Shown: positions 1 to 64,000 of the stretch, piece by piece
Numbering within the stretch: position 1 is the first letter of the stretch
How the letters are laid out: each line of letters opens with the position of its first letter
IMG/VR virus record: IMGVR_UViG_3300009678_000059
Location: 1 to 64,000 of that record
Source of the DNA: a virus
Taxonomy: Duplodnaviria; Caudoviricetes
DNA length: 64,000 nt
Reading direction: 5' to 3' (one strand)
Made by a program: the position numbers and the translations under genes
The notes under the pieces: generated by a model
What the model saw: only the letters and a program-made list of their open reading frames with translations
The model's database searches: none
What the model was told of the DNA's origin: nothing

Positions 1-507
1 GGCCTCGTATATACTCATGCTTTCTAAATTACCGTAACCGTTAAAAGTTATGTATTCATCACCCCAATTGTGAATTTTTCCAAAAAACACGGCTCTCGCG
101 GCTTCTTCAGGCTTATTATAGTAATAAGTTTGAAAAAAATCGTCGTCAAATTCCAGTATCATATCATCAGGATTATTTTCCGATGCGTATTCATTCCATA
201 AGCCTATTTTTTCGTCGTCGCTTTTATCCTCCCAACCTATAGAAATGTATTTAAATAATTTCTCTAACTCACTATTACTAAAGCTCTCGGAATATAAATA
301 ACTTGGGAAACCTTCAAAATCTGTGAACATTGGTTCAGGATCTGAAATTCCTACTTTTTCAAAATGTTCATTTATGTAGTCTTGGAATTCGTCCGCGTCG
401 CTAAAATCTGATAAATCAACCCAATGACCATATTTAAATTGAGTTCCTTCGTTGTAGCTTGCGTAATCAGTTAAAAAAAGTTTCGGGGTAGTTGTTGTAG
501 TTTCCAT
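1..507 (-). CDS. ardA: ArdA-like anti-restriction (DNA mimic) protein, 3' end runs off the window
   Basis: Not in the ORF track; translated by hand from ATG at 507: METTTTTPKLFLTDYASYNEGTQFKYGHWVDLSDFSDADEFQDYINEHFEKVGISDPEPMFTDFEGFP... The Y-x-x-YN...W-x-DL-x-D...DPE-x-MF-x-D-x-E pattern and high acidity match ArdA. Confidence 0.8.
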   Translation of the reverse strand, partial: METTTTTPKLFLTDYASYNEGTQFKYGHWVDLSDFSDADEFQDYINEHFEKVGISDPEPMFTDFEGFPSYLYSESFSNSELEKLFKYISIGWEDKSDDEKIGLWNEYASENNPDDMILEFDDDFFQTYYYNKPEEAARAVFFGKIHNWGDEYITFNGYGNLESMSIYEA

Positions 508-547
508 AATTGATAAATATAAAAGATTAATGATATTTGTTTGTTTG

Positions 548-832
548 TTATTTTCTAATGTTTAAATCGTTTTCTATTTCCTCAGGAGTCAGTCTAAGTT
601 CGTACTTTGCGAAATCATCCCAAGCAATTTGCTCCAAAAGTTTTAAATCTCTGCTTATATAGTCACTTCTTTCAATAAGTAAATAATATTCCCCTGATGG
701 CAGAATCTCAATAACTAAAGCATCCGCATAAACTAAATTATTTTCACTTTCTGAAATTCCTCCGAATGTGTTGTTAACTTCTTCTTTGGTCATTTCTTTT
801 TTAGAGTCTCTAAATTCTTGTAAAGTTTTCAT
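548..832 (-). CDS. Small acidic early protein of unknown function
   Basis: 94-aa E/D-rich ORF directly downstream of a TAnnTTTG promoter and co-oriented with ardA. Confidence 0.75.
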   Translation of the reverse strand: MKTLQEFRDSKKEMTKEEVNNTFGGISESENNLVYADALVIEILPSGEYYLLIERSDYISRDLKLLEQIAWDDFAKYELRLTPEEIENDLNIRK

Positions 833-878
833 CTTATTAAGGTATTAAGATAATCGGGTTTGTTCCTGATTTCTTTTA

Positions 879-886
879 CAAATATA
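879..886 (-). promoter_or_regulatory. Bacteroidota -7 promoter element for the early leftward operon
   Basis: TATATTTG on the minus strand, 47 nt upstream of the 832 ATG. Confidence 0.75.
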
Positions 887-2186
887 GGGCGATATGACTA
901 TAAGAAACAACAGAGAAAAACTATAATAGTAAAGGTTTACTATAAGAAATACTTATACCTGAGCAATGGCGCGGGTTTCAGGCGTATAAATGAGGTAAAA
1001 AAATATTAAAATAATTAAAAAAAGATTGAAAATAATTTATTGAAATCCTGGAAACGTATAAAATCCGGAAAAATTGAATAAATCCAAGTAATAAACAAGT
1101 ATCATTTTAAACGGTTGAAAGTTGGTAAAAGTCATATATATAAAAGGTATAATTAAAACCTATCAAAACTCCCTGCAATAGAATCTATATATAAGGAATA
1201 AGACAACATAAAGAGAAGGAAAGCGCAAAGCAGGGAACAAAGTAATTAACAGCGCAGCGGGGCCACAAATAAAGCAATACACAAAAGACAACAATGTCCG
1301 TTATTAAAAGACTATCAAACAAATAAAAGGATTAATATATATAAAGGACAGTAAACGAATTACAAGCGATAAGATAAACCGAATTCCTTCAAAAGTCCTA
1401 TTATATAAAAGGAGTTAGAACGATGTTTAAAACCTGCTAAAACTCCATGCAAAAGGAAACAAGTGTAAAAGAAAGAGAGAGACAAGAAAGAAGGAAACAT
1501 AAACGAAAGACAAGCGCGGAGCAGTACAAACAAACAACAAACTAACTAAGCAGCTAAGTATAGATTATTTCCTAGTGTATAAAGTAAATTGATTGATGAA
1601 TTGTCAACACTCGAAGCACCCTCACATTAATCTAAATTTATAAAATCTAATTACCTGAACATGGTATAAATATAAATCAGTTTATTAATTGGATTCGGTT
1701 TGGTTGTATTCGGAATAGAAATAGTTTACAATAGCTTAAACCCTTATAAATAAAGGAATTAGTATTGATTTATTACGATCATACTAAGACTATAGTACGC
1801 AATTAGAACCACCAAACGAGCTAAAATATAGTATTAGAATTGCTTTAAACACCTGACCTGAGAGATAATATAAAAACCTAAAACATTTAGAGAAAGGAAA
1901 CCGAAAAGATGACCCCGGTACACTTCAATAATGACTTGGGAAACCGGAAACAGACCCCGTATCCCCCTAGATTATACCTACCTATCATAAACTCTCACTA
2001 CTATAAATCTCACACAATACAGAGTGGGACAGCAAGTAAAAAAGCATGTGGGACAGTAGAAAGTGGGACAGTATTATGGGTGTCCCAGAGGTTAATAGCG
2101 GGACAGTGAGATTTGGTCATTTATTTAGATTAAATATACATTACAGATAAAGTGGTACAAAAAACGGGACAGTAACATAAAAGTAT
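887..2186. other. Large non-coding region between divergent operons with short repeated motifs; candidate genome terminus or packaging region
   Basis: No credible ORF and strongly A-rich on +. TATATA(A)(A)AGG-type motifs at 1137, 1186, 1336, 1402 and 1741. Imperfect direct repeat 1127-1178 / 1391-1452. GACCCC motifs near 1910 and 1953. Confidence 0.55.
2026..2172 (+). repeat. Cluster of GGGACAG heptamers (candidate operator sites)
   Basis: Direct copies at 2026, 2050, 2065, 2100 and 2166, plus inverted TGTCCC at 2081. Confidence 0.7.
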
Positions 2187-2194
2187 TATATTTG
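2187..2194 (+). promoter_or_regulatory. -7 promoter element for the rightward operon
   Basis: TATATTTG 33 nt upstream of ATG 2227. Confidence 0.75.
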
Positions 2195-2226
2195 TCATAG
2201 TTGAATGATTAAACAAAAGTTAAGAG

Positions 2227-2580
2227 ATGGATACGAATATTGAGCAGAAGGTGTTAGATTTGAACAATGATGGGAAGTCGCTTCGTCAGATTGCGGATGA
2301 TTTAGGCATCAATAAGAATAAGGTTTCCCGCATATTGTCTAAGTTCTTGAATCCGATAGATACTGCGGCTAAGAAGTCGGCTGCTAAGGCGGTTGAAGCT
2401 GATGAGGTGATGGAGGTTGAATATGAGGAAACTGACGAGAGAGTGTCTTCGTTTGTTGGATGGGATAGGATAGGTCCGAATGAGTATTCTAATAAGGCGA
2501 CAGGTGAGATTATGAATGTTCGTTTTGTTAAGGGTGCTGCTGAGAATCATTTCATTGGGCATTTCGTAAAAAGCAAGTAG
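2227..2580 (+). CDS. Helix-turn-helix DNA-binding protein
   Basis: N-terminal GKSLRQIADDLGINKNKVSRIL is a canonical HTH. Confidence 0.8.
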   Translation: MDTNIEQKVLDLNNDGKSLRQIADDLGINKNKVSRILSKFLNPIDTAAKKSAAKAVEADEVMEVEYEETDERVSSFVGWDRIGPNEYSNKATGEIMNVRFVKGAAENHFIGHFVKSK

Positions 2581-2582
2581 AA

Positions 2583-2858
2583 ATGGGATTTGAAATACAC
2601 ATGGATATGGGAAATTCTGAAAAAAAATCGGCTGACGCCAATGTAGGTAATGTTATTGCGGCGGTTCCGACGGCGAGAGAGTTTCTGAATATGGGCCTGA
2701 CTGATGATTATGCAAAGGATATGATACAATTCGCTATGATGCACGTTGAGAATTTCGCGAAAACTCTTGCTTACAAACATTCAGAATGCTACGGAAACGC
2801 AACGGCTGTGGATATTGAGCTGATTCCGGAAGCGGTTGAGAAATATAAAATTAAATAA
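2583..2858 (+). CDS. Hypothetical protein
   Basis: 91-aa ORF tightly packed in the operon. Confidence 0.7.
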   Translation: MGFEIHMDMGNSEKKSADANVGNVIAAVPTAREFLNMGLTDDYAKDMIQFAMMHVENFAKTLAYKHSECYGNATAVDIELIPEAVEKYKIK

Positions 2859-2868
2859 ATCAAATAGA

Positions 2869-3114
2869 ATGAAAAAAGAGTACAAAGTAAGCGGAGCAGC
2901 AATTGGATTAGGATTAAGCGTATTTATATTAGCGTGTACGGTATATTGCTTCGTTATAGCATTGATTATTGACAACCAGATTGCGGCTTGGGGATGGGGG
3001 CTTTTAACCTTACATACGTTTGGAGGATTCCTGAAATCTATGCTAAAATACCTGAAGAAAAAACATAAGCGTAAGCTGAAAGAGTGTAGTAAAGAAGACA
3101 TTTACACTCGTTAA
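2869..3114 (+). CDS. Small membrane protein (two predicted TM segments)
   Basis: Hydrophobic stretches and a basic tail; second ATG (2869) chosen to avoid overlap. Confidence 0.65.
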   Translation: MKKEYKVSGAAIGLGLSVFILACTVYCFVIALIIDNQIAAWGWGLLTLHTFGGFLKSMLKYLKKKHKRKLKECSKEDIYTR

Positions 3115-3316
3115 AAATAAAAAAGATAAGGCAGAAGAAAATCCATATCGGTATATATGGTAGACTTTCAGGGATTATCGACAGAGCAGTGAGCCTTACG
3201 CCACAATATAGACCGCCAAGTCTGTGGTTCCATAATTTGGCTGCCCAATCCCTGATATTACTGACAGCTGAGTAATTTATTGGTTTTTACTCTTAACGGA
3301 AAGATACGGCAAAAAC

Positions 3317-3380
3317 GGGGGGTTGACATATTGGCTATTATCTCTTGACGGTAATGCAGACTCGGACTCTGCTCCCTCCA
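3317..3380 (+). ncRNA. tRNA-like element lacking a D-stem, with a G3.U70 acceptor (tmRNA TLD-like)
   Basis: Acceptor GGGGGG/CCCTCC plus discriminator A; T-arm GCAGA-CTCGGAC-TCTGC; central arm TTATC-TCTTGAC-GGTAA; unpaired 14-nt D region containing GG. Confidence 0.5.
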
Positions 3381-3449
3381 CGAAAAAAGTGATGAAGTGA
3401 CCTCACATTCGAGGATTTTAACCAAATTTCAACCAAACTACAAGTAAAT

Positions 3450-4145
3450 ATGAAAAAAGGCACAGGAGTAAAAGGAGACAAGCCAACTGCGGTCAAAAAG
3501 GAATTGAAAAACGAGATAAAGTACCAAGTTCAGCTTACGGACGAACAGAAGGCTGTGAAGACAGGGGCTTATCAAAAGGATGTCACAATCGTACTTGGGC
3601 ATTTCGGTTCCGGAAAAACTCTTGTAGCGGCTCAGATAGCATTGGATATGCTGTTTAAGAAGCAGATTTCAAAGATTTACATTACAAGACCGATTAACTT
3701 CGAGGCCACGGGATTTTTGACAGGATCAGCCGATGAGAAACTGGCATTTCATACATTCCCAATCAAGCAGAATTTCTATGCCTGTTACAGCAAGGTGAAA
3801 ATCGACGAATTATTCAAGGACGGGACTATACAGATTGTGCCAATCGACTACATGAAAGGCTACACTTTTGCTGACTCATGCACGATAGTTGACGAATTCG
3901 AGGATATTAATTACAAGGATTTTGAGCTTATTCTTACAAGACTCGGAAAAGGTTCTAAATTGCTTTTCACCGGTTCCGAAGAACAGATTGACATAAAAGG
4001 AAGCTGCATCGACAAGATAAAATGCCTGCAGAACTTTGATTTGGTTAACTACCATGTTCTTACTTCACAGCACAGAAACGAGGCCATTATGCAGATTCTG
4101 AACTTCGTTAAAGACAATCACTCGGTTAAATCTCAGCAAAACTAG
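3450..4145 (+). CDS. phoH: PhoH-family ATPase
   Basis: Walker A GHFGSGKT, IYITRP, GFLTG...EKL, MKGYTF, IVDEFED, LTRLG...GS-x-x-Q-x-D and HR motifs. Confidence 0.93.
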   Translation: MKKGTGVKGDKPTAVKKELKNEIKYQVQLTDEQKAVKTGAYQKDVTIVLGHFGSGKTLVAAQIALDMLFKKQISKIYITRPINFEATGFLTGSADEKLAFHTFPIKQNFYACYSKVKIDELFKDGTIQIVPIDYMKGYTFADSCTIVDEFEDINYKDFELILTRLGKGSKLLFTGSEEQIDIKGSCIDKIKCLQNFDLVNYHVLTSQHRNEAIMQILNFVKDNHSVKSQQN

Positions 4146-4148
4146 CCT

Positions 4149-4580
4149 ATGAAAGTTAGTTTAGAAGTAGCAGTAGTGGCGCATGAGAAAGGGTTTTATT
4201 TCCAGGCGCCATGTTTCTGCGGAGACGCTGAGAATGACGGGGAATGCAACAGGTGCAGAGTTCTTCAGGAACAATGCGAGAACTTTACGGCATATCGGCC
4301 AAGCCAGACAGAAGTTCAGAAAGTATTAAGAAACATAAACATACATGCGGCATCGGAAGCTATCCCTCAACCGGAATGTGTCAAATTCATCGGTCACATC
4401 CTGTACGTTGGGAACAATGTAATGATAAGCGAAAACACCAAATTCATACGCGACTCATACGAGGAAGCATTAGATGACGCCTTGGAATACGGACTCGAAA
4501 TGATTGAGGTGATTGACACAATGGAGGAAGAAGGAGAATATGACGACGATGACGATTCAGACGACGAAGATTATGAGTAA
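4149..4580 (+). CDS. Hypothetical protein with Cys cluster and acidic tail
   Basis: 143-aa ORF with CxC...CxxC and a D/E-rich C-terminus. Confidence 0.7.
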   Translation: MKVSLEVAVVAHEKGFYFQAPCFCGDAENDGECNRCRVLQEQCENFTAYRPSQTEVQKVLRNINIHAASEAIPQPECVKFIGHILYVGNNVMISENTKFIRDSYEEALDDALEYGLEMIEVIDTMEEEGEYDDDDDSDDEDYE

Positions 4581-4773
4581 GATGGTAAAAAAAGACAAGT
4601 GGGTTACAAAGAAAATGGTAAGCCCTGAATTGAGAGAGGAAATCATATTTTACTGGAGATGCTCCAAGGACAACGGTTCTCAGGACATAGCCACAAGATT
4701 CGGCATTACGGTTTACATGGTCAACGGGATTTTGGATAAACACTTAAAAAGCAGGGTATTAGATGATAAGTAA
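4573..4773 (+). CDS. Small HTH-like protein
   Basis: SQDIATRFGITVYMVNGIL is HTH-like; start at ATG 4573 overlaps the previous stop. Confidence 0.6.
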   Translation: MSKMVKKDKWVTKKMVSPELREEIIFYWRCSKDNGSQDIATRFGITVYMVNGILDKHLKSRVLDDK

Positions 4774-5071
4774 AGAATTATTCGTTGACTGCATAAACTC
4801 CATAATGCTTCAACATTCCGAAGATAAGGCGAATGCCGAATTGGTGAAACAGGCTTTTCAGGTTAGTGAATTCGCACTGTATGATAACGGAAAACTGATT
4901 TCGGCCATTGTCAATTTGCTAAGACAATACTTTCCGGTGTGTTTTGATGGTTTTTGCAACTTGGAGCATTACATGTTTCAGTTAGATTTCGGGAAATGTG
5001 GCGAGGAATATGAATCGCCGGAGGAATTTTACGACAGATTAGTTAACGAACAAAACTTAATTAACCCATGA
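4763..5071 (+). CDS. Hypothetical protein
   Basis: 102-aa ORF coupled to its neighbours. Confidence 0.7.
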   Translation: MISKELFVDCINSIMLQHSEDKANAELVKQAFQVSEFALYDNGKLISAIVNLLRQYFPVCFDGFCNLEHYMFQLDFGKCGEEYESPEEFYDRLVNEQNLINP

Positions 5072-5232
5072 ATATAATCACCACCAATCTTTGTCATTCA
5101 GTCGGGCCGTATAAATTTATTTATGTGTCGAATACGTTTTATGACAACAATATTTTCTGCGTAAACAGATTCGATTACAACGCGACATCAAGTCCTCTTA
5201 TTGGAATTTGGAAAATAAAATATAAACTATGA
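5068..5232 (+). CDS. Small hypothetical protein (54 aa)
   Basis: Hand-translated; ATGA overlaps with both neighbours. Confidence 0.5.
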   Translation: MNIITTNLCHSVGPYKFIYVSNTFYDNNIFCVNRFDYNATSSPLIGIWKIKYKL

Positions 5233-5546
5233 TACTACTATACTCAATTTTAGCTTTAACAGCCTCGGTTTACCTGGTGATTTCGGCAATCATGTTTTTC
5301 AATCATGCGGAACATTACCATACTTACCGTAAAGTCTACAAAAGTCTTCCTGAGATGAAATTCAGAATAAACAAATACCACGGTTCGGTTCATTCGATTC
5401 ACTGTCCGTTCATTTATTACACGGAAGACAAAATCGTGGATTTGGACGGTGAGATTTACCTGACAGACGGCGCTTACGAGTATTTCGACCTTTACTCGTG
5501 GTGGTACAGAAGGAAATTCGTGAAATGGTTTGATAATTTAGAATAA
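5229..5546 (+). CDS. Membrane-anchored hypothetical protein
   Basis: N-terminal TM segment. Confidence 0.65.
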   Translation: MILLYSILALTASVYLVISAIMFFNHAEHYHTYRKVYKSLPEMKFRINKYHGSVHSIHCPFIYYTEDKIVDLDGEIYLTDGAYEYFDLYSWWYRRKFVKWFDNLE

Positions 5547-6346
5547 TGGAGGAAGAAGAAAAGCCCAAGAAAAGACAAGGAAGGCCCAAGGGAAGCAAGA
5601 ATAAAGTACAAGGCAAAATGTTGAAGGAGCATCGTAAGGAACGAGGTCGTGATAATCGCCACCATAATCAATACGATGGGCAGACAAGGGGCGAGTTCAT
5701 GAAAGTCCGCGACGGAGAAACTCAGGAGCAGTGGGAGGCGAGGACTGCACAGAGAAGGATTTACGGAAAGTCCAAGGATTCAAGGATAAAGAACACCAAG
5801 GACGGGAAACTCGTTATTCTGAGCCGAAAACTTCCCGGAATGCAGAAAGAGGTACAGCTTTGCATTTACCGAAATATCCATGAGAGGATGTTCGACTTCC
5901 TGAGAGTGTATTCTCTGATAATGAAACATGCCGAGGTGAGACACGACGTACTGAAAGACGACATAGAGCTTGGGTTCTACTTTTACAACGGGCTGCCTTT
6001 TACCAAGGAGGAGTTTAATCAATTATGCCTCATGACAGGATATGTAAAGGGAGTTTTCGCGAGATTCTACAAAAAGGGCTACATTCAGAAAATGGCTATC
6101 ATGGCGGCAAACGGAGTGACAAAGGATACTCAGTATTACATACTGACGCTGGAATTCACAAGACTTATTGCCAAGGTTTACTCGGTTCTGACGAAAACTT
6201 CCAAGATGCAGATTGAAAATGCCCACGGAAAGCCACGTGTCAGTAAAGAACTAATGGAATGGATAGTGAAGGCCAACGAGGACATTGAGGAGACGATTTT
6301 GGGGATAAAGAAGCAGGACAAGATAAATTACAGAAACGAAGATTAA
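5546..6346 (+). CDS. Putative winged-helix (MarR-like) regulator with a basic AT-hook-like N-terminus
   Basis: KKRQGRPKGSKNK N-terminus. The C-terminal half (DIELGFYFY...FTKEEF...RLIAKVY) resembles a conserved wHTH gene of Bacteroidota podoviruses (from memory, not searched). Confidence 0.55.
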   Translation: MEEEEKPKKRQGRPKGSKNKVQGKMLKEHRKERGRDNRHHNQYDGQTRGEFMKVRDGETQEQWEARTAQRRIYGKSKDSRIKNTKDGKLVILSRKLPGMQKEVQLCIYRNIHERMFDFLRVYSLIMKHAEVRHDVLKDDIELGFYFYNGLPFTKEEFNQLCLMTGYVKGVFARFYKKGYIQKMAIMAANGVTKDTQYYILTLEFTRLIAKVYSVLTKTSKMQIENAHGKPRVSKELMEWIVKANEDIEETILGIKKQDKINYRNED

Positions 6347-6348
6347 TC

Positions 6349-6582
6349 ATGGGTAGTTGGAATCACAGATTATTAGCACATATACACGACGAAGAAGTGT
6401 ATCTACAAGTTCACGAAGTTTATTATAATGACGACGGAATACCAAACGGATATTCAGAAAATCCAGTTACAATCGGCTCAGAAGAAATTAAAGGAATCAA
6501 ATGGGTTTTAACCAATGTCAGGAAATGTCTTGACAAACCAATTTTATACGCAGGAAGCAATTTTCCAGCAGAATATAATTAA
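6349..6582 (+). CDS. Conserved small phage protein
   Basis: W-N-H-R...EVYY..DG.P.GYSE pattern recurrent in phages. Confidence 0.65.
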   Translation: MGSWNHRLLAHIHDEEVYLQVHEVYYNDDGIPNGYSENPVTIGSEEIKGIKWVLTNVRKCLDKPILYAGSNFPAEYN

Positions 6583-6600
6583 TCAACTAAATATAAACAG

Positions 6601-6828
6601 ATGAAAAAAGTATTATTATCAGCGGCAATCGCTATTTTCGCGACGGGTTGTGAAACAAAAAATGTATCAATACAAAGTACAGATACAATGATTAGTGGCA
6701 TGTCAATAAAAACATACACAATTCAAGGGTGTGAATATATTGGTAAGGCTATTGGTGGTGATTCGGCTGTTTTGACCCACAAAGGAAACTGCAAATTTTG
6801 CATCGAAAGAAATAAAACAATTAAATAA
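6601..6828 (+). CDS. Small lipoprotein
   Basis: Signal peptide with lipobox FATGC; C-terminal THKGNC motif. Confidence 0.65.
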   Translation: MKKVLLSAAIAIFATGCETKNVSIQSTDTMISGMSIKTYTIQGCEYIGKAIGGDSAVLTHKGNCKFCIERNKTIK

Positions 6829-6833
6829 ATAAT

Positions 6834-7055
6834 ATGAATCCAGTAAATTACACACTTACCTTTGGGGAAAAAAGAGTTCAGAGAAGTTTCAATCCGTCGG
6901 CAAATACTGAGATTGAACAAATCAAAGAAATGTATGCTAAGGTTATCGACCACGTAGAAACACTGCGAAACAGCGCAAACAACAGAGAAGTTTCTTTAGC
7001 TCAGACGGAATTGGAAACATCTTGTATGTATGCCGTAAAATCACTTTTCGTATAA
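6834..7055 (+). CDS. Acb2/Tad1-like helical-hairpin protein (candidate signalling-nucleotide sponge)
   Basis: FNPS...IEQIK...REVSLAQTELETSCMYAVKS parallels the Acb2 C-terminal helix ([20 protein letters not shown]). Confidence 0.55.
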   Translation: MNPVNYTLTFGEKRVQRSFNPSANTEIEQIKEMYAKVIDHVETLRNSANNREVSLAQTELETSCMYAVKSLFV

Positions 7056-7155
7056 TGGATTATTGTGCGGCAATAATACTCGGTATATTAGTCGGATATT
7101 TAGCTAAATCGCTAGTAGGGAATACAAAAAAGTAAACAATTAAATAAAAATCAAA

Positions 7156-7416
7156 ATGACAAAATCAGAATTAATCGGGGAAGTAGCCTCAGAATGCGGA
7201 ATCACAAAAGGATTAGCAAAAGAAGTAGTAGAATCAGTATTCTCGAACCTTGTAAAAGGAATCGGTGAATCGGACAGGGTTTATATGCCTGGATTTGGCA
7301 TTTTCGCGAAATCAGAGAGAGCAGCGAGAACGGGAAGAAATCCTAAAAACGGGAATCCAGTTGAAATTCCTGCAAAGACTACGTTAAAATTCAAGGCTTC
7401 CTTTGAAGTTGAATAA
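7156..7416 (+). CDS. hup: HU/IHF-family DNA-binding protein
   Basis: MTKSELI...GFGIF...RAARTGRNPKNG..VEIPAK..LKFK signature. Confidence 0.95.
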   Translation: MTKSELIGEVASECGITKGLAKEVVESVFSNLVKGIGESDRVYMPGFGIFAKSERAARTGRNPKNGNPVEIPAKTTLKFKASFEVE

Positions 7417-7436
7417 AAACACTTATATTAGCGGCA

Positions 7437-7523
7437 TCTTCTTTTGAGTTTTCATGGTAACTCTTAGGTTTTGGATGGTTTAGAACGAAAAAAGCTCCAC
7501 TGTAAAAAGTAGAGCTTTTTTTT
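7437..7523 (+). ncRNA. Candidate sRNA 1 (U/G-rich; complementary to ACCATG-type start regions)
   Basis: Promoter-like TATATTAG at 7424-7431; hairpin GAGTT-TTCATGGT-AACTC at 7446-7463; intrinsic terminator at 7488-7523; no + ORF. Confidence 0.55.
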
Positions 7524-7538
7524 ATTATATTTGCCGAA

Positions 7539-7595
7539 CCACGCTAAGGATAGTATCCTTGGTCCGACGCTCCTTAATTGGAGCGTTTCTTATTT
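7539..7595 (+). ncRNA. Candidate sRNA 2 (~55 nt, two hairpins)
   Basis: TATATTTG at 7526-7533; hairpin CTAAGGAT-AGT-ATCCTTGG; terminator ACGCTCC-TTAATT-GGAGCGT-TTCTTATTT; no ORF. Confidence 0.55.
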
Positions 7596-7621
7596 AGAAT
7601 TGTTCTGAAATAATTGTTTCG

Positions 7622-7714
7622 TATATTTGCCACATCGAATGCAAGCGATACAACAATTTAATAAAATTCCCCCTTTGAGTGCCTTGCATCACTTTTAGGG
7701 GGTTTTTTGTATTT
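7622..7714 (+). promoter_or_regulatory. Kissing-loop leader copy 1 (promoter plus two hairpins with complementary loops)
   Basis: TATATTTG; ATCG-AATGCAAG-CGAT; CCCCCT..AGTG-CCTTGCAT-CACT..AGGGGG-TTTTTT; ATG at 7715. Confidence 0.85.
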
Positions 7715-8482
7715 ATGAAAAGAGGTTTTGTAAAAAAGGGCGATATTATAGATAGGACAGGTGAGAAATTCATCACAAATGAGGGGTATGAGGTCGAGAT
7801 AGTTCAGTATTTTGGGGTTTATGATTGCACTATTAGGTTTAGTGACGGAACAATTATCTGTAACATGAATTTCGGAAATATAAAGAAGGGTACGGTTAAA
7901 AACCCTAATCACAAATCAGTTCAAGGAATTGGATACTTTGGCATAGGTGAGTATAAAGCACATGCTGGAAATAGTGAAAACACTACAGTTTACAATGTAT
8001 GGAGAAACATGATTATTAGATGTTATAATAGCAAAGCACAATTAAAACAACCAGCATACATCGGCTGCTCAGTTCACCATGATTGGCATTGTTTTCAAAA
8101 TTATGCTAAATGGTATTATGAAAACAAAACAGAAGACTGGTATGTGGATAAAGATATTTTATTTAAGGGTAATAAGGTTTATTCTCCTGAAACGTGCTGC
8201 TTTGTTCCTAATGAAATTAATGTCCTTTTTACAAACAGTAGAAAATCAAGAGGTGAGTTTCCTGTAGGGGTGCAAAAATACAGTCGTAAATTTAAAGTGG
8301 CACTAAGTATAAATGGAAAGCATGTATATCTAGGGTTATTTAGCACTATAGAAGAAGCGTTTCAAATATACAAAACTACCAAAGAATCACATATCAAGGA
8401 AGTAGCTAATTTATGGAGGCCTAGGATTATGCCAAAAGTTTATGAAGCTATGATTAATTATGAAGTTGAAATCACAGATTAA
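7715..8482 (+). CDS. Free-standing HNH-type homing endonuclease with AP2-like C-terminal domain
   Basis: VWRNMIIRCY...GCSVHHDWHCFQNYAKW...VDKDIL...YSPETCCFVP and YLGLFSTIEEAFQIYK; paralog of 36436..37182. Start set at the ATG after the leader. Confidence 0.85.
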   Translation: MKRGFVKKGDIIDRTGEKFITNEGYEVEIVQYFGVYDCTIRFSDGTIICNMNFGNIKKGTVKNPNHKSVQGIGYFGIGEYKAHAGNSENTTVYNVWRNMIIRCYNSKAQLKQPAYIGCSVHHDWHCFQNYAKWYYENKTEDWYVDKDILFKGNKVYSPETCCFVPNEINVLFTNSRKSRGEFPVGVQKYSRKFKVALSINGKHVYLGLFSTIEEAFQIYKTTKESHIKEVANLWRPRIMPKVYEAMINYEVEITD

Positions 8483-8491
8483 ATAAAAAAG

Positions 8492-8518
8492 AAAAGCCAC
8501 TCAAATCGAGTGGCTTTT
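8492..8518. terminator. Bidirectional intrinsic terminator
   Basis: AAAAGCCACTC-AAATC-GAGTGGCTTTT between convergent genes. Confidence 0.85.
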
Positions 8519-8536
8519 ACTTTACAATGTGTGTTT

Positions 8537-8821
8537 CTACACTGAGCAAACTAAATCGTTGTAGTAAAGTGTCTTGTACTCCACACCTCCAATTGACAAA
8601 GGAGATGTCTTATACGAGTCATATAGAACGAAATCTCCTTCTTTAATAGTGTGAATTTCATCTACAGGACAATCAACTCCGAGAGAGATAATTTGACCTT
8701 TTTTGTATTTTTCATTTTTATCTACAATTCCGGATTTATCGAAGCCAAACGATGTTTCGTTCTTGTTCTCTACCTCCTGAATTATAACGATATGGTTTAG
8801 AGCTTGCATTTTAGTTCCCAT
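8537..8821 (-). CDS. groES: Co-chaperonin GroES
   Basis: QALNHIVII...ETSFG...KGQIISLG...IKEGDFVLY; adjacent to groEL. Confidence 0.85.
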   Translation of the reverse strand: MGTKMQALNHIVIIQEVENKNETSFGFDKSGIVDKNEKYKKGQIISLGVDCPVDEIHTIKEGDFVLYDSYKTSPLSIGGVEYKTLYYNDLVCSV

Positions 8822-10388
8822 GTGAATGTGTGTTTTTAGTTCGGTTAGTCAAACAGTGGTTAGTCATCAATAATGTATTGCTCGCTGAACATGCATTGAT
8901 TAAAGCATGTTTAATAGCCTTAGTTGAATCCAATATTCCAGAAGCTATCATATCCACCTGTTTGAAGTTCTTTACATCGTAACCGATCGGATATTCAGCA
9001 GAATTTATGAAATCTTTCACGTCTGCATTTGACAATATTCTGTTAAGGGGCGCTACAACTGCAATATTACAAACCGGATCCAAGTCAAGTCTTGCTGCAT
9101 TGTAAAGAGCAACTCCTCCGCCTGCAACAACACCTTCTTCTCTTGCTGACCTTACAGCACAAACGGCGTCCTCTATTCTGTCGATACGCTCTTGTAACTC
9201 ACTCTCTATAATTGCACCAACCTTAATGATGGAGATTCCTCCTGATATTTTCGAGATCCTGTCCTTGATGTATTTTTTTTCAAGTTCAGTTTTGGCGACT
9301 TTCAGCTGTTCTTTAAGTTCGTCGATTTTGCTGTTTGCGGCGATGTCGATTTCCTCATTTTCCAAAGGCACGATGATGGTGTCTGTTTTACCTACGATAA
9401 TTGACTTACATGTTCCAAGAAACTGAGCTTCACGGCCAACGAACATATCTCCTGATAAAGACGACAGGAATTGGGTTCCGCACAACATGGCTAAATCTGA
9501 CATAAAATCCCTGCGTTTATTCCCAAATGAAGGGGAATTTACAAGGACGATTGGCAACTGTTTCTCGATTACGTTTCTGATGATTACATCACGGATACCG
9601 TAAGAGGCTGAATCTGTCCAGTCTGCCACGATAACAAGTTGGCGCTGGTTCTGCATTGCGAATTTGATAAACGGCAAAACCTGAACGTCGAATGACTTGA
9701 ATACGATATTAGAACATACGATTAACGGGTTGTCGCTGAATTCGGTAGTACGGTCAGCAAAGTTATTGATAAGCAAATCACTTGCGTAACCGCCTTCCAA
9801 TAGGGTTCCGTCTATGAAATCCAGGTGAGTTTCGTGGTCATTGCTTCTCAGATGCGAAACAGCCCCGTTTTCGCCAGCCTTAATAAAGGCGTCAGATACG
9901 ATTTTGGCAAGTTCTTCTTCGCCATTGGCAGATGTTAAAGCTACGTTATAAATATCCTCGTCGGTAAGTTTTTGTGAGATTTCGTCAAGGTAGGCAACGA
10001 TTTTGTCGCGTGAGTTTTCGATTTCGTGTTTGATGTCGATAGCCGATTTCCCTGCTTTTAAGGCTTTAAGAGATTCGGCGAAAAGTGCCTGAAGCAGTAC
10101 GATAGTTGAAGTGGTTGCGTCACCGGCAAGGTCTACTGTACGTTGGGAAGCCTCTTTTGCAACCTTACAAGCCATGTTCTCCACAGCATCGTCAAGATTG
10201 ATGTTCTGAAGCGTCTTGTAGCCGTCTTTTGTAGGTTCCGGCATACCATATACAGATTCTATAAGAACTGTCCTTCCGCGGTATCCCATGGTACTGGAAA
10301 CAATATCAGCAAGCTGGTCTATACCTGCTTTCAGTTTTTCTTTGGCTTCAATTCCGGACGTGATGTCCTTTAAAATTTGATCGTTCAT
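8811..10388 (-). CDS. groEL: Chaperonin GroEL (no GGM tail)
   Basis: STMGYRGRTV, PTKDGYK, AGDATTSTIVL, PSFGNKR, RISKISGGISIIKVGA, GVVAGGGVAL and GILDSTK motifs. Confidence 0.96.
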   Translation of the reverse strand: MNDQILKDITSGIEAKEKLKAGIDQLADIVSSTMGYRGRTVLIESVYGMPEPTKDGYKTLQNINLDDAVENMACKVAKEASQRTVDLAGDATTSTIVLLQALFAESLKALKAGKSAIDIKHEIENSRDKIVAYLDEISQKLTDEDIYNVALTSANGEEELAKIVSDAFIKAGENGAVSHLRSNDHETHLDFIDGTLLEGGYASDLLINNFADRTTEFSDNPLIVCSNIVFKSFDVQVLPFIKFAMQNQRQLVIVADWTDSASYGIRDVIIRNVIEKQLPIVLVNSPSFGNKRRDFMSDLAMLCGTQFLSSLSGDMFVGREAQFLGTCKSIIVGKTDTIIVPLENEEIDIAANSKIDELKEQLKVAKTELEKKYIKDRISKISGGISIIKVGAIIESELQERIDRIEDAVCAVRSAREEGVVAGGGVALYNAARLDLDPVCNIAVVAPLNRILSNADVKDFINSAEYPIGYDVKNFKQVDMIASGILDSTKAIKHALINACSASNTLLMTNHCLTNRTKNTHSHGN

Positions 10389-10417
10389 ATTAATATAGTG
10401 AATTTATATTTATAGCC

Positions 10418-10481
10418 CAAAGATATTAATATTTTTTTCATAGTCAACGCCTTACACTATAAGTAAAAAATATTACTTTTG
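10418..10481. promoter_or_regulatory. Divergent promoter pair (groEL leftward; fibre genes rightward)
   Basis: TATCTTTG on - at 10418-10425; TACTTTTG on + at 10474-10481. Confidence 0.7.
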
Positions 10482-10545
10482 TTAAAGAGATAGACAGCAT
10501 CTATCACTAATCGCAACAAACAAAACAAACAAAAAAAACAGCGAT

Positions 10546-10809
10546 ATGACAAAATATGACTTCACGGCCTCGACTAATCAATTAGTTAAAACCGGCAATG
10601 TTTCAGGCGGAGATGCCACAAAGAGAATTCAATCATTTATGAGGCCAAGCATCAGTATGGCAGGTACGAAAATCGCATTCTTTGAAAGCGGAAACTACAT
10701 GTGCGCACTTCCTTTTTCAGAAATCGGAACAATTGCAGCAGCAACTCCTACAGATTTAGCAGATGCAGCAGCAAAACTTATTGCATTAATAGCCACTTTA
10801 ACAGTATAA
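10546..10809 (+). CDS. Small putative virion protein
   Basis: 87-aa Ala/Thr-rich ORF at the start of the fibre operon. Confidence 0.6.
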   Translation: MTKYDFTASTNQLVKTGNVSGGDATKRIQSFMRPSISMAGTKIAFFESGNYMCALPFSEIGTIAAATPTDLADAAAKLIALIATLTV

Positions 10810-10813
10810 GTCC

Positions 10814-12439
10814 ATGACTAAAATATCAAATTACGAACTTGACGAAACAATTTCAGGTAGCGACAGGGTAACAGGAACAGACGGAGCTACGGGACAGACT
10901 AAGAACTACCTTGTTTCTGAATTATCTACATATATATCAGATCAGGTTGAATCTGGATCTCAGGGAGAGACAGGACCTGCGGGGCCGACAGGACCGCAAG
11001 GATCAGTAGGTCCACAAGGGCCAACAGGAACAACAGGTCCGCAAGGAGTAGCCGGAACAACAGGTGCTGCTACAGTAGGACCACAGGGTATTCAAGGACC
11101 GGCAGGTCCAGTGGGCCCGGTAGGTTTAACATGGAAAGGTACTTGGAGTGCTGCTACAGCTTACATTTTAAATGATGCGGTGGGTTACAGCGGAGCTTCT
11201 TACTATAGAATTATTGCAGGAACAACAGCTACGGCTCCTAATATAGACACTACAAACTGGGCTTTGCTTGCTTCACAAGGAGCAGTAGGACCACAGGGGC
11301 CAACAGGAGCTACTGGACCAACAGGATCTGCAGGAACGCAAGGAATACAAGGAACTACAGGGGCAACCGGATCACAAGGGCTTACAGGACCTGCGGGACC
11401 AACAGGGCCGCAAGGACCACAAGGTATCCAAGGGATTCAGGGGCCGGCAGGAACTGTATCGATTACTACCGGCGCTGTATTGGCGGTCACTCCTCCGGCG
11501 ACAGTTACCCTGGGTTTTACACATAACACGGTGTCTACTTCAGCAGCAGAAAGGGCTGTTACATTGCCATTAGGTTTTACGGCGGGACAAGAAATTATTG
11601 TAATGGCTAGTAATAATGCCTACGATTTTAATGTATTGCCGCCGGTAGGAGACACCATTTCTCGCATAGGAGTTTCTGCAGGTGTCTCAAGTATGCCTGT
11701 AAAAGCTAATGAAAATTACAGGTTTACAAAGCTAAGCGGAACTACCTGGAAAGCAGAGTCAATTGGCGCTTCGTTATCTCAGGTGCTTGGTGTTGGATCT
11801 GCCGCCACTAACAATTCAGGGAGAACTTTAGATTTAGGAGATAGTTCAATCCTTGTTCAAGGCCCTTCCGGACACAGTGTAACGATATTAGAAAGCACAA
11901 TAGGTTTATTTAGTCCGGTATCAGGAGATGAGCTAACTATAAACACAGGAAGTATTGACTTCGTTAAAGGAGGGAACTCAGCTATTACAATATCTGCTGT
12001 CAATGGTACAACTCCAAGAAACATTCTTCTTCCTGACGCGAGTGGAACTGTAGCTTTGACTTCTGACATACCTACAGTAACTTCCGGAACATGGGCAGCT
12101 TCGTTTACACCTGTTCTCAATGTAGCCTCTACTTCCTACTTTAGTGTAGCTTATCAAAAAACAGGAAATATTGTATGTGCTACAATTGGATTTTTGGTAA
12201 CTGTTACCGCAGCTAATACAGCCACAACGCTTACAATATCACTTCCGGTAAACAGATCAGGATCATCACCGATACAGGTTGGATCTGGAACTTTAAAAAG
12301 GAACAACTCAGCGGCTGAATTCATACCTGTATATGTTGAATCAGCGGCTACGTCTACGGTTAAAGTTCAGTTTTACCCGACGCAAAACACTGATTACTAC
12401 ATAGGGTCAATTACCTTCCAATACGGAATCAACGTATAA
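10814..12439 (+). CDS. Collagen-like fibre protein
   Basis: Two long Gly-X-Y tracts separated by a WKGTWS...Y..NDAVGY domain; beta-rich C-terminal head. Confidence 0.88.
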
Positions 12440-12457
12440 CACAAAACCCCAAACACT

Positions 12458-12745
12458 ATGAAGGAGATATTAATTCAACTAGGTATTGACAAGGGCTTTT
12501 TAATAGCCGGTTTAGTCGGTGCTATCGCCGGAACAACTGGTAGCAAAAAACACATTTTAGCACGTATAGGCTCGATACTCATGGGTGTCGGGTGTGCTAT
12601 ATTCACCACGCCGTTAGCCTGTGACTTGATAAGCATTACTAACGAGCAGTCAAAACTCGGAATAGCAGTTGTTATCGGGTACTTGGGAATACAGGGAATT
12701 CAGAAAATAGTAATCTCTAAACTAAAGCAAAATGAAGTTATTTAA
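12458..12745 (+). CDS. Putative holin
   Basis: 95 aa with three hydrophobic segments, first gene of the lysis cassette. Confidence 0.7.
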   Translation: MKEILIQLGIDKGFLIAGLVGAIAGTTGSKKHILARIGSILMGVGCAIFTTPLACDLISITNEQSKLGIAVVIGYLGIQGIQKIVISKLKQNEVI

Positions 12746-12971
12746 CGAAATGGTGTTAATCGCTATCGCTATAGTAGCCTTGGTGAGCTTGGTTGTCGAG
12801 ATGGAGGACCGCAGAAATTACAAACATGAGGCAATACTAAAAGCAGGCTTCGGGAGTCTTGCCGTTGGAGCTTTGACAGCTGTTTGTTATGAAACGATCT
12901 ACTGCTATGCTTTCATGAATATGTGTTTCCTGGCAGTTTTGGTAATCAGATTAATATCGAGAAAAAAATAG
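12732..12971 (+). CDS. Small multi-pass membrane protein (holin partner or antiholin candidate)
   Basis: Three TM segments, lying between holin and endolysin. Confidence 0.55.
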   Translation: MKLFNEMVLIAIAIVALVSLVVEMEDRRNYKHEAILKAGFGSLAVGALTAVCYETIYCYAFMNMCFLAVLVIRLISRKK

Positions 12972-12975
12972 ATAT

Positions 12976-13557
12976 ATGGAATTACACGAAAAGTACAAGA
13001 CTCTTTTTAACTCATACCACGTAAACACGCCTTTGAGGATTGCTCATATTATGGCGCAACTGGAAGCTGAATCCGGATTAAAACCTATTGAGGAAAATTT
13101 GAAATACTCTCCTAAGAGATTGGGAGAGGTTTTTCCTAAGTATTTCCCGAATGCGGAGGTGGCGAATTTCTATGCCAAGTCTCCGGCAATGATAGGTGCA
13201 AGGATTTACGCTAACAGAATGGGCAACGGTGACGAAAAATCCATGGACGGGTACAAATTCAGAGGCAGAGGTTTCATACAGACCACAGGAAAGAACAATT
13301 ACCTGGTACTATCTAAAGACACCAGGATAGATTTTGTAACCAATCCGGACATGTTGCTGCAGGAAGCAAACGCAATGATTGCTGCCTTACATTACTGGAG
13401 CAAAGGAAAACTGAACACTCATGCTGACAATGACGATGTTGACGCGATAAGCGACATAATCAATATCGGGCATCATACGGCTAAGGTAGGCGACGCAAAC
13501 GGCTTCAAACACAGGAAAGAACTGCTTGGCAAATGGAAAACTAAACTTGGAATCTAA
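12976..13557 (+). CDS. Glycoside hydrolase family 19 endolysin
   Basis: AHIMAQLEAESG, E-N-L-x-YS, YANRMGNG, DGYKFRGRGFIQTTGKNNY. Confidence 0.93.
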   Translation: MELHEKYKTLFNSYHVNTPLRIAHIMAQLEAESGLKPIEENLKYSPKRLGEVFPKYFPNAEVANFYAKSPAMIGARIYANRMGNGDEKSMDGYKFRGRGFIQTTGKNNYLVLSKDTRIDFVTNPDMLLQEANAMIAALHYWSKGKLNTHADNDDVDAISDIINIGHHTAKVGDANGFKHRKELLGKWKTKLGI

Positions 13558-14147
13558 TGAGTAAAAAAAACAAACTTCCGAGAACAACCGAGGCCGAAAA
13601 CAGGCTTGGGAACAATACGATAATATTCGCATCAGTTTTTGCGCTTATAGTGTCGTTCCTGCTTGTGGGCTGCGGGGCAAGAAAGGTCAATAAGACAGAA
13701 ACTGAAAAGACAGAAAAGACAGAACAGACATCTGTTTCCGAAGAAAAGTCAGTGACTGAAAGCAACGTGAAAACAGAGGTTGTGACTGTTGAGAATTCAA
13801 ACGACAGCACAATCACTGAAACTGTGGAAATAAGACCAATCGACAACACAAAACCGGCTTATTTTGACAATAACGGCAAAATAGAGAGTATTTCTAACGC
13901 TTATTTTTACAAGACCAGGACAATTAAGAAAAGCAAAACACAAAAGGCTCACAATGAGGTTTCTGAGTCTAAGTTAAATAAAACTGACGAAAAAGCCCTG
14001 AAGACAGAATCTAAAGTTTTGTTAAAAGAAAAGGCGGTTGCAAAACAGACGGAAAGAGAATCTTTGTTTTCATGGTGGTGGCTTTTGCTGATTATTCCGG
14101 TTGGAATCGCTATAAGAAAATGGATAAACAATGCCTGGTGGGTTTAA
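13557..14147 (+). CDS. Unimolecular spanin-like protein
   Basis: Lipobox LLVGC near the N-terminus and C-terminal TM helix WWWLLLIIPVGIAI, directly after the endolysin. Confidence 0.7.
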   Translation: MSKKNKLPRTTEAENRLGNNTIIFASVFALIVSFLLVGCGARKVNKTETEKTEKTEQTSVSEEKSVTESNVKTEVVTVENSNDSTITETVEIRPIDNTKPAYFDNNGKIESISNAYFYKTRTIKKSKTQKAHNEVSESKLNKTDEKALKTESKVLLKEKAVAKQTERESLFSWWWLLLIIPVGIAIRKWINNAWWV

Positions 14148-14165
14148 CAAAATAAAACAACAGAA

Positions 14166-17100
14166 GTGACTAAAATAAAGAACTACGATCAGGATATAGA
14201 AATTGACCTTCAGGATAAACTTCTTGGAACAGATATAAACGGGAACCCTACCAAAAACTACCCGTTCTACAAGATAATCGACTTTTTGCTTTCGCAGGGA
14301 GTTGGCGAAGGAGGCGGGGACGTTTCCGGCAAGGAAGACAAATTCAACAAGGTTTCCACAGTTGCTGGAAACGAGTCAGATTTGGTGAAATATCCAAACA
14401 CAAAAGCGCTTTATGACGGGCTTGTGGCCGCTGTATCCGAAGCAAACAGCTACACCAGCTCGATTTTCACCGGTACGGCTCAGGACGACCAAGTTGTGCA
14501 TCTTGACGGGAACGAAACGATAAACGATTTCAAGATATTTACAGAGCTGGTTACTGCTTCAGGATTCAGGATACCAGGCGGTATTCCGGCAGGGTTCCAT
14601 AAAGCAGACGGCTCCATTGACTACAGTGAGTACATCACGCTTGAAGACATACCGGAAGACGAAACCCTTGTATTGCAGGCAACAAACAAGACCGGAGTAG
14701 CTATACCAAAAGGCTCTGTTGTTTACATTGACGGGGCGCAGGGAAGTAAGCCTACTATCGCATTGGCGTTGGCCGACTCTAATGTAACCACATCGCTGGC
14801 TATAGGTATAGTTAAAGATACCATAGCAAATAACGCAAACGGTGTTGTTGTCACAAACGGACTTATAGAATCTCTTGACACCAGCGCATTTGCAGAGGGA
14901 AACAAGGTGTTTCTGTCTTCTGTTTTACCCGGAGGAATGACTACGGTTATTCCGTCAAGCCCTAACAATGTTGTGGCTATAGGGACTGTAATTGACGCTC
15001 ACGCCACTCAGGGTAAGATATTGGTGTCCATACTATACACGTCTAAACTTGACAGGCTGGTGGATGTAGACGTAGATTCTGCCATGGATAACGACGTGCT
15101 TCAGTATAATTCTGCTTTGGGATTATGGGAAAACAGATCGGAACTGGAGATAGGCTCCATTCAGACAGATTTAATCACAATTGGTAATACCGAACTTGAC
15201 GAAAAGTTACTTCAGTTAAACAACGCATCGCTTTCTACCGGACTGTATGAATTCGGCTCAGGAGGCTTGACAAACAACTCATCCACCTCGTTTAACATAG
15301 GCAACGTAAAAGGATTTATTGTTGACTCTGATGACCCGTTGGATTCCAACCCGCTATTCATTGATTATCCCGGAATCATCGGGCAGACGACTCCGTGGTT
15401 ATTGTCTCATGCCGCTACCTATGTTTTAATCAAGCCTGATTTGACACCTATGCTGCTGAACGCAAGGCCGACGGTGACACAGAGGAAGGATAATATATTT
15501 TTAGGCGTTGTAGGCCATCCAAACGGGGCTATAGGAGGTATAGGAAACTCTCCTGACCTTATCATGAACGTGATGTCACAGGTGAGGGCGATGTTTGAGC
15601 CTATCAGGTTCATTAACGGAGGAATTGTGTGTTATGCCAACGGGACCAATATGGCACTAGCCAATACTCCGGGTAATCTTTACGGACTTGGAATCGGCTT
15701 TATCACAAACGGGAATGACGCACCTTCTGTACTGGCAGTTTCGGCAGGTACACCAAGTACGTTTCAGTACCGTACATATATAGGGACAGTTTTCGCGAAT
15801 ACCACTCTTATCGAGGGAGGGTTTTACGACCTGACGGGAGTAAGAACAGCTATACCGGGAAGCTCGAATCAGGCGACCAACCAGAGGATATATCTGCTTC
15901 AGAACGGCGCAATCAGGATACAGTACGGACAGAATCTGTATTCGACACTGAACAATGCAATATCTGCGGCATCAAGCGAGGTTTTCGTGGAGGTTACAAA
16001 CAACAGGAGCCTTGGTATTTTGATCGGGATATTAGCGGTTACAAAGGGCTGTACAGATTTATCAGACGTAAATACGGCTAAGTTTTTATCCGTGAGCAAA
16101 TTCGGGGAATCGAACATCGCTGCTGCGGGTATCGCTATCGGGACGCTTCAGACTGCCTACAAAAACTCCCTGATACCTCAGATACTTGTTGACGACGCTT
16201 CAGGAGCTTTTACGCTGCAGAACGCAAGAGCCTTGAACACATCTACAATTCAGGAGTGGAAGAATATAGCGGGGACTACTACGGCGAGTATTACGGGGAA
16301 CGGTCTGCTGACTACGGCTGTTGATGCTTCGATTAATGGATTGACAGTTGGTAAAGGTTCGGGGAATATGTCCCAAAATACAGCAGTCGGAAATTTAGCA
16401 CTAAGGGATAATGTCAGTGGGAATGCGAATACAGCAATCGGTTTTACGGCTTTAAAATTAGTCACGACTACGGTAAACAATACAGCAGTTGGTCAAGGGG
16501 CTTTAGAGAATACGATAACTTCTAATAACACAGCTGTAGGATATGCGGCATTAAGTTTGAATTCTTCTGGCGCACAGAACAACGCTTTTGGAAGATTGGC
16601 ATTAAGCAATATTACGTCAGGAAATGACAATATTGCAATGGGGAGTGCTGCTGGAAATTCTTTGTTAGATGGAGTAACCGCACATACATCAAGTACTCAA
16701 AATGTATTTTTAGGTGGCAACACAAGGTCATTCGCAAACGCTCAAACTAATCAAATTGTAATAGGATACCTCGCTCTTGGCATCGGCTCCAACTCCGTAG
16801 TACTTGGTAACGACTCAGTTACCAAAACTGCCCTGAAAGGAAACGTGATAATGGGCCAGACAGGGACTATTACTGACACAGGGGAAAAACTGCAGGTTAC
16901 AGGTACTATCAAGGCAACGGCTGTCCACTCATTCATCGAGACAAACGTACAGGCGGGGACGACTTACATCCTGCTGGCTACGGACAACTGCAAGCAGATA
17001 ATCACGACAAGCTCGTCTCCGGTTACAATCACGATTCCGACAGGTCTTGGGACAGGTTTCAGCTGCGAGGTATTACAGCAGGGAACGGGACAGGTGAGTT

Positions 17101-17240
17101 TTGTGGGATCAGGCACGACTCTGAGATATTCGAGTTTTGAGATGCCGAGCGTGGTTGAGATATACGGAAGCGTGATAATAAGCAATATCTCGAATGTGAC
17201 AAATGAGTTTAAACTGGACGGAGATTTGACGAGCCTGTAA
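14166..17240 (+). CDS. Long tail/head fibre protein
   Basis: 1024 aa; NTAVG..AL repeats, LVDVDV..DVLQYNS linker, beta-rich C-terminal domain. N-terminus is similar to that of the 10814 fibre. Confidence 0.85.
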   Translation: MTKIKNYDQDIEIDLQDKLLGTDINGNPTKNYPFYKIIDFLLSQGVGEGGGDVSGKEDKFNKVSTVAGNESDLVKYPNTKALYDGLVAAVSEANSYTSSIFTGTAQDDQVVHLDGNETINDFKIFTELVTASGFRIPGGIPAGFHKADGSIDYSEYITLEDIPEDETLVLQATNKTGVAIPKGSVVYIDGAQGSKPTIALALADSNVTTSLAIGIVKDTIANNANGVVVTNGLIESLDTSAFAEGNKVFLSSVLPGGMTTVIPSSPNNVVAIGTVIDAHATQGKILVSILYTSKLDRLVDVDVDSAMDNDVLQYNSALGLWENRSELEIGSIQTDLITIGNTELDEKLLQLNNASLSTGLYEFGSGGLTNNSSTSFNIGNVKGFIVDSDDPLDSNPLFIDYPGIIGQTTPWLLSHAATYVLIKPDLTPMLLNARPTVTQRKDNIFLGVVGHPNGAIGGIGNSPDLIMNVMSQVRAMFEPIRFINGGIVCYANGTNMALANTPGNLYGLGIGFITNGNDAPSVLAVSAGTPSTFQYRTYIGTVFANTTLIEGGFYDLTGVRTAIPGSSNQATNQRIYLLQNGAIRIQYGQNLYSTLNNAISAASSEVFVEVTNNRSLGILIGILAVTKGCTDLSDVNTAKFLSVSKFGESNIAAAGIAIGTLQTAYKNSLIPQILVDDASGAFTLQNARALNTSTIQEWKNIAGTTTASITGNGLLTTAVDASINGLTVGKGSGNMSQNTAVGNLALRDNVSGNANTAIGFTALKLVTTTVNNTAVGQGALENTITSNNTAVGYAALSLNSSGAQNNAFGRLALSNITSGNDNIAMGSAAGNSLLDGVTAHTSSTQNVFLGGNTRSFANAQTNQIVIGYLALGIGSNSVVLGNDSVTKTALKGNVIMGQTGTITDTGEKLQVTGTIKATAVHSFIETNVQAGTTYILLATDNCKQIITTSSSPVTITIPTGLGTGFSCEVLQQGTGQVSFVGSGTTLRYSSFEMPSVVEIYGSVIISNISNVTNEFKLDGDLTSL

Positions 17241-17263
17241 GCATTTAATTTAAATAAAACATC

Positions 17264-17746
17264 ATGAAAACTACATTAACAGGAAGAATAGAGAGGATTA
17301 AATTGTTTATAGATAATGGATATACAGCAGACCTGGAAACAGGTTTGGTGTATAGTCCAAAACCAGGTACAGATGAGATGATAAAAAGAGGGTGTATTAA
17401 TAATAAAGGTTATATGGCGCTAACAACAAAACTTAATGGTAAAAGCATCAAGTTGCAAGCGCATCATTTTATATACTATTTAGCCACTGGAAAAGTGGTA
17501 GACGAATTAGATCACATCGACAGAACAAGACATCACAATGGAGTAGCAAATTTAAGGGAAGTAACCCATAGTGAAAATCAGCAAAACAAAGATGAAGCTA
17601 GAGGGTATTACTATGTAAAAAAGATTGATAAGTACAGAGTTAAATTAATGACTAACGGTGTAAGAATGGATGTTGGGTATTTTAAAACCGAAGAAGAAGC
17701 TAAGCAGGCATATTTAATAGCTAAAAATAAATATCATATACAATGA
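17264..17746 (+). CDS. HNH homing endonuclease with AP2 domain
   Basis: AHHFIY...LDHIDR..HHNGVANLREVTHSENQQN and VGYFKTEEEAKQAYL. Confidence 0.92.
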   Translation: MKTTLTGRIERIKLFIDNGYTADLETGLVYSPKPGTDEMIKRGCINNKGYMALTTKLNGKSIKLQAHHFIYYLATGKVVDELDHIDRTRHHNGVANLREVTHSENQQNKDEARGYYYVKKIDKYRVKLMTNGVRMDVGYFKTEEEAKQAYLIAKNKYHIQ

Positions 17747-20214
17747 ATATAAACAGAAGATACAGACTGCTTTCGAGAGGAAAAAGCCCGTCAAAGGAAG
17801 CTATGAAGCGCACGTATAACCGCGCACTTCTTAATGGAGGTATTACTGTTGACTTCTCCGCAAACATTGAGAATATCAGGGAGATTTCGCGAAAACTCGG
17901 CTACAACGTATTATCAGATGCAACTTTTGTTTATGTTCCGTCAAGCTACGGTGAAAGTAAAAACTTTTCACAAAATCCTACTTTGAGGAATTTAGTTAAG
18001 TATAGTGAGGAGTTTGATAATGCGGCTTGGACTAAAGGCGGGGGAACAATAACGCCGAATGCGATAGCCAACCCTATTGATGGATTAGTAACGGCTGATT
18101 TATATACGGAAGACAGTATATCGTCGCAGAAATTAATAAATAGTAGTTCTATTTTACTAAAACCTAACACGAATTATATATATAGTATTTACTTAAAATA
18201 TAATGGTAGACAAACAGTACTAATTAACGCATCTGATGGGTTGGTTGGGAAAACTAGAACTTTTGATATTTTAAACGGCGTTATAATTGGGTCAAGTACT
18301 GATTGCAGTATTATTAGTGTTGCGGGGGGTTGGTACAAATGCACTATTACTAGGTTAATGGGGTCAACTGTAGGGGGCGGATTGTTATCAATGAATAACA
18401 GTACTTACGTTGGAAATGGAACTTCAGGGTTTTATATGTACGCTGCTCATGTTGAAGAGGGTATTATCTCAACAACCTACCAAAGAACAACAGACGCAAT
18501 ATCCGACTTCACATTTACAAGGGCTACAAGTTCAACAACTACAAATAAACTAGGGGTTATTGAGGATAGTTGTTATAATCTTTTGCAGAGGAGTGAGGAG
18601 GTTGATAATGCGGCTTGGGGTAAATTTCAGTCAACTATAACGCCAAACACTACGACAGCGCCAAATGGTACGGTAACAGCTGATAAATTAGTTGAGGATG
18701 TTTCAAATAATCGTCATTTTACCCGTCAAAACACTATAGGCAACGGAGGCTCATATACTTTCTCAATATTCCTAAAAGCGGCCGAAAGAAGTTTTGTCCG
18801 TTTTTGGGAGGACGTAAACACAGGCAAGCAGTGCTATTTTGACTTAACAAATGGGACAGCTAACAATAGCAGTATGGATAGCACAAATATTACTTCATAT
18901 CCTAATGGATGGTATTTATGCTCGGCAACAATAAATTCAGTAACTGGTAATTTTGGGTTTGCTGTAAATATAAGCACAAACGGAGTTACTACGTCCTATA
19001 CAGGCGATGGAGTTTCAGGTATTTATATATGGGGAGCTATGTTAAACGCAGGCTCAACACCTAGACCATACCTAAGAACAACCAACAGATTAAACGTTCC
19101 TTGTTTAGATTATAGCAGCCAGGCAAGAAGGAATCTTTTGAATTACAGTGAGGAGTTTGATAATGCGGCTTGGACTAAAGGTAATACTAGTATTGTAGCA
19201 AATGCGATAAATGATATAAACGGAAGTTTAACAGCGGATAAACTAAATGAAACAGCAACAACTGGAATACATTCAGCAAGTCAATCTGTCACAATATCAA
19301 GTGCGGGAACATATACTGTTTCTGTATATGTGAAAGCAGCAGAAAGAACTTTTTTCAGAATAGCAGATGCTGCGGTTACTTTTGGTGCTATATTTAATTT
19401 ATCTAGTGGGTCAGTCGTTTCAAACGCAGGGGCAAGTGTTATAAGCTCTGATATAGTCAGTAAAGCCGATGGGTGGTTTTTAGCGTCTGCAACTTTTAGC
19501 AGTACAACAGGTTCAAAAGGTTACTTTTTCGAAACTATGCCTAACGGTTCTACTATTAGCCATTTAGGTGTAGCCGGGAGCGGTGTATATATTTGTGGCG
19601 CACAGCTGGAATCAGGAAGCATGGTGACTCCTTACCAAAAGACCACGACACTTGTTTCTCCGACAAAGGACGAGCCTAGTTTAGCGATAGAGCCGCAATC
19701 TACTAACCTAGTTCTATGGAGTGAAGACTTTGACAATGCGGTATGGCTTAAAGGGAATTCAACCGCTACGGTCAACACTAATTTAAGTCCATTCGGCACA
19801 AATAAAAGTTATTATTTAAACGACAGTAATGCTCTTGGTGTGGCTCACTTTTTAGAGCAAACAAATAGTATCACTACAGCACTTCCTTATACCGCTAGTT
19901 TCTATGTGAAAAAAGCAACAGATACTTGGTGTCAATTTGCACTTGGTATAACAGCTTTTAGCGCAAATGTGTGGAAGAATTTTAATTTCGACACAGGACT
20001 GTTCGGGAATGGTGGCGCAACAGGGACTTGGACAGCTAAGAGTTTAGTTAATGGGTGGTGGATGATTACCGTAACAAGTAACTCTATAGCAACAGGTGTC
20101 AATGTATCGGTAAATATAATCGCTACAAACAACACTGACTCTGCGACTAGAGGATTGGCTTATACCGGAACAACTAGGAATTTTTGCGATGTATCAGCAA
20201 TACAATTTGAATAA
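17743..20214 (+). CDS. Head-spike/fibre protein, N-terminal part, with four NL..YSE(E/D)FDN modules
   Basis: Repeated NLxxxSEEFDNAAW...GAQLE modules. The ORF ends at QFE* in the middle of a conserved motif. Confidence 0.8.
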   Translation: MNINRRYRLLSRGKSPSKEAMKRTYNRALLNGGITVDFSANIENIREISRKLGYNVLSDATFVYVPSSYGESKNFSQNPTLRNLVKYSEEFDNAAWTKGGGTITPNAIANPIDGLVTADLYTEDSISSQKLINSSSILLKPNTNYIYSIYLKYNGRQTVLINASDGLVGKTRTFDILNGVIIGSSTDCSIISVAGGWYKCTITRLMGSTVGGGLLSMNNSTYVGNGTSGFYMYAAHVEEGIISTTYQRTTDAISDFTFTRATSSTTTNKLGVIEDSCYNLLQRSEEVDNAAWGKFQSTITPNTTTAPNGTVTADKLVEDVSNNRHFTRQNTIGNGGSYTFSIFLKAAERSFVRFWEDVNTGKQCYFDLTNGTANNSSMDSTNITSYPNGWYLCSATINSVTGNFGFAVNISTNGVTTSYTGDGVSGIYIWGAMLNAGSTPRPYLRTTNRLNVPCLDYSSQARRNLLNYSEEFDNAAWTKGNTSIVANAINDINGSLTADKLNETATTGIHSASQSVTISSAGTYTVSVYVKAAERTFFRIADAAVTFGAIFNLSSGSVVSNAGASVISSDIVSKADGWFLASATFSSTTGSKGYFFETMPNGSTISHLGVAGSGVYICGAQLESGSMVTPYQKTTTLVSPTKDEPSLAIEPQSTNLVLWSEDFDNAVWLKGNSTATVNTNLSPFGTNKSYYLNDSNALGVAHFLEQTNSITTALPYTASFYVKKATDTWCQFALGITAFSANVWKNFNFDTGLFGNGGATGTWTAKSLVNGWWMITVTSNSIATGVNVSVNIIATNNTDSATRGLAYTGTTRNFCDVSAIQFE
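18004..19181 (+). repeat. Near-identical 27-35 bp anchors at module starts
   Basis: AGTGAGGAGTTTGATAATGCGGCTTGGACTAAAGG is identical at 18004-18038 and 19147-19181; a one-mismatch 27-mer lies at 18592-18618. Confidence 0.85.
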
Positions 20215-20266
20215 CGCAACTATGATTTACCCAACGAAAATCGTTATATTTGTAAAAAAAACAGAT

Positions 20267-20791
20267 ATGGAGGATTGGAAGTTCGTGAATGAATCTTATG
20301 AGATTAGTTCTAAAGGAAAATTAAGAAAAGGCAATTTTATACTTAAAGGCAGTATAAAGAAAACAGGATACTTAGAATATTCAATGAGTGTAAAAGGAAA
20401 ACGTATTTATGCATTAGCTCAAAGATTAGTAGCTATTCATTTTATCCCAAATCCGGAAAACAAACCCGAAGTGAATCACATTGATTTCGATACGTTAAAC
20501 AACGAAAAATCAAATTTAGAATGGAGTACTCGATTGGAAAACATAAGACATTCAAGAAGAAACGAAAGGTATCCTAAAAATATTTCTAAAAGAAGTGTTG
20601 ATACTTTGAGAAAAGACAAGGATGCTAAAAGACACAAAATGAAGCCAGTAGCTAACGATATAGGGGAGATTTTTGAGAGTGTAAAAGAGGCTGAGAGAAA
20701 ATACAAAAACGGAAATATTCATACTGCCATAAAAAAGGGATGGAGCTGTGCGGGAATGAAATGGAAGCATATTAACAACGAAAATAATTAA
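20267..20791 (+). CDS. NUMOD4-HNH homing endonuclease inserted inside the fibre gene
   Basis: EDWK.V..YEISSKG (NUMOD4) and QRLVAIHFIPNPENKPEVNHID...NLEW; own TATATTTG promoter at 20245-20252. Confidence 0.92.
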   Translation: MEDWKFVNESYEISSKGKLRKGNFILKGSIKKTGYLEYSMSVKGKRIYALAQRLVAIHFIPNPENKPEVNHIDFDTLNNEKSNLEWSTRLENIRHSRRNERYPKNISKRSVDTLRKDKDAKRHKMKPVANDIGEIFESVKEAERKYKNGNIHTAIKKGWSCAGMKWKHINNENN

Positions 20792-20793
20792 CT

Positions 20794-21291
20794 ATGGCAA
20801 GAAATTCAGCCACAAGCTACATAAAAACAACTACAGCAACAGTAACGCGAAACGCTGAACTTTCTTTTGTTGATTTGTTTAATAACAATATGCTAAACCA
20901 AAATAATTTTACTTTGTTTGTTGAGGGGTATAGTTATAATGGATTTAACTCTGATGGATGCGTGTTTTTAGCTAATGCAACGGGGGGCTTCACTTCTTCG
21001 GCTGACTGTATTGGTTTTTGGAATGGTGTTTCGGCATTATGGAGGGATACTTCTGTTACTAACGTTATCAATTCTGTTTTAACAGGTTCTTTTAAATTTG
21101 TAGTACAAAGAAGTGGTACTACTGTTAGGTTTTTTAGAAACGGGGTACAGTTTGGAACTACTCAAACTATAACTGTTGCGAATTATAGATATTTAAATGT
21201 AAATCATGGCGGTTCAACTTACGCAGTAGATAAAATATTTTTGTTTAACCGCACTTTGAGCGACGCGGATTGCGTTTTGCTTACAACATAA
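20794..21291 (+). CDS. C-terminal part of the split fibre protein (LamG/ConA-like end)
   Basis: Begins (M)ARNSATSYIKTTTATVTRNA, the continuation of the QFE motif; ends FNRTLSDADCVLLTT. Confidence 0.8.
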   Translation: MARNSATSYIKTTTATVTRNAELSFVDLFNNNMLNQNNFTLFVEGYSYNGFNSDGCVFLANATGGFTSSADCIGFWNGVSALWRDTSVTNVINSVLTGSFKFVVQRSGTTVRFFRNGVQFGTTQTITVANYRYLNVNHGGSTYAVDKIFLFNRTLSDADCVLLTT

Positions 21292-21317
21292 ATTTTAAAA
21301 CAACAACTAACTATAAC

Positions 21318-22016
21318 ATGAGATTAAAAGCGCAGAAAAATGAATTCTATGTTTACCTGCATACAAAAGAAGACGGAACCCCTTTTTATGTAGGTAAAGG
21401 CAAGGGCAAAAGAGCTTTTCAAAAATATGGCAGAAGCTCTTGGTGGAACAGGACATTTGCTAAATACGGACTTGACGTCATTTTTCTTGAAGAAAACTTA
21501 CCGGAAGAAAAAGCAATTGAATCAGAAATATATTGGATAAAGCGAATAGGAAGGCTAGACTTAAAACAAGGCGTATTAGTTAATCAAACAGGCGGCGGAG
21601 ACAAGGGTACAACTGGACGTCTGAACACTGAAGAATATAAAGAGAAAATGAGGAAGGTGAATTTAGGTAATAAATACAACTTAGGTAAAACACATTCTTT
21701 AGAAACTAAAGCAAAAATATCATTATCTCAAAAAGGAAGAAAAACATCTAAAGCGACTAAATTAAAATTAAGAAAAGCTATGTTAGGTGAAAAAAATCAC
21801 ATGTTTGGCAAAAAGATGTCCAATGAAGCAATACGCAAAAGAAGTATTAGCAGGTCAGGAGAGACTAGAGAGAGAATTATTGTCCTAGATAGTGAAACAG
21901 GGGTTTTTTACACATCTGTAAGAGACGCCTCTAAATACTACGACATGAAATTCTCTACTCTGTACAACCAGCTTATAGGTGTAAACAGAAATAAAACTAA
22001 CCTAATAATAGTGTAA
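21318..22016 (+). CDS. GIY-YIG homing endonuclease with NUMOD3/NUMOD1-type repeats
   Basis: FYVYLH...PFYVGKGKG.R, ESEIYWI, N.TGGG, HSLETKAKISLS, GEKNHMFGKK. Confidence 0.92.
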   Translation: MRLKAQKNEFYVYLHTKEDGTPFYVGKGKGKRAFQKYGRSSWWNRTFAKYGLDVIFLEENLPEEKAIESEIYWIKRIGRLDLKQGVLVNQTGGGDKGTTGRLNTEEYKEKMRKVNLGNKYNLGKTHSLETKAKISLSQKGRKTSKATKLKLRKAMLGEKNHMFGKKMSNEAIRKRSISRSGETRERIIVLDSETGVFYTSVRDASKYYDMKFSTLYNQLIGVNRNKTNLIIV

Positions 22017-22019
22017 ATT

Positions 22020-22646
22020 ATGAAATTGTATGCACAGCAATACACCAGCCCTCTGCCGACAGAGGACAAATTCGAAAACGTATTTATTGAGGACACTGGA
22101 TTTTCCGTAAAGAGAAACGACAAGTACTTTTCCACGACATTCGAGATGTACCACCTAAAGAACGGAAACAGAATCACCTTGGACACGTTTACGCTTCAGT
22201 TCCTTGGTGTGGACGGAGATTCAGCAACCACAAACAGGACTACGGTGATGTCGATTCCGAATCCGGATTACGAGGCTATGGTCGCGGCAATTCCGACAGA
22301 AGTGACGATTTCTAATCCAGACTATGAATCTGATGTTGACGGTTCTCAGGAATTCATTACAATCACGAACCCTGATTATGAGCAAATGCTGGCAAATGTC
22401 CCTGTGAGAATCAATACTCCTATGATAAATTACCTGATAGAACACCAGGGAGTGATGCCGGAAGACTACACTATGGTTGATTACGGCTATCCGAACTACA
22501 CTGCGGTAATGCCGAACTTTGACGGCGGCACTCTGACTTCTCCTGAGCTTTTCCTGAATAATGACTTTGCTAAGGCTTGGTTCCTGGAAAACGTCTTCAT
22601 GAAAGGCGAGAAAGTAGGATTGCAGTTCCAATTCGTTACAGAATAG
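22020..22646 (+). CDS. Hypothetical virion-associated protein
   Basis: 208 aa with three (S/T)I(P/S/T)NPDY repeats. Confidence 0.7.
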   Translation: MKLYAQQYTSPLPTEDKFENVFIEDTGFSVKRNDKYFSTTFEMYHLKNGNRITLDTFTLQFLGVDGDSATTNRTTVMSIPNPDYEAMVAAIPTEVTISNPDYESDVDGSQEFITITNPDYEQMLANVPVRINTPMINYLIEHQGVMPEDYTMVDYGYPNYTAVMPNFDGGTLTSPELFLNNDFAKAWFLENVFMKGEKVGLQFQFVTE

Positions 22647-23068
22647 TGGTTACGGCATTACTGCTTGTGGCACTGTCCCTGGTGATTATATTTTCGCCGG
22701 GGATAGTCCTGTCACTGATAGCCCCGTTCCTGTTTGCTTTGATGTCTCTGCCAAATCTCCTTGTGATACTCGTGAAGAACTACAATGTACACAGCTTCCG
22801 GAAGACGGTGAACAGGTATTCCATGCAGTCTGCGGTAAACGTGGACAAGTTCGGGAACAACAATCTGAGTCCGTTGCTGAACGCATTTCTGATAAAAAAT
22901 GACGGTTACAGGTTTGGCGATCCGCAGGAAACAATATCTTCGGTGCTTGGGAGAAACCAATTTTCGAAAACATTAACAGTAATTGGCAAGATAATCGTAG
23001 TTTTACTCTACGTAATCGACGTGCAGTACTGGTTTAAGGGCGGACACTGCCTTAACAGCATAAAATAA
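22646..23068 (+). CDS. Membrane protein of a recurrent Flavobacteria phage family
   Basis: N-terminal TM segments; VDKFGN...FG...ETISSVLGRN...HC motif. GTG start inferred. Confidence 0.65.
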   Translation: MVTALLLVALSLVIIFSPGIVLSLIAPFLFALMSLPNLLVILVKNYNVHSFRKTVNRYSMQSAVNVDKFGNNNLSPLLNAFLIKNDGYRFGDPQETISSVLGRNQFSKTLTVIGKIIVVLLYVIDVQYWFKGGHCLNSIK

Positions 23069-23077
23069 ATCAATCAA

Positions 23078-23291
23078 ATAAAACAAACAGCTTTAGAATA
23101 CGCGAGAGAGTTATTCAGTAAATTCGACACTGAGGGATACTGCAGTTCATTTTCAGGTAACAAAAGAAGTAATGGAGACTGTATTGAACGAGCTGATGGC
23201 GGAAACCAATAATATCGGATTTTACCTAGAAGTAAAAAGAGAACTGGACACGGTAATTGAGGAAAAAATAAAAGAAGGGCCTGGATATTAA
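23078..23291 (+). pseudogene. Probable frameshifted small gene
   Basis: IKQTALEYARELFSKF in one frame continues as AVHFQVTKEVMETVLNEL...FYLEVKRELD in another; no ATG for the first part. Confidence 0.35.
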
Positions 23292-23303
23292 AAAACATAA
23301 AAC

Positions 23304-23540
23304 ATGAACGGAAAAATAAAGAGAATTTCGATAGGGGTGGAAGTGCCGAAACAATTTCATTATGGCTGTAACTCAGTGTTCCCTATATACATAGACAATA
23401 AGCGCATTGAGACCGTGATAAACAATATAGAAGAAACTGAGAAGTTCTACTTTATTTACGCAAAATACGACGGAGAGGTGCATCTTTGGAAGAAGATAGG
23501 CAAACACGAATATATTTCTGTAGAATATTTTATAGACTAA
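23304..23540 (+). CDS. Conserved small protein preceding the GroES-like gene
   Basis: IKRISIG...HY...WKKI....ISVEY pattern typical of this phage group (recalled, not searched). Confidence 0.7.
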   Translation: MNGKIKRISIGVEVPKQFHYGCNSVFPIYIDNKRIETVINNIEETEKFYFIYAKYDGEVHLWKKIGKHEYISVEYFID

Positions 23541-23571
23541 ATCTCACTAAAAGTATCAATTAAATTAATCA

Positions 23572-24141
23572 ATGGAATCAAATATTAAAAGTCCGTACAA
23601 ATTCATCGTAAGCCCACACGGAGGACAGTACGTAGACACAAAGAACGTGGACGGAGTTGAATTAGTGGTAAACACCTCTATAGAAAACGCGGAAGATGTA
23701 CAAAGAATAGCAGTCGTGAAATCTGTGCCGATAGGCTATAAAGGGGATATTCGCGCCGGAGATTTGGTCGTTATTCAGCATAACTGTTTTAGAGTCACAT
23801 TCGACGACAGCGGGATTCCGAGACAATCTGACAATCACATCAAGGATAATCTTTTTGGCATCACAGCGGACATAATCTACATGATAATCAGGGACGGTGA
23901 GAAGATAGCGCCGGATGATTCAATGTTTATAGAGCCTATCATTACGTACGATGAGTGGCATGGATATAAAGCGATGGATAATATCGGAATCGCTCGCTAT
24001 GTAAACAACGACATGAAAGCGCAGGGAATAAATCCGGGAGACAAAATCGCTTTCAAGAGCTATTCGAATTACGAGTTTGAGATTTTTGGCGAGAAACTCT
24101 GGCTAATGAAAAACAGAAGGGTTACTGCTAAATTGGAATAA
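23572..24141 (+). CDS. Tandem GroES-like co-chaperonin domain protein
   Basis: Two GroES-like halves: VKSVP...IRAGDLVV and GINPGDKIAF..YEFEIFGEKLWLM. Confidence 0.65.
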   Translation: MESNIKSPYKFIVSPHGGQYVDTKNVDGVELVVNTSIENAEDVQRIAVVKSVPIGYKGDIRAGDLVVIQHNCFRVTFDDSGIPRQSDNHIKDNLFGITADIIYMIIRDGEKIAPDDSMFIEPIITYDEWHGYKAMDNIGIARYVNNDMKAQGINPGDKIAFKSYSNYEFEIFGEKLWLMKNRRVTAKLE

Positions 24142-24143
24142 AC

Positions 24144-24179
24144 AAAAAACCCGCTTCTTACGAGGCGGGTTTTTCTTTT
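24144..24179. terminator. Bidirectional terminator
   Basis: AAAAAACCCGC-TTCTTACGAG-GCGGGTTTTT. Confidence 0.85.
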
Positions 24180-24196
24180 CCTGAACACTTCAAATA

Positions 24197-24526
24197 TTAG
24201 TTGTGGATAATATTGAAGTGAACTTTTGCTACCGCATTCAATGCGACAGTCGGGTGTACGTTTGTGATTGTTACAGAAAACGATCCTCTTGCCTGATCCT
24301 GAATTCTAACAATAGGCGCCCCAGCACCTGCGTACTGTAAAGCTACTTGGATTTCAGTAATCCTTTGGCATTTTGTGTTGTTGATTGTAAATGTTGTTGA
24401 TGCTCCTGCTGCCGCCGTTGTAAGCGCGAAAGTAGTGATAACTCCTTCGTAAGCGTTTGCTCGAACAGCTGTGGATACAGAAGTAATCTGTGTAACATTT
24501 TTAATCCTGCCGTTGTTAAGTGCCAT
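24197..24526 (-). CDS. Small beta-rich protein, probable virion decoration or fibre
   Basis: Ala/Thr/Val-rich, 109 aa, inverted relative to the structural module. Confidence 0.6.
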   Translation of the reverse strand: MALNNGRIKNVTQITSVSTAVRANAYEGVITTFALTTAAAGASTTFTINNTKCQRITEIQVALQYAGAGAPIVRIQDQARGSFSVTITNVHPTVALNAVAKVHFNIIHN

Positions 24527-24576
24527 GTGTTTATGGTTTTAGTGTGTTAATATTATGTAAAAGTAATACTTTTTAT

Positions 24577-25236
24577 TTATATATGCTTCCATAGCTTACG
24601 ACTTAATATGCAGCTTATCGTATCTCTATCGACTCCATATATCTCTGCTATTTCTCGTTGAAACATATTTTTTCCTATAGCCCTGATTTCAAGCACCTGT
24701 TCTTCTGTTAATTTCGCTCCACCATGCTTTGATCCTTTTTGCGGTTTTAGCAATCCAGTATCGCATGCGTGTTGTATGTTTTCAGCAGTTGTACACCATT
24801 CTAAATTGTCCTTACGATTATCCCACTTGATTCCGTTTTTATGATTGACAAATGGTTTATTTTCAGGATTCGGTATAAAGTGTAAAGCAACTAAACGGTG
24901 TACCATAAATCTTTCTTTTTCTGAATCTTTATGTAGAGCCACAGATAAATAACCGTCTTCCATTTTTGAAAGATGCAGCCTTCGAGGAAATACGTAAATA
25001 TAGCTTTTCACGCCTCCTGCATCACTAATGTCATAAATGCCTTCATATCCGACAATCCTTGTCCATTCTTCTCCCTCGACATCAGAGGGCGGAATTGTTG
25101 TGTACTTAGCAAGAGATTTAGCTTTACACTTCTTACATTTTGCACGAAATCTAATGATTCCATTTTTAAGTTTATCCATTGGAAATAGCTCCAATGGTTT
25201 TATCTCGTTGCAAGTATTGCATTTTTTTATCTCCAT
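24577..25236 (-). CDS. Zn-ribbon/NUMOD4-HNH homing endonuclease
   Basis: CxxC...CxxC, EEW..IVGYEG.Y, HRLVALHFIPNPENKPFVNHKNG...NLEWCT, C-terminal HTH; start at the ATG after the leader. Confidence 0.92.
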   Translation of the reverse strand: MEIKKCNTCNEIKPLELFPMDKLKNGIIRFRAKCKKCKAKSLAKYTTIPPSDVEGEEWTRIVGYEGIYDISDAGGVKSYIYVFPRRLHLSKMEDGYLSVALHKDSEKERFMVHRLVALHFIPNPENKPFVNHKNGIKWDNRKDNLEWCTTAENIQHACDTGLLKPQKGSKHGGAKLTEEQVLEIRAIGKNMFQREIAEIYGVDRDTISCILSRKLWKHI

Positions 25237-25335
25237 AAAATAGAAAAACCCGTAAATCAAGAGGTCGTAGTCTCTATCCTTACGGGAATTCAAATGATGT
25301 TTTTATTTCGGCTACGACTCCGAACTGCAAATATA
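25237..25335 (-). promoter_or_regulatory. Kissing-loop leader copy 2
   Basis: Read on -: TATATTTG; TTCGG-AGTCGTAG-CCGAA; CCCGTAA..AGAG-ACTACGAC-CTCT..TTACGGG-TTTTT; ATG. Confidence 0.85.
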
Positions 25336-25350
25336 CTCACAATTATTCGT

Positions 25351-25358
25351 TATTTTTG
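25351..25358 (+). promoter_or_regulatory. -7 promoter element of the terminase gene
   Basis: TATTTTTG, 15 bp from the divergent leader promoter. Confidence 0.65.
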
Positions 25359-25390
25359 TCTTAAATGTAATTTGAATTAAATCTAAATAA

Positions 25391-28039
25391 ATGAAAGACT
25401 TATCAAAGGATGTCGAGTACGCAATATCAAACTGTATTGATGTATTGAATTACGATGTAGATATTGTCGGAGTCAAGAGTGAGAAGTTACAATCTGTAAT
25501 GTCCTCCAAGATAGACACGTTTGCTTCTGCCAAAGAATTAATACTTACCTGGGAAAACTCACTGAATGCTCCAAGAGAAACCAAATTAAGGAAATATGTT
25601 CAGGATTTGGTAGACGCAGGAGAGAACGCTATTGAAGTACTTAGGTTTGCATTAAGAAAAGACATTGATCCGAATGAAGTGGATCCTGAGCGCCACGGTA
25701 TCGCTGCAAAGGCAAAACCACTGATTTTTAAGGCAATCAGTGAAATTAACTCAGGAGTTATTCAATTAAGGATGCAACTTGACGCAGGTAAAATTGACTT
25801 AAAAGCAAGGGAGTTTACGAGATCGTTTCCGGAGAAGTTTGCGAATCAGGAATTCTTTCCTGAAAAAGATTATTACAAGGAATGGTATGACGAAGCCACT
25901 GACAGTGTAATGCTTTGCCCTCTAGGAACTAAAGGTGAGATTATAAATCTTAGCGGACTGAACATCATGCTTCCTAAACCTCCGCCGAAAACAAAAATCC
26001 TGTTCCATAAACTGCCAAAGGAAGAACAATACTGGAGACGTACAGAGGTTCCGAAAGGACTGACTGTTGATACGGAAGACCAATTCACGGAATATATTTT
26101 AGAGGAATTCAGAAGACGTAGAGAAGGCGTTTGGTTTTACAATAACGGAGTCCCTGTATGGCTTACTCCTGCGCACTACATGGCGCTACAACACATCAAG
26201 ATGCTTGATACCGGCGAATGTATGGATTTCAGGTTCGCACAAAGGGATATGTTTTATTTTACAAGAGCTTGCGACGTTGACCAAAGATGCTTGGGTGAAT
26301 TTTTCGTAAAGTCAAGACGTACCGGATTTACCTATCAGATTATTTGTGAGTACATCAATGACGGTACAATGATGGGGAATTCAAGATTAGGTATGATTTC
26401 TAAGACAGGGGAAGATGCTCAGGAAAACTTCCTGAAAATGGCCTATGGCATTCAGAATCTACCATTCTTTTTCGTTCCGGTAGTCAAGGGTAAAATTGAC
26501 AGCAAGACGGAAATCGAATTTGCAAAACCATCAGATTCCACCAAAACTTCAAAGAAAAAGAAAGACAACAGTACTGATGATTACCTGAATACTTTGCTGA
26601 ACTGGAAAACAACCACTGAGTCGGCTTATGACGGACTTCGTATGAAGAAACTGTTTGTCGATGAAGCATCAAAACCATTACCGCCTTTTAACTTAGAAAC
26701 GTATTTTGGTAGGGTAGCGCCAACGGTAAATAATGGTGGACGCATAGTCGGGAAGCTGTATTTTGGATCGACGGTTAATCCAATGTCGAAGGGAGGAGAC
26801 AAGTTCTACAAGATGTATTTAGGCTCCATTATATCCAAGCGAGACAAAGACACCAATAAGACGGCAACAGGGCTTTATGCTCACTTCTTAGCAGCTCACC
26901 TGAACATGGAATTGTTTACGGATAAGTACGGAGTATGTCATACAATGGTGTTGCCTGGGGAATCTTTCCTTAATGTTTACGGGGATAAAATCTCACAAGG
27001 CTCCATACAGTACCTTGAAAATATCCGTAGACAGAAAAGAAAGCAATCGCCTATTCTTTACAACGAGGAGTTGAGAGCAAATCCGATGACAGTTGAGGAA
27101 GCATTCAGGGATGAAGCAAAAAGCAGTCTGTTTGATTTGGAGAGGCTAAATGACCAAATCGCCTACAATAATGACATGGAAGTTGAGCAGACTCTTGTCA
27201 GGGGTAATTTTTCATGGAAGGACAACATAAAGGATTCAGAGGTAGTCTGGACTCCTGCGGCACAGGGCAGATTCCTGCTGTCATGGATTCCGCCAAAGGA
27301 ACTTCAGAACAGATGGACAACGAAAGCTAATCCGTTTGGAGGCCAGAGCAGGTATCCTTTGAATGATGATTTAGGAAGTTTGGGAGTCGATAGTTACGAT
27401 ATTGATGCAGTTCAGGATTCACAGCTTACAAATACGGAGAATGGCTCGGAGTACGACTTAGGCTCTAAGGGCGCTATTCACGGAGTAACCGGAATGACGA
27501 TGAAAGACGCACCGAGCAATTACTTCTTTCTGGAATACATTGCAAGGCCACAGTCTGCAGAGATATTCTTTGAGGACGCTTTGATGGCGACGGTATTTTA
27601 CGGTATGCCGATTATGATTGAGAGTAATAAGGCGAGGATTTTATACCACTTTAAGAATCGCGGCTACAGGGGCTTCGTGATTACACGTTTTGACAAACCT
27701 GCTAATAGATTATCGCCAACGGAAAAGATGCTCGGAGGGTTGCCGTCAAACAGTGAGGACGTGATACATATGCACGCAAATGCCATCGAACTATACATCA
27801 ATAAGTATGTAGGTATTTATTCTCAGGGGCAAGATGTTGTAGCTGCCCGTGAAGAAGGTGAAATCGGAAGCATGCCTTTTAATCGTACGCTTCGTGACTT
27901 TTCTAAATTTGATTTACGAAACAGGACAAAGCATGATGCAACCATTAGTGCGGGACTAGCTCTTTTGGGGTGTAACCGTAAGTCTTACACGGTACAGCAA
28001 GTGAGTAAGTCATTAGATTTCAAGATTAGGACGTTTTAA
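25391..28039 (+). CDS. terL: Terminase large subunit with an N-terminal extension (probable fused small subunit)
   Basis: Walker A VKSRRTGFT, Walker B LFVDEASK, RNase H-like LGVDSYD and HDATISAGLAL. Confidence 0.93.
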   Translation: MKDLSKDVEYAISNCIDVLNYDVDIVGVKSEKLQSVMSSKIDTFASAKELILTWENSLNAPRETKLRKYVQDLVDAGENAIEVLRFALRKDIDPNEVDPERHGIAAKAKPLIFKAISEINSGVIQLRMQLDAGKIDLKAREFTRSFPEKFANQEFFPEKDYYKEWYDEATDSVMLCPLGTKGEIINLSGLNIMLPKPPPKTKILFHKLPKEEQYWRRTEVPKGLTVDTEDQFTEYILEEFRRRREGVWFYNNGVPVWLTPAHYMALQHIKMLDTGECMDFRFAQRDMFYFTRACDVDQRCLGEFFVKSRRTGFTYQIICEYINDGTMMGNSRLGMISKTGEDAQENFLKMAYGIQNLPFFFVPVVKGKIDSKTEIEFAKPSDSTKTSKKKKDNSTDDYLNTLLNWKTTTESAYDGLRMKKLFVDEASKPLPPFNLETYFGRVAPTVNNGGRIVGKLYFGSTVNPMSKGGDKFYKMYLGSIISKRDKDTNKTATGLYAHFLAAHLNMELFTDKYGVCHTMVLPGESFLNVYGDKISQGSIQYLENIRRQKRKQSPILYNEELRANPMTVEEAFRDEAKSSLFDLERLNDQIAYNNDMEVEQTLVRGNFSWKDNIKDSEVVWTPAAQGRFLLSWIPPKELQNRWTTKANPFGGQSRYPLNDDLGSLGVDSYDIDAVQDSQLTNTENGSEYDLGSKGAIHGVTGMTMKDAPSNYFFLEYIARPQSAEIFFEDALMATVFYGMPIMIESNKARILYHFKNRGYRGFVITRFDKPANRLSPTEKMLGGLPSNSEDVIHMHANAIELYINKYVGIYSQGQDVVAAREEGEIGSMPFNRTLRDFSKFDLRNRTKHDATISAGLALLGCNRKSYTVQQVSKSLDFKIRTF

Positions 28040-28090
28040 CCATATATAGAAAAATAATATCATAGTGAAAAATATCATAAGAAAAAATTA

Positions 28091-28098
28091 TACTTTTG
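28091..28098 (+). promoter_or_regulatory. -7 promoter element of the portal gene
   Basis: TACTTTTG upstream of ATG 28118. Confidence 0.7.
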
Positions 28099-28117
28099 TT
28101 AAAACAACTGAGCAGTA

Positions 28118-30559
28118 ATGACAGAGAGCGATAACAAGGTTAAAATAAGCGCAAATGTGGCCTATCCGTCACAGTTGGCTCCATACGAGGAAAAGAAACA
28201 GACTGAATGGGGACTACAGTTGGCTAGGTCGATTGAATCTGATTGGTTTTACGGCTTCACCAATGCCGGCGGAGTATTGAATTCAAAGTTCAACACCCAA
28301 CGCCAGGACATGCTTGAAAGAAGACTGTATGCTAAAGGCCTGCAGTCGATGGATAAATACAAGGATAATTTCAAGGCGAATGGCGACAAGTCATTTTTGA
28401 ATTTGTCCACCAAGCCGATTTCGATTATTCCAAAATTAGTTGACATAGTTGTAAACGGAATGGTTGACAGGGGCTATGCTATCAAGGCAACTTCTGTGGA
28501 TCCGACAGGTTACGATAAGAGACTTGCTTTCAGACAGGCTGTTGAGACAGACATGGTTGCCAAGGAATTTATAGACAAGGCGAAGGAAATGTACGGGGTT
28601 GATGTTTCGGCATCGCCTATGCAGGAGCTTCCGGAATCTGAGGAGGAGCTGAATCTTTACATGAACCTTACCTACAAGCAGGAGATTGAGATGGCTCAGG
28701 AACTGGCCATTGACCAGGTGCTTACAGAAAACAGATACAACGATACCACGGATTCCCTGATAAAAAGAGACCTGACAGTTTTGGGGGTTGCATGGGCGAA
28801 ACACAAATTTGTTCCGGAAAGAGGGATTGTTGTGGAGCATGTGAATGCCGAGAACAAGGTGCAGTCGTATTCTGAAGACCCTTATTTCAGGGACTGCTTC
28901 TACCATGGTGAATACAAGACAGTGCCTATAAGCGAAGTTTTGACAGAATTCCAATGGCTGAATGAGCCTAAATACGAAGAACAGAAAAGGCAGGTTACAG
29001 AATCAAGTCAGGCATGGTGGGATTACAACCTTATGGCAGAGAACGACAGGATTAAAGGAACCACGAATCTTTTATACTTCACTTACAAGACCACAAGAAC
29101 CAGAGCAAGTAAGATTAAGGAAAAGAAAACCGGAGAGAAGATTGTTTCGAAGGCATATTCTGAATTCGACGAAAAAGCCCTGAAGAAAGGTCAGAAAAAC
29201 GATTTCAAGAGAGTAGCTGTAGAGGAAGAAATAATCTTTGAAGGAGTTTACGTGCTTGGAACAAACCTGATGCTTAAATGGGAATGTGCCGAGAATATGA
29301 TACGTCCGAAGTCTAACAGACAAAAAGTAATAGACCAATATATAGGAGTGGCCCCAAACAAGGAAAGAGGATATATTGATTCTCCGGTTGCGAGGATGAT
29401 ACCTGTTGAGGACAAGCTGAACATACTTGAGCTTAAGGCAGAGCAGATTATTCAGAAAATCAAGCCCGACGGATTCATCATTGACCCGGACGCTATTGCG
29501 GAACTTGATTTTGGCAAAGGGAATGTGCTGACGGTTCAGAATATGGTTGACATGTTCGAGCAGACGGGTAGTATTTTTGCGAGAAGCTACAATTCAGGCG
29601 GCGATCAGATGTTTTCAAAACCAATCACCGAGCTTAAAACAGGTGACTCACTGGCAAAACTGTCCTCGCTTATACAACTGAAGGCTCAGTACATGGACCA
29701 GATGAGAGACGTGATAGGTCTGAACAAGGTTTCGGACGCTTCGACTCCAGACAAGGAAAGTCTGGTGGGAGTTCAGAAATTAGCCTCGTTAAATTCAAAC
29801 ATAGCCACAAGACATATCCTGAGAGGGGCAAGCGATATTACAAAGAGAATGGCTGAGGCTATCACTTACAGGGTTGCTGACCTTTTGAAGTATTCTGACT
29901 TAAAAGACGATTTCGCTATGAAAATCGGAACACAGTCGGTACAGATACTGGATTCTGTGAAAAATCTTCACCTGCATGATTTCGCCATTCACCTTGACCT
30001 TGAACTTGACGACGAGGAAAGAGCAAAACTAGAAGCGGATTTAACTCTTGAAATACAACGTGGAACGCTCTCTTTCGAGGACAAATATAAAATTCTCGCC
30101 ATAAAGAACTTTAAATACGCCGTAGAGTACGCCTCGATACTTAGGTCCAAGCGAGAGAAAAAGAACCAAGAAATTAAGGCTCAGGAGTACAAGATACAGG
30201 CAGACGAAAACATCAGAGCAGCTACAGCGGCCAATGAGTCCAAGATGCAGACAGAGCAGGCTATAGGTCAGATCAAAATGATGCTTCAGCAGGCTGTGAA
30301 CGAAGGGGAAATCAATAAAGAGCGTGTTCGCGGAGAAGAAGAAAGAAAGACTGTACAGGTAAAAGGTCAGTACGACATCGAGATCGCTCAGATGAACGGC
30401 GGAATTCAGGTTCACAAGCAGAATATGGCTGAGGACAGGAAAGATGACAGAACAAAACTTCAGGCTACTCAGCAATCAGAACTGATTGACCAACGTGCTA
30501 AAGACAAGGGGCCGAAGGATTTTGAGGATGATTTTGACCTTGGAGATTTCGAGATATAA
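28118..30559 (+). CDS. Portal protein
   Basis: 813 aa directly after terL; IIPKLVDIVVNG, E.A....L..N.Y, GLN...D motifs and a coiled-coil C-terminus. Confidence 0.9.
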   Translation: MTESDNKVKISANVAYPSQLAPYEEKKQTEWGLQLARSIESDWFYGFTNAGGVLNSKFNTQRQDMLERRLYAKGLQSMDKYKDNFKANGDKSFLNLSTKPISIIPKLVDIVVNGMVDRGYAIKATSVDPTGYDKRLAFRQAVETDMVAKEFIDKAKEMYGVDVSASPMQELPESEEELNLYMNLTYKQEIEMAQELAIDQVLTENRYNDTTDSLIKRDLTVLGVAWAKHKFVPERGIVVEHVNAENKVQSYSEDPYFRDCFYHGEYKTVPISEVLTEFQWLNEPKYEEQKRQVTESSQAWWDYNLMAENDRIKGTTNLLYFTYKTTRTRASKIKEKKTGEKIVSKAYSEFDEKALKKGQKNDFKRVAVEEEIIFEGVYVLGTNLMLKWECAENMIRPKSNRQKVIDQYIGVAPNKERGYIDSPVARMIPVEDKLNILELKAEQIIQKIKPDGFIIDPDAIAELDFGKGNVLTVQNMVDMFEQTGSIFARSYNSGGDQMFSKPITELKTGDSLAKLSSLIQLKAQYMDQMRDVIGLNKVSDASTPDKESLVGVQKLASLNSNIATRHILRGASDITKRMAEAITYRVADLLKYSDLKDDFAMKIGTQSVQILDSVKNLHLHDFAIHLDLELDDEERAKLEADLTLEIQRGTLSFEDKYKILAIKNFKYAVEYASILRSKREKKNQEIKAQEYKIQADENIRAATAANESKMQTEQAIGQIKMMLQQAVNEGEINKERVRGEEERKTVQVKGQYDIEIAQMNGGIQVHKQNMAEDRKDDRTKLQATQQSELIDQRAKDKGPKDFEDDFDLGDFEI

Positions 30560-30567
30560 ACCAATAT

Positions 30568-30611
30568 GGCCGATATGCCTCTCGACGAAGCACACTTTAT
30601 CGGCCTTTTTC
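30568..30611 (+). terminator. Intrinsic terminator after portal
   Basis: GGCCGATA...TATCGGCC followed by TTTTTC. Confidence 0.75.
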
Positions 30612-30663
30612 TACTTAAATAGACGATTTCTATAAGAAAAACCTTTACGATAGATTTTTTTTA

Positions 30664-30671
30664 TACTTTTG
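30664..30671 (+). promoter_or_regulatory. -7 promoter element of the scaffold/capsid operon
   Basis: TACTTTTG upstream of ATG 30705. Confidence 0.7.
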
Positions 30672-30704
30672 TTGTAATAATGCAATTAAATCTAAATCAA
30701 TAAT

Positions 30705-31121
30705 ATGCCAAACGAAGAACAGATTGGGACTGAGGAAAATTTGGAAACTCAAATTGAGAATCAGGAACCGGTAAAACAATGGGGTGTAGTTCGCGAGGAT
30801 GAGCCATCGAGTTACGCAGGAGAGAAGCTGACGATATTAGGAGAGGATAATCCGGACGATACGGTAATCACTCCGCCTGCAACTAACGAAGAAGTGGTTA
30901 CACCACCTGCATCGACAGAAGAAATAGTTACTCCGCCTGCAACTGAAATTCCTGCGGCAACAACACAAGCGGAAATTGACGACATAGCTGTGTTGAACTA
31001 TTTAAAGGAAAAAGGATTTTCTGCTGAGAAGCTGGAAGACCTGAAACCTAAAGAGTCTATACAACTGGATCCGGAAATGGAAAAGTACCTAGAGTACAAG
31101 AAAGACACCGGAAGAAGTTAA
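30705..31121 (+). CDS. Scaffold protein, N-terminal part (ends at an in-frame TAA)
   Basis: Acidic, with TPPA repeats; same reading frame as 31131..31850. Confidence 0.7.
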   Translation: MPNEEQIGTEENLETQIENQEPVKQWGVVREDEPSSYAGEKLTILGEDNPDDTVITPPATNEEVVTPPASTEEIVTPPATEIPAATTQAEIDDIAVLNYLKEKGFSAEKLEDLKPKESIQLDPEMEKYLEYKKDTGRS

Positions 31122-31130
31122 GCAGACTTC

Positions 31131-31850
31131 ATGGAATTACAAAAGGATTGGACAGCAGTGGATAAAGGAGACATCCTTATGCAGAATCTGCGAAATGAAA
31201 ATCCTACGTTGAACCAAAAACAATTAGAGTTTTTGTTCAACAAAGAATACAGTTTTGACGCCGACCTGGATGATGACAACGAAATCACCATGAAGGAAAT
31301 AAACATAGAGCGTGATTACCAGAGAGGTCTTAGGACATTGGAGAGTCAGAAGGAGCAATACAAAGCAGTCAGAGGTTCTGATGAAGGTATCCCGGAAGAA
31401 TACAAAAATGCCAAGACAGCGATGGACAACATGCTCAAACAGCAGGAGGAAGCAAGGACTACTTATGAGAGTACGATTCAGGACTTTCAGGCAAAAACTG
31501 ATGCGGTATTTACCAACAACTTTGAAGGTTTCGAAGTAAAAGTAGGTGAGGAATCATTCAGAATCAAGCCGGAAGACGTACAGAGTGCAAAAAACACTTT
31601 GTCTGACCTGAACAACTTCAATACGAAGTTCTTTGACCAAACAGGAAAACTGACAGATCCGTCGGGTTATTACAAGGCATTGCATTTTGCTATGAACGCT
31701 GATAAGGTTGCGGAACACTTCATTAATCTGGGTAAATCCATGAGAGCTGAAGAGGAAGACCGCGAATCTAAAAATATCAAAGTTTCAGGGCCTGGCAATA
31801 TCTCAAATAACCTTGGAGCATCGGGCAAATCCTGGAAAGTCGTTAGCTAA
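31131..31850 (+). CDS. Scaffold protein, C-terminal part
   Basis: Helical and acidic, directly upstream of the major capsid gene. Confidence 0.75.
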   Translation: MELQKDWTAVDKGDILMQNLRNENPTLNQKQLEFLFNKEYSFDADLDDDNEITMKEINIERDYQRGLRTLESQKEQYKAVRGSDEGIPEEYKNAKTAMDNMLKQQEEARTTYESTIQDFQAKTDAVFTNNFEGFEVKVGEESFRIKPEDVQSAKNTLSDLNNFNTKFFDQTGKLTDPSGYYKALHFAMNADKVAEHFINLGKSMRAEEEDRESKNIKVSGPGNISNNLGASGKSWKVVS

Positions 31851-31896
31851 ATCTCGCGAAAAGTATTTTTTATAAAACGACAAAAAACAAGAACAC

Positions 31897-33207
31897 ATGG
31901 CTTTACAGGCAGCACCAGGAGTAGTATATACTCCAACAGCAACTAAAACTCCAACACCAACGAACTTTATCGCTGATGCAGAGTACAATTTATTAACTCA
32001 GTACATTCCTGAATTGGAATCTGAAATCACTAAGAGATTCAACGACCAGTCAGTAACAGGTATGTTGGAAGCATTAGGAAAAGAGTCTTCTTTCCAAGCG
32101 GATTTAATCAAATGGAACGAAGAAGGTCGTTTGACTCAACTTGCTACTGCGGTAACTCGTGCTTCAAACGTATTTACTTCTGTGGGTCACACTTTCAGAG
32201 TAGGTGAGACTATCGTTGTAAGAGACGTAGCAGGAGCATCATTGAGACAAGGGCAAATCACTGCTGTAACTGCTGATACATTCACAGCTTTATGCGGACA
32301 CGCTTCAGGATGGACTGCGTCAGGAACAACAGGTATTATCGTTTATGCTGACTCTAACGAATTTGCTAAAGGATCTACAGGTTTCACTGAATCTTTGAAC
32401 TCACAAGTTACTCAGTTCACACAGGCTCCGGTTATCATCAAGGAAATCTTGAAAGAATCTCGTACAAACTTAGCTCTTAGAACTTGGGTTGATACAGGAG
32501 AAGGATTCTTGTGGTACTACAAAAACCTGAATGATACTACAATGCGTTTCAAAAATGCTTGTGAGAGAAAACTTGTTTTAGGTCAAAAATGGGCAGGAGA
32601 TTTAGGTACAGCAGGTGTTAAAGGTACTGAAGGATTATTAGCTGCTGCTTCAGCAGGAAATATCTTTGCAGGACCTGCTTCTGACTTAGATGATTTCGAC
32701 GAAATTGTTGACCGTTTGAATGCACAAGGCGGAATCAGCGAAAACTACATGTACAACACTTCTGCTCACAACAGATTGATTGACCGTATGTTGAAGGCTG
32801 AAAACGTAACAGGTTCTTCTTGGGGTGCTTTTGACAACAAGGAAACAGGATTGAAATTAGGATTTAAAGATTTCAACTACGGAAACTACAACTTCTACAA
32901 ATCAAGCTGGAGATTATTGGATGATCCAATGGGTGAAGGTTCAGGATTAGGAGCTACCAAATATCACGGACTTATGATTCCTTCAGGATCTAAAAAAGTT
33001 TACGATGTTATGAAAGGTGAGGCTGCAACAAACCCATTCTTGCACTTGAAATACAGAAGCTCTGCTGAAGTAAACAGAAAGTACGAAATGGCAATCAGAG
33101 ACTGGAAACAAGGAACTCATACGTCTGACGTTAGAGAAACTGAATTTCTTACAGAAAGAGCTTTGGTTCTTACAGGAAGAAATAACTGTATTGTTTTTCA
33201 AGGATAG
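31897..33207 (+). CDS. Major capsid protein
   Basis: 436 aa after portal and scaffold; strongly biased high-expression codon usage; followed by a terminator. Confidence 0.88.
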   Translation: MALQAAPGVVYTPTATKTPTPTNFIADAEYNLLTQYIPELESEITKRFNDQSVTGMLEALGKESSFQADLIKWNEEGRLTQLATAVTRASNVFTSVGHTFRVGETIVVRDVAGASLRQGQITAVTADTFTALCGHASGWTASGTTGIIVYADSNEFAKGSTGFTESLNSQVTQFTQAPVIIKEILKESRTNLALRTWVDTGEGFLWYYKNLNDTTMRFKNACERKLVLGQKWAGDLGTAGVKGTEGLLAAASAGNIFAGPASDLDDFDEIVDRLNAQGGISENYMYNTSAHNRLIDRMLKAENVTGSSWGAFDNKETGLKLGFKDFNYGNYNFYKSSWRLLDDPMGEGSGLGATKYHGLMIPSGSKKVYDVMKGEAATNPFLHLKYRSSAEVNRKYEMAIRDWKQGTHTSDVRETEFLTERALVLTGRNNCIVFQG

Positions 33208-33238
33208 AACTATTTGTTTTTCAAGTAGTTGTAAAATT

Positions 33239-33267
33239 AAACCCACTCAATTCGAGTGGGTTTTTTT
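33239..33267. terminator. Bidirectional terminator
   Basis: AAACCCACTC-AATTC-GAGTGGGTTTTTTT. Confidence 0.85.
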
Positions 33268-33931
33268 ATATATGCGTCCATGTTTTTCTTTTTAAAATGT
33301 TGCATACAGTTGCTTTTGATACGCCAAATCTTCCAGCTATTTCGCCAAGAGAAATCGAGTATCCTATTTCACGTATATCCAACACCTCGCTTTCAGTAAC
33401 TTTAGAAGCTCCGTTTTTTGATCCACTGGGCGGTTTTCTCAAACCCATTTCCCACGAATGCTGTATATTTTCTTCATTAGTGCACCATTCTAAATTCCAA
33501 TCATTATTATTTGTCTTGTCTCCGTCCTTATGGTTTACTTCGGGTAAATTAAGTGGATTTGGGACAAAAGCCATTGCAACTGCTCTGTGTATTAAAATAA
33601 ACTTATGCTTCTTATTATATTTTATTGAGGTAGCTAGGTATCCGTTTTCGGTCAATTGAGGAACCCTTAATCTATTTGTTGGAAATCCAGCAACCGATAT
33701 TCTTCTAATTCGGCCTGTATTGCTAGTTACAAAAGTATCCTCCATTCCTACACTTGGAAGCCAAATCTCTCCTGGTAAATCAGCGATTCCAACCACCCCT
33801 TTCCTCGTAGTATTTCTTTCTACGTCGCACTTTTTGCAAGCGGCTATTCTTTTATCTGAGCCTCTCCTTCTGAAATGAAACAAGAATAAAGGTTTCTCAA
33901 CACCACACTTTGTGCAGATTTTCGTTTCCAT
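33266..33931 (-). CDS. Zn-ribbon-HNH homing endonuclease
   Basis: Paralog of 24577..25236; IHRAVAMAFVPNPLNLPEVNHKDGDKTNN..NLEWCT. Confidence 0.92.
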   Translation of the reverse strand: METKICTKCGVEKPLFLFHFRRRGSDKRIAACKKCDVERNTTRKGVVGIADLPGEIWLPSVGMEDTFVTSNTGRIRRISVAGFPTNRLRVPQLTENGYLATSIKYNKKHKFILIHRAVAMAFVPNPLNLPEVNHKDGDKTNNNDWNLEWCTNEENIQHSWEMGLRKPPSGSKNGASKVTESEVLDIREIGYSISLGEIAGRFGVSKATVCNILKRKTWTHI

Positions 33932-33934
33932 ATT

Positions 33935-34078
33935 TTACGAATTCAAGGCTTTTGCGATTTCGTTGTACGCATTCATTTGCTCAATATATTCTTCATCTTT
34001 TACTTTTCCTTCCCTACGAGCGATTATTAAATCTCTAATAGCTACTCTAATTGTTTCGATTACTTCTTCTTTGTTCAT
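33935..34078 (-). CDS. Small hypothetical protein (47 aa)
   Basis: Hand-translated MNKEEVIETIRVAIRDLIIARREGKVKDEEYIEQMNAYNEIAKALNS. Confidence 0.55.
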   Translation of the reverse strand: MNKEEVIETIRVAIRDLIIARREGKVKDEEYIEQMNAYNEIAKALNS

Positions 34079-34093
34079 GGTTTTCTGTTTTTA

Positions 34094-34483
34094 TTAAATT
34101 CCTATTTGTTTTTTTGCTGATTCGGTTAGGGTTATGCCTGTACCTACTAAATCTTCAATCTTATAACAGCCTTTTAGTATTTTCCAATCCTCAAATCTAA
34201 CAGTCCAAACTGCCCAATCCTCAAACAAAACCTTTTCTTTGGCTTGTTGATAAATCGGTTGTTCTTTTTCCCATCTATCCCATTCCTCATCTGTTGCAGG
34301 AGATAATGGTTTACCTAACAAAACATTTCCCTCATCATCTACGCAAACAAACATTTCAAGTTTTAACGGCTTTTTTAGGAATAATGCGTAGTTTATTATG
34401 TTGATTGAAAAAGCGTTTGCTTCTCCTTTGCATTTTAGCCTTTGCTCTAAAACAAAATCGGTCATTGATATTAATTTATTCAT
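34094..34483 (-). CDS. Hypothetical protein of a recurrent Flavobacteria phage family
   Basis: KLISMTDFVLEQ...NYALFLKKPLKLEMFV...Y.QAKEKVLFE pattern. Confidence 0.75.
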   Translation of the reverse strand: MNKLISMTDFVLEQRLKCKGEANAFSINIINYALFLKKPLKLEMFVCVDDEGNVLLGKPLSPATDEEWDRWEKEQPIYQQAKEKVLFEDWAVWTVRFEDWKILKGCYKIEDLVGTGITLTESAKKQIGI

Positions 34484-34727
34484 CTCTCAGTAGTTTTTGC
34501 AGTTCTCGTCTCCTATCAACTAATTTCTCATCGTTATTACCGCATAGTTGCAGCTCATATAGTTTTCCTTCGATTTGGTCAAGTTCCTGTTGTAGTTTTT
34601 CTTTCATATATTTTTCTTTCATGTTTGGTTTATATTCTTTGATACATTTTAGACAGTAGGCGAATATTCCGTTCTCGCTGTTTTTTAATGATGGTTTTGG
34701 GATTTTGCAGGCGCAGGTTTCTTTCAT
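34476..34727 (-). CDS. Hypothetical protein with Zn-finger-like Cys residues
   Basis: CxC...CxxC plus coiled coil. Confidence 0.6.
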   Translation of the reverse strand: MKETCACKIPKPSLKNSENGIFAYCLKCIKEYKPNMKEKYMKEKLQQELDQIEGKLYELQLCGNNDEKLVDRRRELQKLLRDE

Positions 34728-34750
34728 GGCTCTTTCTCGATTGTATTTGG

Positions 34751-34999
34751 TTAATAGTTATTTATATCGAATGTGATGTCTCGGCCTTTCCAACTTTCAT
34801 CGACTTCTGCGGTTGAAGCCCAAATTAAATCCGGATAAGTTGATTCAAATACTCTTACTGCGACGCTTCTGTTTTGCTCTTTGGTTTCTATTATTTTATA
34901 GCCTAATAAATCTCCATTATGGCGTGTGTACAATACTTTGTAGTAGTATCGCTTAGACAGTTTTGCTACCCATTGACTGAATGTTAGTTTTGGTTCCAT
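34751..34999 (-). CDS. Hypothetical protein
   Basis: 82-aa ORF coupled to the upstream ORF. Confidence 0.65.
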   Translation of the reverse strand: MEPKLTFSQWVAKLSKRYYYKVLYTRHNGDLLGYKIIETKEQNRSVAVRVFESTYPDLIWASTAEVDESWKGRDITFDINNY

Positions 35000-35229
35000 T
35001 ATTTTTCTCTGATTATTTCAGCGTTAAAATACATGGCTAAATTCTCAACTTCCTGATTGAAGTCTGCTTCGTTTCTCCTTGTGTTACATAAGACAATAGT
35101 TCGTTCTTCACCCGACTTCCTTATTAAGCAATAAGCGAGAGCGTCTTTATCGTAGCTGTCTACGCCTATGAAGAATTCTTCTTTTATTTGCCCTAGTCCT
35201 GATTTGTCGATGTCAAATATTGTTTTCAT
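34999..35229 (-). CDS. Hypothetical protein, first gene behind leader copy 3
   Basis: Start moved to ATG 35229 because the upstream in-frame ATG lies inside the leader hairpin. Confidence 0.65.
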   Translation of the reverse strand: MKTIFDIDKSGLGQIKEEFFIGVDSYDKDALAYCLIRKSGEERTIVLCNTRRNEADFNQEVENLAMYFNAEIIREK

Positions 35230-35355
35230 AATTTCTGTATAAAAAGAAAAGCCAACTATAGCTCTCACACTATAATTGACTTTCTTGATTAGTCGTTATT
35301 CCTATTGACTAATAATTTCTTAAAGGCTAGTGAGAGATAGCTTGGGACAAATGTA
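35230..35355 (-). promoter_or_regulatory. Kissing-loop leader copy 3 (with an extra internal hairpin)
   Basis: Read on -: TACATTTG; GCTA-TCTCTCAC-TAGC; ATTAGTC..GACTAAT; AGTCAATTATAG-TGTGAGAG-CTATAGTTGGCT-TTTCTTTTT. Confidence 0.8.
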
Positions 35356-35428
35356 ACAAGAACTTTTGGTGAAATCCAATCGTATAGAGAAATAATATTT
35401 AACAATACTTGGTGATAGATTTTTCTTA

Positions 35429-35436
35429 TATCTTTG
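35429..35436 (+). promoter_or_regulatory. -7 promoter element
   Basis: TATCTTTG upstream of ATG 35462. Confidence 0.7.
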
Positions 35437-35461
35437 TTCCTATAATCTAATTTAAATCAAA

Positions 35462-36439
35462 ATGTCAGAAAACAAAAAAGCGCCTCTTTTTGGAAAGAAG
35501 GTTGAAACGGAAAAAGAAACAGTTATCCCGGAAGTAAAAGTTACGGAAACTCCGATGATTACAATGTCGATAGATGAGTTGAATGCTCTTATTGACTCAA
35601 AACTGAATGCTGCCAAAACTCCGGAAGTAAAGCAGGAGAGAGTAGTTTCAAAGGAGGAGAAGACTATCAGAAACCACATGTCAGATGACATCCCTGAATT
35701 ACGAGATTTCCCTGTGAGAGAGAGAATTTATGTCTTATGTGACGGAAGTAAACCGGAAGCTCGTGAAATCAAGAGTCGCCATAAGCCTGGAAGTCCGTTA
35801 CAATATTTCAATAGAGAAACTAACGAAAGTCACGCATTATTCTTCTCAATGACTCAGGCATCGTTTTACAAAACTGAACACAAAGGAGACTCGAAGGTTG
35901 ACCACATCTTTATGAAAGACGGTATGCTTACAACCTATCCGGAAGATGTAAAATTACAATCGTTCCTTGAAATACATCCCGATAATGAAAAAAATGGTGG
36001 TTCGTTATTTATGGAATATTTGCCAGGTAAAGAGGCTGAGAATGATTTGGAAAGCGAAGACCTTTTGTTTGCCGCACAAAAACTAGCAAGAGAACTTTCT
36101 TTTATCCGTCAAGATGCTGTAGCAAGGCTTTTATGTAAAAACTACAAAGAGTCATGGGAACCCGCAGAAATGAAATTAGCTTTGTTTAACGAAGTAAAAA
36201 GATCTGCTAAGGAGTTTATGAAGTTGGCGAACGATCCTAGATTAGAGATCAAAGGAATTGCACGTACTGCTGTGCAAAGAGGTTTTATCGAGTATAAAGG
36301 TTACAAGTTTTGGAATGACCAAGGTGAAGTGATTGTAGATGTGCCACGTAATTCAAACGAATATGAAGTATTGGCTGATTATTTCCTAAGCAACCAAGGT
36401 CGTAATTACTATGAATACTTGGTTAACTCAATCAATTAG
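35462..36439 (+). CDS. Conserved virion-module protein downstream of the capsid gene
   Basis: 325 aa with IFMKDGML...KLQSFLEIHPDN motif; position matches crAss-like head-tail genes. Confidence 0.7.
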   Translation: MSENKKAPLFGKKVETEKETVIPEVKVTETPMITMSIDELNALIDSKLNAAKTPEVKQERVVSKEEKTIRNHMSDDIPELRDFPVRERIYVLCDGSKPEAREIKSRHKPGSPLQYFNRETNESHALFFSMTQASFYKTEHKGDSKVDHIFMKDGMLTTYPEDVKLQSFLEIHPDNEKNGGSLFMEYLPGKEAENDLESEDLLFAAQKLARELSFIRQDAVARLLCKNYKESWEPAEMKLALFNEVKRSAKEFMKLANDPRLEIKGIARTAVQRGFIEYKGYKFWNDQGEVIVDVPRNSNEYEVLADYFLSNQGRNYYEYLVNSIN

Positions 36440-37182
36440 TCAGTAATCTCAACTTTATAATTCATCAAAGCGTTGTAGCACTCCGGTGTTATGACGCTTT
36501 TCCATTTCTCTGCCAACTCTTTAATGTAGCTTTCTTTAGCTATTTTATACACTTGAAATGCTTCTTCAATCGTTCTGAACAAGCCTAAGTAAATACGCAT
36601 ATCACCCTTGTTCAGTCTAGCTTGAAATCTATTCTTTTTCTTAACAATTCCAATGGGTAAGTCGGTTTTTTTATCACGTTTGGTTAATGATGTATTTATT
36701 TCGTGAGGAACAAAAACACATGTTTCAGGAGAGTATATTTTATTCCATTTCACAATTATATCTTTGTCTAGGTCACAATCTTCTATTTGGTTTTCCTCAT
36801 ACCATTTTGCAAATACTTGATAGTTATGCCATCTTTCATCTACAGAGCAACCAATGTATGATGGTCTTTTTTTAAGAGATTTTTCGCTATAACATCTTTG
36901 AATCATACTTTGCCAAGTACTATATGATTTTGTGGTCTCACCGTTAACCTTAGTTCTGTATTTACCTTCGCCAAGGTATCCCATTCCGAAAACTGACCTA
37001 TGAAACACATTTCGGACTACTCCTCTTTTTAGATTTGCAATTTGCATTCCAGTCATTGTGTGACCACCTATATCAAACTTAATAGTGCAATCAAGTGCGC
37101 CAAAGAATTTAACTATCTCAATCCAATATCCTTCATTGGTTAAAAACCTTTCTCCTGTCCTGTCTATAAATTTTCCTTGCAT
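36436..37182 (-). CDS. HNH-type homing endonuclease with AP2-like domain
   Basis: Paralog of 7715..8482; WQSMIQRCY...CSVDERWHNYQVFAKW...LDKDII...YSPETCVFVP. Confidence 0.88.
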   Translation of the reverse strand: MQGKFIDRTGERFLTNEGYWIEIVKFFGALDCTIKFDIGGHTMTGMQIANLKRGVVRNVFHRSVFGMGYLGEGKYRTKVNGETTKSYSTWQSMIQRCYSEKSLKKRPSYIGCSVDERWHNYQVFAKWYEENQIEDCDLDKDIIVKWNKIYSPETCVFVPHEINTSLTKRDKKTDLPIGIVKKKNRFQARLNKGDMRIYLGLFRTIEEAFQVYKIAKESYIKELAEKWKSVITPECYNALMNYKVEITD

Positions 37183-37277
37183 AAAATAAAAATACCCTCA
37201 AAAAAGGGTAGGACTCCTTAGATGAGGGTATAGTATAATGTTTTTGACAGCCGTCCTACTTGCTGAGAACAAATATA
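37183..37277 (-). promoter_or_regulatory. Kissing-loop leader copy 4
   Basis: Read on -: TATATTTG; CAGC-AAGTAGGACG-GCTG; ATACCCTCA..AAGG-AGTCCTAC-CCTT..TGAGGGTAT-TTTT; ATG. Confidence 0.85.
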
Positions 37278-37302
37278 CGAAGTTACTAAGCAAAAAAAAC
37301 AT

Positions 37303-37310
37303 TAATTTTG
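37303..37310 (+). promoter_or_regulatory. -7 promoter element of the tail operon
   Basis: TAATTTTG upstream of ATG 37330. Confidence 0.65.
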
Positions 37311-37329
37311 TTAAAACAAACACAACAAT

Positions 37330-38061
37330 ATGATACCAATTAATACCGTGCGAAACGTGGTTTTGTTCGCGCTAAATAAAAGTTCGAGAGGGTACTTGGG
37401 CGTCGAGGAGTTTAATTACTTCGGACAGTTGGCCCAAATGGAAATCTTCGAGAACCTTTTCCACGACTACAACAAGCAGATCAACAAGGAGAACAAGAGG
37501 TTGACCGGTACGGAATACGCGAATCTGCCTAAGAATTTACGCGAGCAGATAGACGCATTTGCGGCTTACTCAAACGACACCAACTTTACGTATGACGAGA
37601 TTACTGATTTGTGGTCTTTCCAGGATACGGATCTGTATCGCGCCGAAGGGTTGTCATTGGTAAACACAGATACTGACAAGTATGTGGATGTGGAAGAAGT
37701 TTTGAAATCACAGCTAAACATCCTGAAAAACGACATTAATACGGTTCCGAGCTTATTGTTTCCTGTTCACATCAGACTGGGAGAAGCATTCAAGATTTCT
37801 CCAGTAGTTCCTGTAGGGTATAATTTAGAATTGTTCTACATAAGAAAACCAGCAGATCCGAAATGGACTTATACGAATGTAGGAGGTAATCCAATGTACA
37901 ACGCAGGAGCTTCTGACAAGCAGGATTTTGAATTGCATCCGAGTCAGTTGGTTCCTTTGGTAACGAAGATTTTGGGCTATGCCGGATTATCTATCAGGGA
38001 GCAGGAAGTTGAGCAATTTGCTAATTCAGAAGAAGTGAAAGACTTCCAAACTAAACAATAA
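37330..38061 (+). CDS. Tail/neck ring protein (tubular-protein-like)
   Basis: INTVRNVVLFALNK..RGY..EEFN..AQMEIFE...YIRKP.DPKW pattern and gene position. Confidence 0.7.
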   Translation: MIPINTVRNVVLFALNKSSRGYLGVEEFNYFGQLAQMEIFENLFHDYNKQINKENKRLTGTEYANLPKNLREQIDAFAAYSNDTNFTYDEITDLWSFQDTDLYRAEGLSLVNTDTDKYVDVEEVLKSQLNILKNDINTVPSLLFPVHIRLGEAFKISPVVPVGYNLELFYIRKPADPKWTYTNVGGNPMYNAGASDKQDFELHPSQLVPLVTKILGYAGLSIREQEVEQFANSEEVKDFQTKQ

Positions 38062-38069
38062 AATAAGAT

Positions 38070-38948
38070 ATGGCTATTAACGGAAAAACTTCTGAGGAAT
38101 ATTACGATTCCAGAAACAGCGAGAACTACGGCGACTATGCTTTTGTAGGTATCGAGCAATTGGTAAACAGCTTCATGGGGAGCTATTCAGGCGACGACAC
38201 ATTGCTTGGACACATACCGAGACATAAGGCGGTAAAGAAGATAAAGGAGCAGGTACGGGAGTTGACTTTTACCACACTTAATCAGCCTAAGGTTGTCGAG
38301 CTTGATTTGGGCGACGCACTGGATATTATCAAGCCGCAGGATTACGTGGATTATATCAGGATTTCCTATGTGGACAAGACAAACGGGCGCATCATGCCAA
38401 TGGCGGAAAACAGACATACGCCACTTGGTGTTGCATATCTGCAGGATCAGGACGCGAATCTGCTGTTTGATGACCAGGGCGATGTTCTTATCGGGACCAC
38501 GATTCTGGAGCAGGAAAGTGACAAGCAGAACACTTCTATACTTGAAGGTGTAAATGTTAACGGGAACTGCATTCACGAATATTTCATTGACAGGCCGCTG
38601 TACAATATGGACACTACGATGAATGCCAACGGGACTTTTTCTCAAAACGAGAACAGGATTCACTTTGGCTCTGATGCAGCGACAAAGACAATACTGTTGG
38701 AATACATCTCTGACGGACTTAATGTTCCGGAGGCTTCGATTAAGGTTCACAAATTTGCAGAACAGGCACTTTACGCAAGTGTTCATTACGAACTGGCTAA
38801 GGCAAGCATCAAGGTTCCGAACTACGAGAAGGCAAACATCAAAAAGGAAAGAGACGCTTTAGTAAGAAACGCCAAGGTTCGTTTGTTGGGTATTAAACCA
38901 CAGGAGTTTATACAGCAGCTGAAGGCTTTTAATAAATGGATACGATAA
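38070..38948 (+). CDS. Tail ring protein
   Basis: KPQDYVDYIRISYVD...LEYISDGL...HKFAEQAL...NAK.RL pattern; position before the muzzle gene. Confidence 0.7.
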   Translation: MAINGKTSEEYYDSRNSENYGDYAFVGIEQLVNSFMGSYSGDDTLLGHIPRHKAVKKIKEQVRELTFTTLNQPKVVELDLGDALDIIKPQDYVDYIRISYVDKTNGRIMPMAENRHTPLGVAYLQDQDANLLFDDQGDVLIGTTILEQESDKQNTSILEGVNVNGNCIHEYFIDRPLYNMDTTMNANGTFSQNENRIHFGSDAATKTILLEYISDGLNVPEASIKVHKFAEQALYASVHYELAKASIKVPNYEKANIKKERDALVRNAKVRLLGIKPQEFIQQLKAFNKWIR

Positions 38949-41900
38949 TGAGGATAGCAAATAATTTTACCAAAGGAACGGTCCAAAATGACGTTGATGA
39001 GAGGTTCACAGACGGAGCCTTGGTTGGAGAGCCTGTTAATATTGAGATATTTACAGGGGTAGGTTCTGACGCCGGAGTCTTGAAGAACATTCCGGGAAAC
39101 ATAAAGATGTCTAACTATACCGAGCAGTTTTTTCTTTCTCCGAGCGCTAAGTGTATCGGAGCAGGAAAGAATGAGAGTGAGGAGAAGCTGTATGTTTTTA
39201 TCAAGGACACGGCCTTCGATTTTGTTATCGAGTACAATTCGGTCACAAACACTTCGGCAAGAGTGCTTCAGTCGGCAGCTTCTTCAGGTGTACTGAATTT
39301 TAATGCAGATGAGAGAATCACCTGTGTTGACATTTTTATTGACGCAGTGACCAATGACACTATTATTGCGTGGAGCGGCGACTCTAATCCTCCTAGGATA
39401 GTTAATGTTACCACCGCGAAAACATGGGCTGTTGGCGGTTTTACAAACGACGAAATCTCCGTGATGAAGCCATCGCCGATATTCGCACCGGTTACTCACT
39501 TGACCACATCTACCGAAAGCATACTTAACAACTTTATTGAGGATAAGTTTCTGAGTTTTGCCTACAGGTATAAGTATTCAGACGGATACTATTCGGCTCC
39601 GAGTTCATGGAGCGTGGTTGCATTTACGCCAAGCGATTTTAAACTGGATTATCAGACCTATGACAACCTTGGAATGGTGAATCTTTCCAATGCTGTTGAT
39701 GTTAGTTTCAATGTAGGTCCAAGGGACGTTGTTCAGGTTGATTTGTTATTCCGCGAAAGCGATCATACGACTGTTTATGTGGTGCAACAATTCGTGAAAT
39801 CTGATGAAGTATGGGAAGATGAGACGACTCAGACGTTTCAGTTCAGTAAATCGAAGATATATACTGTTTTGCCGGAATCTCAGTATTTCAGGAATTTTGA
39901 CAACGTGCCTTTGAGCGCGAAGGCTCAGACGGTAATAGGCAGCAGGATTGCGTATGCGAATTACGTTGAGGGCTATGACATTACTGACAAGATAGACTTT
40001 GATGTAGCGGTGACATCTACGGAAGTATTCAGCTTCAATCAGGAAGGGATTGAGAATACCAACATCCATATCGGGAATTGGGACCATACTGTTGATTTCG
40101 AGGAACTGACTTTTACAGAAAGAGAGTATGTTATGGCTCCTGTGGCCGACCAGATGAATTACACGACAAATGAGATTACGATGAGCTATGCCAATCTTAA
40201 TCCTGCGGCAGTAAATAAATTTGGGCGATTCGCAGCGACTGTTACTCCTGATTCCAGGTACGACTCGGTTAACTACAGTATAGAATTCAGAAACGGGGCT
40301 ACAATACTGCAGACTTCGGGGCCTTTTGCCGGAACTCAGACAGCGAGTTACGACACTCCACTTAATGCGCTGTACACGGTAAAGGCTTATGTTATTCCGT
40401 CTACGGATGTACTGATATATGACTGCGAGATGAAATACAGCCTTGGCGACCTTGTGTTTTTGGGTGGCGGAGAATGGTTTATACAGGACTGGTATAAGGC
40501 ATATTTTCAGGTATCGTGTATAAACACCACTACAGGGCCTCCGAGTTTTATCAATGCGTTTGCTATAACCGACAGAATGGGTGTTGATCTTACCGGGTTT
40601 GAGTTTGTGACAGGAAAACAATTGCGTGTGAATATGGTATTGCAGTCCAGCTTGGTTAAGGAGCATAGGCCGGACGCTACGTTTTACTACAATATCACCG
40701 AGGACTATGTGGATTTGGCTGATTTCATGACCAACTCTACGTTTCAGTCTGAATTTGAAGATACGTTTACGCAGGTATTCAAAAACAACTACATAAGCAA
40801 CGAGGGAGTTTTTGTGTCAATGACCGATTTCAGCATTACATATACCGGTGACACACTTAAAGTAAGCATGCCGGTTGTTGTATATAATGTTACGGAGCCT
40901 TCGGGTATTACCGAAAACAAGGATGAGTTTTTCCTTGTGTCCAGAGGGCGTGTTACATCTACCGATACAAACGCCTATGCGTCTATGCACTCTAACAGGG
41001 ATTACGAGACATGTCTGTTTTACATGGACGAGCAGGGAAGGAAGACAACGTCTTTGGTATGCGACAACAATACAGTTTACATCCCGGCAGATAAGAGCGA
41101 CCTGATTAACAGGCTTTCGGTTACTGTAAACAACGATCCTCCGAGTTGGGCCAAGTATTACAAGTTCGGCATCAAGCAGGTTAAGAAGCAGTACGAGACG
41201 ATTTACGGGAATGTTGTTTATGAGGACGGAGTGTTCAGATGGATAAAACTTGAAGGCGAGAACAAGAACAAGGTTCAGGAAGGCGATCAGCTTATCGTTA
41301 AGACAGACATGTCCGGACCGTTGGACCAACTTGTGAAGGTGAAAGTTCTTGAAATAAAGGAACAGGCTGCAAACTTCATAACTGGGAACCTTAACGACCT
41401 TGGTGACGATATAAGCGAGCCGGCAGGACTGTACTTCAAGATTAAGCAGGGGACGTTTGATGCGAATGTCACACAGGAGTCATTCATGCAGTTTACCGAG
41501 ACTGTGAAGCGAAGATATGCTTCGACTACATTTGTTACCACTGACCCTATATTCGGAATCATGGATCCGGCGTTTGTACCTTATGCTGTTGCTGCGGGAA
41601 CGACAATCAGATTCTTTCTGAACATGAAGGCTTACGGCTCGATTGCTTTTGACCATAAATTTGAAATCACGAAAGAGGCTGAGATAGATTACCTATCTGT
41701 TGAAGACTGGTTTAATGCGGAGATAGCAGCCAATGCGGATTACCTTGAATTCGTAGACGAAAACTTCACGACTGCAGGATTTACTATTGACGGAGACAGG
41801 TTTCAGGTAAAACCAAACAGGGACGGAACGGCATCGAGGGACATTATCACCGAGGTTACATTTGACATAAACTTCTCTCGTGGAACACTGATTTTTGAGA

Positions 41901-43366
41901 CAGAACCAATAGAGCAGCTTAATGCCAATTTCTTTGAGACACCGAATGTTTACACTATCACTGCCGGAGCTCATGAATTTGTGGAACACAGCCTTACCGA
42001 CACGTTTAACTGTTTTGCTTTTGGCAACGGGGTTGAGAGTTATAAGATAAAAGACGAGCTAAATACAAAGAGTTTTTCCATAGACTCGAACCCGTCTAAC
42101 GTCAATACTGACGGCTATAAAAGGATTGTGAGATCTGCCGACATCACATATTCTGAGGTTTACAACTCTAATTCCAACGTAAACAGGCTTAACGAATTCA
42201 ATTTGTCACTTGCTAATTACAAGGACGATGTGGACAAGACTTTTGGCCCGATTTACAGACTGAAGGGCGAGAACACCAACCTTGAAGTTTACCAGGAAGA
42301 CAAGGACTCCATCGTGTACTACGGGAAAGATTTGCTTTACAATGCCGACGGAACCACGAACTTAACAGGAGTGCCGCAGGTATTGGGGACACAGAAGGCA
42401 TACGAAGGAGAGTGGGGGATTTCCCAGCATCCTGACAGTTTTGACTTTTACGGTTATGACTCATACCACACGGACGTTAAGAGAGGATCTGTAATCAAGA
42501 AGTCGAACAACGGGCTGTTTGATATTTCGACTCAGGGAATGAAGACATACTTCAGAAGACTGTTTAAGGAAAACACAATTCAGCATATCAACGGGAAGTA
42601 CGACCAGCTGAACAAGGTGTATATCCTGAACATCAAGTACAATGACGGCAACGAAGACCTATACAGAACATGGGTTTATTCTGACGAGAACAACGGATGG
42701 TTGACTACTCAAACTTTCAATCCGGAAGACATGATACGTGTGAACGGGAACTTTTACTCATTTGAAAAAGGAGAGGTTTACAAGCACAACAACACTACTG
42801 ACTTCAATACTTTTTACGGTATTTTTGCATACAGTGTAGCGTCGTTCAATATGAGTCATGAGCCAAGCAGTAGAAAGGTTTTTAAGACCATAGAGGTACA
42901 AGGAAACACAGCTCCGACTGTTGTATTAAGGACAGACATGGATTCAGGAAACGTGCAGCCGGATTACTTTGAGAAAAAGGAAAACGTGTACCATTCGTAC
43001 ATCAGGATGAACAACGAGACTATGGATACCTCGCTTTTGAGCTATCAGGGAATCGGGACAGCTACTGTGAATAGCTTTGACCTGGAATTTTCCTTCGACC
43101 TGGACAGCAATATATCTGTGGGCGACAAAATCCGTAATGTAGCCATGGAACTTGTAGGTGTGATAACTTCTAAAACAAGGAATTCACTTACCTTAACCGC
43201 CATGGACAATATAATTTCGGGTGATTATGTGGTTTGCTGTAAGCCGGAATCTGCAGAACAGCAGGGTCTTTTGGGTTACACAATGAATGTAACAGCTACC
43301 TTTGGCGACACTGTACAGCAGGAGATATTCGAGATAGCCTCGGAAGTAAACAAATCATATTTGTAG
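38948..43366 (+). CDS. Tail stabilisation/muzzle protein (beta-propeller type)
   Basis: ~1470 aa; NNFTKGTVQNDVDER, FAYRYKYSDG..SA.S, NFDNVPLSAKAQ..GSRIAYANY, FGNGVES, N.LNEFN. Confidence 0.8.
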   Translation: MRIANNFTKGTVQNDVDERFTDGALVGEPVNIEIFTGVGSDAGVLKNIPGNIKMSNYTEQFFLSPSAKCIGAGKNESEEKLYVFIKDTAFDFVIEYNSVTNTSARVLQSAASSGVLNFNADERITCVDIFIDAVTNDTIIAWSGDSNPPRIVNVTTAKTWAVGGFTNDEISVMKPSPIFAPVTHLTTSTESILNNFIEDKFLSFAYRYKYSDGYYSAPSSWSVVAFTPSDFKLDYQTYDNLGMVNLSNAVDVSFNVGPRDVVQVDLLFRESDHTTVYVVQQFVKSDEVWEDETTQTFQFSKSKIYTVLPESQYFRNFDNVPLSAKAQTVIGSRIAYANYVEGYDITDKIDFDVAVTSTEVFSFNQEGIENTNIHIGNWDHTVDFEELTFTEREYVMAPVADQMNYTTNEITMSYANLNPAAVNKFGRFAATVTPDSRYDSVNYSIEFRNGATILQTSGPFAGTQTASYDTPLNALYTVKAYVIPSTDVLIYDCEMKYSLGDLVFLGGGEWFIQDWYKAYFQVSCINTTTGPPSFINAFAITDRMGVDLTGFEFVTGKQLRVNMVLQSSLVKEHRPDATFYYNITEDYVDLADFMTNSTFQSEFEDTFTQVFKNNYISNEGVFVSMTDFSITYTGDTLKVSMPVVVYNVTEPSGITENKDEFFLVSRGRVTSTDTNAYASMHSNRDYETCLFYMDEQGRKTTSLVCDNNTVYIPADKSDLINRLSVTVNNDPPSWAKYYKFGIKQVKKQYETIYGNVVYEDGVFRWIKLEGENKNKVQEGDQLIVKTDMSGPLDQLVKVKVLEIKEQAANFITGNLNDLGDDISEPAGLYFKIKQGTFDANVTQESFMQFTETVKRRYASTTFVTTDPIFGIMDPAFVPYAVAAGTTIRFFLNMKAYGSIAFDHKFEITKEAEIDYLSVEDWFNAEIAANADYLEFVDENFTTAGFTIDGDRFQVKPNRDGTASRDIITEVTFDINFSRGTLIFETEPIEQLNANFFETPNVYTITAGAHEFVEHSLTDTFNCFAFGNGVESYKIKDELNTKSFSIDSNPSNVNTDGYKRIVRSADITYSEVYNSNSNVNRLNEFNLSLANYKDDVDKTFGPIYRLKGENTNLEVYQEDKDSIVYYGKDLLYNADGTTNLTGVPQVLGTQKAYEGEWGISQHPDSFDFYGYDSYHTDVKRGSVIKKSNNGLFDISTQGMKTYFRRLFKENTIQHINGKYDQLNKVYILNIKYNDGNEDLYRTWVYSDENNGWLTTQTFNPEDMIRVNGNFYSFEKGEVYKHNNTTDFNTFYGIFAYSVASFNMSHEPSSRKVFKTIEVQGNTAPTVVLRTDMDSGNVQPDYFEKKENVYHSYIRMNNETMDTSLLSYQGIGTATVNSFDLEFSFDLDSNISVGDKIRNVAMELVGVITSKTRNSLTLTAMDNIISGDYVVCCKPESAEQQGLLGYTMNVTATFGDTVQQEIFEIASEVNKSYL

Positions 43367-43371
43367 AATTG

Positions 43372-43406
43372 AAAAACCCCGTCATAATTGGCGGGGTTTC
43401 TTTTTT
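43372..43406. terminator. Bidirectional terminator
   Basis: AAAAACCCCG-TCATAATTGG-CGGGGTTTCTTTTTT. Confidence 0.8.
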
Positions 43407-43803
43407 ATAATCTTTTGAAATATTGGCCGAAGCCCTTGTCTCCCTCGGAAAATCCTGATTTCAGTAGTTTGTTGGCTATTATCGCACTTGAAGTAGGCAC
43501 GAATAGCATTTTGAAATATCTTCCCTTCGCATAATCACATAATCCAACAATCAGTGCATCTAAACCACCTTTCCTGTCTTTTACATCAGGATTTGACATG
43601 AAGTATGTTGGTATTGCAGTTGCCGAATTTGTTTCCCAAACCCAAACCAAGTATACCGGAACTTCGTTTTTATAAGTTACCAAGCATTTGTCTGGCAACA
43701 AGGTGAAATCAATCATATCGAATTTATGCTGTCCGCTCCAAAAGTAAAACGTGTTTACAAAGTCAATCTTTTTTCTAACTTTTGTTTCGAATTTATCAAT
43801 CAT
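43405..43803 (-). CDS. GNAT-fold-like protein (T7 gp13-like position in the virion module)
   Basis: VPVYLVWVWETNSATA...SNPD...LIVGL..AK...LLKSGF resembles acetyltransferase-like virion genes. Confidence 0.55.
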   Translation of the reverse strand: MIDKFETKVRKKIDFVNTFYFWSGQHKFDMIDFTLLPDKCLVTYKNEVPVYLVWVWETNSATAIPTYFMSNPDVKDRKGGLDALIVGLCDYAKGRYFKMLFVPTSSAIIANKLLKSGFSEGDKGFGQYFKRL

Positions 43804-43806
43804 AGA

Positions 43807-44454
43807 TTATTTTTCTTTTAATATGGTTTTCACTAATTCTCGAAATGATTTTCTGCAACCATTGAATAGATGAATGTTGGCTAAAGCTATTTGATACATT
43901 GAATTAGCCAAATCTTCATTTGTAGTCCTTATTAATCTCAACTTAACACCATTACGCTGAATGTTAGACGCCCATTTTTTTTCTTCTCTATCCCAGCTAA
44001 CACCGGTATATCGTGATGTTTTGTTTTTTATGTCCTTGGACGTGTTTTTTCTATGCGTTATTGATTGTAGATTAACTGCTCTATTGTCTAATTTGATATT
44101 GTTTTTATGATCTACAACTTCCTCCCTACCACTTACTACGTGTCCATTAAAAACTGCTGCGACTAATTGATGTGTGAAATGAGTTGTTTTAACATCTTCG
44201 TTAGAGGTTCGGAAACATAGGTATTCATTTTTGCTGTAGTTTTGTTTTAGGATTTTACCTTCATAAAAAGCGTGTCCTCCCCATCTTTTGTGGCGAACCA
44301 TTCTGTCTAATGATTTAGCCCTGCCTAGGTCGCTTACTTTATACAGTCCGATATGATTAGGAATATCTCTCCATAATTCAATCTTCCAAAGCATATCTAT
44401 TTCGCAGAAATAAGTAATGTCGGATAAATCTAAGTTTTCGTAATAATATGTCAT
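43807..44454 (-). CDS. NUMOD4-HNH-AP2 homing endonuclease
   Basis: ELWRDIPNHIGLYKVSDLGR.KS, HQLVAAVF, VVDHKNNIKLDNRAVNLQ, SRYTGVSW. Confidence 0.92.
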   Translation of the reverse strand: MTYYYENLDLSDITYFCEIDMLWKIELWRDIPNHIGLYKVSDLGRAKSLDRMVRHKRWGGHAFYEGKILKQNYSKNEYLCFRTSNEDVKTTHFTHQLVAAVFNGHVVSGREEVVDHKNNIKLDNRAVNLQSITHRKNTSKDIKNKTSRYTGVSWDREEKKWASNIQRNGVKLRLIRTTNEDLANSMYQIALANIHLFNGCRKSFRELVKTILKEK

Positions 44455-44554
44455 AAAAAAATAAAAACCCGCACGTCAAGAAGTGGAAGGTTCTATCGAT
44501 GCGGGAATTCAATAATGTTTTCAATCAGGCTTCCACTCCTGTATTGCAAATATA
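44455..44554 (-). promoter_or_regulatory. Kissing-loop leader copy 5
   Basis: Read on -: TATATTTG; CAGG-AGTGGAAG-CCTG; CCCGCA..AGAA-CCTTCCAC-TTCT..TGCGGG-TTTTT; ATG. Confidence 0.85.
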
Positions 44555-44579
44555 AGGAATTAAGCTGTGAAAAAATATC

Positions 44580-44587
44580 TATCTTTG
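44580..44587 (+). promoter_or_regulatory. -7 promoter element of the ejection-protein operon
   Basis: TATCTTTG upstream of ATG 44627. Confidence 0.7.
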
Positions 44588-44626
44588 TCTTAATAACAAG
44601 AGTTTAACTAAAACAACAATATAACA

Positions 44627-45292
44627 ATGGGTGTAGCAGCAGGAACACAGATGGCCTCGGGAACACTTGGAACAGCAACCGGTATTTACAACCTTATCAG
44701 AGGAGCTAAAGAACAGGCTGCCGCCAAACGAGCCATGAATGAATACGAGCGTCAAAAATTAACCAATGTAGCTGATGGATTACAGGTTTCGACACTTGGT
44801 TCTGATTTACAAAGAGAAGAACAAATGAGATTGGCAGCGTCTCAGAATCAGATGTTGGCCGATTCCGGAACAAGAGGGATCGTTGGCGGCATCGGAAAAG
44901 TAGAGGCTGGAAACCAAAAAGTGATGCAGCAGACAGCTGCCGACCTGGACGAGCAGCAGAGAAAAATCGAGATGATGCAGGCCGAAGACAATGCGAGAAT
45001 AAGAACAATGCAGGAAGCCCGTGAAAACGCGGATTTAGCAGCCTTAAGTTCTCAGTTTCAGTCCGGAAAAATGGACGCTAATCTTGGAATGGGGAATATT
45101 ATACAGGGAGTAGGGCAGCTTGGACACGGTTATGCTATGACAAGCGACAGTTCGCTTAAGCCACAGGCGAGTAACTACAACACAGGTTATCCAAGTGGGC
45201 CGCCACAAGCCCCTCCAGGAATGTATCTGTCTACATACGGAACGACAACACCTTATAATTATCCGGCAACAACTCAACCTGGAAAACAATAA
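44627..45292 (+). CDS. Putative internal virion (ejection) protein 1
   Basis: Gly/Ala/Gln-rich with an amphipathic N-terminus and coiled coil; follows the tail genes. Confidence 0.7.
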   Translation: MGVAAGTQMASGTLGTATGIYNLIRGAKEQAAAKRAMNEYERQKLTNVADGLQVSTLGSDLQREEQMRLAASQNQMLADSGTRGIVGGIGKVEAGNQKVMQQTAADLDEQQRKIEMMQAEDNARIRTMQEARENADLAALSSQFQSGKMDANLGMGNIIQGVGQLGHGYAMTSDSSLKPQASNYNTGYPSGPPQAPPGMYLSTYGTTTPYNYPATTQPGKQ

Positions 45293-45297
45293 AACAG

Positions 45298-46887
45298 ATG
45301 AAATTAGGAAATACAGGAGCATATATAACCGACGCACCAATACAGAGGAATGATGTTGGAATTGCGATGACTCAGGCTGAGGACGCCGGCTTTAAGCACA
45401 GAGCCGAGGAATTCGTGAGATTCAAAGCAAAGAAAGAGCAGGACGACAAATACGACGAAGCGGCTTTTAAAGACATGCCGAAGGCTGAGTATACCAGAGA
45501 CGCAGATAAGAATAAGTTTCTTAGTGACGGGTTTACTGACGCTACAAAAGTGGTGTATGATGCGTACAGCAAATTTAAATCAGGTCAGCTTTCATGGCCG
45601 GAATTCAACAGAACAAAGCAAAATACACTAAACGCACTTAACCACCTTAATGAAGGCGCTAAGAAAACAGAAGCGTATTATACTGGTGCTGCAAAAGATA
45701 TTGCTGACGGTAAAGTACATCCTTTGTTTCAAGACCAAATCATGAAGACGGGGGAGGCCATGGATAATATCAGACTTAAATTCAATCCTGACGGGACCGC
45801 ACATGGTTACGCTATGTCGCCTGACGGAAAAGAAGTAGTGTATGACTCTCCTTTGAATGCTTGGGGAACTAACTTTCAGCAATACAATCACTTAGTTGAC
45901 TTGAATACCCTGGATAAAAACTTCGTAACGGCTAATCCAATGCCTGTTACTGAGAGATTTAACGGGTACATGAAGACAGGGACTACTAATATTTCTGAGC
46001 AAATCAAAAACAACATAAAATCTGAAGTACAGTCAAGAATGGGGAATCCTGATATTGTTGCTCAGGTAGCTTCTGAAATGTATAAAAAGCCGATTACCAG
46101 AGTAACTGACGCTGCTGAATTACAGAAAGTGGCTCAGAAGATGGAAGATGATTTGCTTAATTCTTACTCAAAATCAACTAAAAAAGACTTTGATTCAGGT
46201 CAGGCTGGTTATTACCAGGGAGTAAAAGAATTTAATATCGGTAGAAAAGACAAGGAGGAAGAAAAACTTAAAAACGCTCCTGTTGACGTGAAACTTGACG
46301 ACACCACGTTTACTGAGGACATTATGCATATTAAGGACGAGAAAGGAAATGTAAAAAAGGTTAAAGTAACCAAGGATGGTGTTTATCAGAACGGTCTTAA
46401 CTACGTCAAACCTATTGCTATCGTTAATTCAGGAGGTACTAAATCAGGAATGGATAATATGTCTGTAAACAGTGCCTTTATCAATAAAGACGGAAGGGTG
46501 GTTGTTACCGGAAGTGTCATTGATAAAAAAGGAGAGACTATTAAAAACGATGACGGAACCATTACTTACGCAGGGACAGGCAAGGCATTTACAAGGTTAG
46601 CGAGTGAGGAAACACTTGCGGCTATGGCTAAGGCAGGAAACTTTTTTAACAAGAAAGGAAAACCTGATACAGAGGCATTCAAGAATCACCTGAAAGAGAA
46701 AAACAGGGAGGAATGGGACAACGACCACCGAAATGCCACTCGTGAGGAATACGACAAAGCAAGAGGTGATGGAAAGAAAAGTAAACCAGCATCAAACATT
46801 GATGAGAAAAAAATACAATATTTGATGAAACAAAACAAAGGAGCAACAAGACAGCAGATTATTGACGCTTTAACTAATCAACAATAG
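45298..46887 (+). CDS. Putative internal virion (ejection) protein 2
   Basis: 529 aa, charged and helical; gene position. Confidence 0.65.
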   Translation: MKLGNTGAYITDAPIQRNDVGIAMTQAEDAGFKHRAEEFVRFKAKKEQDDKYDEAAFKDMPKAEYTRDADKNKFLSDGFTDATKVVYDAYSKFKSGQLSWPEFNRTKQNTLNALNHLNEGAKKTEAYYTGAAKDIADGKVHPLFQDQIMKTGEAMDNIRLKFNPDGTAHGYAMSPDGKEVVYDSPLNAWGTNFQQYNHLVDLNTLDKNFVTANPMPVTERFNGYMKTGTTNISEQIKNNIKSEVQSRMGNPDIVAQVASEMYKKPITRVTDAAELQKVAQKMEDDLLNSYSKSTKKDFDSGQAGYYQGVKEFNIGRKDKEEEKLKNAPVDVKLDDTTFTEDIMHIKDEKGNVKKVKVTKDGVYQNGLNYVKPIAIVNSGGTKSGMDNMSVNSAFINKDGRVVVTGSVIDKKGETIKNDDGTITYAGTGKAFTRLASEETLAAMAKAGNFFNKKGKPDTEAFKNHLKEKNREEWDNDHRNATREEYDKARGDGKKSKPASNIDEKKIQYLMKQNKGATRQQIIDALTNQQ

Positions 46888-46892
46888 AAAGT

Positions 46893-49800
46893 ATGCCGGA
46901 TCCTATTAAAAATTTAAATCTCGATTTAAGCGGGTACAAAGAAGAAAGCAATCCTCCAAAGGGGTTGAACTTGGATTTAAGCGGATATGAAGACGCTCAA
47001 AAAAAAAAATCAGATTCTACTGTAAGTCAACCAAAATCGGCTTCGGTAACAGAGAGTGGTTCGTCGGTTACATCAGGCGTAAATCCGTTTAAATCTGCAG
47101 AGATTCCGGGGCAGTTACCTACTGCTCCGACAAACATAGCCGCAAAACCTGCGGCTAAACCTGTTTCTGCGAAGAAGGAAAAAGAGAAAGCTAAACCCAA
47201 GGCAGAGGAAGACGATTACAGCTTTTTGGATTATGCAGCTGACAATTTAGGTGCTGGTGTGGATTACGCAGCCAAGTCGATAGCTGAACTTCCTGAAATG
47301 GCGTATGACATGATTAGGTCTGATAAATTTATGGATTCACTGGATAAGTTAACTCCTGTGGTTCCTGCCGGGACTATTGCCAGAAAAACACTTGAATTTT
47401 TAGATCCTACAAAAGACAAGAAGGCCACCGCTGAGGATATTAAGCAGTATTACGGGATCAGGAACATACCCGCGGAACACCTGAAAGAAAGGATAAGTGG
47501 CTTAAATAAAAACATAGAAGAGCAGAATAAAAAATACGGCGGAGACGCACTTTCGGCAATACAAAACGATAGATATGTTGATGCGGCAAAAATGATTGCA
47601 GGAACCACGATACAGTCGCTTCCTATTATGGCAGCAGCTATTATATCTGGTGGTTCGACTGCTGGAAACACGGCAATAGGACTATCTACGGCTTCTCAGA
47701 AATACGCTCAGTTAAAAGACGAACACCCCGAACTAAGTACCGATAAAAAACTAGCAAATGCAGGAACTACAGGCTTGCTTGAAGCGACCATAGGAACCCT
47801 TGTTGAAGGTGTTTCCGGGCAGGCTATTAGAAATATAATATCTAATAAAGGAGCTCAGGAAGGTGCTCGAATAGTAGCTAACGGTTTCAGGTCAATGTTT
47901 GCTAAGGCTGTGGAGAAAAATCCATTACTGGGAGCTCTTGGTGAGGTTATAGAGGAATCTACGGTTGAGTTTGGAGAGCAGCTTAACGACATGAATTCTG
48001 GCATCAGAAAGGAATTAGATTTTCATAGTATTGCCAATGCGGGATTGAGCGCCGTTGGGATGGGAACTGTTACAACCGTACCTGTTTATGCTGCAAAAAA
48101 ATACTCCACACACAAGGATTATAAGGAGATGAAAGATGTGAACAAACAGATATTCAAACTTACAAACGAGCTTAACAATCCTGAGATTTCAGAAACCACC
48201 AAAACTGAGATAAACAAGAATATTGATAATCTTGTAAAACACAATCAGGCGCTTGTTCAGAAAAGCACTGAGAATATCGAGGCGCTGCATCCGGATGTTA
48301 AGGAGAAGTTGATTGAGTCGATTGGGACCCTTGAAACACTTAAGGAAAAAGCTCAGGCTATTAAGGATGACAACAGTTCGCCGGAAACAAAGAAGATGCT
48401 GCTTGCTAATTTGAAACAGGAGGCAAAACAGGCTAATGTTATTAAAGATAAAATCCTGAAAGGTGAGGCTACGGTTGTTGATACGCTTCCTGAGAATATG
48501 CAGGAGGAACTGAAAAGGAAGGCTAAAAGCGAAATCATGTCAAGTCTTGACCCTGAAGTTAAGGACAAGGAGCTAAATGAGGCTACCACTGAAGACAAGG
48601 TGCTTGCTAAGGCAAATGAGATTTACGAAAAAGGAAGGCCGAGTAAAGCTCAGTCCGCAGAATCCAGTTCTCAGTCTGCAGAAACAACATTGCCGGAAAC
48701 TACGGAAGCCGCACTACCTTCGGCTCCTGAGAACACAGCTTCGGAAACACCTACTGCAATACCGGCAACTAATGCAGAAATTGCACAAGTTGCTCCACAA
48801 TCACAACCACAAACCATAACAAATGAAGCAACATCGTCAAATAATCCTCCTGTTGATGGAGACCTTGGAATTAGACCTGAACAGCTGGGAGAGAATAGAG
48901 CGGCCCTCGAAGAAGTTATTGACGAGAAAAGTACACAACCCTCCATTGAGCTTGGAAAACCTGAAGAAAGTTCTGAAATAAAAGCAGAAATCGAGCATAA
49001 CGGCACTGTTTTTACAAAGACAATTGACGGGAATTGGGTAAATACTAAGACTCAAAACCAAATCAAAGGTATTTCTGACAAAGGAAAGGCGCTTATTAAA
49101 AGTCTTGACGAAAAATTGGGCGGCAACCTGAGCGATGTTGACCATGCCAAGAAGGAAATCGAAAGAGGTGTGCTGAACTGGAGCGGAGATGTCGGCTCTG
49201 AAAGAGTTGCATTAGGTATCACATGGGCTGATATTAGAAAAGGAGAAAAAGACATTAAGGCCGGAAAAACAACCACAGCTCCTGCCAAAAAACTTATAGA
49301 GGCGCTGAAGGAAGCAAAGGAAAGAGGCGGGTATCATTATGTTCAGGGAATGGGCGGTGTACAGTCGAAACAATTCGTACCTTTAAGTGAAGTCCAGAGA
49401 GCTTCAAACGAAAACAGCTTGACTGACGAGGAAATCGCCATTATAAACAGCAATGAGGAAAGGCTTGCTAAGGAATTTGACGAATACTTTAACTCACTTG
49501 ATGAAGAATCACAAAACGCAATACTAGACAACTATGAAAATACCGAAAACAAATCAGGAAAGACTGGCTCAGATGCCAAAGTCGGAGAAGGCAAGGATGA
49601 TGTATCAGATACAGAAACAGAGCCAAGAGGAAAGAACAAAGAAGAAAGAGTAGATTCTGGTGAGGACACTGATGTCCCTACCACGAAAGAACCTGTTAAG
49701 GAAGAAAAGTCCGAGACTAAGGAACAGGCAACTGAAACTACAGACAACAACTTCGAGAAGAAGAAAGGCAAGCGTTCTGTTTTAAAGAGAGCTTCCGAAG

Positions 49801-52800
49801 GAAATAGCACAACAGTTAAGCAGGCTATAAGTAAATATTCTCTTGATTATGAAGTAGAAAATCAGATTCAAGCAGAAAAAGACGCTAGAGCTTTTGTTGA
49901 CGAAGTAGGGATGTATGCTGCATTAGACGCAGTAAGAACAAACAAAATAGTCGGCGGTACAAAAGCATTTGTTTATCAGGCTATTATAGACGACCTTAAA
50001 GCTAAAATTGAAAATGCCAAAGTGGACGAAAGAGAAGATTTCGAAGACTTGAATCGTGAGGTTTTAGGTGAAATACTTGTAGAAATGGCCAAAGAAGGAA
50101 CTAATGCAGGTAGGTTTAATTCTGCATTAAACAAAATCTATATTGGTTCTGGAGGAATGTACAACCTAAGCAAGAGAGTTGCCGACTACAAAGCTGCTAA
50201 TAACGGGGTTATTTCTGACGAAGTTTTGAAGAAATTCACTGAGGCCGATGCTAAGATCAGGGAACTTGAAGCGAAACTTGACGAGATGCAGAAGGAAAAG
50301 GTCAAGGCTGAGGAAGAACAGTCACTTAAAGACATCATTGAAGAAGTTGCAAGACAGAGTAAGGTTGGCAAAAATGCCCAGATAAAATCAACAGCCAAGG
50401 CTCAGGCATTTGCTGACAAGCTGAGAAGTTTTAAGACGACAAGTCTGGGCGGAGCTATGGCTGCTACTCCTGTGAGTTTGGCTTATGATGCCGCTATCGA
50501 GATTGCTGCAAGGACTATCGAAACTTCAGGAAAAATTCATGATGCTATTTTAGAAGGAATTGAATACATACGTAACCAAAACATTAGTAAGCAGGAAAAG
50601 CAAGAAGCTATCGCTCAATTCTCCAATGCCTTCAGTCAGTCAGACGGAGAGCAGAAGCCTATCACGATTGGAGATGACGGGAAACTGAAAATTCCGCACT
50701 CTATAATCAGAGGTCATGTTGAAAACGGTATTGACACTGTTGAGGATTTGGTTGAAGCTGTTCAGGCAGATGTGAACGAAATGTTCCCGGACGAGGATTT
50801 TACAGAAAGAGAAGTCCGTGACGCTATCACGAGATACGGAAAGACGATAAATCCCACTCAGGACGAGATAGAGCTGGAAATAGGCAGGATGAACTCTCTT
50901 GGGAGGCTTATTTCCGGAATTGAAGATGCCGAAAGCGGACAAAGACCACTCAGGAGCGGACTACAGAGGCGCGAAGCAACCAAGGAAGAAAGAAAAATGC
51001 AGCGTGAACTGAGAGAACTGTTGCGCGACCTGCCGATGAACGATGCCGAAACAGCTAAGACCTGGAAGACAGCGTTGGATTCCATCAAAACAAGGCTTGC
51101 AAACGAGATTGAACAGCTTGATGACCAAATAGCTGCCGGAGAAAAAAGGAAGGCTGAGAGAAAGATTATAGAGCTTGACGATGAGGCAAAGGGCCTGAAG
51201 GAAATCCGCGACGCCAAGAGAAAAGAGCTTGATGAACTGGTAGGAAAACCTGAGCTTACGTATGAGGAAAAAGTAGCCAAGGCAATCAAGAACACCGAGG
51301 ACGCCGTTGCTAAGTTGCAGGAGAAAATAGCTTCCGGTGATCTTGCTTACAAGACAAAGCCTACACCTGTGACTTCTGACAAACTTGAATCACTGAGAGC
51401 GCAGAAAAAAGCATTGGAAGCTCAGATTGACGAGATGCGTCAAGACAGTGGATTGGCTGAAATGAAAAGGCTGGAGACAGCAAAACAAGCCAGAAAGAAT
51501 CGTATCAAGGAATTGAAGCGCAGGATACAGGAGAAGGATTTCTCAACCAGAAAACCAAAACCTTTGCCGGTTGATGCTGAAATCCTAGAAATAGAAAGAC
51601 AGCTTTTGGAACAGAAGGCTATTTTTGACAAGGAAAAGTACAAGCAGGAACTTGACAATCAGCACGTATTCAGGAAATGGTGGGGCAGAGTCGGGAACGT
51701 ACTTGGACTGCCTCGATTATTCAAGGCCGGTGGGGAGTTTTCTGCTGTACTTATGCAGACAGGATTTTTGACTACTGAGATGCTTGTTAGGAATCCAAAA
51801 GAAGTATTCAGGTCCATAGGCATGCTTGGAAAGGCTTTTTCGTCTAACACGACAGCTCAGAAGTACGAGACCATAGTAAAAACTCACCCGCTGTATCCTT
51901 TGATGCAGAAGGCTAAACTTACACTTACCGGTACTGACCACAGGATTGATGCCACAGAGGAAGCGTTTCAGCTGGATTTAGTGAATGACACATGGAATGC
52001 AATTGGAGAAGGGCTTAATAAAGCCACAGGAGAGAGAGAAATACTTACGCCTTTAGGGAAATTAAAAACCATGATGGGTAAAGAAGTAACTGCCGAAGAC
52101 AGGAAGATGGCTGGGGATCAGTTTAAGGATTCTAACCTTTGGAAAATGTTTGAAAGAGGAGCCGTGACTTATTCCAACCACATGAAAGTACTGAAGTTTG
52201 AGGAAGGGGTTAAGGAGCTTGAAAAGCAGGGCTATGACCCGATTAACCACTTCGAGCAGTATAAACAGCTGGCTAAATACATAAACGTATTTTCCGGAAG
52301 GGCCAACCTTGGACGTGCCGAGATGGTGAGTAAGGATTTGGCAGTAGTGTTTTTCTCTGCAAGAATGGCTGTATCTCAGTTTCAACAACTGAACCCGTTC
52401 TTTTACGGCGGATTAGCTGATTGGAGCAATGTGAAAGGCATAACTTCTCTGAATAAGGTTAAGTCTACGGTAGCTCAGCAAATGGCCGTAAAATCGTTTG
52501 TTACATCATTTGTGGCTATCACAGGTTTTGCCACGGCATTCATGGCGGCAGCAAATGCGGCCTCTGATGATGACGAGGAAAAATGGACCATTGAAACAGA
52601 TCCAAGAAGCTCTGACTTCGGGAAACTGCGAAAAGGGAAATTCACATTTGATATGTGGCATGGGCTTGGAACCTGGGCTGTGTTTTTTGCAAGGACACTT
52701 TCTCAGCAGACCAAGAAAAGGGATTCCGGTGAAATATCTGACTTGGGAGTCGGAAGAACGGATGCCTATGGCGACCTTGGAGTTAAGTTTGTAGGGAATA

Positions 52801-53168
52801 AACTGGCCCCGACAGCAAGTTATTTATGGAAACTGATGCTGACTCATCCTGAAGTGGACCCGAACACGGGAGAAGTTTATAGGGTTGACAAGTACGGAAA
52901 TGTATTTGGTGAAGATGACACCATGGATTTACTAAAACCTATCTACTGGAATGCGATATACAATATAGCAAAAGAGGATCCTGACGCATGGCAGGTATTT
53001 CTTACATCTATAGGTTTGTTTGGAGCGAATACAGGCGTAGAACAGGAGAGGGTTAAATTCAAAGACGTCACCAAAAAACATAAATCAGAACCTGCTTCCA
53101 GACAGGATTCGTCAAGGCAAATATCCGAAAGACAGGATGTGTCGAGACAGAGTTTTAAAAGGCAGTAA
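46893..53168 (+). CDS. Large putative internal virion (ejection) protein 3
   Basis: 2091 aa with long coiled coils and a C-terminal IETDPRSSDFGKL motif; no catalytic RNAP motif seen. Confidence 0.75.
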   Translation: MPDPIKNLNLDLSGYKEESNPPKGLNLDLSGYEDAQKKKSDSTVSQPKSASVTESGSSVTSGVNPFKSAEIPGQLPTAPTNIAAKPAAKPVSAKKEKEKAKPKAEEDDYSFLDYAADNLGAGVDYAAKSIAELPEMAYDMIRSDKFMDSLDKLTPVVPAGTIARKTLEFLDPTKDKKATAEDIKQYYGIRNIPAEHLKERISGLNKNIEEQNKKYGGDALSAIQNDRYVDAAKMIAGTTIQSLPIMAAAIISGGSTAGNTAIGLSTASQKYAQLKDEHPELSTDKKLANAGTTGLLEATIGTLVEGVSGQAIRNIISNKGAQEGARIVANGFRSMFAKAVEKNPLLGALGEVIEESTVEFGEQLNDMNSGIRKELDFHSIANAGLSAVGMGTVTTVPVYAAKKYSTHKDYKEMKDVNKQIFKLTNELNNPEISETTKTEINKNIDNLVKHNQALVQKSTENIEALHPDVKEKLIESIGTLETLKEKAQAIKDDNSSPETKKMLLANLKQEAKQANVIKDKILKGEATVVDTLPENMQEELKRKAKSEIMSSLDPEVKDKELNEATTEDKVLAKANEIYEKGRPSKAQSAESSSQSAETTLPETTEAALPSAPENTASETPTAIPATNAEIAQVAPQSQPQTITNEATSSNNPPVDGDLGIRPEQLGENRAALEEVIDEKSTQPSIELGKPEESSEIKAEIEHNGTVFTKTIDGNWVNTKTQNQIKGISDKGKALIKSLDEKLGGNLSDVDHAKKEIERGVLNWSGDVGSERVALGITWADIRKGEKDIKAGKTTTAPAKKLIEALKEAKERGGYHYVQGMGGVQSKQFVPLSEVQRASNENSLTDEEIAIINSNEERLAKEFDEYFNSLDEESQNAILDNYENTENKSGKTGSDAKVGEGKDDVSDTETEPRGKNKEERVDSGEDTDVPTTKEPVKEEKSETKEQATETTDNNFEKKKGKRSVLKRASEGNSTTVKQAISKYSLDYEVENQIQAEKDARAFVDEVGMYAALDAVRTNKIVGGTKAFVYQAIIDDLKAKIENAKVDEREDFEDLNREVLGEILVEMAKEGTNAGRFNSALNKIYIGSGGMYNLSKRVADYKAANNGVISDEVLKKFTEADAKIRELEAKLDEMQKEKVKAEEEQSLKDIIEEVARQSKVGKNAQIKSTAKAQAFADKLRSFKTTSLGGAMAATPVSLAYDAAIEIAARTIETSGKIHDAILEGIEYIRNQNISKQEKQEAIAQFSNAFSQSDGEQKPITIGDDGKLKIPHSIIRGHVENGIDTVEDLVEAVQADVNEMFPDEDFTEREVRDAITRYGKTINPTQDEIELEIGRMNSLGRLISGIEDAESGQRPLRSGLQRREATKEERKMQRELRELLRDLPMNDAETAKTWKTALDSIKTRLANEIEQLDDQIAAGEKRKAERKIIELDDEAKGLKEIRDAKRKELDELVGKPELTYEEKVAKAIKNTEDAVAKLQEKIASGDLAYKTKPTPVTSDKLESLRAQKKALEAQIDEMRQDSGLAEMKRLETAKQARKNRIKELKRRIQEKDFSTRKPKPLPVDAEILEIERQLLEQKAIFDKEKYKQELDNQHVFRKWWGRVGNVLGLPRLFKAGGEFSAVLMQTGFLTTEMLVRNPKEVFRSIGMLGKAFSSNTTAQKYETIVKTHPLYPLMQKAKLTLTGTDHRIDATEEAFQLDLVNDTWNAIGEGLNKATGEREILTPLGKLKTMMGKEVTAEDRKMAGDQFKDSNLWKMFERGAVTYSNHMKVLKFEEGVKELEKQGYDPINHFEQYKQLAKYINVFSGRANLGRAEMVSKDLAVVFFSARMAVSQFQQLNPFFYGGLADWSNVKGITSLNKVKSTVAQQMAVKSFVTSFVAITGFATAFMAAANAASDDDEEKWTIETDPRSSDFGKLRKGKFTFDMWHGLGTWAVFFARTLSQQTKKRDSGEISDLGVGRTDAYGDLGVKFVGNKLAPTASYLWKLMLTHPEVDPNTGEVYRVDKYGNVFGEDDTMDLLKPIYWNAIYNIAKEDPDAWQVFLTSIGLFGANTGVEQERVKFKDVTKKHKSEPASRQDSSRQISERQDVSRQSFKRQ

Positions 53169-53173
53169 AAAGC

Positions 53174-53205
53174 AAAACCCGCATCGTAAATGGTGCGGGT
53201 TTTTT
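53174..53205. terminator. Bidirectional terminator at the late/early convergence point
   Basis: AAAACCCGCA-TCGTAAATGG-TGCGGGTTTTTT. Confidence 0.88.
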
Positions 53206-53209
53206 GTTA

Positions 53210-53392
53210 TTATTCTTCAGGTTCTTCCGGAGGTATTATTCCGTAATAGAAAAAGTTGATGGTATTAACTATCTCGGCAAGCCTTTCGGGATTATCTCCT
53301 GAGACATAGAGTTGGTTCTTTTCTTTTTCCAGGGCTGCTATGTCGTGGATTCTTTTGTGTGGGAGTTTTGCGGTTGAGAATTTTTTGGCCAT
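53210..53392 (-). CDS. Small hypothetical protein
   Basis: 60 aa, last gene of the leftward arm. Confidence 0.6.
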   Translation of the reverse strand: MAKKFSTAKLPHKRIHDIAALEKEKNQLYVSGDNPERLAEIVNTINFFYYGIIPPEEPEE

Positions 53393-54018
53393 TACTTGAT
53401 AGTTGATTCAAGTATTTCGACACATAACTCATTCGGTATCTTGGACCTGTTGTAACTGTCTTTCTTGCCCTGAGTACCCGTCTTCGAGCCTCTTGGCGCA
53501 GGCTGATGGTGACAGTTCTTGTTTCCGTTGTGGCACATCGGTCGAGGAACCCATGTTTTTGAATTGGTCCAAATATCCGTCGGTTTGGCCCTGTCGTCGC
53601 CGTAAGTGCAATACCAAACCGTATGACGTTTGAACTCCTGCATGAACGGCATTTTTCTGAGCATGCCACGAGGGTTTTCTATGAAAAACACCATGTCCGG
53701 ATTTATCACAAGCCAATACTTTATCATGCCTATCCAATGCTTGTTTACCCTGTCGCATTTGTGTGCGTATTCGCTTTTTGGCTCTATGCTGTTTGTCCTA
53801 TGCTTGCTTACAGCAGCTATCGAATAAGTGGTGCAGTCAGGGCTTGACCAGATAACATCGGGAGTGAAAGGAACATGGTCTTTTGACAGTTCCTCAATGT
53901 CAATTGACAGATTTATTTTATCGTAAGGAGTCCAATCAACTGAAAAAACATCCATCCCTAATTTTTCGGCTGCATTGCCTACCGATCTTGATCCTGCGAA
54001 AAGTTCTAATACCTTCAT
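53392..54018 (-). CDS. DNA (cytosine-5) methyltransferase, short phage type
   Basis: KVLELFAGSRS (motif I), SPDC (motif IV), IENP (motif VI), YC.YG..R.KPTDIW. Confidence 0.85.
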   Translation of the reverse strand: MKVLELFAGSRSVGNAAEKLGMDVFSVDWTPYDKINLSIDIEELSKDHVPFTPDVIWSSPDCTTYSIAAVSKHRTNSIEPKSEYAHKCDRVNKHWIGMIKYWLVINPDMVFFIENPRGMLRKMPFMQEFKRHTVWYCTYGDDRAKPTDIWTNSKTWVPRPMCHNGNKNCHHQPAPRGSKTGTQGKKDSYNRSKIPNELCVEILESTIK

Positions 54019-54615
54019 TTATTCTTTTTTACTGTTGATTCTTTTGGCGCTTCCGAGGATTGTTTTTTTGTTCTTTTTCCTGGCTCTGAACAATTCATTT
54101 GCTTCGGCGATTTCCCACATTTCAAGTTCAGCCATGTGACCGATCATCTCCTCATACGCCCCGCGGTTATCGTAAGTAAAATCCTCGTTGTTGGTGACGC
54201 ATTGTTCAAACATAGGGCTGATGAACTTTATCTTCCCAGAGGTGTTCAGCATGGATTTTCGCACTTCCTTGGTGGCAAGTGAAACTCCCGGAATCATATC
54301 ACGGGCAACCTCTATTCTTTTGGCGCAAATATCAAGTGTAATGATAGTTGTTGTGGTTTCTATTGAAGACGCCGCAAGATATTCAAAGGCATTTGTCTCG
54401 AACATTTTCAGGGTTCCGAATGTACCTATCCTGTTCAGGTATTCTATGTTCTTGTCAAACGCCTTTTTGCCTTTTTCGGTGGCGAAACTTCCAAGCCAGA
54501 GCTTAGTTGTGAAGTAAGGAACTGTAGGTATTTCCACGTTCATGAATTTCCCTTCTTCGTTTGTGATAAGGTATATTTTTGTCTTCTTCTGTTGGTCTAG
54601 TTCTTTATCTGTCAT
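54019..54615 (-). CDS. Hypothetical protein
   Basis: 198-aa ORF in the operon. Confidence 0.7.
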   Translation of the reverse strand: MTDKELDQQKKTKIYLITNEEGKFMNVEIPTVPYFTTKLWLGSFATEKGKKAFDKNIEYLNRIGTFGTLKMFETNAFEYLAASSIETTTTIITLDICAKRIEVARDMIPGVSLATKEVRKSMLNTSGKIKFISPMFEQCVTNNEDFTYDNRGAYEEMIGHMAELEMWEIAEANELFRARKKNKKTILGSAKRINSKKE

Positions 54616-54626
54616 GGTAATTTGGT

Positions 54627-55016
54627 TTATTTTAGTTTGTTTTTTACTTTTTCTTTATTTCTTTCGGTAATCTGAATGTCCCAGAATATTCTTTTCATTT
54701 CCAGTTCTTCGGCGTTTTCTTCCCGGTAGTTTCGGTAATATTCGGTGGCGCACTCCTTGCATGACGAGTTTAGTTTTTGCTCGTATGTTATAGTAAAATC
54801 CAATACCGGCTTTACCTTTGAACAAACACTGCATGTTTTATGGAGCTTTGATTTCTCAATCAGCCTCATGTAATACATTATCACCTTGTAGGCATCGTTA
54901 TACTGATTCTTAGGAAAAGTTATATTCTCATTCTTTAGCTGCATGTGCGTGTTATAGAATTCGAATGTCTGAAGACTTTTCCTAAGTGTCAGGTCTTTTT
55001 TGTTGGATTTACTCAT
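54627..55016 (-). CDS. Zn-finger protein (CxxC..K....F...CxxC)
   Basis: CSVCSKVKPVLDF...SSCKEC, like endonuclease N-terminal Zn ribbons. Confidence 0.6.
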   Translation of the reverse strand: MSKSNKKDLTLRKSLQTFEFYNTHMQLKNENITFPKNQYNDAYKVIMYYMRLIEKSKLHKTCSVCSKVKPVLDFTITYEQKLNSSCKECATEYYRNYREENAEELEMKRIFWDIQITERNKEKVKNKLK

Positions 55017-55409
55017 TTAAAAAATGGTTGAAAGTTCGACTTTTTCAAAACCATCTGGCTTTATTAATTTGCCATCTTCTCTGAATAAGCAAACTCCATT
55101 AGGGCATTTTTTTGAATTGTTTTCGTGTATCAACTGAAACACTTCTTCAATTTTGTGCTGCATTCCGTGAGATAAAATTGTCCCGACTAAAATATAAAGC
55201 TGATCTCCCAAGGCATCTGCAACTTCAACAAGGTCGTTTTCCTCACAGGCGGTTAAATACTCCTCGTTTTCCTCCTTCATCAGATCGTATCTCAATTTGT
55301 ATAAGTCAGGATTACTGACAAGTACAGGTTTGTGGTTCACTTCCTGGTTAGACATTCTCATGAAGTCCTCAACTTTTTTAATAATTTCTTTGAAAAATAA
55401 TGTAGTCAT
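55017..55409 (-). CDS. MazG-like/PRA-PH nucleotide pyrophosphohydrolase
   Basis: LMKEENEEY..A....EVADALGDQLY..G...IH.NN.KK....REDGKLIKP. Confidence 0.88.
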   Translation of the reverse strand: MTTLFFKEIIKKVEDFMRMSNQEVNHKPVLVSNPDLYKLRYDLMKEENEEYLTACEENDLVEVADALGDQLYILVGTILSHGMQHKIEEVFQLIHENNSKKCPNGVCLFREDGKLIKPDGFEKVELSTIF

Positions 55410-55410
55410 T

Positions 55411-55596
55411 TTAATTGTTTTTGATATTGTTATATGTTTCTATGCGTGACCAGCCGTGGTTAGCTCCAAGTGTATTGTACAGCTCTCTTGCTTGCTCTTT
55501 TGTCAGTTTTGATTTTATGATTTCGCCAGCTGTCCCGGACTTTGAGTCATATTCGAAAACCGCGTAATCTTTGAACATTGAATTTACTTTTGACAT
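55411..55596 (-). CDS. Small hypothetical protein
   Basis: 61 aa in the operon. Confidence 0.55.
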   Translation of the reverse strand: MSKVNSMFKDYAVFEYDSKSGTAGEIIKSKLTKEQARELYNTLGANHGWSRIETYNNIKNN

Positions 55597-56090
55597 TATA
55601 AGTGTATTGTTACTGTTAATTCCAAATCGTCGATGTGGTCAACTTCAACGAATTCGTATGAGGTTTTTGGTATGATTCCCACGTTATCATCTGCCAAGAC
55701 TCCAGACAACACCAGGCTGTCATTTCCTGTTTTTACCCAAATGTCGCTCAGGTTATTCAAATCCCAATTACACACATAATCCTTCTTTGCCGGCTTCCAT
55801 GTTTTTACTCCGTTTCGTCTCTGTATGCTTCCGTGGTTGATTACCGTATGGAACCTGTACTCTATATGTTTTACCTTTTCAAGTTTCAGGTTCAGGTATT
55901 CTTCCGGTATAGAGTCGCTGAAAAACTTATGGAGATTATTCACTACAATTGCCCTTGCGAATGTGTTAAGCGATCCGTTGTAGATTGACTGCCCGTTTAT
56001 CTTAATATACTTGTTCGGGGCTTTTTTGTTGTCCGTTTTTGGTATATGTGTGATGAGGGGCATTGAGATTATGAGTGGATTTTTAGTCAT
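55596..56090 (-). CDS. RusA-like Holliday junction resolvase
   Basis: DLNNL...K..NDSL...GVLADDN resembles the RusA D-x-D-N...K...D...DD pattern. Confidence 0.6.
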   Translation of the reverse strand: MTKNPLIISMPLITHIPKTDNKKAPNKYIKINGQSIYNGSLNTFARAIVVNNLHKFFSDSIPEEYLNLKLEKVKHIEYRFHTVINHGSIQRRNGVKTWKPAKKDYVCNWDLNNLSDIWVKTGNDSLVLSGVLADDNVGIIPKTSYEFVEVDHIDDLELTVTIHL

Positions 56091-56686
56091 GCAGTTTCGG
56101 ATAGGTTTAAATGGTTATTTATTCTTTTTACTAAATCTAAAAACTGATTATATGACAGGTTTCTTTTAGCTTTGTTACAGTCTTCACAACATGGTAAGCA
56201 GTTTTCAACTAAATAACCAATAGAGCTATCTATCCTGTCTATTCCATTGCTTAAAAAAGACGCATCGTACTCTCTTTTTCTTTTCGCTCTATCTAACCTA
56301 CATTTATTAGGTTCTTGACCGCAATAGTGGCAATCAGAAAAAATAAGCGATTTAAAAGTTTCTTTTGTTAGTGAGAAATCCCAATCCTTGCTTTTTGCTC
56401 TACTTTTATAATTAGAATATGTAATGCTTATTTGCGCATCAGACATACTTAATGAAGTATACTCTTTATTCTGAATATTAGAACATTTTCTACATGATTT
56501 ACCAGATTTCCTTACATCCTTAAAATTTTCAATAGTACTCTCGTACTGGTTAGAGCAGTAATTACATTTAATTTCGTATAAATGCCTGCCGTTATCTAGG
56601 TATTTTAAAAACTTAACTATTTCTTGGTTAAATTTCACTAACCCTATTCTTGAATTAATATCTATTCTCTTTGGACTATTCCTCAT
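56087..56686 (-). CDS. HNH-like endonuclease
   Basis: CHYCG...NGIDRIDSSIGYLVENCLPCC.DCN.AK. Confidence 0.8.
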   Translation of the reverse strand: MRNSPKRIDINSRIGLVKFNQEIVKFLKYLDNGRHLYEIKCNYCSNQYESTIENFKDVRKSGKSCRKCSNIQNKEYTSLSMSDAQISITYSNYKSRAKSKDWDFSLTKETFKSLIFSDCHYCGQEPNKCRLDRAKRKREYDASFLSNGIDRIDSSIGYLVENCLPCCEDCNKAKRNLSYNQFLDLVKRINNHLNLSETA

Positions 56687-56749
56687 GTTCTTAAAATTTA
56701 GCGCAAGATAAGATATTAATTCAATTGAACAAGGCTTCTAAACTAACAT

Positions 56750-57436
56750 TTACATAAACATCCCGTTTCTCCAATCAATGTTGGAAAATACGTTTGGTAG
56801 CTCTTTCTCTAAAGCATCACCTACTAGATTAGCAAGTATCCTTATCTCTTTCTGGCTGTGAAAATCTAATCGTACATTCAGGAAAGCTAACCAGCTTCTA
56901 AGTGTTCCATTAAAATTAAGTGTAGTGGTTGTGCATCCTGGTAAAAACATTCGCATGCATTCTTTTGCTATGCCTTTGTCAATTCCTTTTCTGTAGTAAG
57001 CCTCTATTGTCTCTAACAGTTCTTTTCCCTCAGACACAAATTCTGACCATTCTAAGGTGTCGGCATCAAAGTCATTGTCCATGTAAAAGATAGTTCCGAC
57101 AGCTTCTGTACTACTCTGCCTGTTCGTAGGATGCTCCAGTCTTAACTCAATGTTTTCAAATAAAACACGATCTGAATACCTTTGAGAATGCTCCTGTGGG
57201 TTTATGCTTTTGTGCCGAATCCATTGCAATCCGATTGCCCTTGATGTCTCAACTTCAAAACCGAAGTTTATCATATCTAAAGGCGACCAATGATGCTCTT
57301 TCATCAGGTACTTTATAAGTTTGCCGTTGTCGTTCTTAATTACTCCGTGGCGAGCAATTGCGGATACTATTTCCTCAGAAGTCATGCCTTTGTATTTACC
57401 GACTCCCTCTGTTCTTGTTACTTGTTGCAGGTTCAT
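56750..57436 (-). CDS. thyX: Flavin-dependent thymidylate synthase
   Basis: HWSP, IRHKS..QEHSQRY, R.FLP, NGTLRSW..FL..R...HSQKEIR. Confidence 0.92.
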   Translation of the reverse strand: MNLQQVTRTEGVGKYKGMTSEEIVSAIARHGVIKNDNGKLIKYLMKEHHWSPLDMINFGFEVETSRAIGLQWIRHKSINPQEHSQRYSDRVLFENIELRLEHPTNRQSSTEAVGTIFYMDNDFDADTLEWSEFVSEGKELLETIEAYYRKGIDKGIAKECMRMFLPGCTTTTLNFNGTLRSWLAFLNVRLDFHSQKEIRILANLVGDALEKELPNVFSNIDWRNGMFM

Positions 57437-57883
57437 TTATTTTTCTTCTTTAGGTTTCCCTGTTATTTTACTTAGTTGATATTTTCTGCTGAGTTCTGGA
57501 TTATTTTCCAATTCTCCATTGTGATGCAGGCAGCAGGCTTTTAAGAAGCGTTTGTCTATCACAAGCGGTGTATTGTTATTTCGGGCTTCTTCGTCGTAGA
57601 AACCTATCCTTCCTGCCGTGTGTTCTATTGTATTGGCGACATTTGTACAGCCGTCGATGAAACATTTGAACTTTGCCTCGGTCAAGACTTCTATCCGTAC
57701 CGATTCGTAAATCTTGTTGATCTCTTTGCGTTTTTCAGACACCTTGTTGATTGGCTTTAGAGATTTCAGTTTCAGATTCGGAACATGGCCTTCCTTGAAA
57801 CATTCCTGAGAACACCACTTGTCGGTTGTTTTGAAGATTTTGAATTCCTTTGAGCAGTTTTTACATTTTTTGGTGTCCTTCAT
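57437..57883 (-). CDS. Zn-binding HNH/NinG-like protein
   Basis: CxxC, C...GC, EH..GR, CC..HN. Confidence 0.55.
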   Translation of the reverse strand: MKDTKKCKNCSKEFKIFKTTDKWCSQECFKEGHVPNLKLKSLKPINKVSEKRKEINKIYESVRIEVLTEAKFKCFIDGCTNVANTIEHTAGRIGFYDEEARNNNTPLVIDKRFLKACCLHHNGELENNPELSRKYQLSKITGKPKEEK

Positions 57884-57885
57884 AA

Positions 57886-58488
57886 TTAGTCAAGTCCGAA
57901 ATATAAGTCATTACTTAGCGTGTTTGTGTCCACATTTCTTAATGCTTCAATCATTTTTTGCTTGCTCTCTCTACATAGCCCAAAACCATAAGTTCTGTAT
58001 CTGTATGACCGTTCAAAACTAGATGCTGGATACATTAAATCGCCGTCTATTACTAATTTATTATTGGTTAAGTCCTCGAAAAATGTATCTACAAAAACAT
58101 TGTAGTATAGTATTCCTTGTTCATCTGTTTTCCTAGCGTAAGCAAACCTAGTTATTGAGAAATCAAACATTGAAATTATCTCAATAGCTGTTCCGTAGGT
58201 GTGCCTGATAAGCTCTATTCTTACGTTTGTTTTCTTGTTTTTAAACGAAACTGTGTTGTCGTTCTCGTAAGAAAAAATATAGTCTTCATTTGTTTCAAAA
58301 AAAACCTTAGCATTTAAAAAATCGTTTTCGTTTTCGAAAAACATATCTAAATCTTTTATTTTCTGATTTTTAAATATGTTCTTAAAACAACCCCCAGCTA
58401 TGAATCCAGCATGACCTTCCATGTAGTAGTCCAAGAACCTGACTTTATTGAAAGTTTCCTTTGGCTTTTCTTTAAACTCCATTGTCAA
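57886..58488 (-). CDS. Minimal nucleotidyltransferase (CCA/poly(A) polymerase head-like)
   Basis: FIAGGCF...KDLDMFF (GG + DxD) and FDFSITRFAY (RDFTINA-like). Confidence 0.7.
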   Translation of the reverse strand: MTMEFKEKPKETFNKVRFLDYYMEGHAGFIAGGCFKNIFKNQKIKDLDMFFENENDFLNAKVFFETNEDYIFSYENDNTVSFKNKKTNVRIELIRHTYGTAIEIISMFDFSITRFAYARKTDEQGILYYNVFVDTFFEDLTNNKLVIDGDLMYPASSFERSYRYRTYGFGLCRESKQKMIEALRNVDTNTLSNDLYFGLD

Positions 58489-58951
58489 TTCTTTTTAAAA
58501 TCATGGCTTTTTGAAGTAAGAAGTAAACCAGAATATCATTGAACTTTTCCTCAACAATTTTCTCAGTCGGCAGCTTTCCGTCTTCAATATCGTTTATGAT
58601 GTCGTTGTAGGAAATCAGGTGTTTAAGTAGGAATCCGTTTAGGACTCTTTCAGGAATCCTGCACGTCATATTTGCTCCTGCTTCGAAATTGTGATAAGGA
58701 TTGTTGTTTCTGCGGTATTCCTTTCCTTTGACTACCAAAAGTTCCCGTATTTCCGAAAGGGTACGGTTAACTACTGTGTCGAATCTTTCTTCTGATGTAG
58801 GCTGAACCACTTCGTCCATGAAATGAGGCTTTCTGTCTGCCTCGAAATATCGTTCAAGTATGTCTCCGTTAAGATGGTCTGTACTCGTTGTAGTAATAAA
58901 TTCCGGCTTGTTCACCTCGATGTTTTCCAGGTTTTTCTTTCTTCTTCCCAT
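58472..58951 (-). CDS. MazG-superfamily-like protein (DUF1599/nucleotide-modification-associated type)
   Basis: KGKEY...NFE...LLKHL.S..D...EKFNDILVYF helical pattern. Confidence 0.45.
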   Translation of the reverse strand: MGRRKKNLENIEVNKPEFITTTSTDHLNGDILERYFEADRKPHFMDEVVQPTSEERFDTVVNRTLSEIRELLVVKGKEYRRNNNPYHNFEAGANMTCRIPERVLNGFLLKHLISYNDIINDIEDGKLPTEKIVEEKFNDILVYFLLQKAMILKRIDNGV

Positions 58952-58955
58952 TGTT

Positions 58956-59606
58956 TTAGTTTTGATTAAGTTGATTCAGTACGTATTCGCTCCATTGTGC
59001 GGCTATTGCTTTTGCTATACCTTCAAAGGTCTTTGAGCGGAGTTTTGCCCTTTCCGGACCAGGTGGCAGGTAATGTAATCTCTGCGCTTCGTTTTTAGGT
59101 AAGCTTTTCCAGATTTCCTTTACATTGTCGGTTTCCTGTAATTTAGGAAGTCCTTTCAACCAGAAACAGGTGGCTTTGCTTTCGGCGTGACCGAACATGT
59201 ATGGCTGTATTAACTGACTGTATTTTTGCCCTATTATTTCTACTGCGTACTTATGAGGGATTGGATTTTCCACAGCTATAAAAGGAACCGGAGCATCAAG
59301 CAGGGCTTTGAAAAAAGAAGCTCCTTCCTGCAGATTTTCCCATCTTTCAGTGTTTTTACTGCCGTCGGTCTTGTTGTACAGCCAGCATACTCCGCTGTTG
59401 GTAAGGTATGTGCATGTTGGGTGAGCAATCATTAAATCCCATCCGTCATTCAATATCTTTAAAACATCTCCCTTTATGTGCCATTCCGGATGGCCGCCGC
59501 TGCAATCCTGAAGGTCACAACTGTAGGCTGTATGACCCAGTTCCCTAAAGGCTTTAGTTACCGCCTGGCTTTCCTCGCATGCAACTAAAATTCTTAATCT
59601 TTTCAT
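58956..59606 (-). CDS. DNA cytosine methyltransferase-like protein
   Basis: ILVACEESQAV...AYSCDL, IAHPTCTYL, VENP, IQPY.FGH..SKATCFWL, RSKTF.GIA.AIA.QW. Confidence 0.8.
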   Translation of the reverse strand: MKRLRILVACEESQAVTKAFRELGHTAYSCDLQDCSGGHPEWHIKGDVLKILNDGWDLMIAHPTCTYLTNSGVCWLYNKTDGSKNTERWENLQEGASFFKALLDAPVPFIAVENPIPHKYAVEIIGQKYSQLIQPYMFGHAESKATCFWLKGLPKLQETDNVKEIWKSLPKNEAQRLHYLPPGPERAKLRSKTFEGIAKAIAAQWSEYVLNQLNQN

Positions 59607-59610
59607 TTAT

Positions 59611-60039
59611 TTAATTTTGTTTTACAAGCACTGTTTCAAGGATGCCAAATCTACCGATTCTTTTAACGTATTTGTATCCTTCGGCAATCTTTTTTATTTC
59701 CATTTCCCTGTAGACTTCCTGGGCGGATTTTGCGTTTTCAAGTCTTTCTTTTTGGAGTTCAAACTTGGTGTTTGCTGTTGATTTAACTTCTTTTTTTATC
59801 ACTCTGATTGGTAGTTCTTTTGGTTTTTTTTCCTTTATGACTTTTGGCGGTTTTGGCTTTGGAACCGGTCCTGTCTTTGATGTTTTTGTGATTCCTGCCC
59901 GTTTGAGAATGTTGCGGACATGAGTGTAGCCCATGTTGTGTTTTGTACACAATGACCTGATCGACAGTTCTGATGAGAGGATGTCGGCGATAATTTCCGG
60001 AGTGGGAGTTATCGTGCTTGCGGAATATCCTTTCGGCAT
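59611..60039 (-). CDS. Basic HTH-like protein
   Basis: LSIRSLCTKHNMGYTHVRNIL HTH-like segment followed by a Lys/Pro linker. Confidence 0.6.
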   Translation of the reverse strand: MPKGYSASTITPTPEIIADILSSELSIRSLCTKHNMGYTHVRNILKRAGITKTSKTGPVPKPKPPKVIKEKKPKELPIRVIKKEVKSTANTKFELQKERLENAKSAQEVYREMEIKKIAEGYKYVKRIGRFGILETVLVKQN

Positions 60040-60159
60040 TTATAAAGCGTTTTCGTTTATGATTCCCCAAAGGCTGATGAGTCCGTTTGCCATCATGGTG
60101 AGTATGCCGAGGGATATTATCCAGGCGACTATCTCGATTGTTTTTCTATTTCTCTCCAT
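60040..60159 (-). CDS. Small membrane peptide (39 aa)
   Basis: Hand-translated MERNRKTIEIVAWIISLGILTMMANGLISLWGIINENAL. Confidence 0.45.
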   Translation of the reverse strand: MERNRKTIEIVAWIISLGILTMMANGLISLWGIINENAL

Positions 60160-60601
60160 TTTCGATAACTGTTCCGTCCATTAATACTACTGTTTCTGCG
60201 GTCATTAATTTGCTTGCGTCTTGATTTTCCATGGTTGTTTGGTTTTGGTTGTTTATGGTTAATTCGGTATTTGTCAATGCGAAATATAGGTTTTGAAGTT
60301 GGTGGACTTCAAATACCGTTGCGATACATATTATTACATCATTTACATAATATCTAAAAGCGTTATCATGTGTTGAGTAAGTATAATACCAATCAAAAAT
60401 ACTTGGTTTTATTTTAAACCTATGATGATCTATTTTATTAAACCCAAACTTCAAAAGCCATTCTTCTGTTAGCGGTATTGGTTTAATTTGATTGTGTTCT
60501 TCTCTGATTGCATAATTCAATGCTTCCCATCCTACCGTGTTTACATGTCCTTTTGTGTCATAAACATAATTTCCTAACCTTAATTCATTTGCTCTTACCA
60601 T
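60146..60601 (-). CDS. YopX-like phage protein
   Basis: ANELRLGNYV...IKPIPLTEEWLLKFGF...VHQLQNLYFALT. Confidence 0.7.
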   Translation of the reverse strand: MVRANELRLGNYVYDTKGHVNTVGWEALNYAIREEHNQIKPIPLTEEWLLKFGFNKIDHHRFKIKPSIFDWYYTYSTHDNAFRYYVNDVIICIATVFEVHQLQNLYFALTNTELTINNQNQTTMENQDASKLMTAETVVLMDGTVIENGEK

Positions 60602-60604
60602 GGT

Positions 60605-60820
60605 TTATCTTATTAAAATTGGTTGTCCCGGTTTGTAGTCTGAGTTGCTGTATATCCTGAGCTTGATTCCGTCCTGGTAGCAGTCGTAAAAAAACTTGTA
60701 GTAATAGTTTTTGCGTATCGTGTGTTTTTCGTGAACAATGATTATTCCGTCTGATATATTTCGGGTAGCACAGGATGTGAGTAAAACTGTAATAGCAATA
60801 AGTGTAAAAATTTTCTTCAT
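60605..60820 (-). CDS. Small lipoprotein
   Basis: MKKIFTLIAITVLLTSC lipobox. Confidence 0.7.
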   Translation of the reverse strand: MKKIFTLIAITVLLTSCATRNISDGIIIVHEKHTIRKNYYYKFFYDCYQDGIKLRIYSNSDYKPGQPILIR

Positions 60821-60834
60821 GGTTGGGTTTTGGT

Positions 60835-61065
60835 TTATTTAATATTTTCTAGTGGATAGGCGTTGAGGATTGATTGAGTAGTAGTAAAATCATCATCATA
60901 ACCCTCACCATAAACAACCTTTTCACTCGCTTGTTTTAATGCCTCTTGAGTATGAATAGATATAATATCTCTTATCTCATGAATGGTTACATTATTCCAT
61001 ATCTCTGAACTTGATATATCTCTTTTGCATCCGTTTTCCATTAAAAACTCCTCTATGGTTATCAT
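60835..61065 (-). CDS. Hypothetical protein
   Basis: H.QEALKQASE...SILNAYPLENIK pattern common in Flavobacteria phages. Confidence 0.7.
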   Translation of the reverse strand: MITIEEFLMENGCKRDISSSEIWNNVTIHEIRDIISIHTQEALKQASEKVVYGEGYDDDFTTTQSILNAYPLENIK

Positions 61066-61071
61066 AATTAT

Positions 61072-61347
61072 TTATTTTAGTCTTGTTATTATTTTTCCTG
61101 CTGTCCTGAAAGTTTTCTCAGGTATCAGTTGTTTCGATTTGTGGTATGCGACATCAAATGAGCGAATTACGAAGTAATCGACATCCATTCGCCACAGCTT
61201 CCTGATGAGCGATATTTTGTCCAACTCATCGCCTACTTCAAGTGTTTCTAATTCTGTCAGTACCTTGTTTACCAAAGTCACTTTTCGTGGTTTTTTGTCT
61301 TCCATTCTGGCGATTTTCTGCTGTACTGCGTAAAATTCTCTGTCCAT
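61072..61347 (-). CDS. Hypothetical protein
   Basis: 91 aa in the operon. Confidence 0.65.
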   Translation of the reverse strand: MDREFYAVQQKIARMEDKKPRKVTLVNKVLTELETLEVGDELDKISLIRKLWRMDVDYFVIRSFDVAYHKSKQLIPEKTFRTAGKIITRLK

Positions 61348-61367
61348 GGTTTTTGGTTTTGGGTTAT

Positions 61368-62207
61368 TTAATTAATAGCTTTTTTAAATGTTTCAAAGTC
61401 TTCCAAATGGTCTTTCAGGTATTCATTTACACACCTAGACCAGCATCTTTTTCTTACAATTTCAACAGGTTTTAGACTGGTTATCTTGGCGGTTAAATCC
61501 TGCAATATCTGCCTGCCTTCATGAAAACCCTTTATATTGGCTAATTCTCTTTGCTCGACAGCATATTTGTTTTTTTCCTCAGAGTAAATATCCTTTTTTC
61601 GCTCGTCGGTTATCGAAATCATTCCAAGAGCCTCCAGTCTTTTGAATTCCATCCAGGTGCTTGGTTCGTTACCTGCTTTTAAATCATCGTAAACGGACTT
61701 CAGGTATTCATTTCTTATTTTATCCTTGTCACCATCTGTTACCACGACTTCCTGTTTTGGAGCCGAAATGTTGTTGGCTTTTTTCTGGTTAATTTTCCAG
61801 TTTTTATACTTTTTCAAGATTTCAGAAACATATTGGCTGTCGAAAAGCTGAAAATGCTCTGTTTTGACGTCGTAGACACAGTTTCTTTCTAATTCGAAGG
61901 CTTTGTATATCTCCTCAATAGATAGGTCTTTAAAATAACCTAGAATCGTTTTCATTAAATCAGCTTTTACGTCGTAGCTGATTTCATCTTTGATTCCGGC
62001 TAATCTCGCAGCCTTGAAAAGCATTTCTCCGATTGTGTTTTTTAAATCTGAATCCTGCTGAAAATCCCTGACTTTTATAAAACCGTATGTTTTTTTTACA
62101 AATGATACATCTGAAATGTTGGATACATCACTAAACTTCAATATCCCCCCAGCCTGTTGCGTTTTTGTAAGCGACACTAATTGGCATCCTTCCGACTTTT
62201 GGTTCAT
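61368..62207 (-). CDS. Replication-associated protein (possible helicase loader or inhibitor)
   Basis: Directly downstream of the initiator; [12 protein letters not shown]...HFQLFD..YVSEIL..Y motif. Confidence 0.5.
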
Positions 62208-62856
62208 CTTTTAAATTTTTATTGTTATTGTTATCAGTTTCGTTTTTTAGCCAATTCCCAGCAGTTAGATATAAGGATTTGTAAGAAGTGTTCTTTTTAT
62301 AATTTTCAATTTTATCTAACACTGAATTAATTTGTTCAACAGGGTATTTTTCTTTTAATTTTTCAACTTCTTCAAAAGTGATTTTTAAATGGTCAAATTC
62401 CCTGTAAAAAATCTCAGCTTTATTTTTATTATTATCTTCTTTACATTCTTCTAATTCTTTACATTCTTTAATTGGTTTCACTTGCGTTTCACTTGCGTTT
62501 CGTTTGCGTTTCACTTGCGTTTCACTTGCGTTTCGCACATCCTGATAATCGTCGTATTTACAGATAGTTAACCGTGTCGTAACCGTTTCATTTTTTAACA
62601 GGACCATTTCGTCCTTTTGTAATAAATCTAAAAAACGCTTTGCTTTGCTTTTATTGGTGTTCCATCGTTTTGCCCAGGTATCCAAAGAGTACAGTTTTTC
62701 TCCTCGTTTACAGGTAAATAAAACACCTTTAATCAAGACCTTCTGCTCCTCATGATTGGCTTCTATTATAATATCTAACCACCATTTCAAATAGTCAGTG
62801 TTTTCCCAAATCCAATGATGAACTAACTGTCGGTGAACTTTGATCCAGCCGGACAT
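62131..62856 (-). CDS. Phage replication initiator (lambda O/replisome-organiser type)
   Basis: [15 protein letters not shown] wHTH N-terminus, internal tandem repeats, C-terminal KY.SLYLT..NWL domain. Confidence 0.8.
62476..62530. repeat. Five tandem 11-bp iterons inside the initiator gene (putative origin)
   Basis: TTTCACTTGCG x2, TTTCGTTTGCG, TTTCACTTGCG x2, with an adjacent AT-rich tract at ~62415-62475. Confidence 0.8.
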
Positions 62857-63107
62857 TATGATTCATATTCTAAGTATCCGATAAACTTTTTAAGATGCCT
62901 AACCAGTAATATGGCGGAGTGCTTGTCGAGGTGTACTTTTTTAGTGTCGAAAGGATTCTCGTTACCTTGTTTTTCGATTTCAATAAGCAGTTCGTTATTG
63001 TCAGCAAGGTGTACTTGTAATTCTGTATTTGTTTTTGAACTATATGTTGAGCAAAAAATTGTCTTTACATTTCCCATATTGTTGTTTGGTTTAAGGATTA
63101 CCAGCAA
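62856..63107 (-). CDS. Hypothetical protein
   Basis: 83 aa; [18 protein letters not shown] pattern. Confidence 0.65.
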
Positions 63108-63118
63108 CCGTTAATTAA

Positions 63119-63796
63119 TTAAAGTTTAATGATATTGTTGCCTCTTTTTTTGTAGTTCAGGATATTCTCGAAAGCAGTAAGATAATCTGTGGTTTTGGCG
63201 CATCTTGGAAGTCTCAGGATATTCTGCTGGATAACTTCAAGCTGTTTTGCAGATGCTTTTTTATGCAGGGAGATTACAGCTGAAATGAAATCCTTTGTCT
63301 TGTAGAACGAAATCTGATTCAGTGATAAGATGTATTCGGCGATTTCCTCGGCGTGTGCATACGGTTCAAAAACTTTCCCGCTGCGTAATGCAGATGATTT
63401 TAAAGCTGTTCCTGTAAAAATCGCGATGCTTGCAGAAGTTCCGAACTGATACTTTTCTTCAAATTTCAAAAGCCTTCTGTAGCAGTCAATGTTCTGATCC
63501 GAATAACTCTTGATGTAGTCAATAACTTTCCATTGGCTCTGGCTTGAATTAAGGGCCATTGTTTTGGCGATTACGTCACCGGTGATAACTTCGTAGCTGA
63601 TTGGTAAATCAAGGTTTCTAAGGGCTGTAAATCTGTGTTGACCGTCGATGATGTTGAAGAAGTTGTCTATTAAGATTGGTCTTCCTGGAATCACTCCCCA
63701 CTCTTTGATTGAAGCCTCTATTTTTTTTACTGTTGCAGGTGTGATAACTCTGTTTTCCTTTAGGAATTTAAACTTGTTGTACTCTTTGGTCTCCAT
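63119..63796 (-). CDS. ParB/Srx-like N-terminal domain protein
   Basis: NR.I....KKIEASI....PILID...IIDGQHRF.AL. Confidence 0.8.
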   Translation of the reverse strand: METKEYNKFKFLKENRVITPATVKKIEASIKEWGVIPGRPILIDNFFNIIDGQHRFTALRNLDLPISYEVITGDVIAKTMALNSSQSQWKVIDYIKSYSDQNIDCYRRLLKFEEKYQFGTSASIAIFTGTALKSSALRSGKVFEPYAHAEEIAEYILSLNQISFYKTKDFISAVISLHKKASAKQLEVIQQNILRLPRCAKTTDYLTAFENILNYKKRGNNIIKL

Positions 63797-63817
63797 GGTA
63801 TGTGTGTGTTTTGAATT

Positions 63818-63979
63818 TTAATTTGATAATTTTTCTATTGCTTCTATTTCTGATTTTTTCCATCTTCCATTTTCAAGTCTCGAAGTGAGTGTCCTGAAAT
63901 TCATTCCCAGCATTTCTGCAACTTTTAATCTTCCTTGTTTGCCTATAAGGATATAAACCTTGTCTTCTAATTCTTTCAT
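63818..63979 (-). CDS. Cro-like small HTH protein (53 aa)
   Basis: Hand-translated MKELEDKVYILIGKQGRLKVAEMLGMNFRTLTSRLENGRWKKSEIEAIEKLSN. Confidence 0.65.
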   Translation of the reverse strand: MKELEDKVYILIGKQGRLKVAEMLGMNFRTLTSRLENGRWKKSEIEAIEKLSN

Positions 63980-64000
63980 CGTGTATTTGTTTGTTGTGGT

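Follow-up and report, generated by a model that had tools for sequence, protein, structure and literature searches.

Intrinsic terminators at the 5' ends of T4 mobE and segF limit transcript levels; they are present only together with the endonuclease and are thought to limit its expression (PMC2790892; PMC2988022). Structured leaders with embedded late promoters restrain expression of the homing endonucleases I-TevI/II/III, segB and Aeh1 mobE, where hairpins bury the Shine-Dalgarno sequence or the start codon and thus act on translation (PMC2988022). Control by complementary segments is known from P4 CI/seqA/seqC, P1/P7 c4 and Gifsy-1 IsrK, whose segments share a single promoter and regulate how a downstream operon (in P4, the replication operon) is terminated or translated, with covarying short sequences setting specificity (PMC4825925). 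Two kissing hairpins linked to a choice between termination and read-through are found in guanidine-IV (mepA) and corrinoid L5-L13. The pRNA of phi29 also carries two mutually complementary loops in one RNA, and their pairing covaries among related phages; these loops pair between molecules (4 bp) to form the packaging ring, and each genome has one such gene.

We analysed a folded RNA of ~90 bases, the kissing-loop leader, which is present in five copies in a 64,000-nt stretch of DNA from a Bacteroidota phage (the window). Like mobE and segF, it has a putative intrinsic terminator right where a free-standing endonuclease unit begins. T4 mobE, however, is promoterless and has a plain hairpin (9 bp, 4-nt loop) inside the coding region, whereas the cassettes here carry their own promoter and the candidate terminator is a long two-tier hairpin upstream of the ATG, its loop paired to a 5' hairpin. 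In contrast to the hairpins that sequester ribosome-binding sites, the fold leaves the start codon outside, a Shine-Dalgarno sequence is absent and a U-tract follows the hairpin. In guanidine-IV and corrinoid RNAs the loops are conserved and either make up a ligand pocket or respond to one, whereas those of the leader vary freely; the guanidine-IV kiss competes with the terminator, whereas here the kissing partner is the terminator hairpin, and no Rfam match was found. The RNAs of the P4 CI group are processed or terminated and act in trans on linear sites, whereas here two hairpin loops ~45 nt apart probably pair within one molecule. Compared with phi29 pRNA, the loop pairing is longer (7-9 bp), there are several copies per genome and they stand before genes.

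Architecture of the five copies

The five elements, with their common layout, were found where and as the preliminary description had reported them. In each copy a TAnnTTTG motif is followed by hairpin P1 (4-5 bp), an A-rich linker of about 20 nt, the long hairpin P2, a U-tract and the ATG. P1 begins 3-6 nt past the motif, at or adjoining the expected start site. In P2 the lower stem is GC-rich and is separated by an internal loop from an upper stem that is weak (4 bp) and capped by an 8-nt loop; the U-tract directly abuts P2. As had been observed, the two loops are perfect 7-nt complements in 5/5 copies and all the 7-mers differ. The ATG lies 9-14 nt beyond P2 in the five window copies, within an unpaired U-rich tract, so that a translational switch occluding the start codon, one of the mechanisms proposed earlier, is not evident.

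7622..7717, + strand: leader c1 (fold z = -3.05; covariance model R1, 96 bits; pair counts)
7622-7629, +: c1 promoter motif TAnnTTTG
7634-7649, +: c1 P1, loop 7638-7645 AAUGCAAG; loop pair AUGCAAG/CUUGCAU
7650-7668, +: c1 linker
7669-7702, +: c1 P2, putative terminator hairpin, loop 7682-7689 CCUUGCAU
7703-7714, +: c1 U-tract; ATG 7715
25234..25335, - strand: leader c2; loop pair GUCGUAG/CUACGAC
25335-25328, -: c2 promoter motif
25324-25307, -: c2 P1, loop 25319-25312 AGUCGUAG
25306-25287, -: c2 linker
25286-25249, -: c2 P2, loop 25271-25264 ACUACGAC; tandem G.A internal loop
25248-25237, -: c2 U-tract; ATG 25236
35227..35355, - strand: leader c3 (variant); loop pair CUCUCAC/GUGAGAG
35355-35348, -: c3 promoter motif TACATTTG
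35341-35326, -: c3 P1, loop UCUCUCAC
35313-35288, -: c3 extra hairpin
35286-35244, -: c3 P2, loop 35269-35262 UGUGAGAG; then U-rich spacer and ATG 35229
37180..37277, - strand: leader c4 (R1, 102.6 bits); loop pair GUAGGAC/GUCCUAC
37277-37270, -: c4 promoter motif
37265-37248, -: c4 P1, 10-nt loop AAGUAGGACG
37247-37232, -: c4 linker
37231-37192, -: c4 P2, loop 37215-37208 AGUCCUAC
37191-37183, -: c4 U-tract; ATG 37182
44452..44554, - strand: leader c5 (fold z = -3.31); loop pair GUGGAAG/CUUCCAC
44554-44547, -: c5 promoter motif
44541-44526, -: c5 P1, loop 44537-44530 AGUGGAAG
44525-44506, -: c5 linker
44505-44468, -: c5 P2, loop 44490-44483 CCUUCCAC; tandem G.A internal loop
44467-44455, -: c5 U-tract; ATG 44454

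Covariance model R1 misses c3 because of its inserted hairpin; the same three-hairpin layout occurs in relatives of the L008a/L040 type. The c4 linker is 16 nt long up to the extended P2 stem, or 19 nt if counted to the CCC arm. A simple terminator scanner called an alternative short hairpin in c4, at 37210-37193.

Covariation, strand and stability

Without an anchor, chance alone often yields two weak hairpins with complementary 7-mers (~30 matches per shuffle of the window). The full layout of promoter, P1 at the transcript start and U-tract terminator is found at exactly five sites in the 74-kb genome, and promoter-proximal terminators of this kind occur genome-wide only at the five leaders. 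Cognate P1/P2 loops pair over 6-9 nt (mean 7.5), non-cognate loops over a mean of 3.0. An alignment of eight sequences (A9) was evaluated against 500 shuffles and against slid pairings. All seven loop-loop pairs were 100% paired, six of them with double (compensatory) changes; none of the 500 shuffles matched the loop-loop scores, and the slid controls fell to 27-56% paired. The P1, P2-upper and P2-lower stems covary too. Three ortholog pairs differ by a single compensated loop-loop change: UCGGGCAGG/CCUGCCCGA versus UCAGGCAGG/CCUGCCUGA, GGCUCGAC/GUCGAGCC versus GGCUAGAC/GUCUAGCC, and GGUCUCA/UGAGACC versus GGUCUGA/UCAGACC. In one copy the loop-loop helix is kept through a G-U pair, and the structure is therefore RNA on the sense strand. 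Fold z-scores were -2.5 to -3.3 for the sense and -1.2 to -1.8 for the antisense strand, the sense being better in 5/5 copies.

Folding energies were -1.2 to -4.4 kcal/mol for P1, 0 to -3.3 for the P2 upper hairpin and -7.7 to -11.0 for the loop-loop duplex. Because the two hairpins are weak relative to the duplex, the kiss is the predicted main stabiliser of the upper fold. Even in the absence of the kiss, the complete P2 hairpin is stable (-12.9 to -18.2 kcal/mol).

Downstream genes and the wider family

As described before, four copies sit directly on an HNH gene and the fifth heads an operon that includes one:

7715..8482, + strand: HNH-type homing endonuclease gene behind c1, 255 aa, phrog_953
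24197..25236, -: c2 cassette, NUMOD4+HNH_3 endonuclease 24577-25236 and 109-aa ORF 24197-24526 (phrog_18251)
33266..35229, -: c3 operon, four small ORFs (34999-35229, 34751-34999, 34476-34727, 34094-34483), then HNH_3/NUMOD4 endonuclease 33266-33931
36436..37182, -: HNH-type homing endonuclease gene behind c4, 248 aa, phrog_953
43405..44454, -: c5 cassette, NUMOD4+HNH_3 endonuclease 43807-44454 and 132-aa ORF 43405-43803 (phrog_17252)

The c1 and c4 genes are paralogs (51% identity) assigned to phrog_953 'HNH endonuclease'; a Pfam search gave no match for either. The c2 to c5 cassettes are clean insertions relative to three related phages, G001-G003. The entire c2 (24142-25390), c3 (33208-35461) and c4 (36440-37329) cassettes are missing in all three, and the c5 segment (43795/43853-44653) lacks a counterpart in G002 and G003. 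The leader moves together with its cassette. Four cassettes in the window lie antisense within the late structural operon and one is convergent with a chaperonin gene. The co-oriented endonuclease genes at 17264, 20267, 21318 and 56686 had been reported to lack the leader, and this was borne out: an unfiltered covariance-model search matched none of them, and none has enough room upstream for a leader. Such genes can make use of the transcription of their neighbours.

Eleven IMG/VR records of related phages and two Flavobacterium phages in culture together yielded about 30 loci, among which 23 different loop pairs occur. A search of Rfam 15 returned no matching family, in line with the earlier impression that the element has no name; similarities to isrK (15 bits versus 50) and c4-a1b1 (9 versus 47) were at chance level, and no published description of the family was found in the literature. 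The claim that the leader always heads homing-endonuclease units holds for the window and fails for the family: two relatives have replication-initiator/NinG operons behind it (G006 -27616; G007 +1474), and the copy at G002 +20455 has no ORF for 3.5 kb downstream.

In 24/24 folded instances, and in the further ones inspected, the base of the stem is GC-rich and leads directly into a U-rich tract, with four or more U in a row inside roughly its first 10 nt; in nearly every copy the run is 4-8 U long. The ATG follows P2 at 9-24 nt across instances, in unpaired A/U-rich sequence. The linker is 19-21 nt in six of the seven short-loop members measured and only ~10 nt in some long-loop relatives. 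The tandem G.A internal loop of P2 is conserved in at least seven copies and an ACAUUAU linker motif is common to several; there are few invariant nucleotides other than those in the promoter and U-tract. The genome was searched for other targets of the loop 7-mers and none was convincing.

Codes within the short-loop subfamily are 1-3 compensated steps apart, and the c2 code GUCGUAG recurs in another phage before a different HEG family with all stems changed. Pairwise identity is 0.62 in loop-loop columns, 0.62 in unpaired columns and 0.47 in stems. The proposal that the loop code keeps the copies orthogonal is unsupported, because variability in the loop pairs does not exceed that of unpaired positions; the differences are explained by ordinary drift with compensation.

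Possible functions of the leader

Since P2, placed between promoter and ATG, shows all the sequence features that mark an intrinsic terminator, a cis attenuator is the most economical reading. We give about an even chance to a portable promoter-plus-attenuator module in which the kissing loops lock the terminator fold. Each element would be the 5' leader of a self-contained transcription unit, in which a host-type Bacteroidota promoter (TAnnTTTG) would start the RNA with P1 almost at its 5' end, and the 7-bp pairing between the P1 and P2 loops would lock two marginally stable hairpins into one compact pseudoknotted fold. From the sequence we infer that P2 is an intrinsic terminator 9-14 nt before the start codon, that the loops kiss within one molecule and that the kiss sets termination efficiency. 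Termination would release most transcripts as RNAs of ~85-95 nt, leaving the downstream gene to be encoded only by those that read through. Since P2 is stable without the kiss, the kiss could affect termination only by kinetic or steric means. Our guess is that it pre-organises the weak top of P2 and so favours termination; the guanidine-IV kissing loop favours read-through (PMC11611296), and the direction could therefore be either.

The ~10-nt linkers of some long-loop relatives strain a fully stacked intramolecular model, and mutually complementary loops allow head-to-tail pairing between molecules as readily as within one. It is conceivable, though unlikely, that the terminated ~85-95 nt RNA is itself the product and acts in trans on its own unit's transcripts, whether nascent or read-through, the P1 loop of one molecule engaging the P2 loop of another and the reverse, in a copy-specific feedback like that of P4 CI RNA with seqA/seqC, P1/P7 c4 RNA or Gifsy-1 IsrK. 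Leader-derived RNAs that act on their own transcript have precedents (PMC4825925); the G002 copy with no ORF behind it and the want of a convincing genomic target other than self would fit. However, the 19-21 nt linker of most short-loop members suggests an intramolecular geometric constraint, the codes are no more diverged than neutral positions and so give no sign of selection for specificity, and the Rfam similarities to isrK and c4-a1b1 do not exceed chance.

We consider it improbable that the fold serves the mRNA, with the 5' hairpin in its compact pseudoknot protecting against 5'-end-dependent decay, P2 terminating poorly and the U-rich tract after P2 being an unstructured ribosome landing site, as Bacteroidota use weak or no Shine-Dalgarno pairing. 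The position of P1 beside the expected start site and the unpaired sequence before every ATG agree with this, and the essential replication genes behind some copies fit a stabiliser or enhancer better than a throttle. However, a GC-rich stem base abutting 4-8 U is the signature of an intrinsic terminator, not of a mere A/U-rich leader, and a stabilising hairpin needs neither a second hairpin nor a loop-loop helix. There is a small chance that a ligand, a phage or host protein, Mg2+ or temperature stabilises or breaks the kiss and thereby toggles termination. The order of 5' hairpin, linker, 3' hairpin, kiss and terminator resembles guanidine-IV (PMC11611296), and the tandem G.A loop or the ACAUUAU motif is a candidate binding site; yet the 23 freely varying codes leave no conserved ligand pocket, invariant nucleotides are few, no Rfam riboswitch family matches and the kissing partner is the terminator hairpin itself rather than a competitor. 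Least probable by far is that the element acts at the DNA level, as a cruciform or as a site recognised in recombination or by an endonuclease, or that terminators resemble one another here by chance. The inverted repeats exist equally in DNA and lie at the edges of mobile cassettes, but the G-U pairs of the helices are A-C mismatches on the opposite strand, the sense strand folds better in every window copy, ~30 loci all keep one orientation with respect to promoter, U-tract and ATG, and covariation goes far beyond the shuffle controls.

The kissing-loop leader is a real, conserved RNA family and, judged from its sequence, most likely doses transcription into the genes downstream. Because it also heads replication operons, a throttle for toxic nucleases cannot be its whole rationale. 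Where a promoter-plus-attenuator module precedes an endonuclease, low expression would hold down the toxicity of the nuclease as well as antisense or convergent transcription running into essential genes of the phage.

Leader architecture

Five copies of the leader (c1 to c5) are present in the window.

7622-7714, + strand: leader c1
25237-25335, - strand: leader c2
35230-35355, - strand: leader c3
37183-37277, - strand: leader c4
44455-44554, - strand: leader c5

At all five places the sequence reads as the preliminary description had claimed. Each copy contains, in order, TAnnTTTG, which is the Bacteroidetes promoter consensus (PMC10309648), a 5′ hairpin (P1), an A-rich linker, a long terminator-like hairpin (P2), a U-tract and an ATG. 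P1 starts 3-6 nt after the promoter motif and has 4-5 bp with an 8-nt loop (10 nt in c4). P2 consists of a GC-rich lower stem, an internal loop and a 4-bp upper stem closed by an 8-nt loop, and is followed by the U-tract. In all five copies the ATG comes 9-14 nt after P2, within U-rich sequence that is unpaired. The minimum-free-energy fold (ViennaRNA) contains both hairpins in every copy, with z-scores of -2.5 to -3.3 on the sense strand compared with -1.2 to -1.8 on the opposite strand. The claimed complementarity of the P1 and P2 loops, here called the kiss, was also borne out: over the seven nucleotides 3′ of the first loop base it is perfectly Watson-Crick in each copy, and the five loop pairs are all different.

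Between its two tiers, P2 has a symmetric internal loop, (U/C)GA(U/C) over (U/C)GA(U/C). It is kept in at least seven copies, among them four at individual loci in relatives (L010, L046, L077 and L091), and the adjoining stems vary.

25274-25272 / 25259-25257, - strand: symmetric GA internal loop of c2
44494-44491 / 44478-44475, - strand: symmetric GA internal loop of c5

Judging from its sequence, this loop could form tandem sheared G·A pairs, and its conservation may reflect a defined bend or a protein-binding site. In c4 only, there is an alternative short terminator hairpin, UACCCUU-UUUU-GAGGGUA (window 37210-37193, - strand). Formation of this hairpin uses 3′ nucleotides of the P2 loop and would be incompatible with the kiss, a possible two-state arrangement.

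Distribution in relatives and covariation

The whole virus record comprises 74,164 bp (39% G+C), of which the window is the first 64 kb. The window encodes a large terminase, a portal protein, very large virion proteins and tail fibres. Cultured phages related to it are limited to distant Flavobacterium podophages, in which relatives of its capsid-like protein are only ∼30% identical, and a megablast search of the INPHARED phage collection with 20 kb of the window returned no close relative. Relatives were gathered from sequence collections using the terminase protein, which yielded 11 IMG/VR contigs, and a NUMOD4-HNH endonuclease profile, which yielded 34 further loci; a bacterial scan with the homing endonuclease profile, one genome per species, gave no relative. 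Ten related records fetched whole (G002, G006, G007 and others) and the window's own record, 551 kb in total, were scanned for leaders using covariance models and a promoter-anchored script.

An unanchored scan for two weak hairpins with complementary loops gave ∼30 chance finds per shuffled window. The full layout, anchored by the promoter motif and the U-tract terminator, occurs at exactly five sites in the whole genome. A covariance model built from four copies scored those four at 91-103 bits and everything else at ≤24 bits. Since the covariance model of the leader (R1) misses c3 and the long-loop relatives, and unanchored scans are swamped by chance finds, the promoter-anchored script was needed. 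In all, about 30 loci of the same architecture were found, with 23 different loop pairs of 6-9 bp. They fall into three subtypes: short 8-nt loops (c1, c2, c4 and c5), long loops of 10-23 nt, and a three-hairpin form (c3 and the L008a type). An exact-pattern scan of IMG/VR for the linker-P2 junction of c2 and c5 found nothing.

The mean pairing length is 7.5 nt for cognate loops, compared with 3.0 nt for non-cognate loops. In an alignment of eight leaders (A9), with the loops outside any model used, the loop-loop helix is 100% paired and six of its seven pairs have changed on both sides. The observed values were not reached in any of 500 shuffles, and pairing fell to 27-56% when the partner columns were slid. 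Covariation is also seen in P1 and in both tiers of P2. In each of three ortholog pairs, the loop-loop helices differ by a single compensated substitution; a G-U pair maintains the helix in one copy. These compensated changes and the G-U pair show that the leader is under RNA-level selection on the sense strand; a DNA-level element is disfavored. We also considered an extended P1/P2 duplex of 10-11 bp with G-U pairs, which can be drawn in c5, G004a, L046 and L008b. It is not a family feature because it is absent from c2 and others. At two further loci, L039 (in G010) and L088 (Polaribacter phage P12002L, NC_028924.1, ∼13090-13180), the complement of the P2 loop directly follows the promoter motif and no clear P1 stem is seen; in the P12002L copy the U-tract is missing as well.

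Downstream genes and cassettes

As first described, c1, c2, c4 and c5 lie directly upstream of endonuclease genes, and c3 heads an operon of four small ORFs followed by an HNH gene. By Pfam, the c2 and c5 genes are NUMOD4+HNH_3 and the last gene behind c3 is likewise HNH_3+NUMOD4, while the c1 and c4 genes are phrog_953 paralogs (E = 1e-64 to 1e-66). Judged by HNH_3, NUMOD4 or AP2 domains or an HNH PHROG match, and by free-standing insertion between conserved genes, the downstream genes are homing-endonuclease-like; the cassettes are missing from related genomes. In tblastx comparisons with three related phages, the c2, c3 and c4 cassettes each fall precisely at a break in conserved structural genes, and the c5 cassette does so in two of the three comparisons. 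Therefore promoter, leader and endonuclease went in together as a single unit running antisense to the late operon. The c1 cassette lies behind a terminator and points toward a convergent gene for a GroEL-like chaperonin (phrog_5725, E = 4e-104; window 8811-10388, - strand). An extra ORF belonging to a function-unknown PHROG follows the endonuclease gene at c5 (43405-43803, - strand; phrog_17252) and at c2 (24197-24526, - strand; phrog_18251); both would depend on read-through of the leader because no promoter motif of their own was seen.

The co-oriented endonuclease genes at 17264, 20267, 21318 and 56686 do lack the leader, with no room upstream and no model match. No leader was found at phrog_953 homologs in other phages (L001-L003), or at distant homologs, GC-rich or otherwise, of the NUMOD4 endonuclease gene. 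The proposal that the leader always heads endonuclease units held in large part: in the whole-record scans, 17 of 21 leaders sit directly on endonuclease genes, three head operons (c3, G006 -27616 and G007 +1474), and one (G002 +20455) has no downstream ORF. The G006 and G007 operons encode replication-initiator or primosomal proteins, with NinG in one of them. The link between leader and endonuclease is strong, not exclusive.

Two leader-like RNAs in relatives are orthologs of each other with a compensated loop change.

G002:C1:20455-20580, + strand: leader-like RNA L017
G007:C1:1474-1600, + strand: leader-like RNA L077

Both are followed by ∼280 nt or more without an ORF, and the 3.5 kb behind L017 contain, on that strand, no ORF reaching 72 aa (longest 71 aa). 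Possible identities are stand-alone small RNAs and long 5′ UTRs of a replication operon.

Termination, kissing loops and alternative readings

In all five copies and in all relatives, a GC-rich stem abuts a run of 4-8 U on the transcribed strand. P2 is thus a putative intrinsic terminator with the defining sequence features. A simple terminator scanner called just c3 and the alternative c4 hairpin; it misses the other copies because it does not allow internal loops. With these features, and lying between the promoter and the start codon, P2 is most simply read as making the leader a putative promoter-proximal attenuator. In the antisense cassettes, such an attenuator would also limit transcription into the late genes. 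An attenuator on endonuclease units fits the T4 genes mobE and segF, whose 5′ terminators are confined to places where the endonuclease occurs (PMC2790892, PMC2988022).

The calculated energy of P1 alone is -1.2 to -4.4 kcal/mol and that of the P2 upper tier 0 to -3.3, compared with -7.7 to -11 for the loop-loop duplex. P1 and the top of P2 are marginal and the loop-loop duplex is strong, and thus the kiss would be the main stabilizer of the upper fold. We infer that, by pre-organizing the top of a long terminator interrupted by an internal loop, it would let the lower stem close in time. However, P2 as a whole is already stable without the kiss, and the kissing loop of the guanidine-IV riboswitch favors read-through (PMC11611296).

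No Rfam family matches the leader, which the preliminary description had not assigned to a named family. Rfam 15 gave no match in the whole window at gathering thresholds, and an E-value search with c1 and c5 gave best scores of 8-20 bits against thresholds of 37-155 (E ≥0.3); isrK (15.1 bits, threshold 50) and c4-a1b1 (9.3 bits, threshold 46.7) are at chance level. In the guanidine-IV riboswitch (mepA motif), conserved loop nucleotides form a ligand-dependent kiss, the kissing hairpin competes with the terminator, and mepA/sugE-type exporters lie downstream. In contrast, the leader family has 23 different loop pairs, its kissing hairpin forms the upper part of the terminator, and endonuclease or replication genes follow; with the lack of an Rfam match, these differences place it outside guanidine-IV. 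T4-type translational hairpins bury the ribosome-binding site or start codon and have a late promoter embedded. The leader ATG lies outside P2, unpaired in five of five copies, so a control hairpin of this type is not evident. A full-text literature search on kissing loops, terminators and phage homing endonucleases found no description of the leader. The RNA family is undescribed in public sources, though its kind (structured leader plus terminator) is known.

The preliminary description had suggested that the loop code keeps copies orthogonal, and this found no support. Pairwise identity in the loop-loop columns (0.62) equals that in unpaired columns (0.62) and exceeds that in stem columns (0.47). 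Short-loop codes fit GU[C/G]G[U/A][A/C]G, with c4 (GUAGGAC), c1 (AUGCAAG) and L046 (GUCGGAG) as exceptions, and most are one to three compensated steps from the nearest relative. The c2 code reappears without change in a second phage, where a phrog_953 endonuclease follows and none of the stems is the same. Orthogonality or diversifying selection on the loops was rejected for lack of support from column conservation and code recurrence.

A rival to the attenuator is that the terminated leader is a trans-acting, self-addressed small RNA, by analogy with P4 CI RNA or IsrK (PMC4825925). In P4 CI RNA, P1/P7 c4 and IsrK-SeqA, a processed or terminated small RNA pairs with leader targets of the same operon; our leader is not a sequence member of this group. 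The terminated leader would accumulate, and its loops would kiss nascent transcripts from the same promoter and alter their termination, giving each cassette or early operon private feedback with the 7-9 nt loop pair as address. We regard this as unlikely. As for targets other than the leaders themselves, each loop 7-mer occurs elsewhere in the genome only at about chance frequency. The c1 P2 loop, CCUUGCAU (window 7682-7689), is the complement of the 8 nt that open the c4 ORF, AUGCAAGG (37182-37175), and the c1 and c4 endonuclease genes are paralogs; since no other copy has such a cross-match, it is probably a coincidence. Two further rivals remain, namely that the leader serves as an mRNA stabilizer and ribosome landing pad, or as a ligand- or protein-responsive switch.

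New in this work are the tally of genes downstream of 21 leaders, the orthogonality test, the fold energy balance and the carriers among cultured Flavobacterium phages. The last are vB_FspS_tooticki6-1 (leader at NC_048844.1, ∼11603-11691) and FCV-1, at 76 and 33 bits, respectively, with loop pair GUAGUGC/GCACUAC, and they make bench tests straightforward. The leader offers a clean natural case of a long-range loop-loop contact coupled to an intrinsic terminator, in 23 naturally compensated versions, and hence a near-ideal system for how tertiary contacts tune termination; it could also be used as a compact programmable component. In uncultured phage genomes, the motif flags autonomous transcription units and mobile cassettes. 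How phages contain free-standing homing endonucleases has been worked out in just a few T4 cases, and the leader family is a widespread, structurally defined element in Bacteroidota phages. If the self-addressed RNA reading were true, homing endonuclease cassettes would be spreading a portable autoregulator, programmable by sequence, among these phages.
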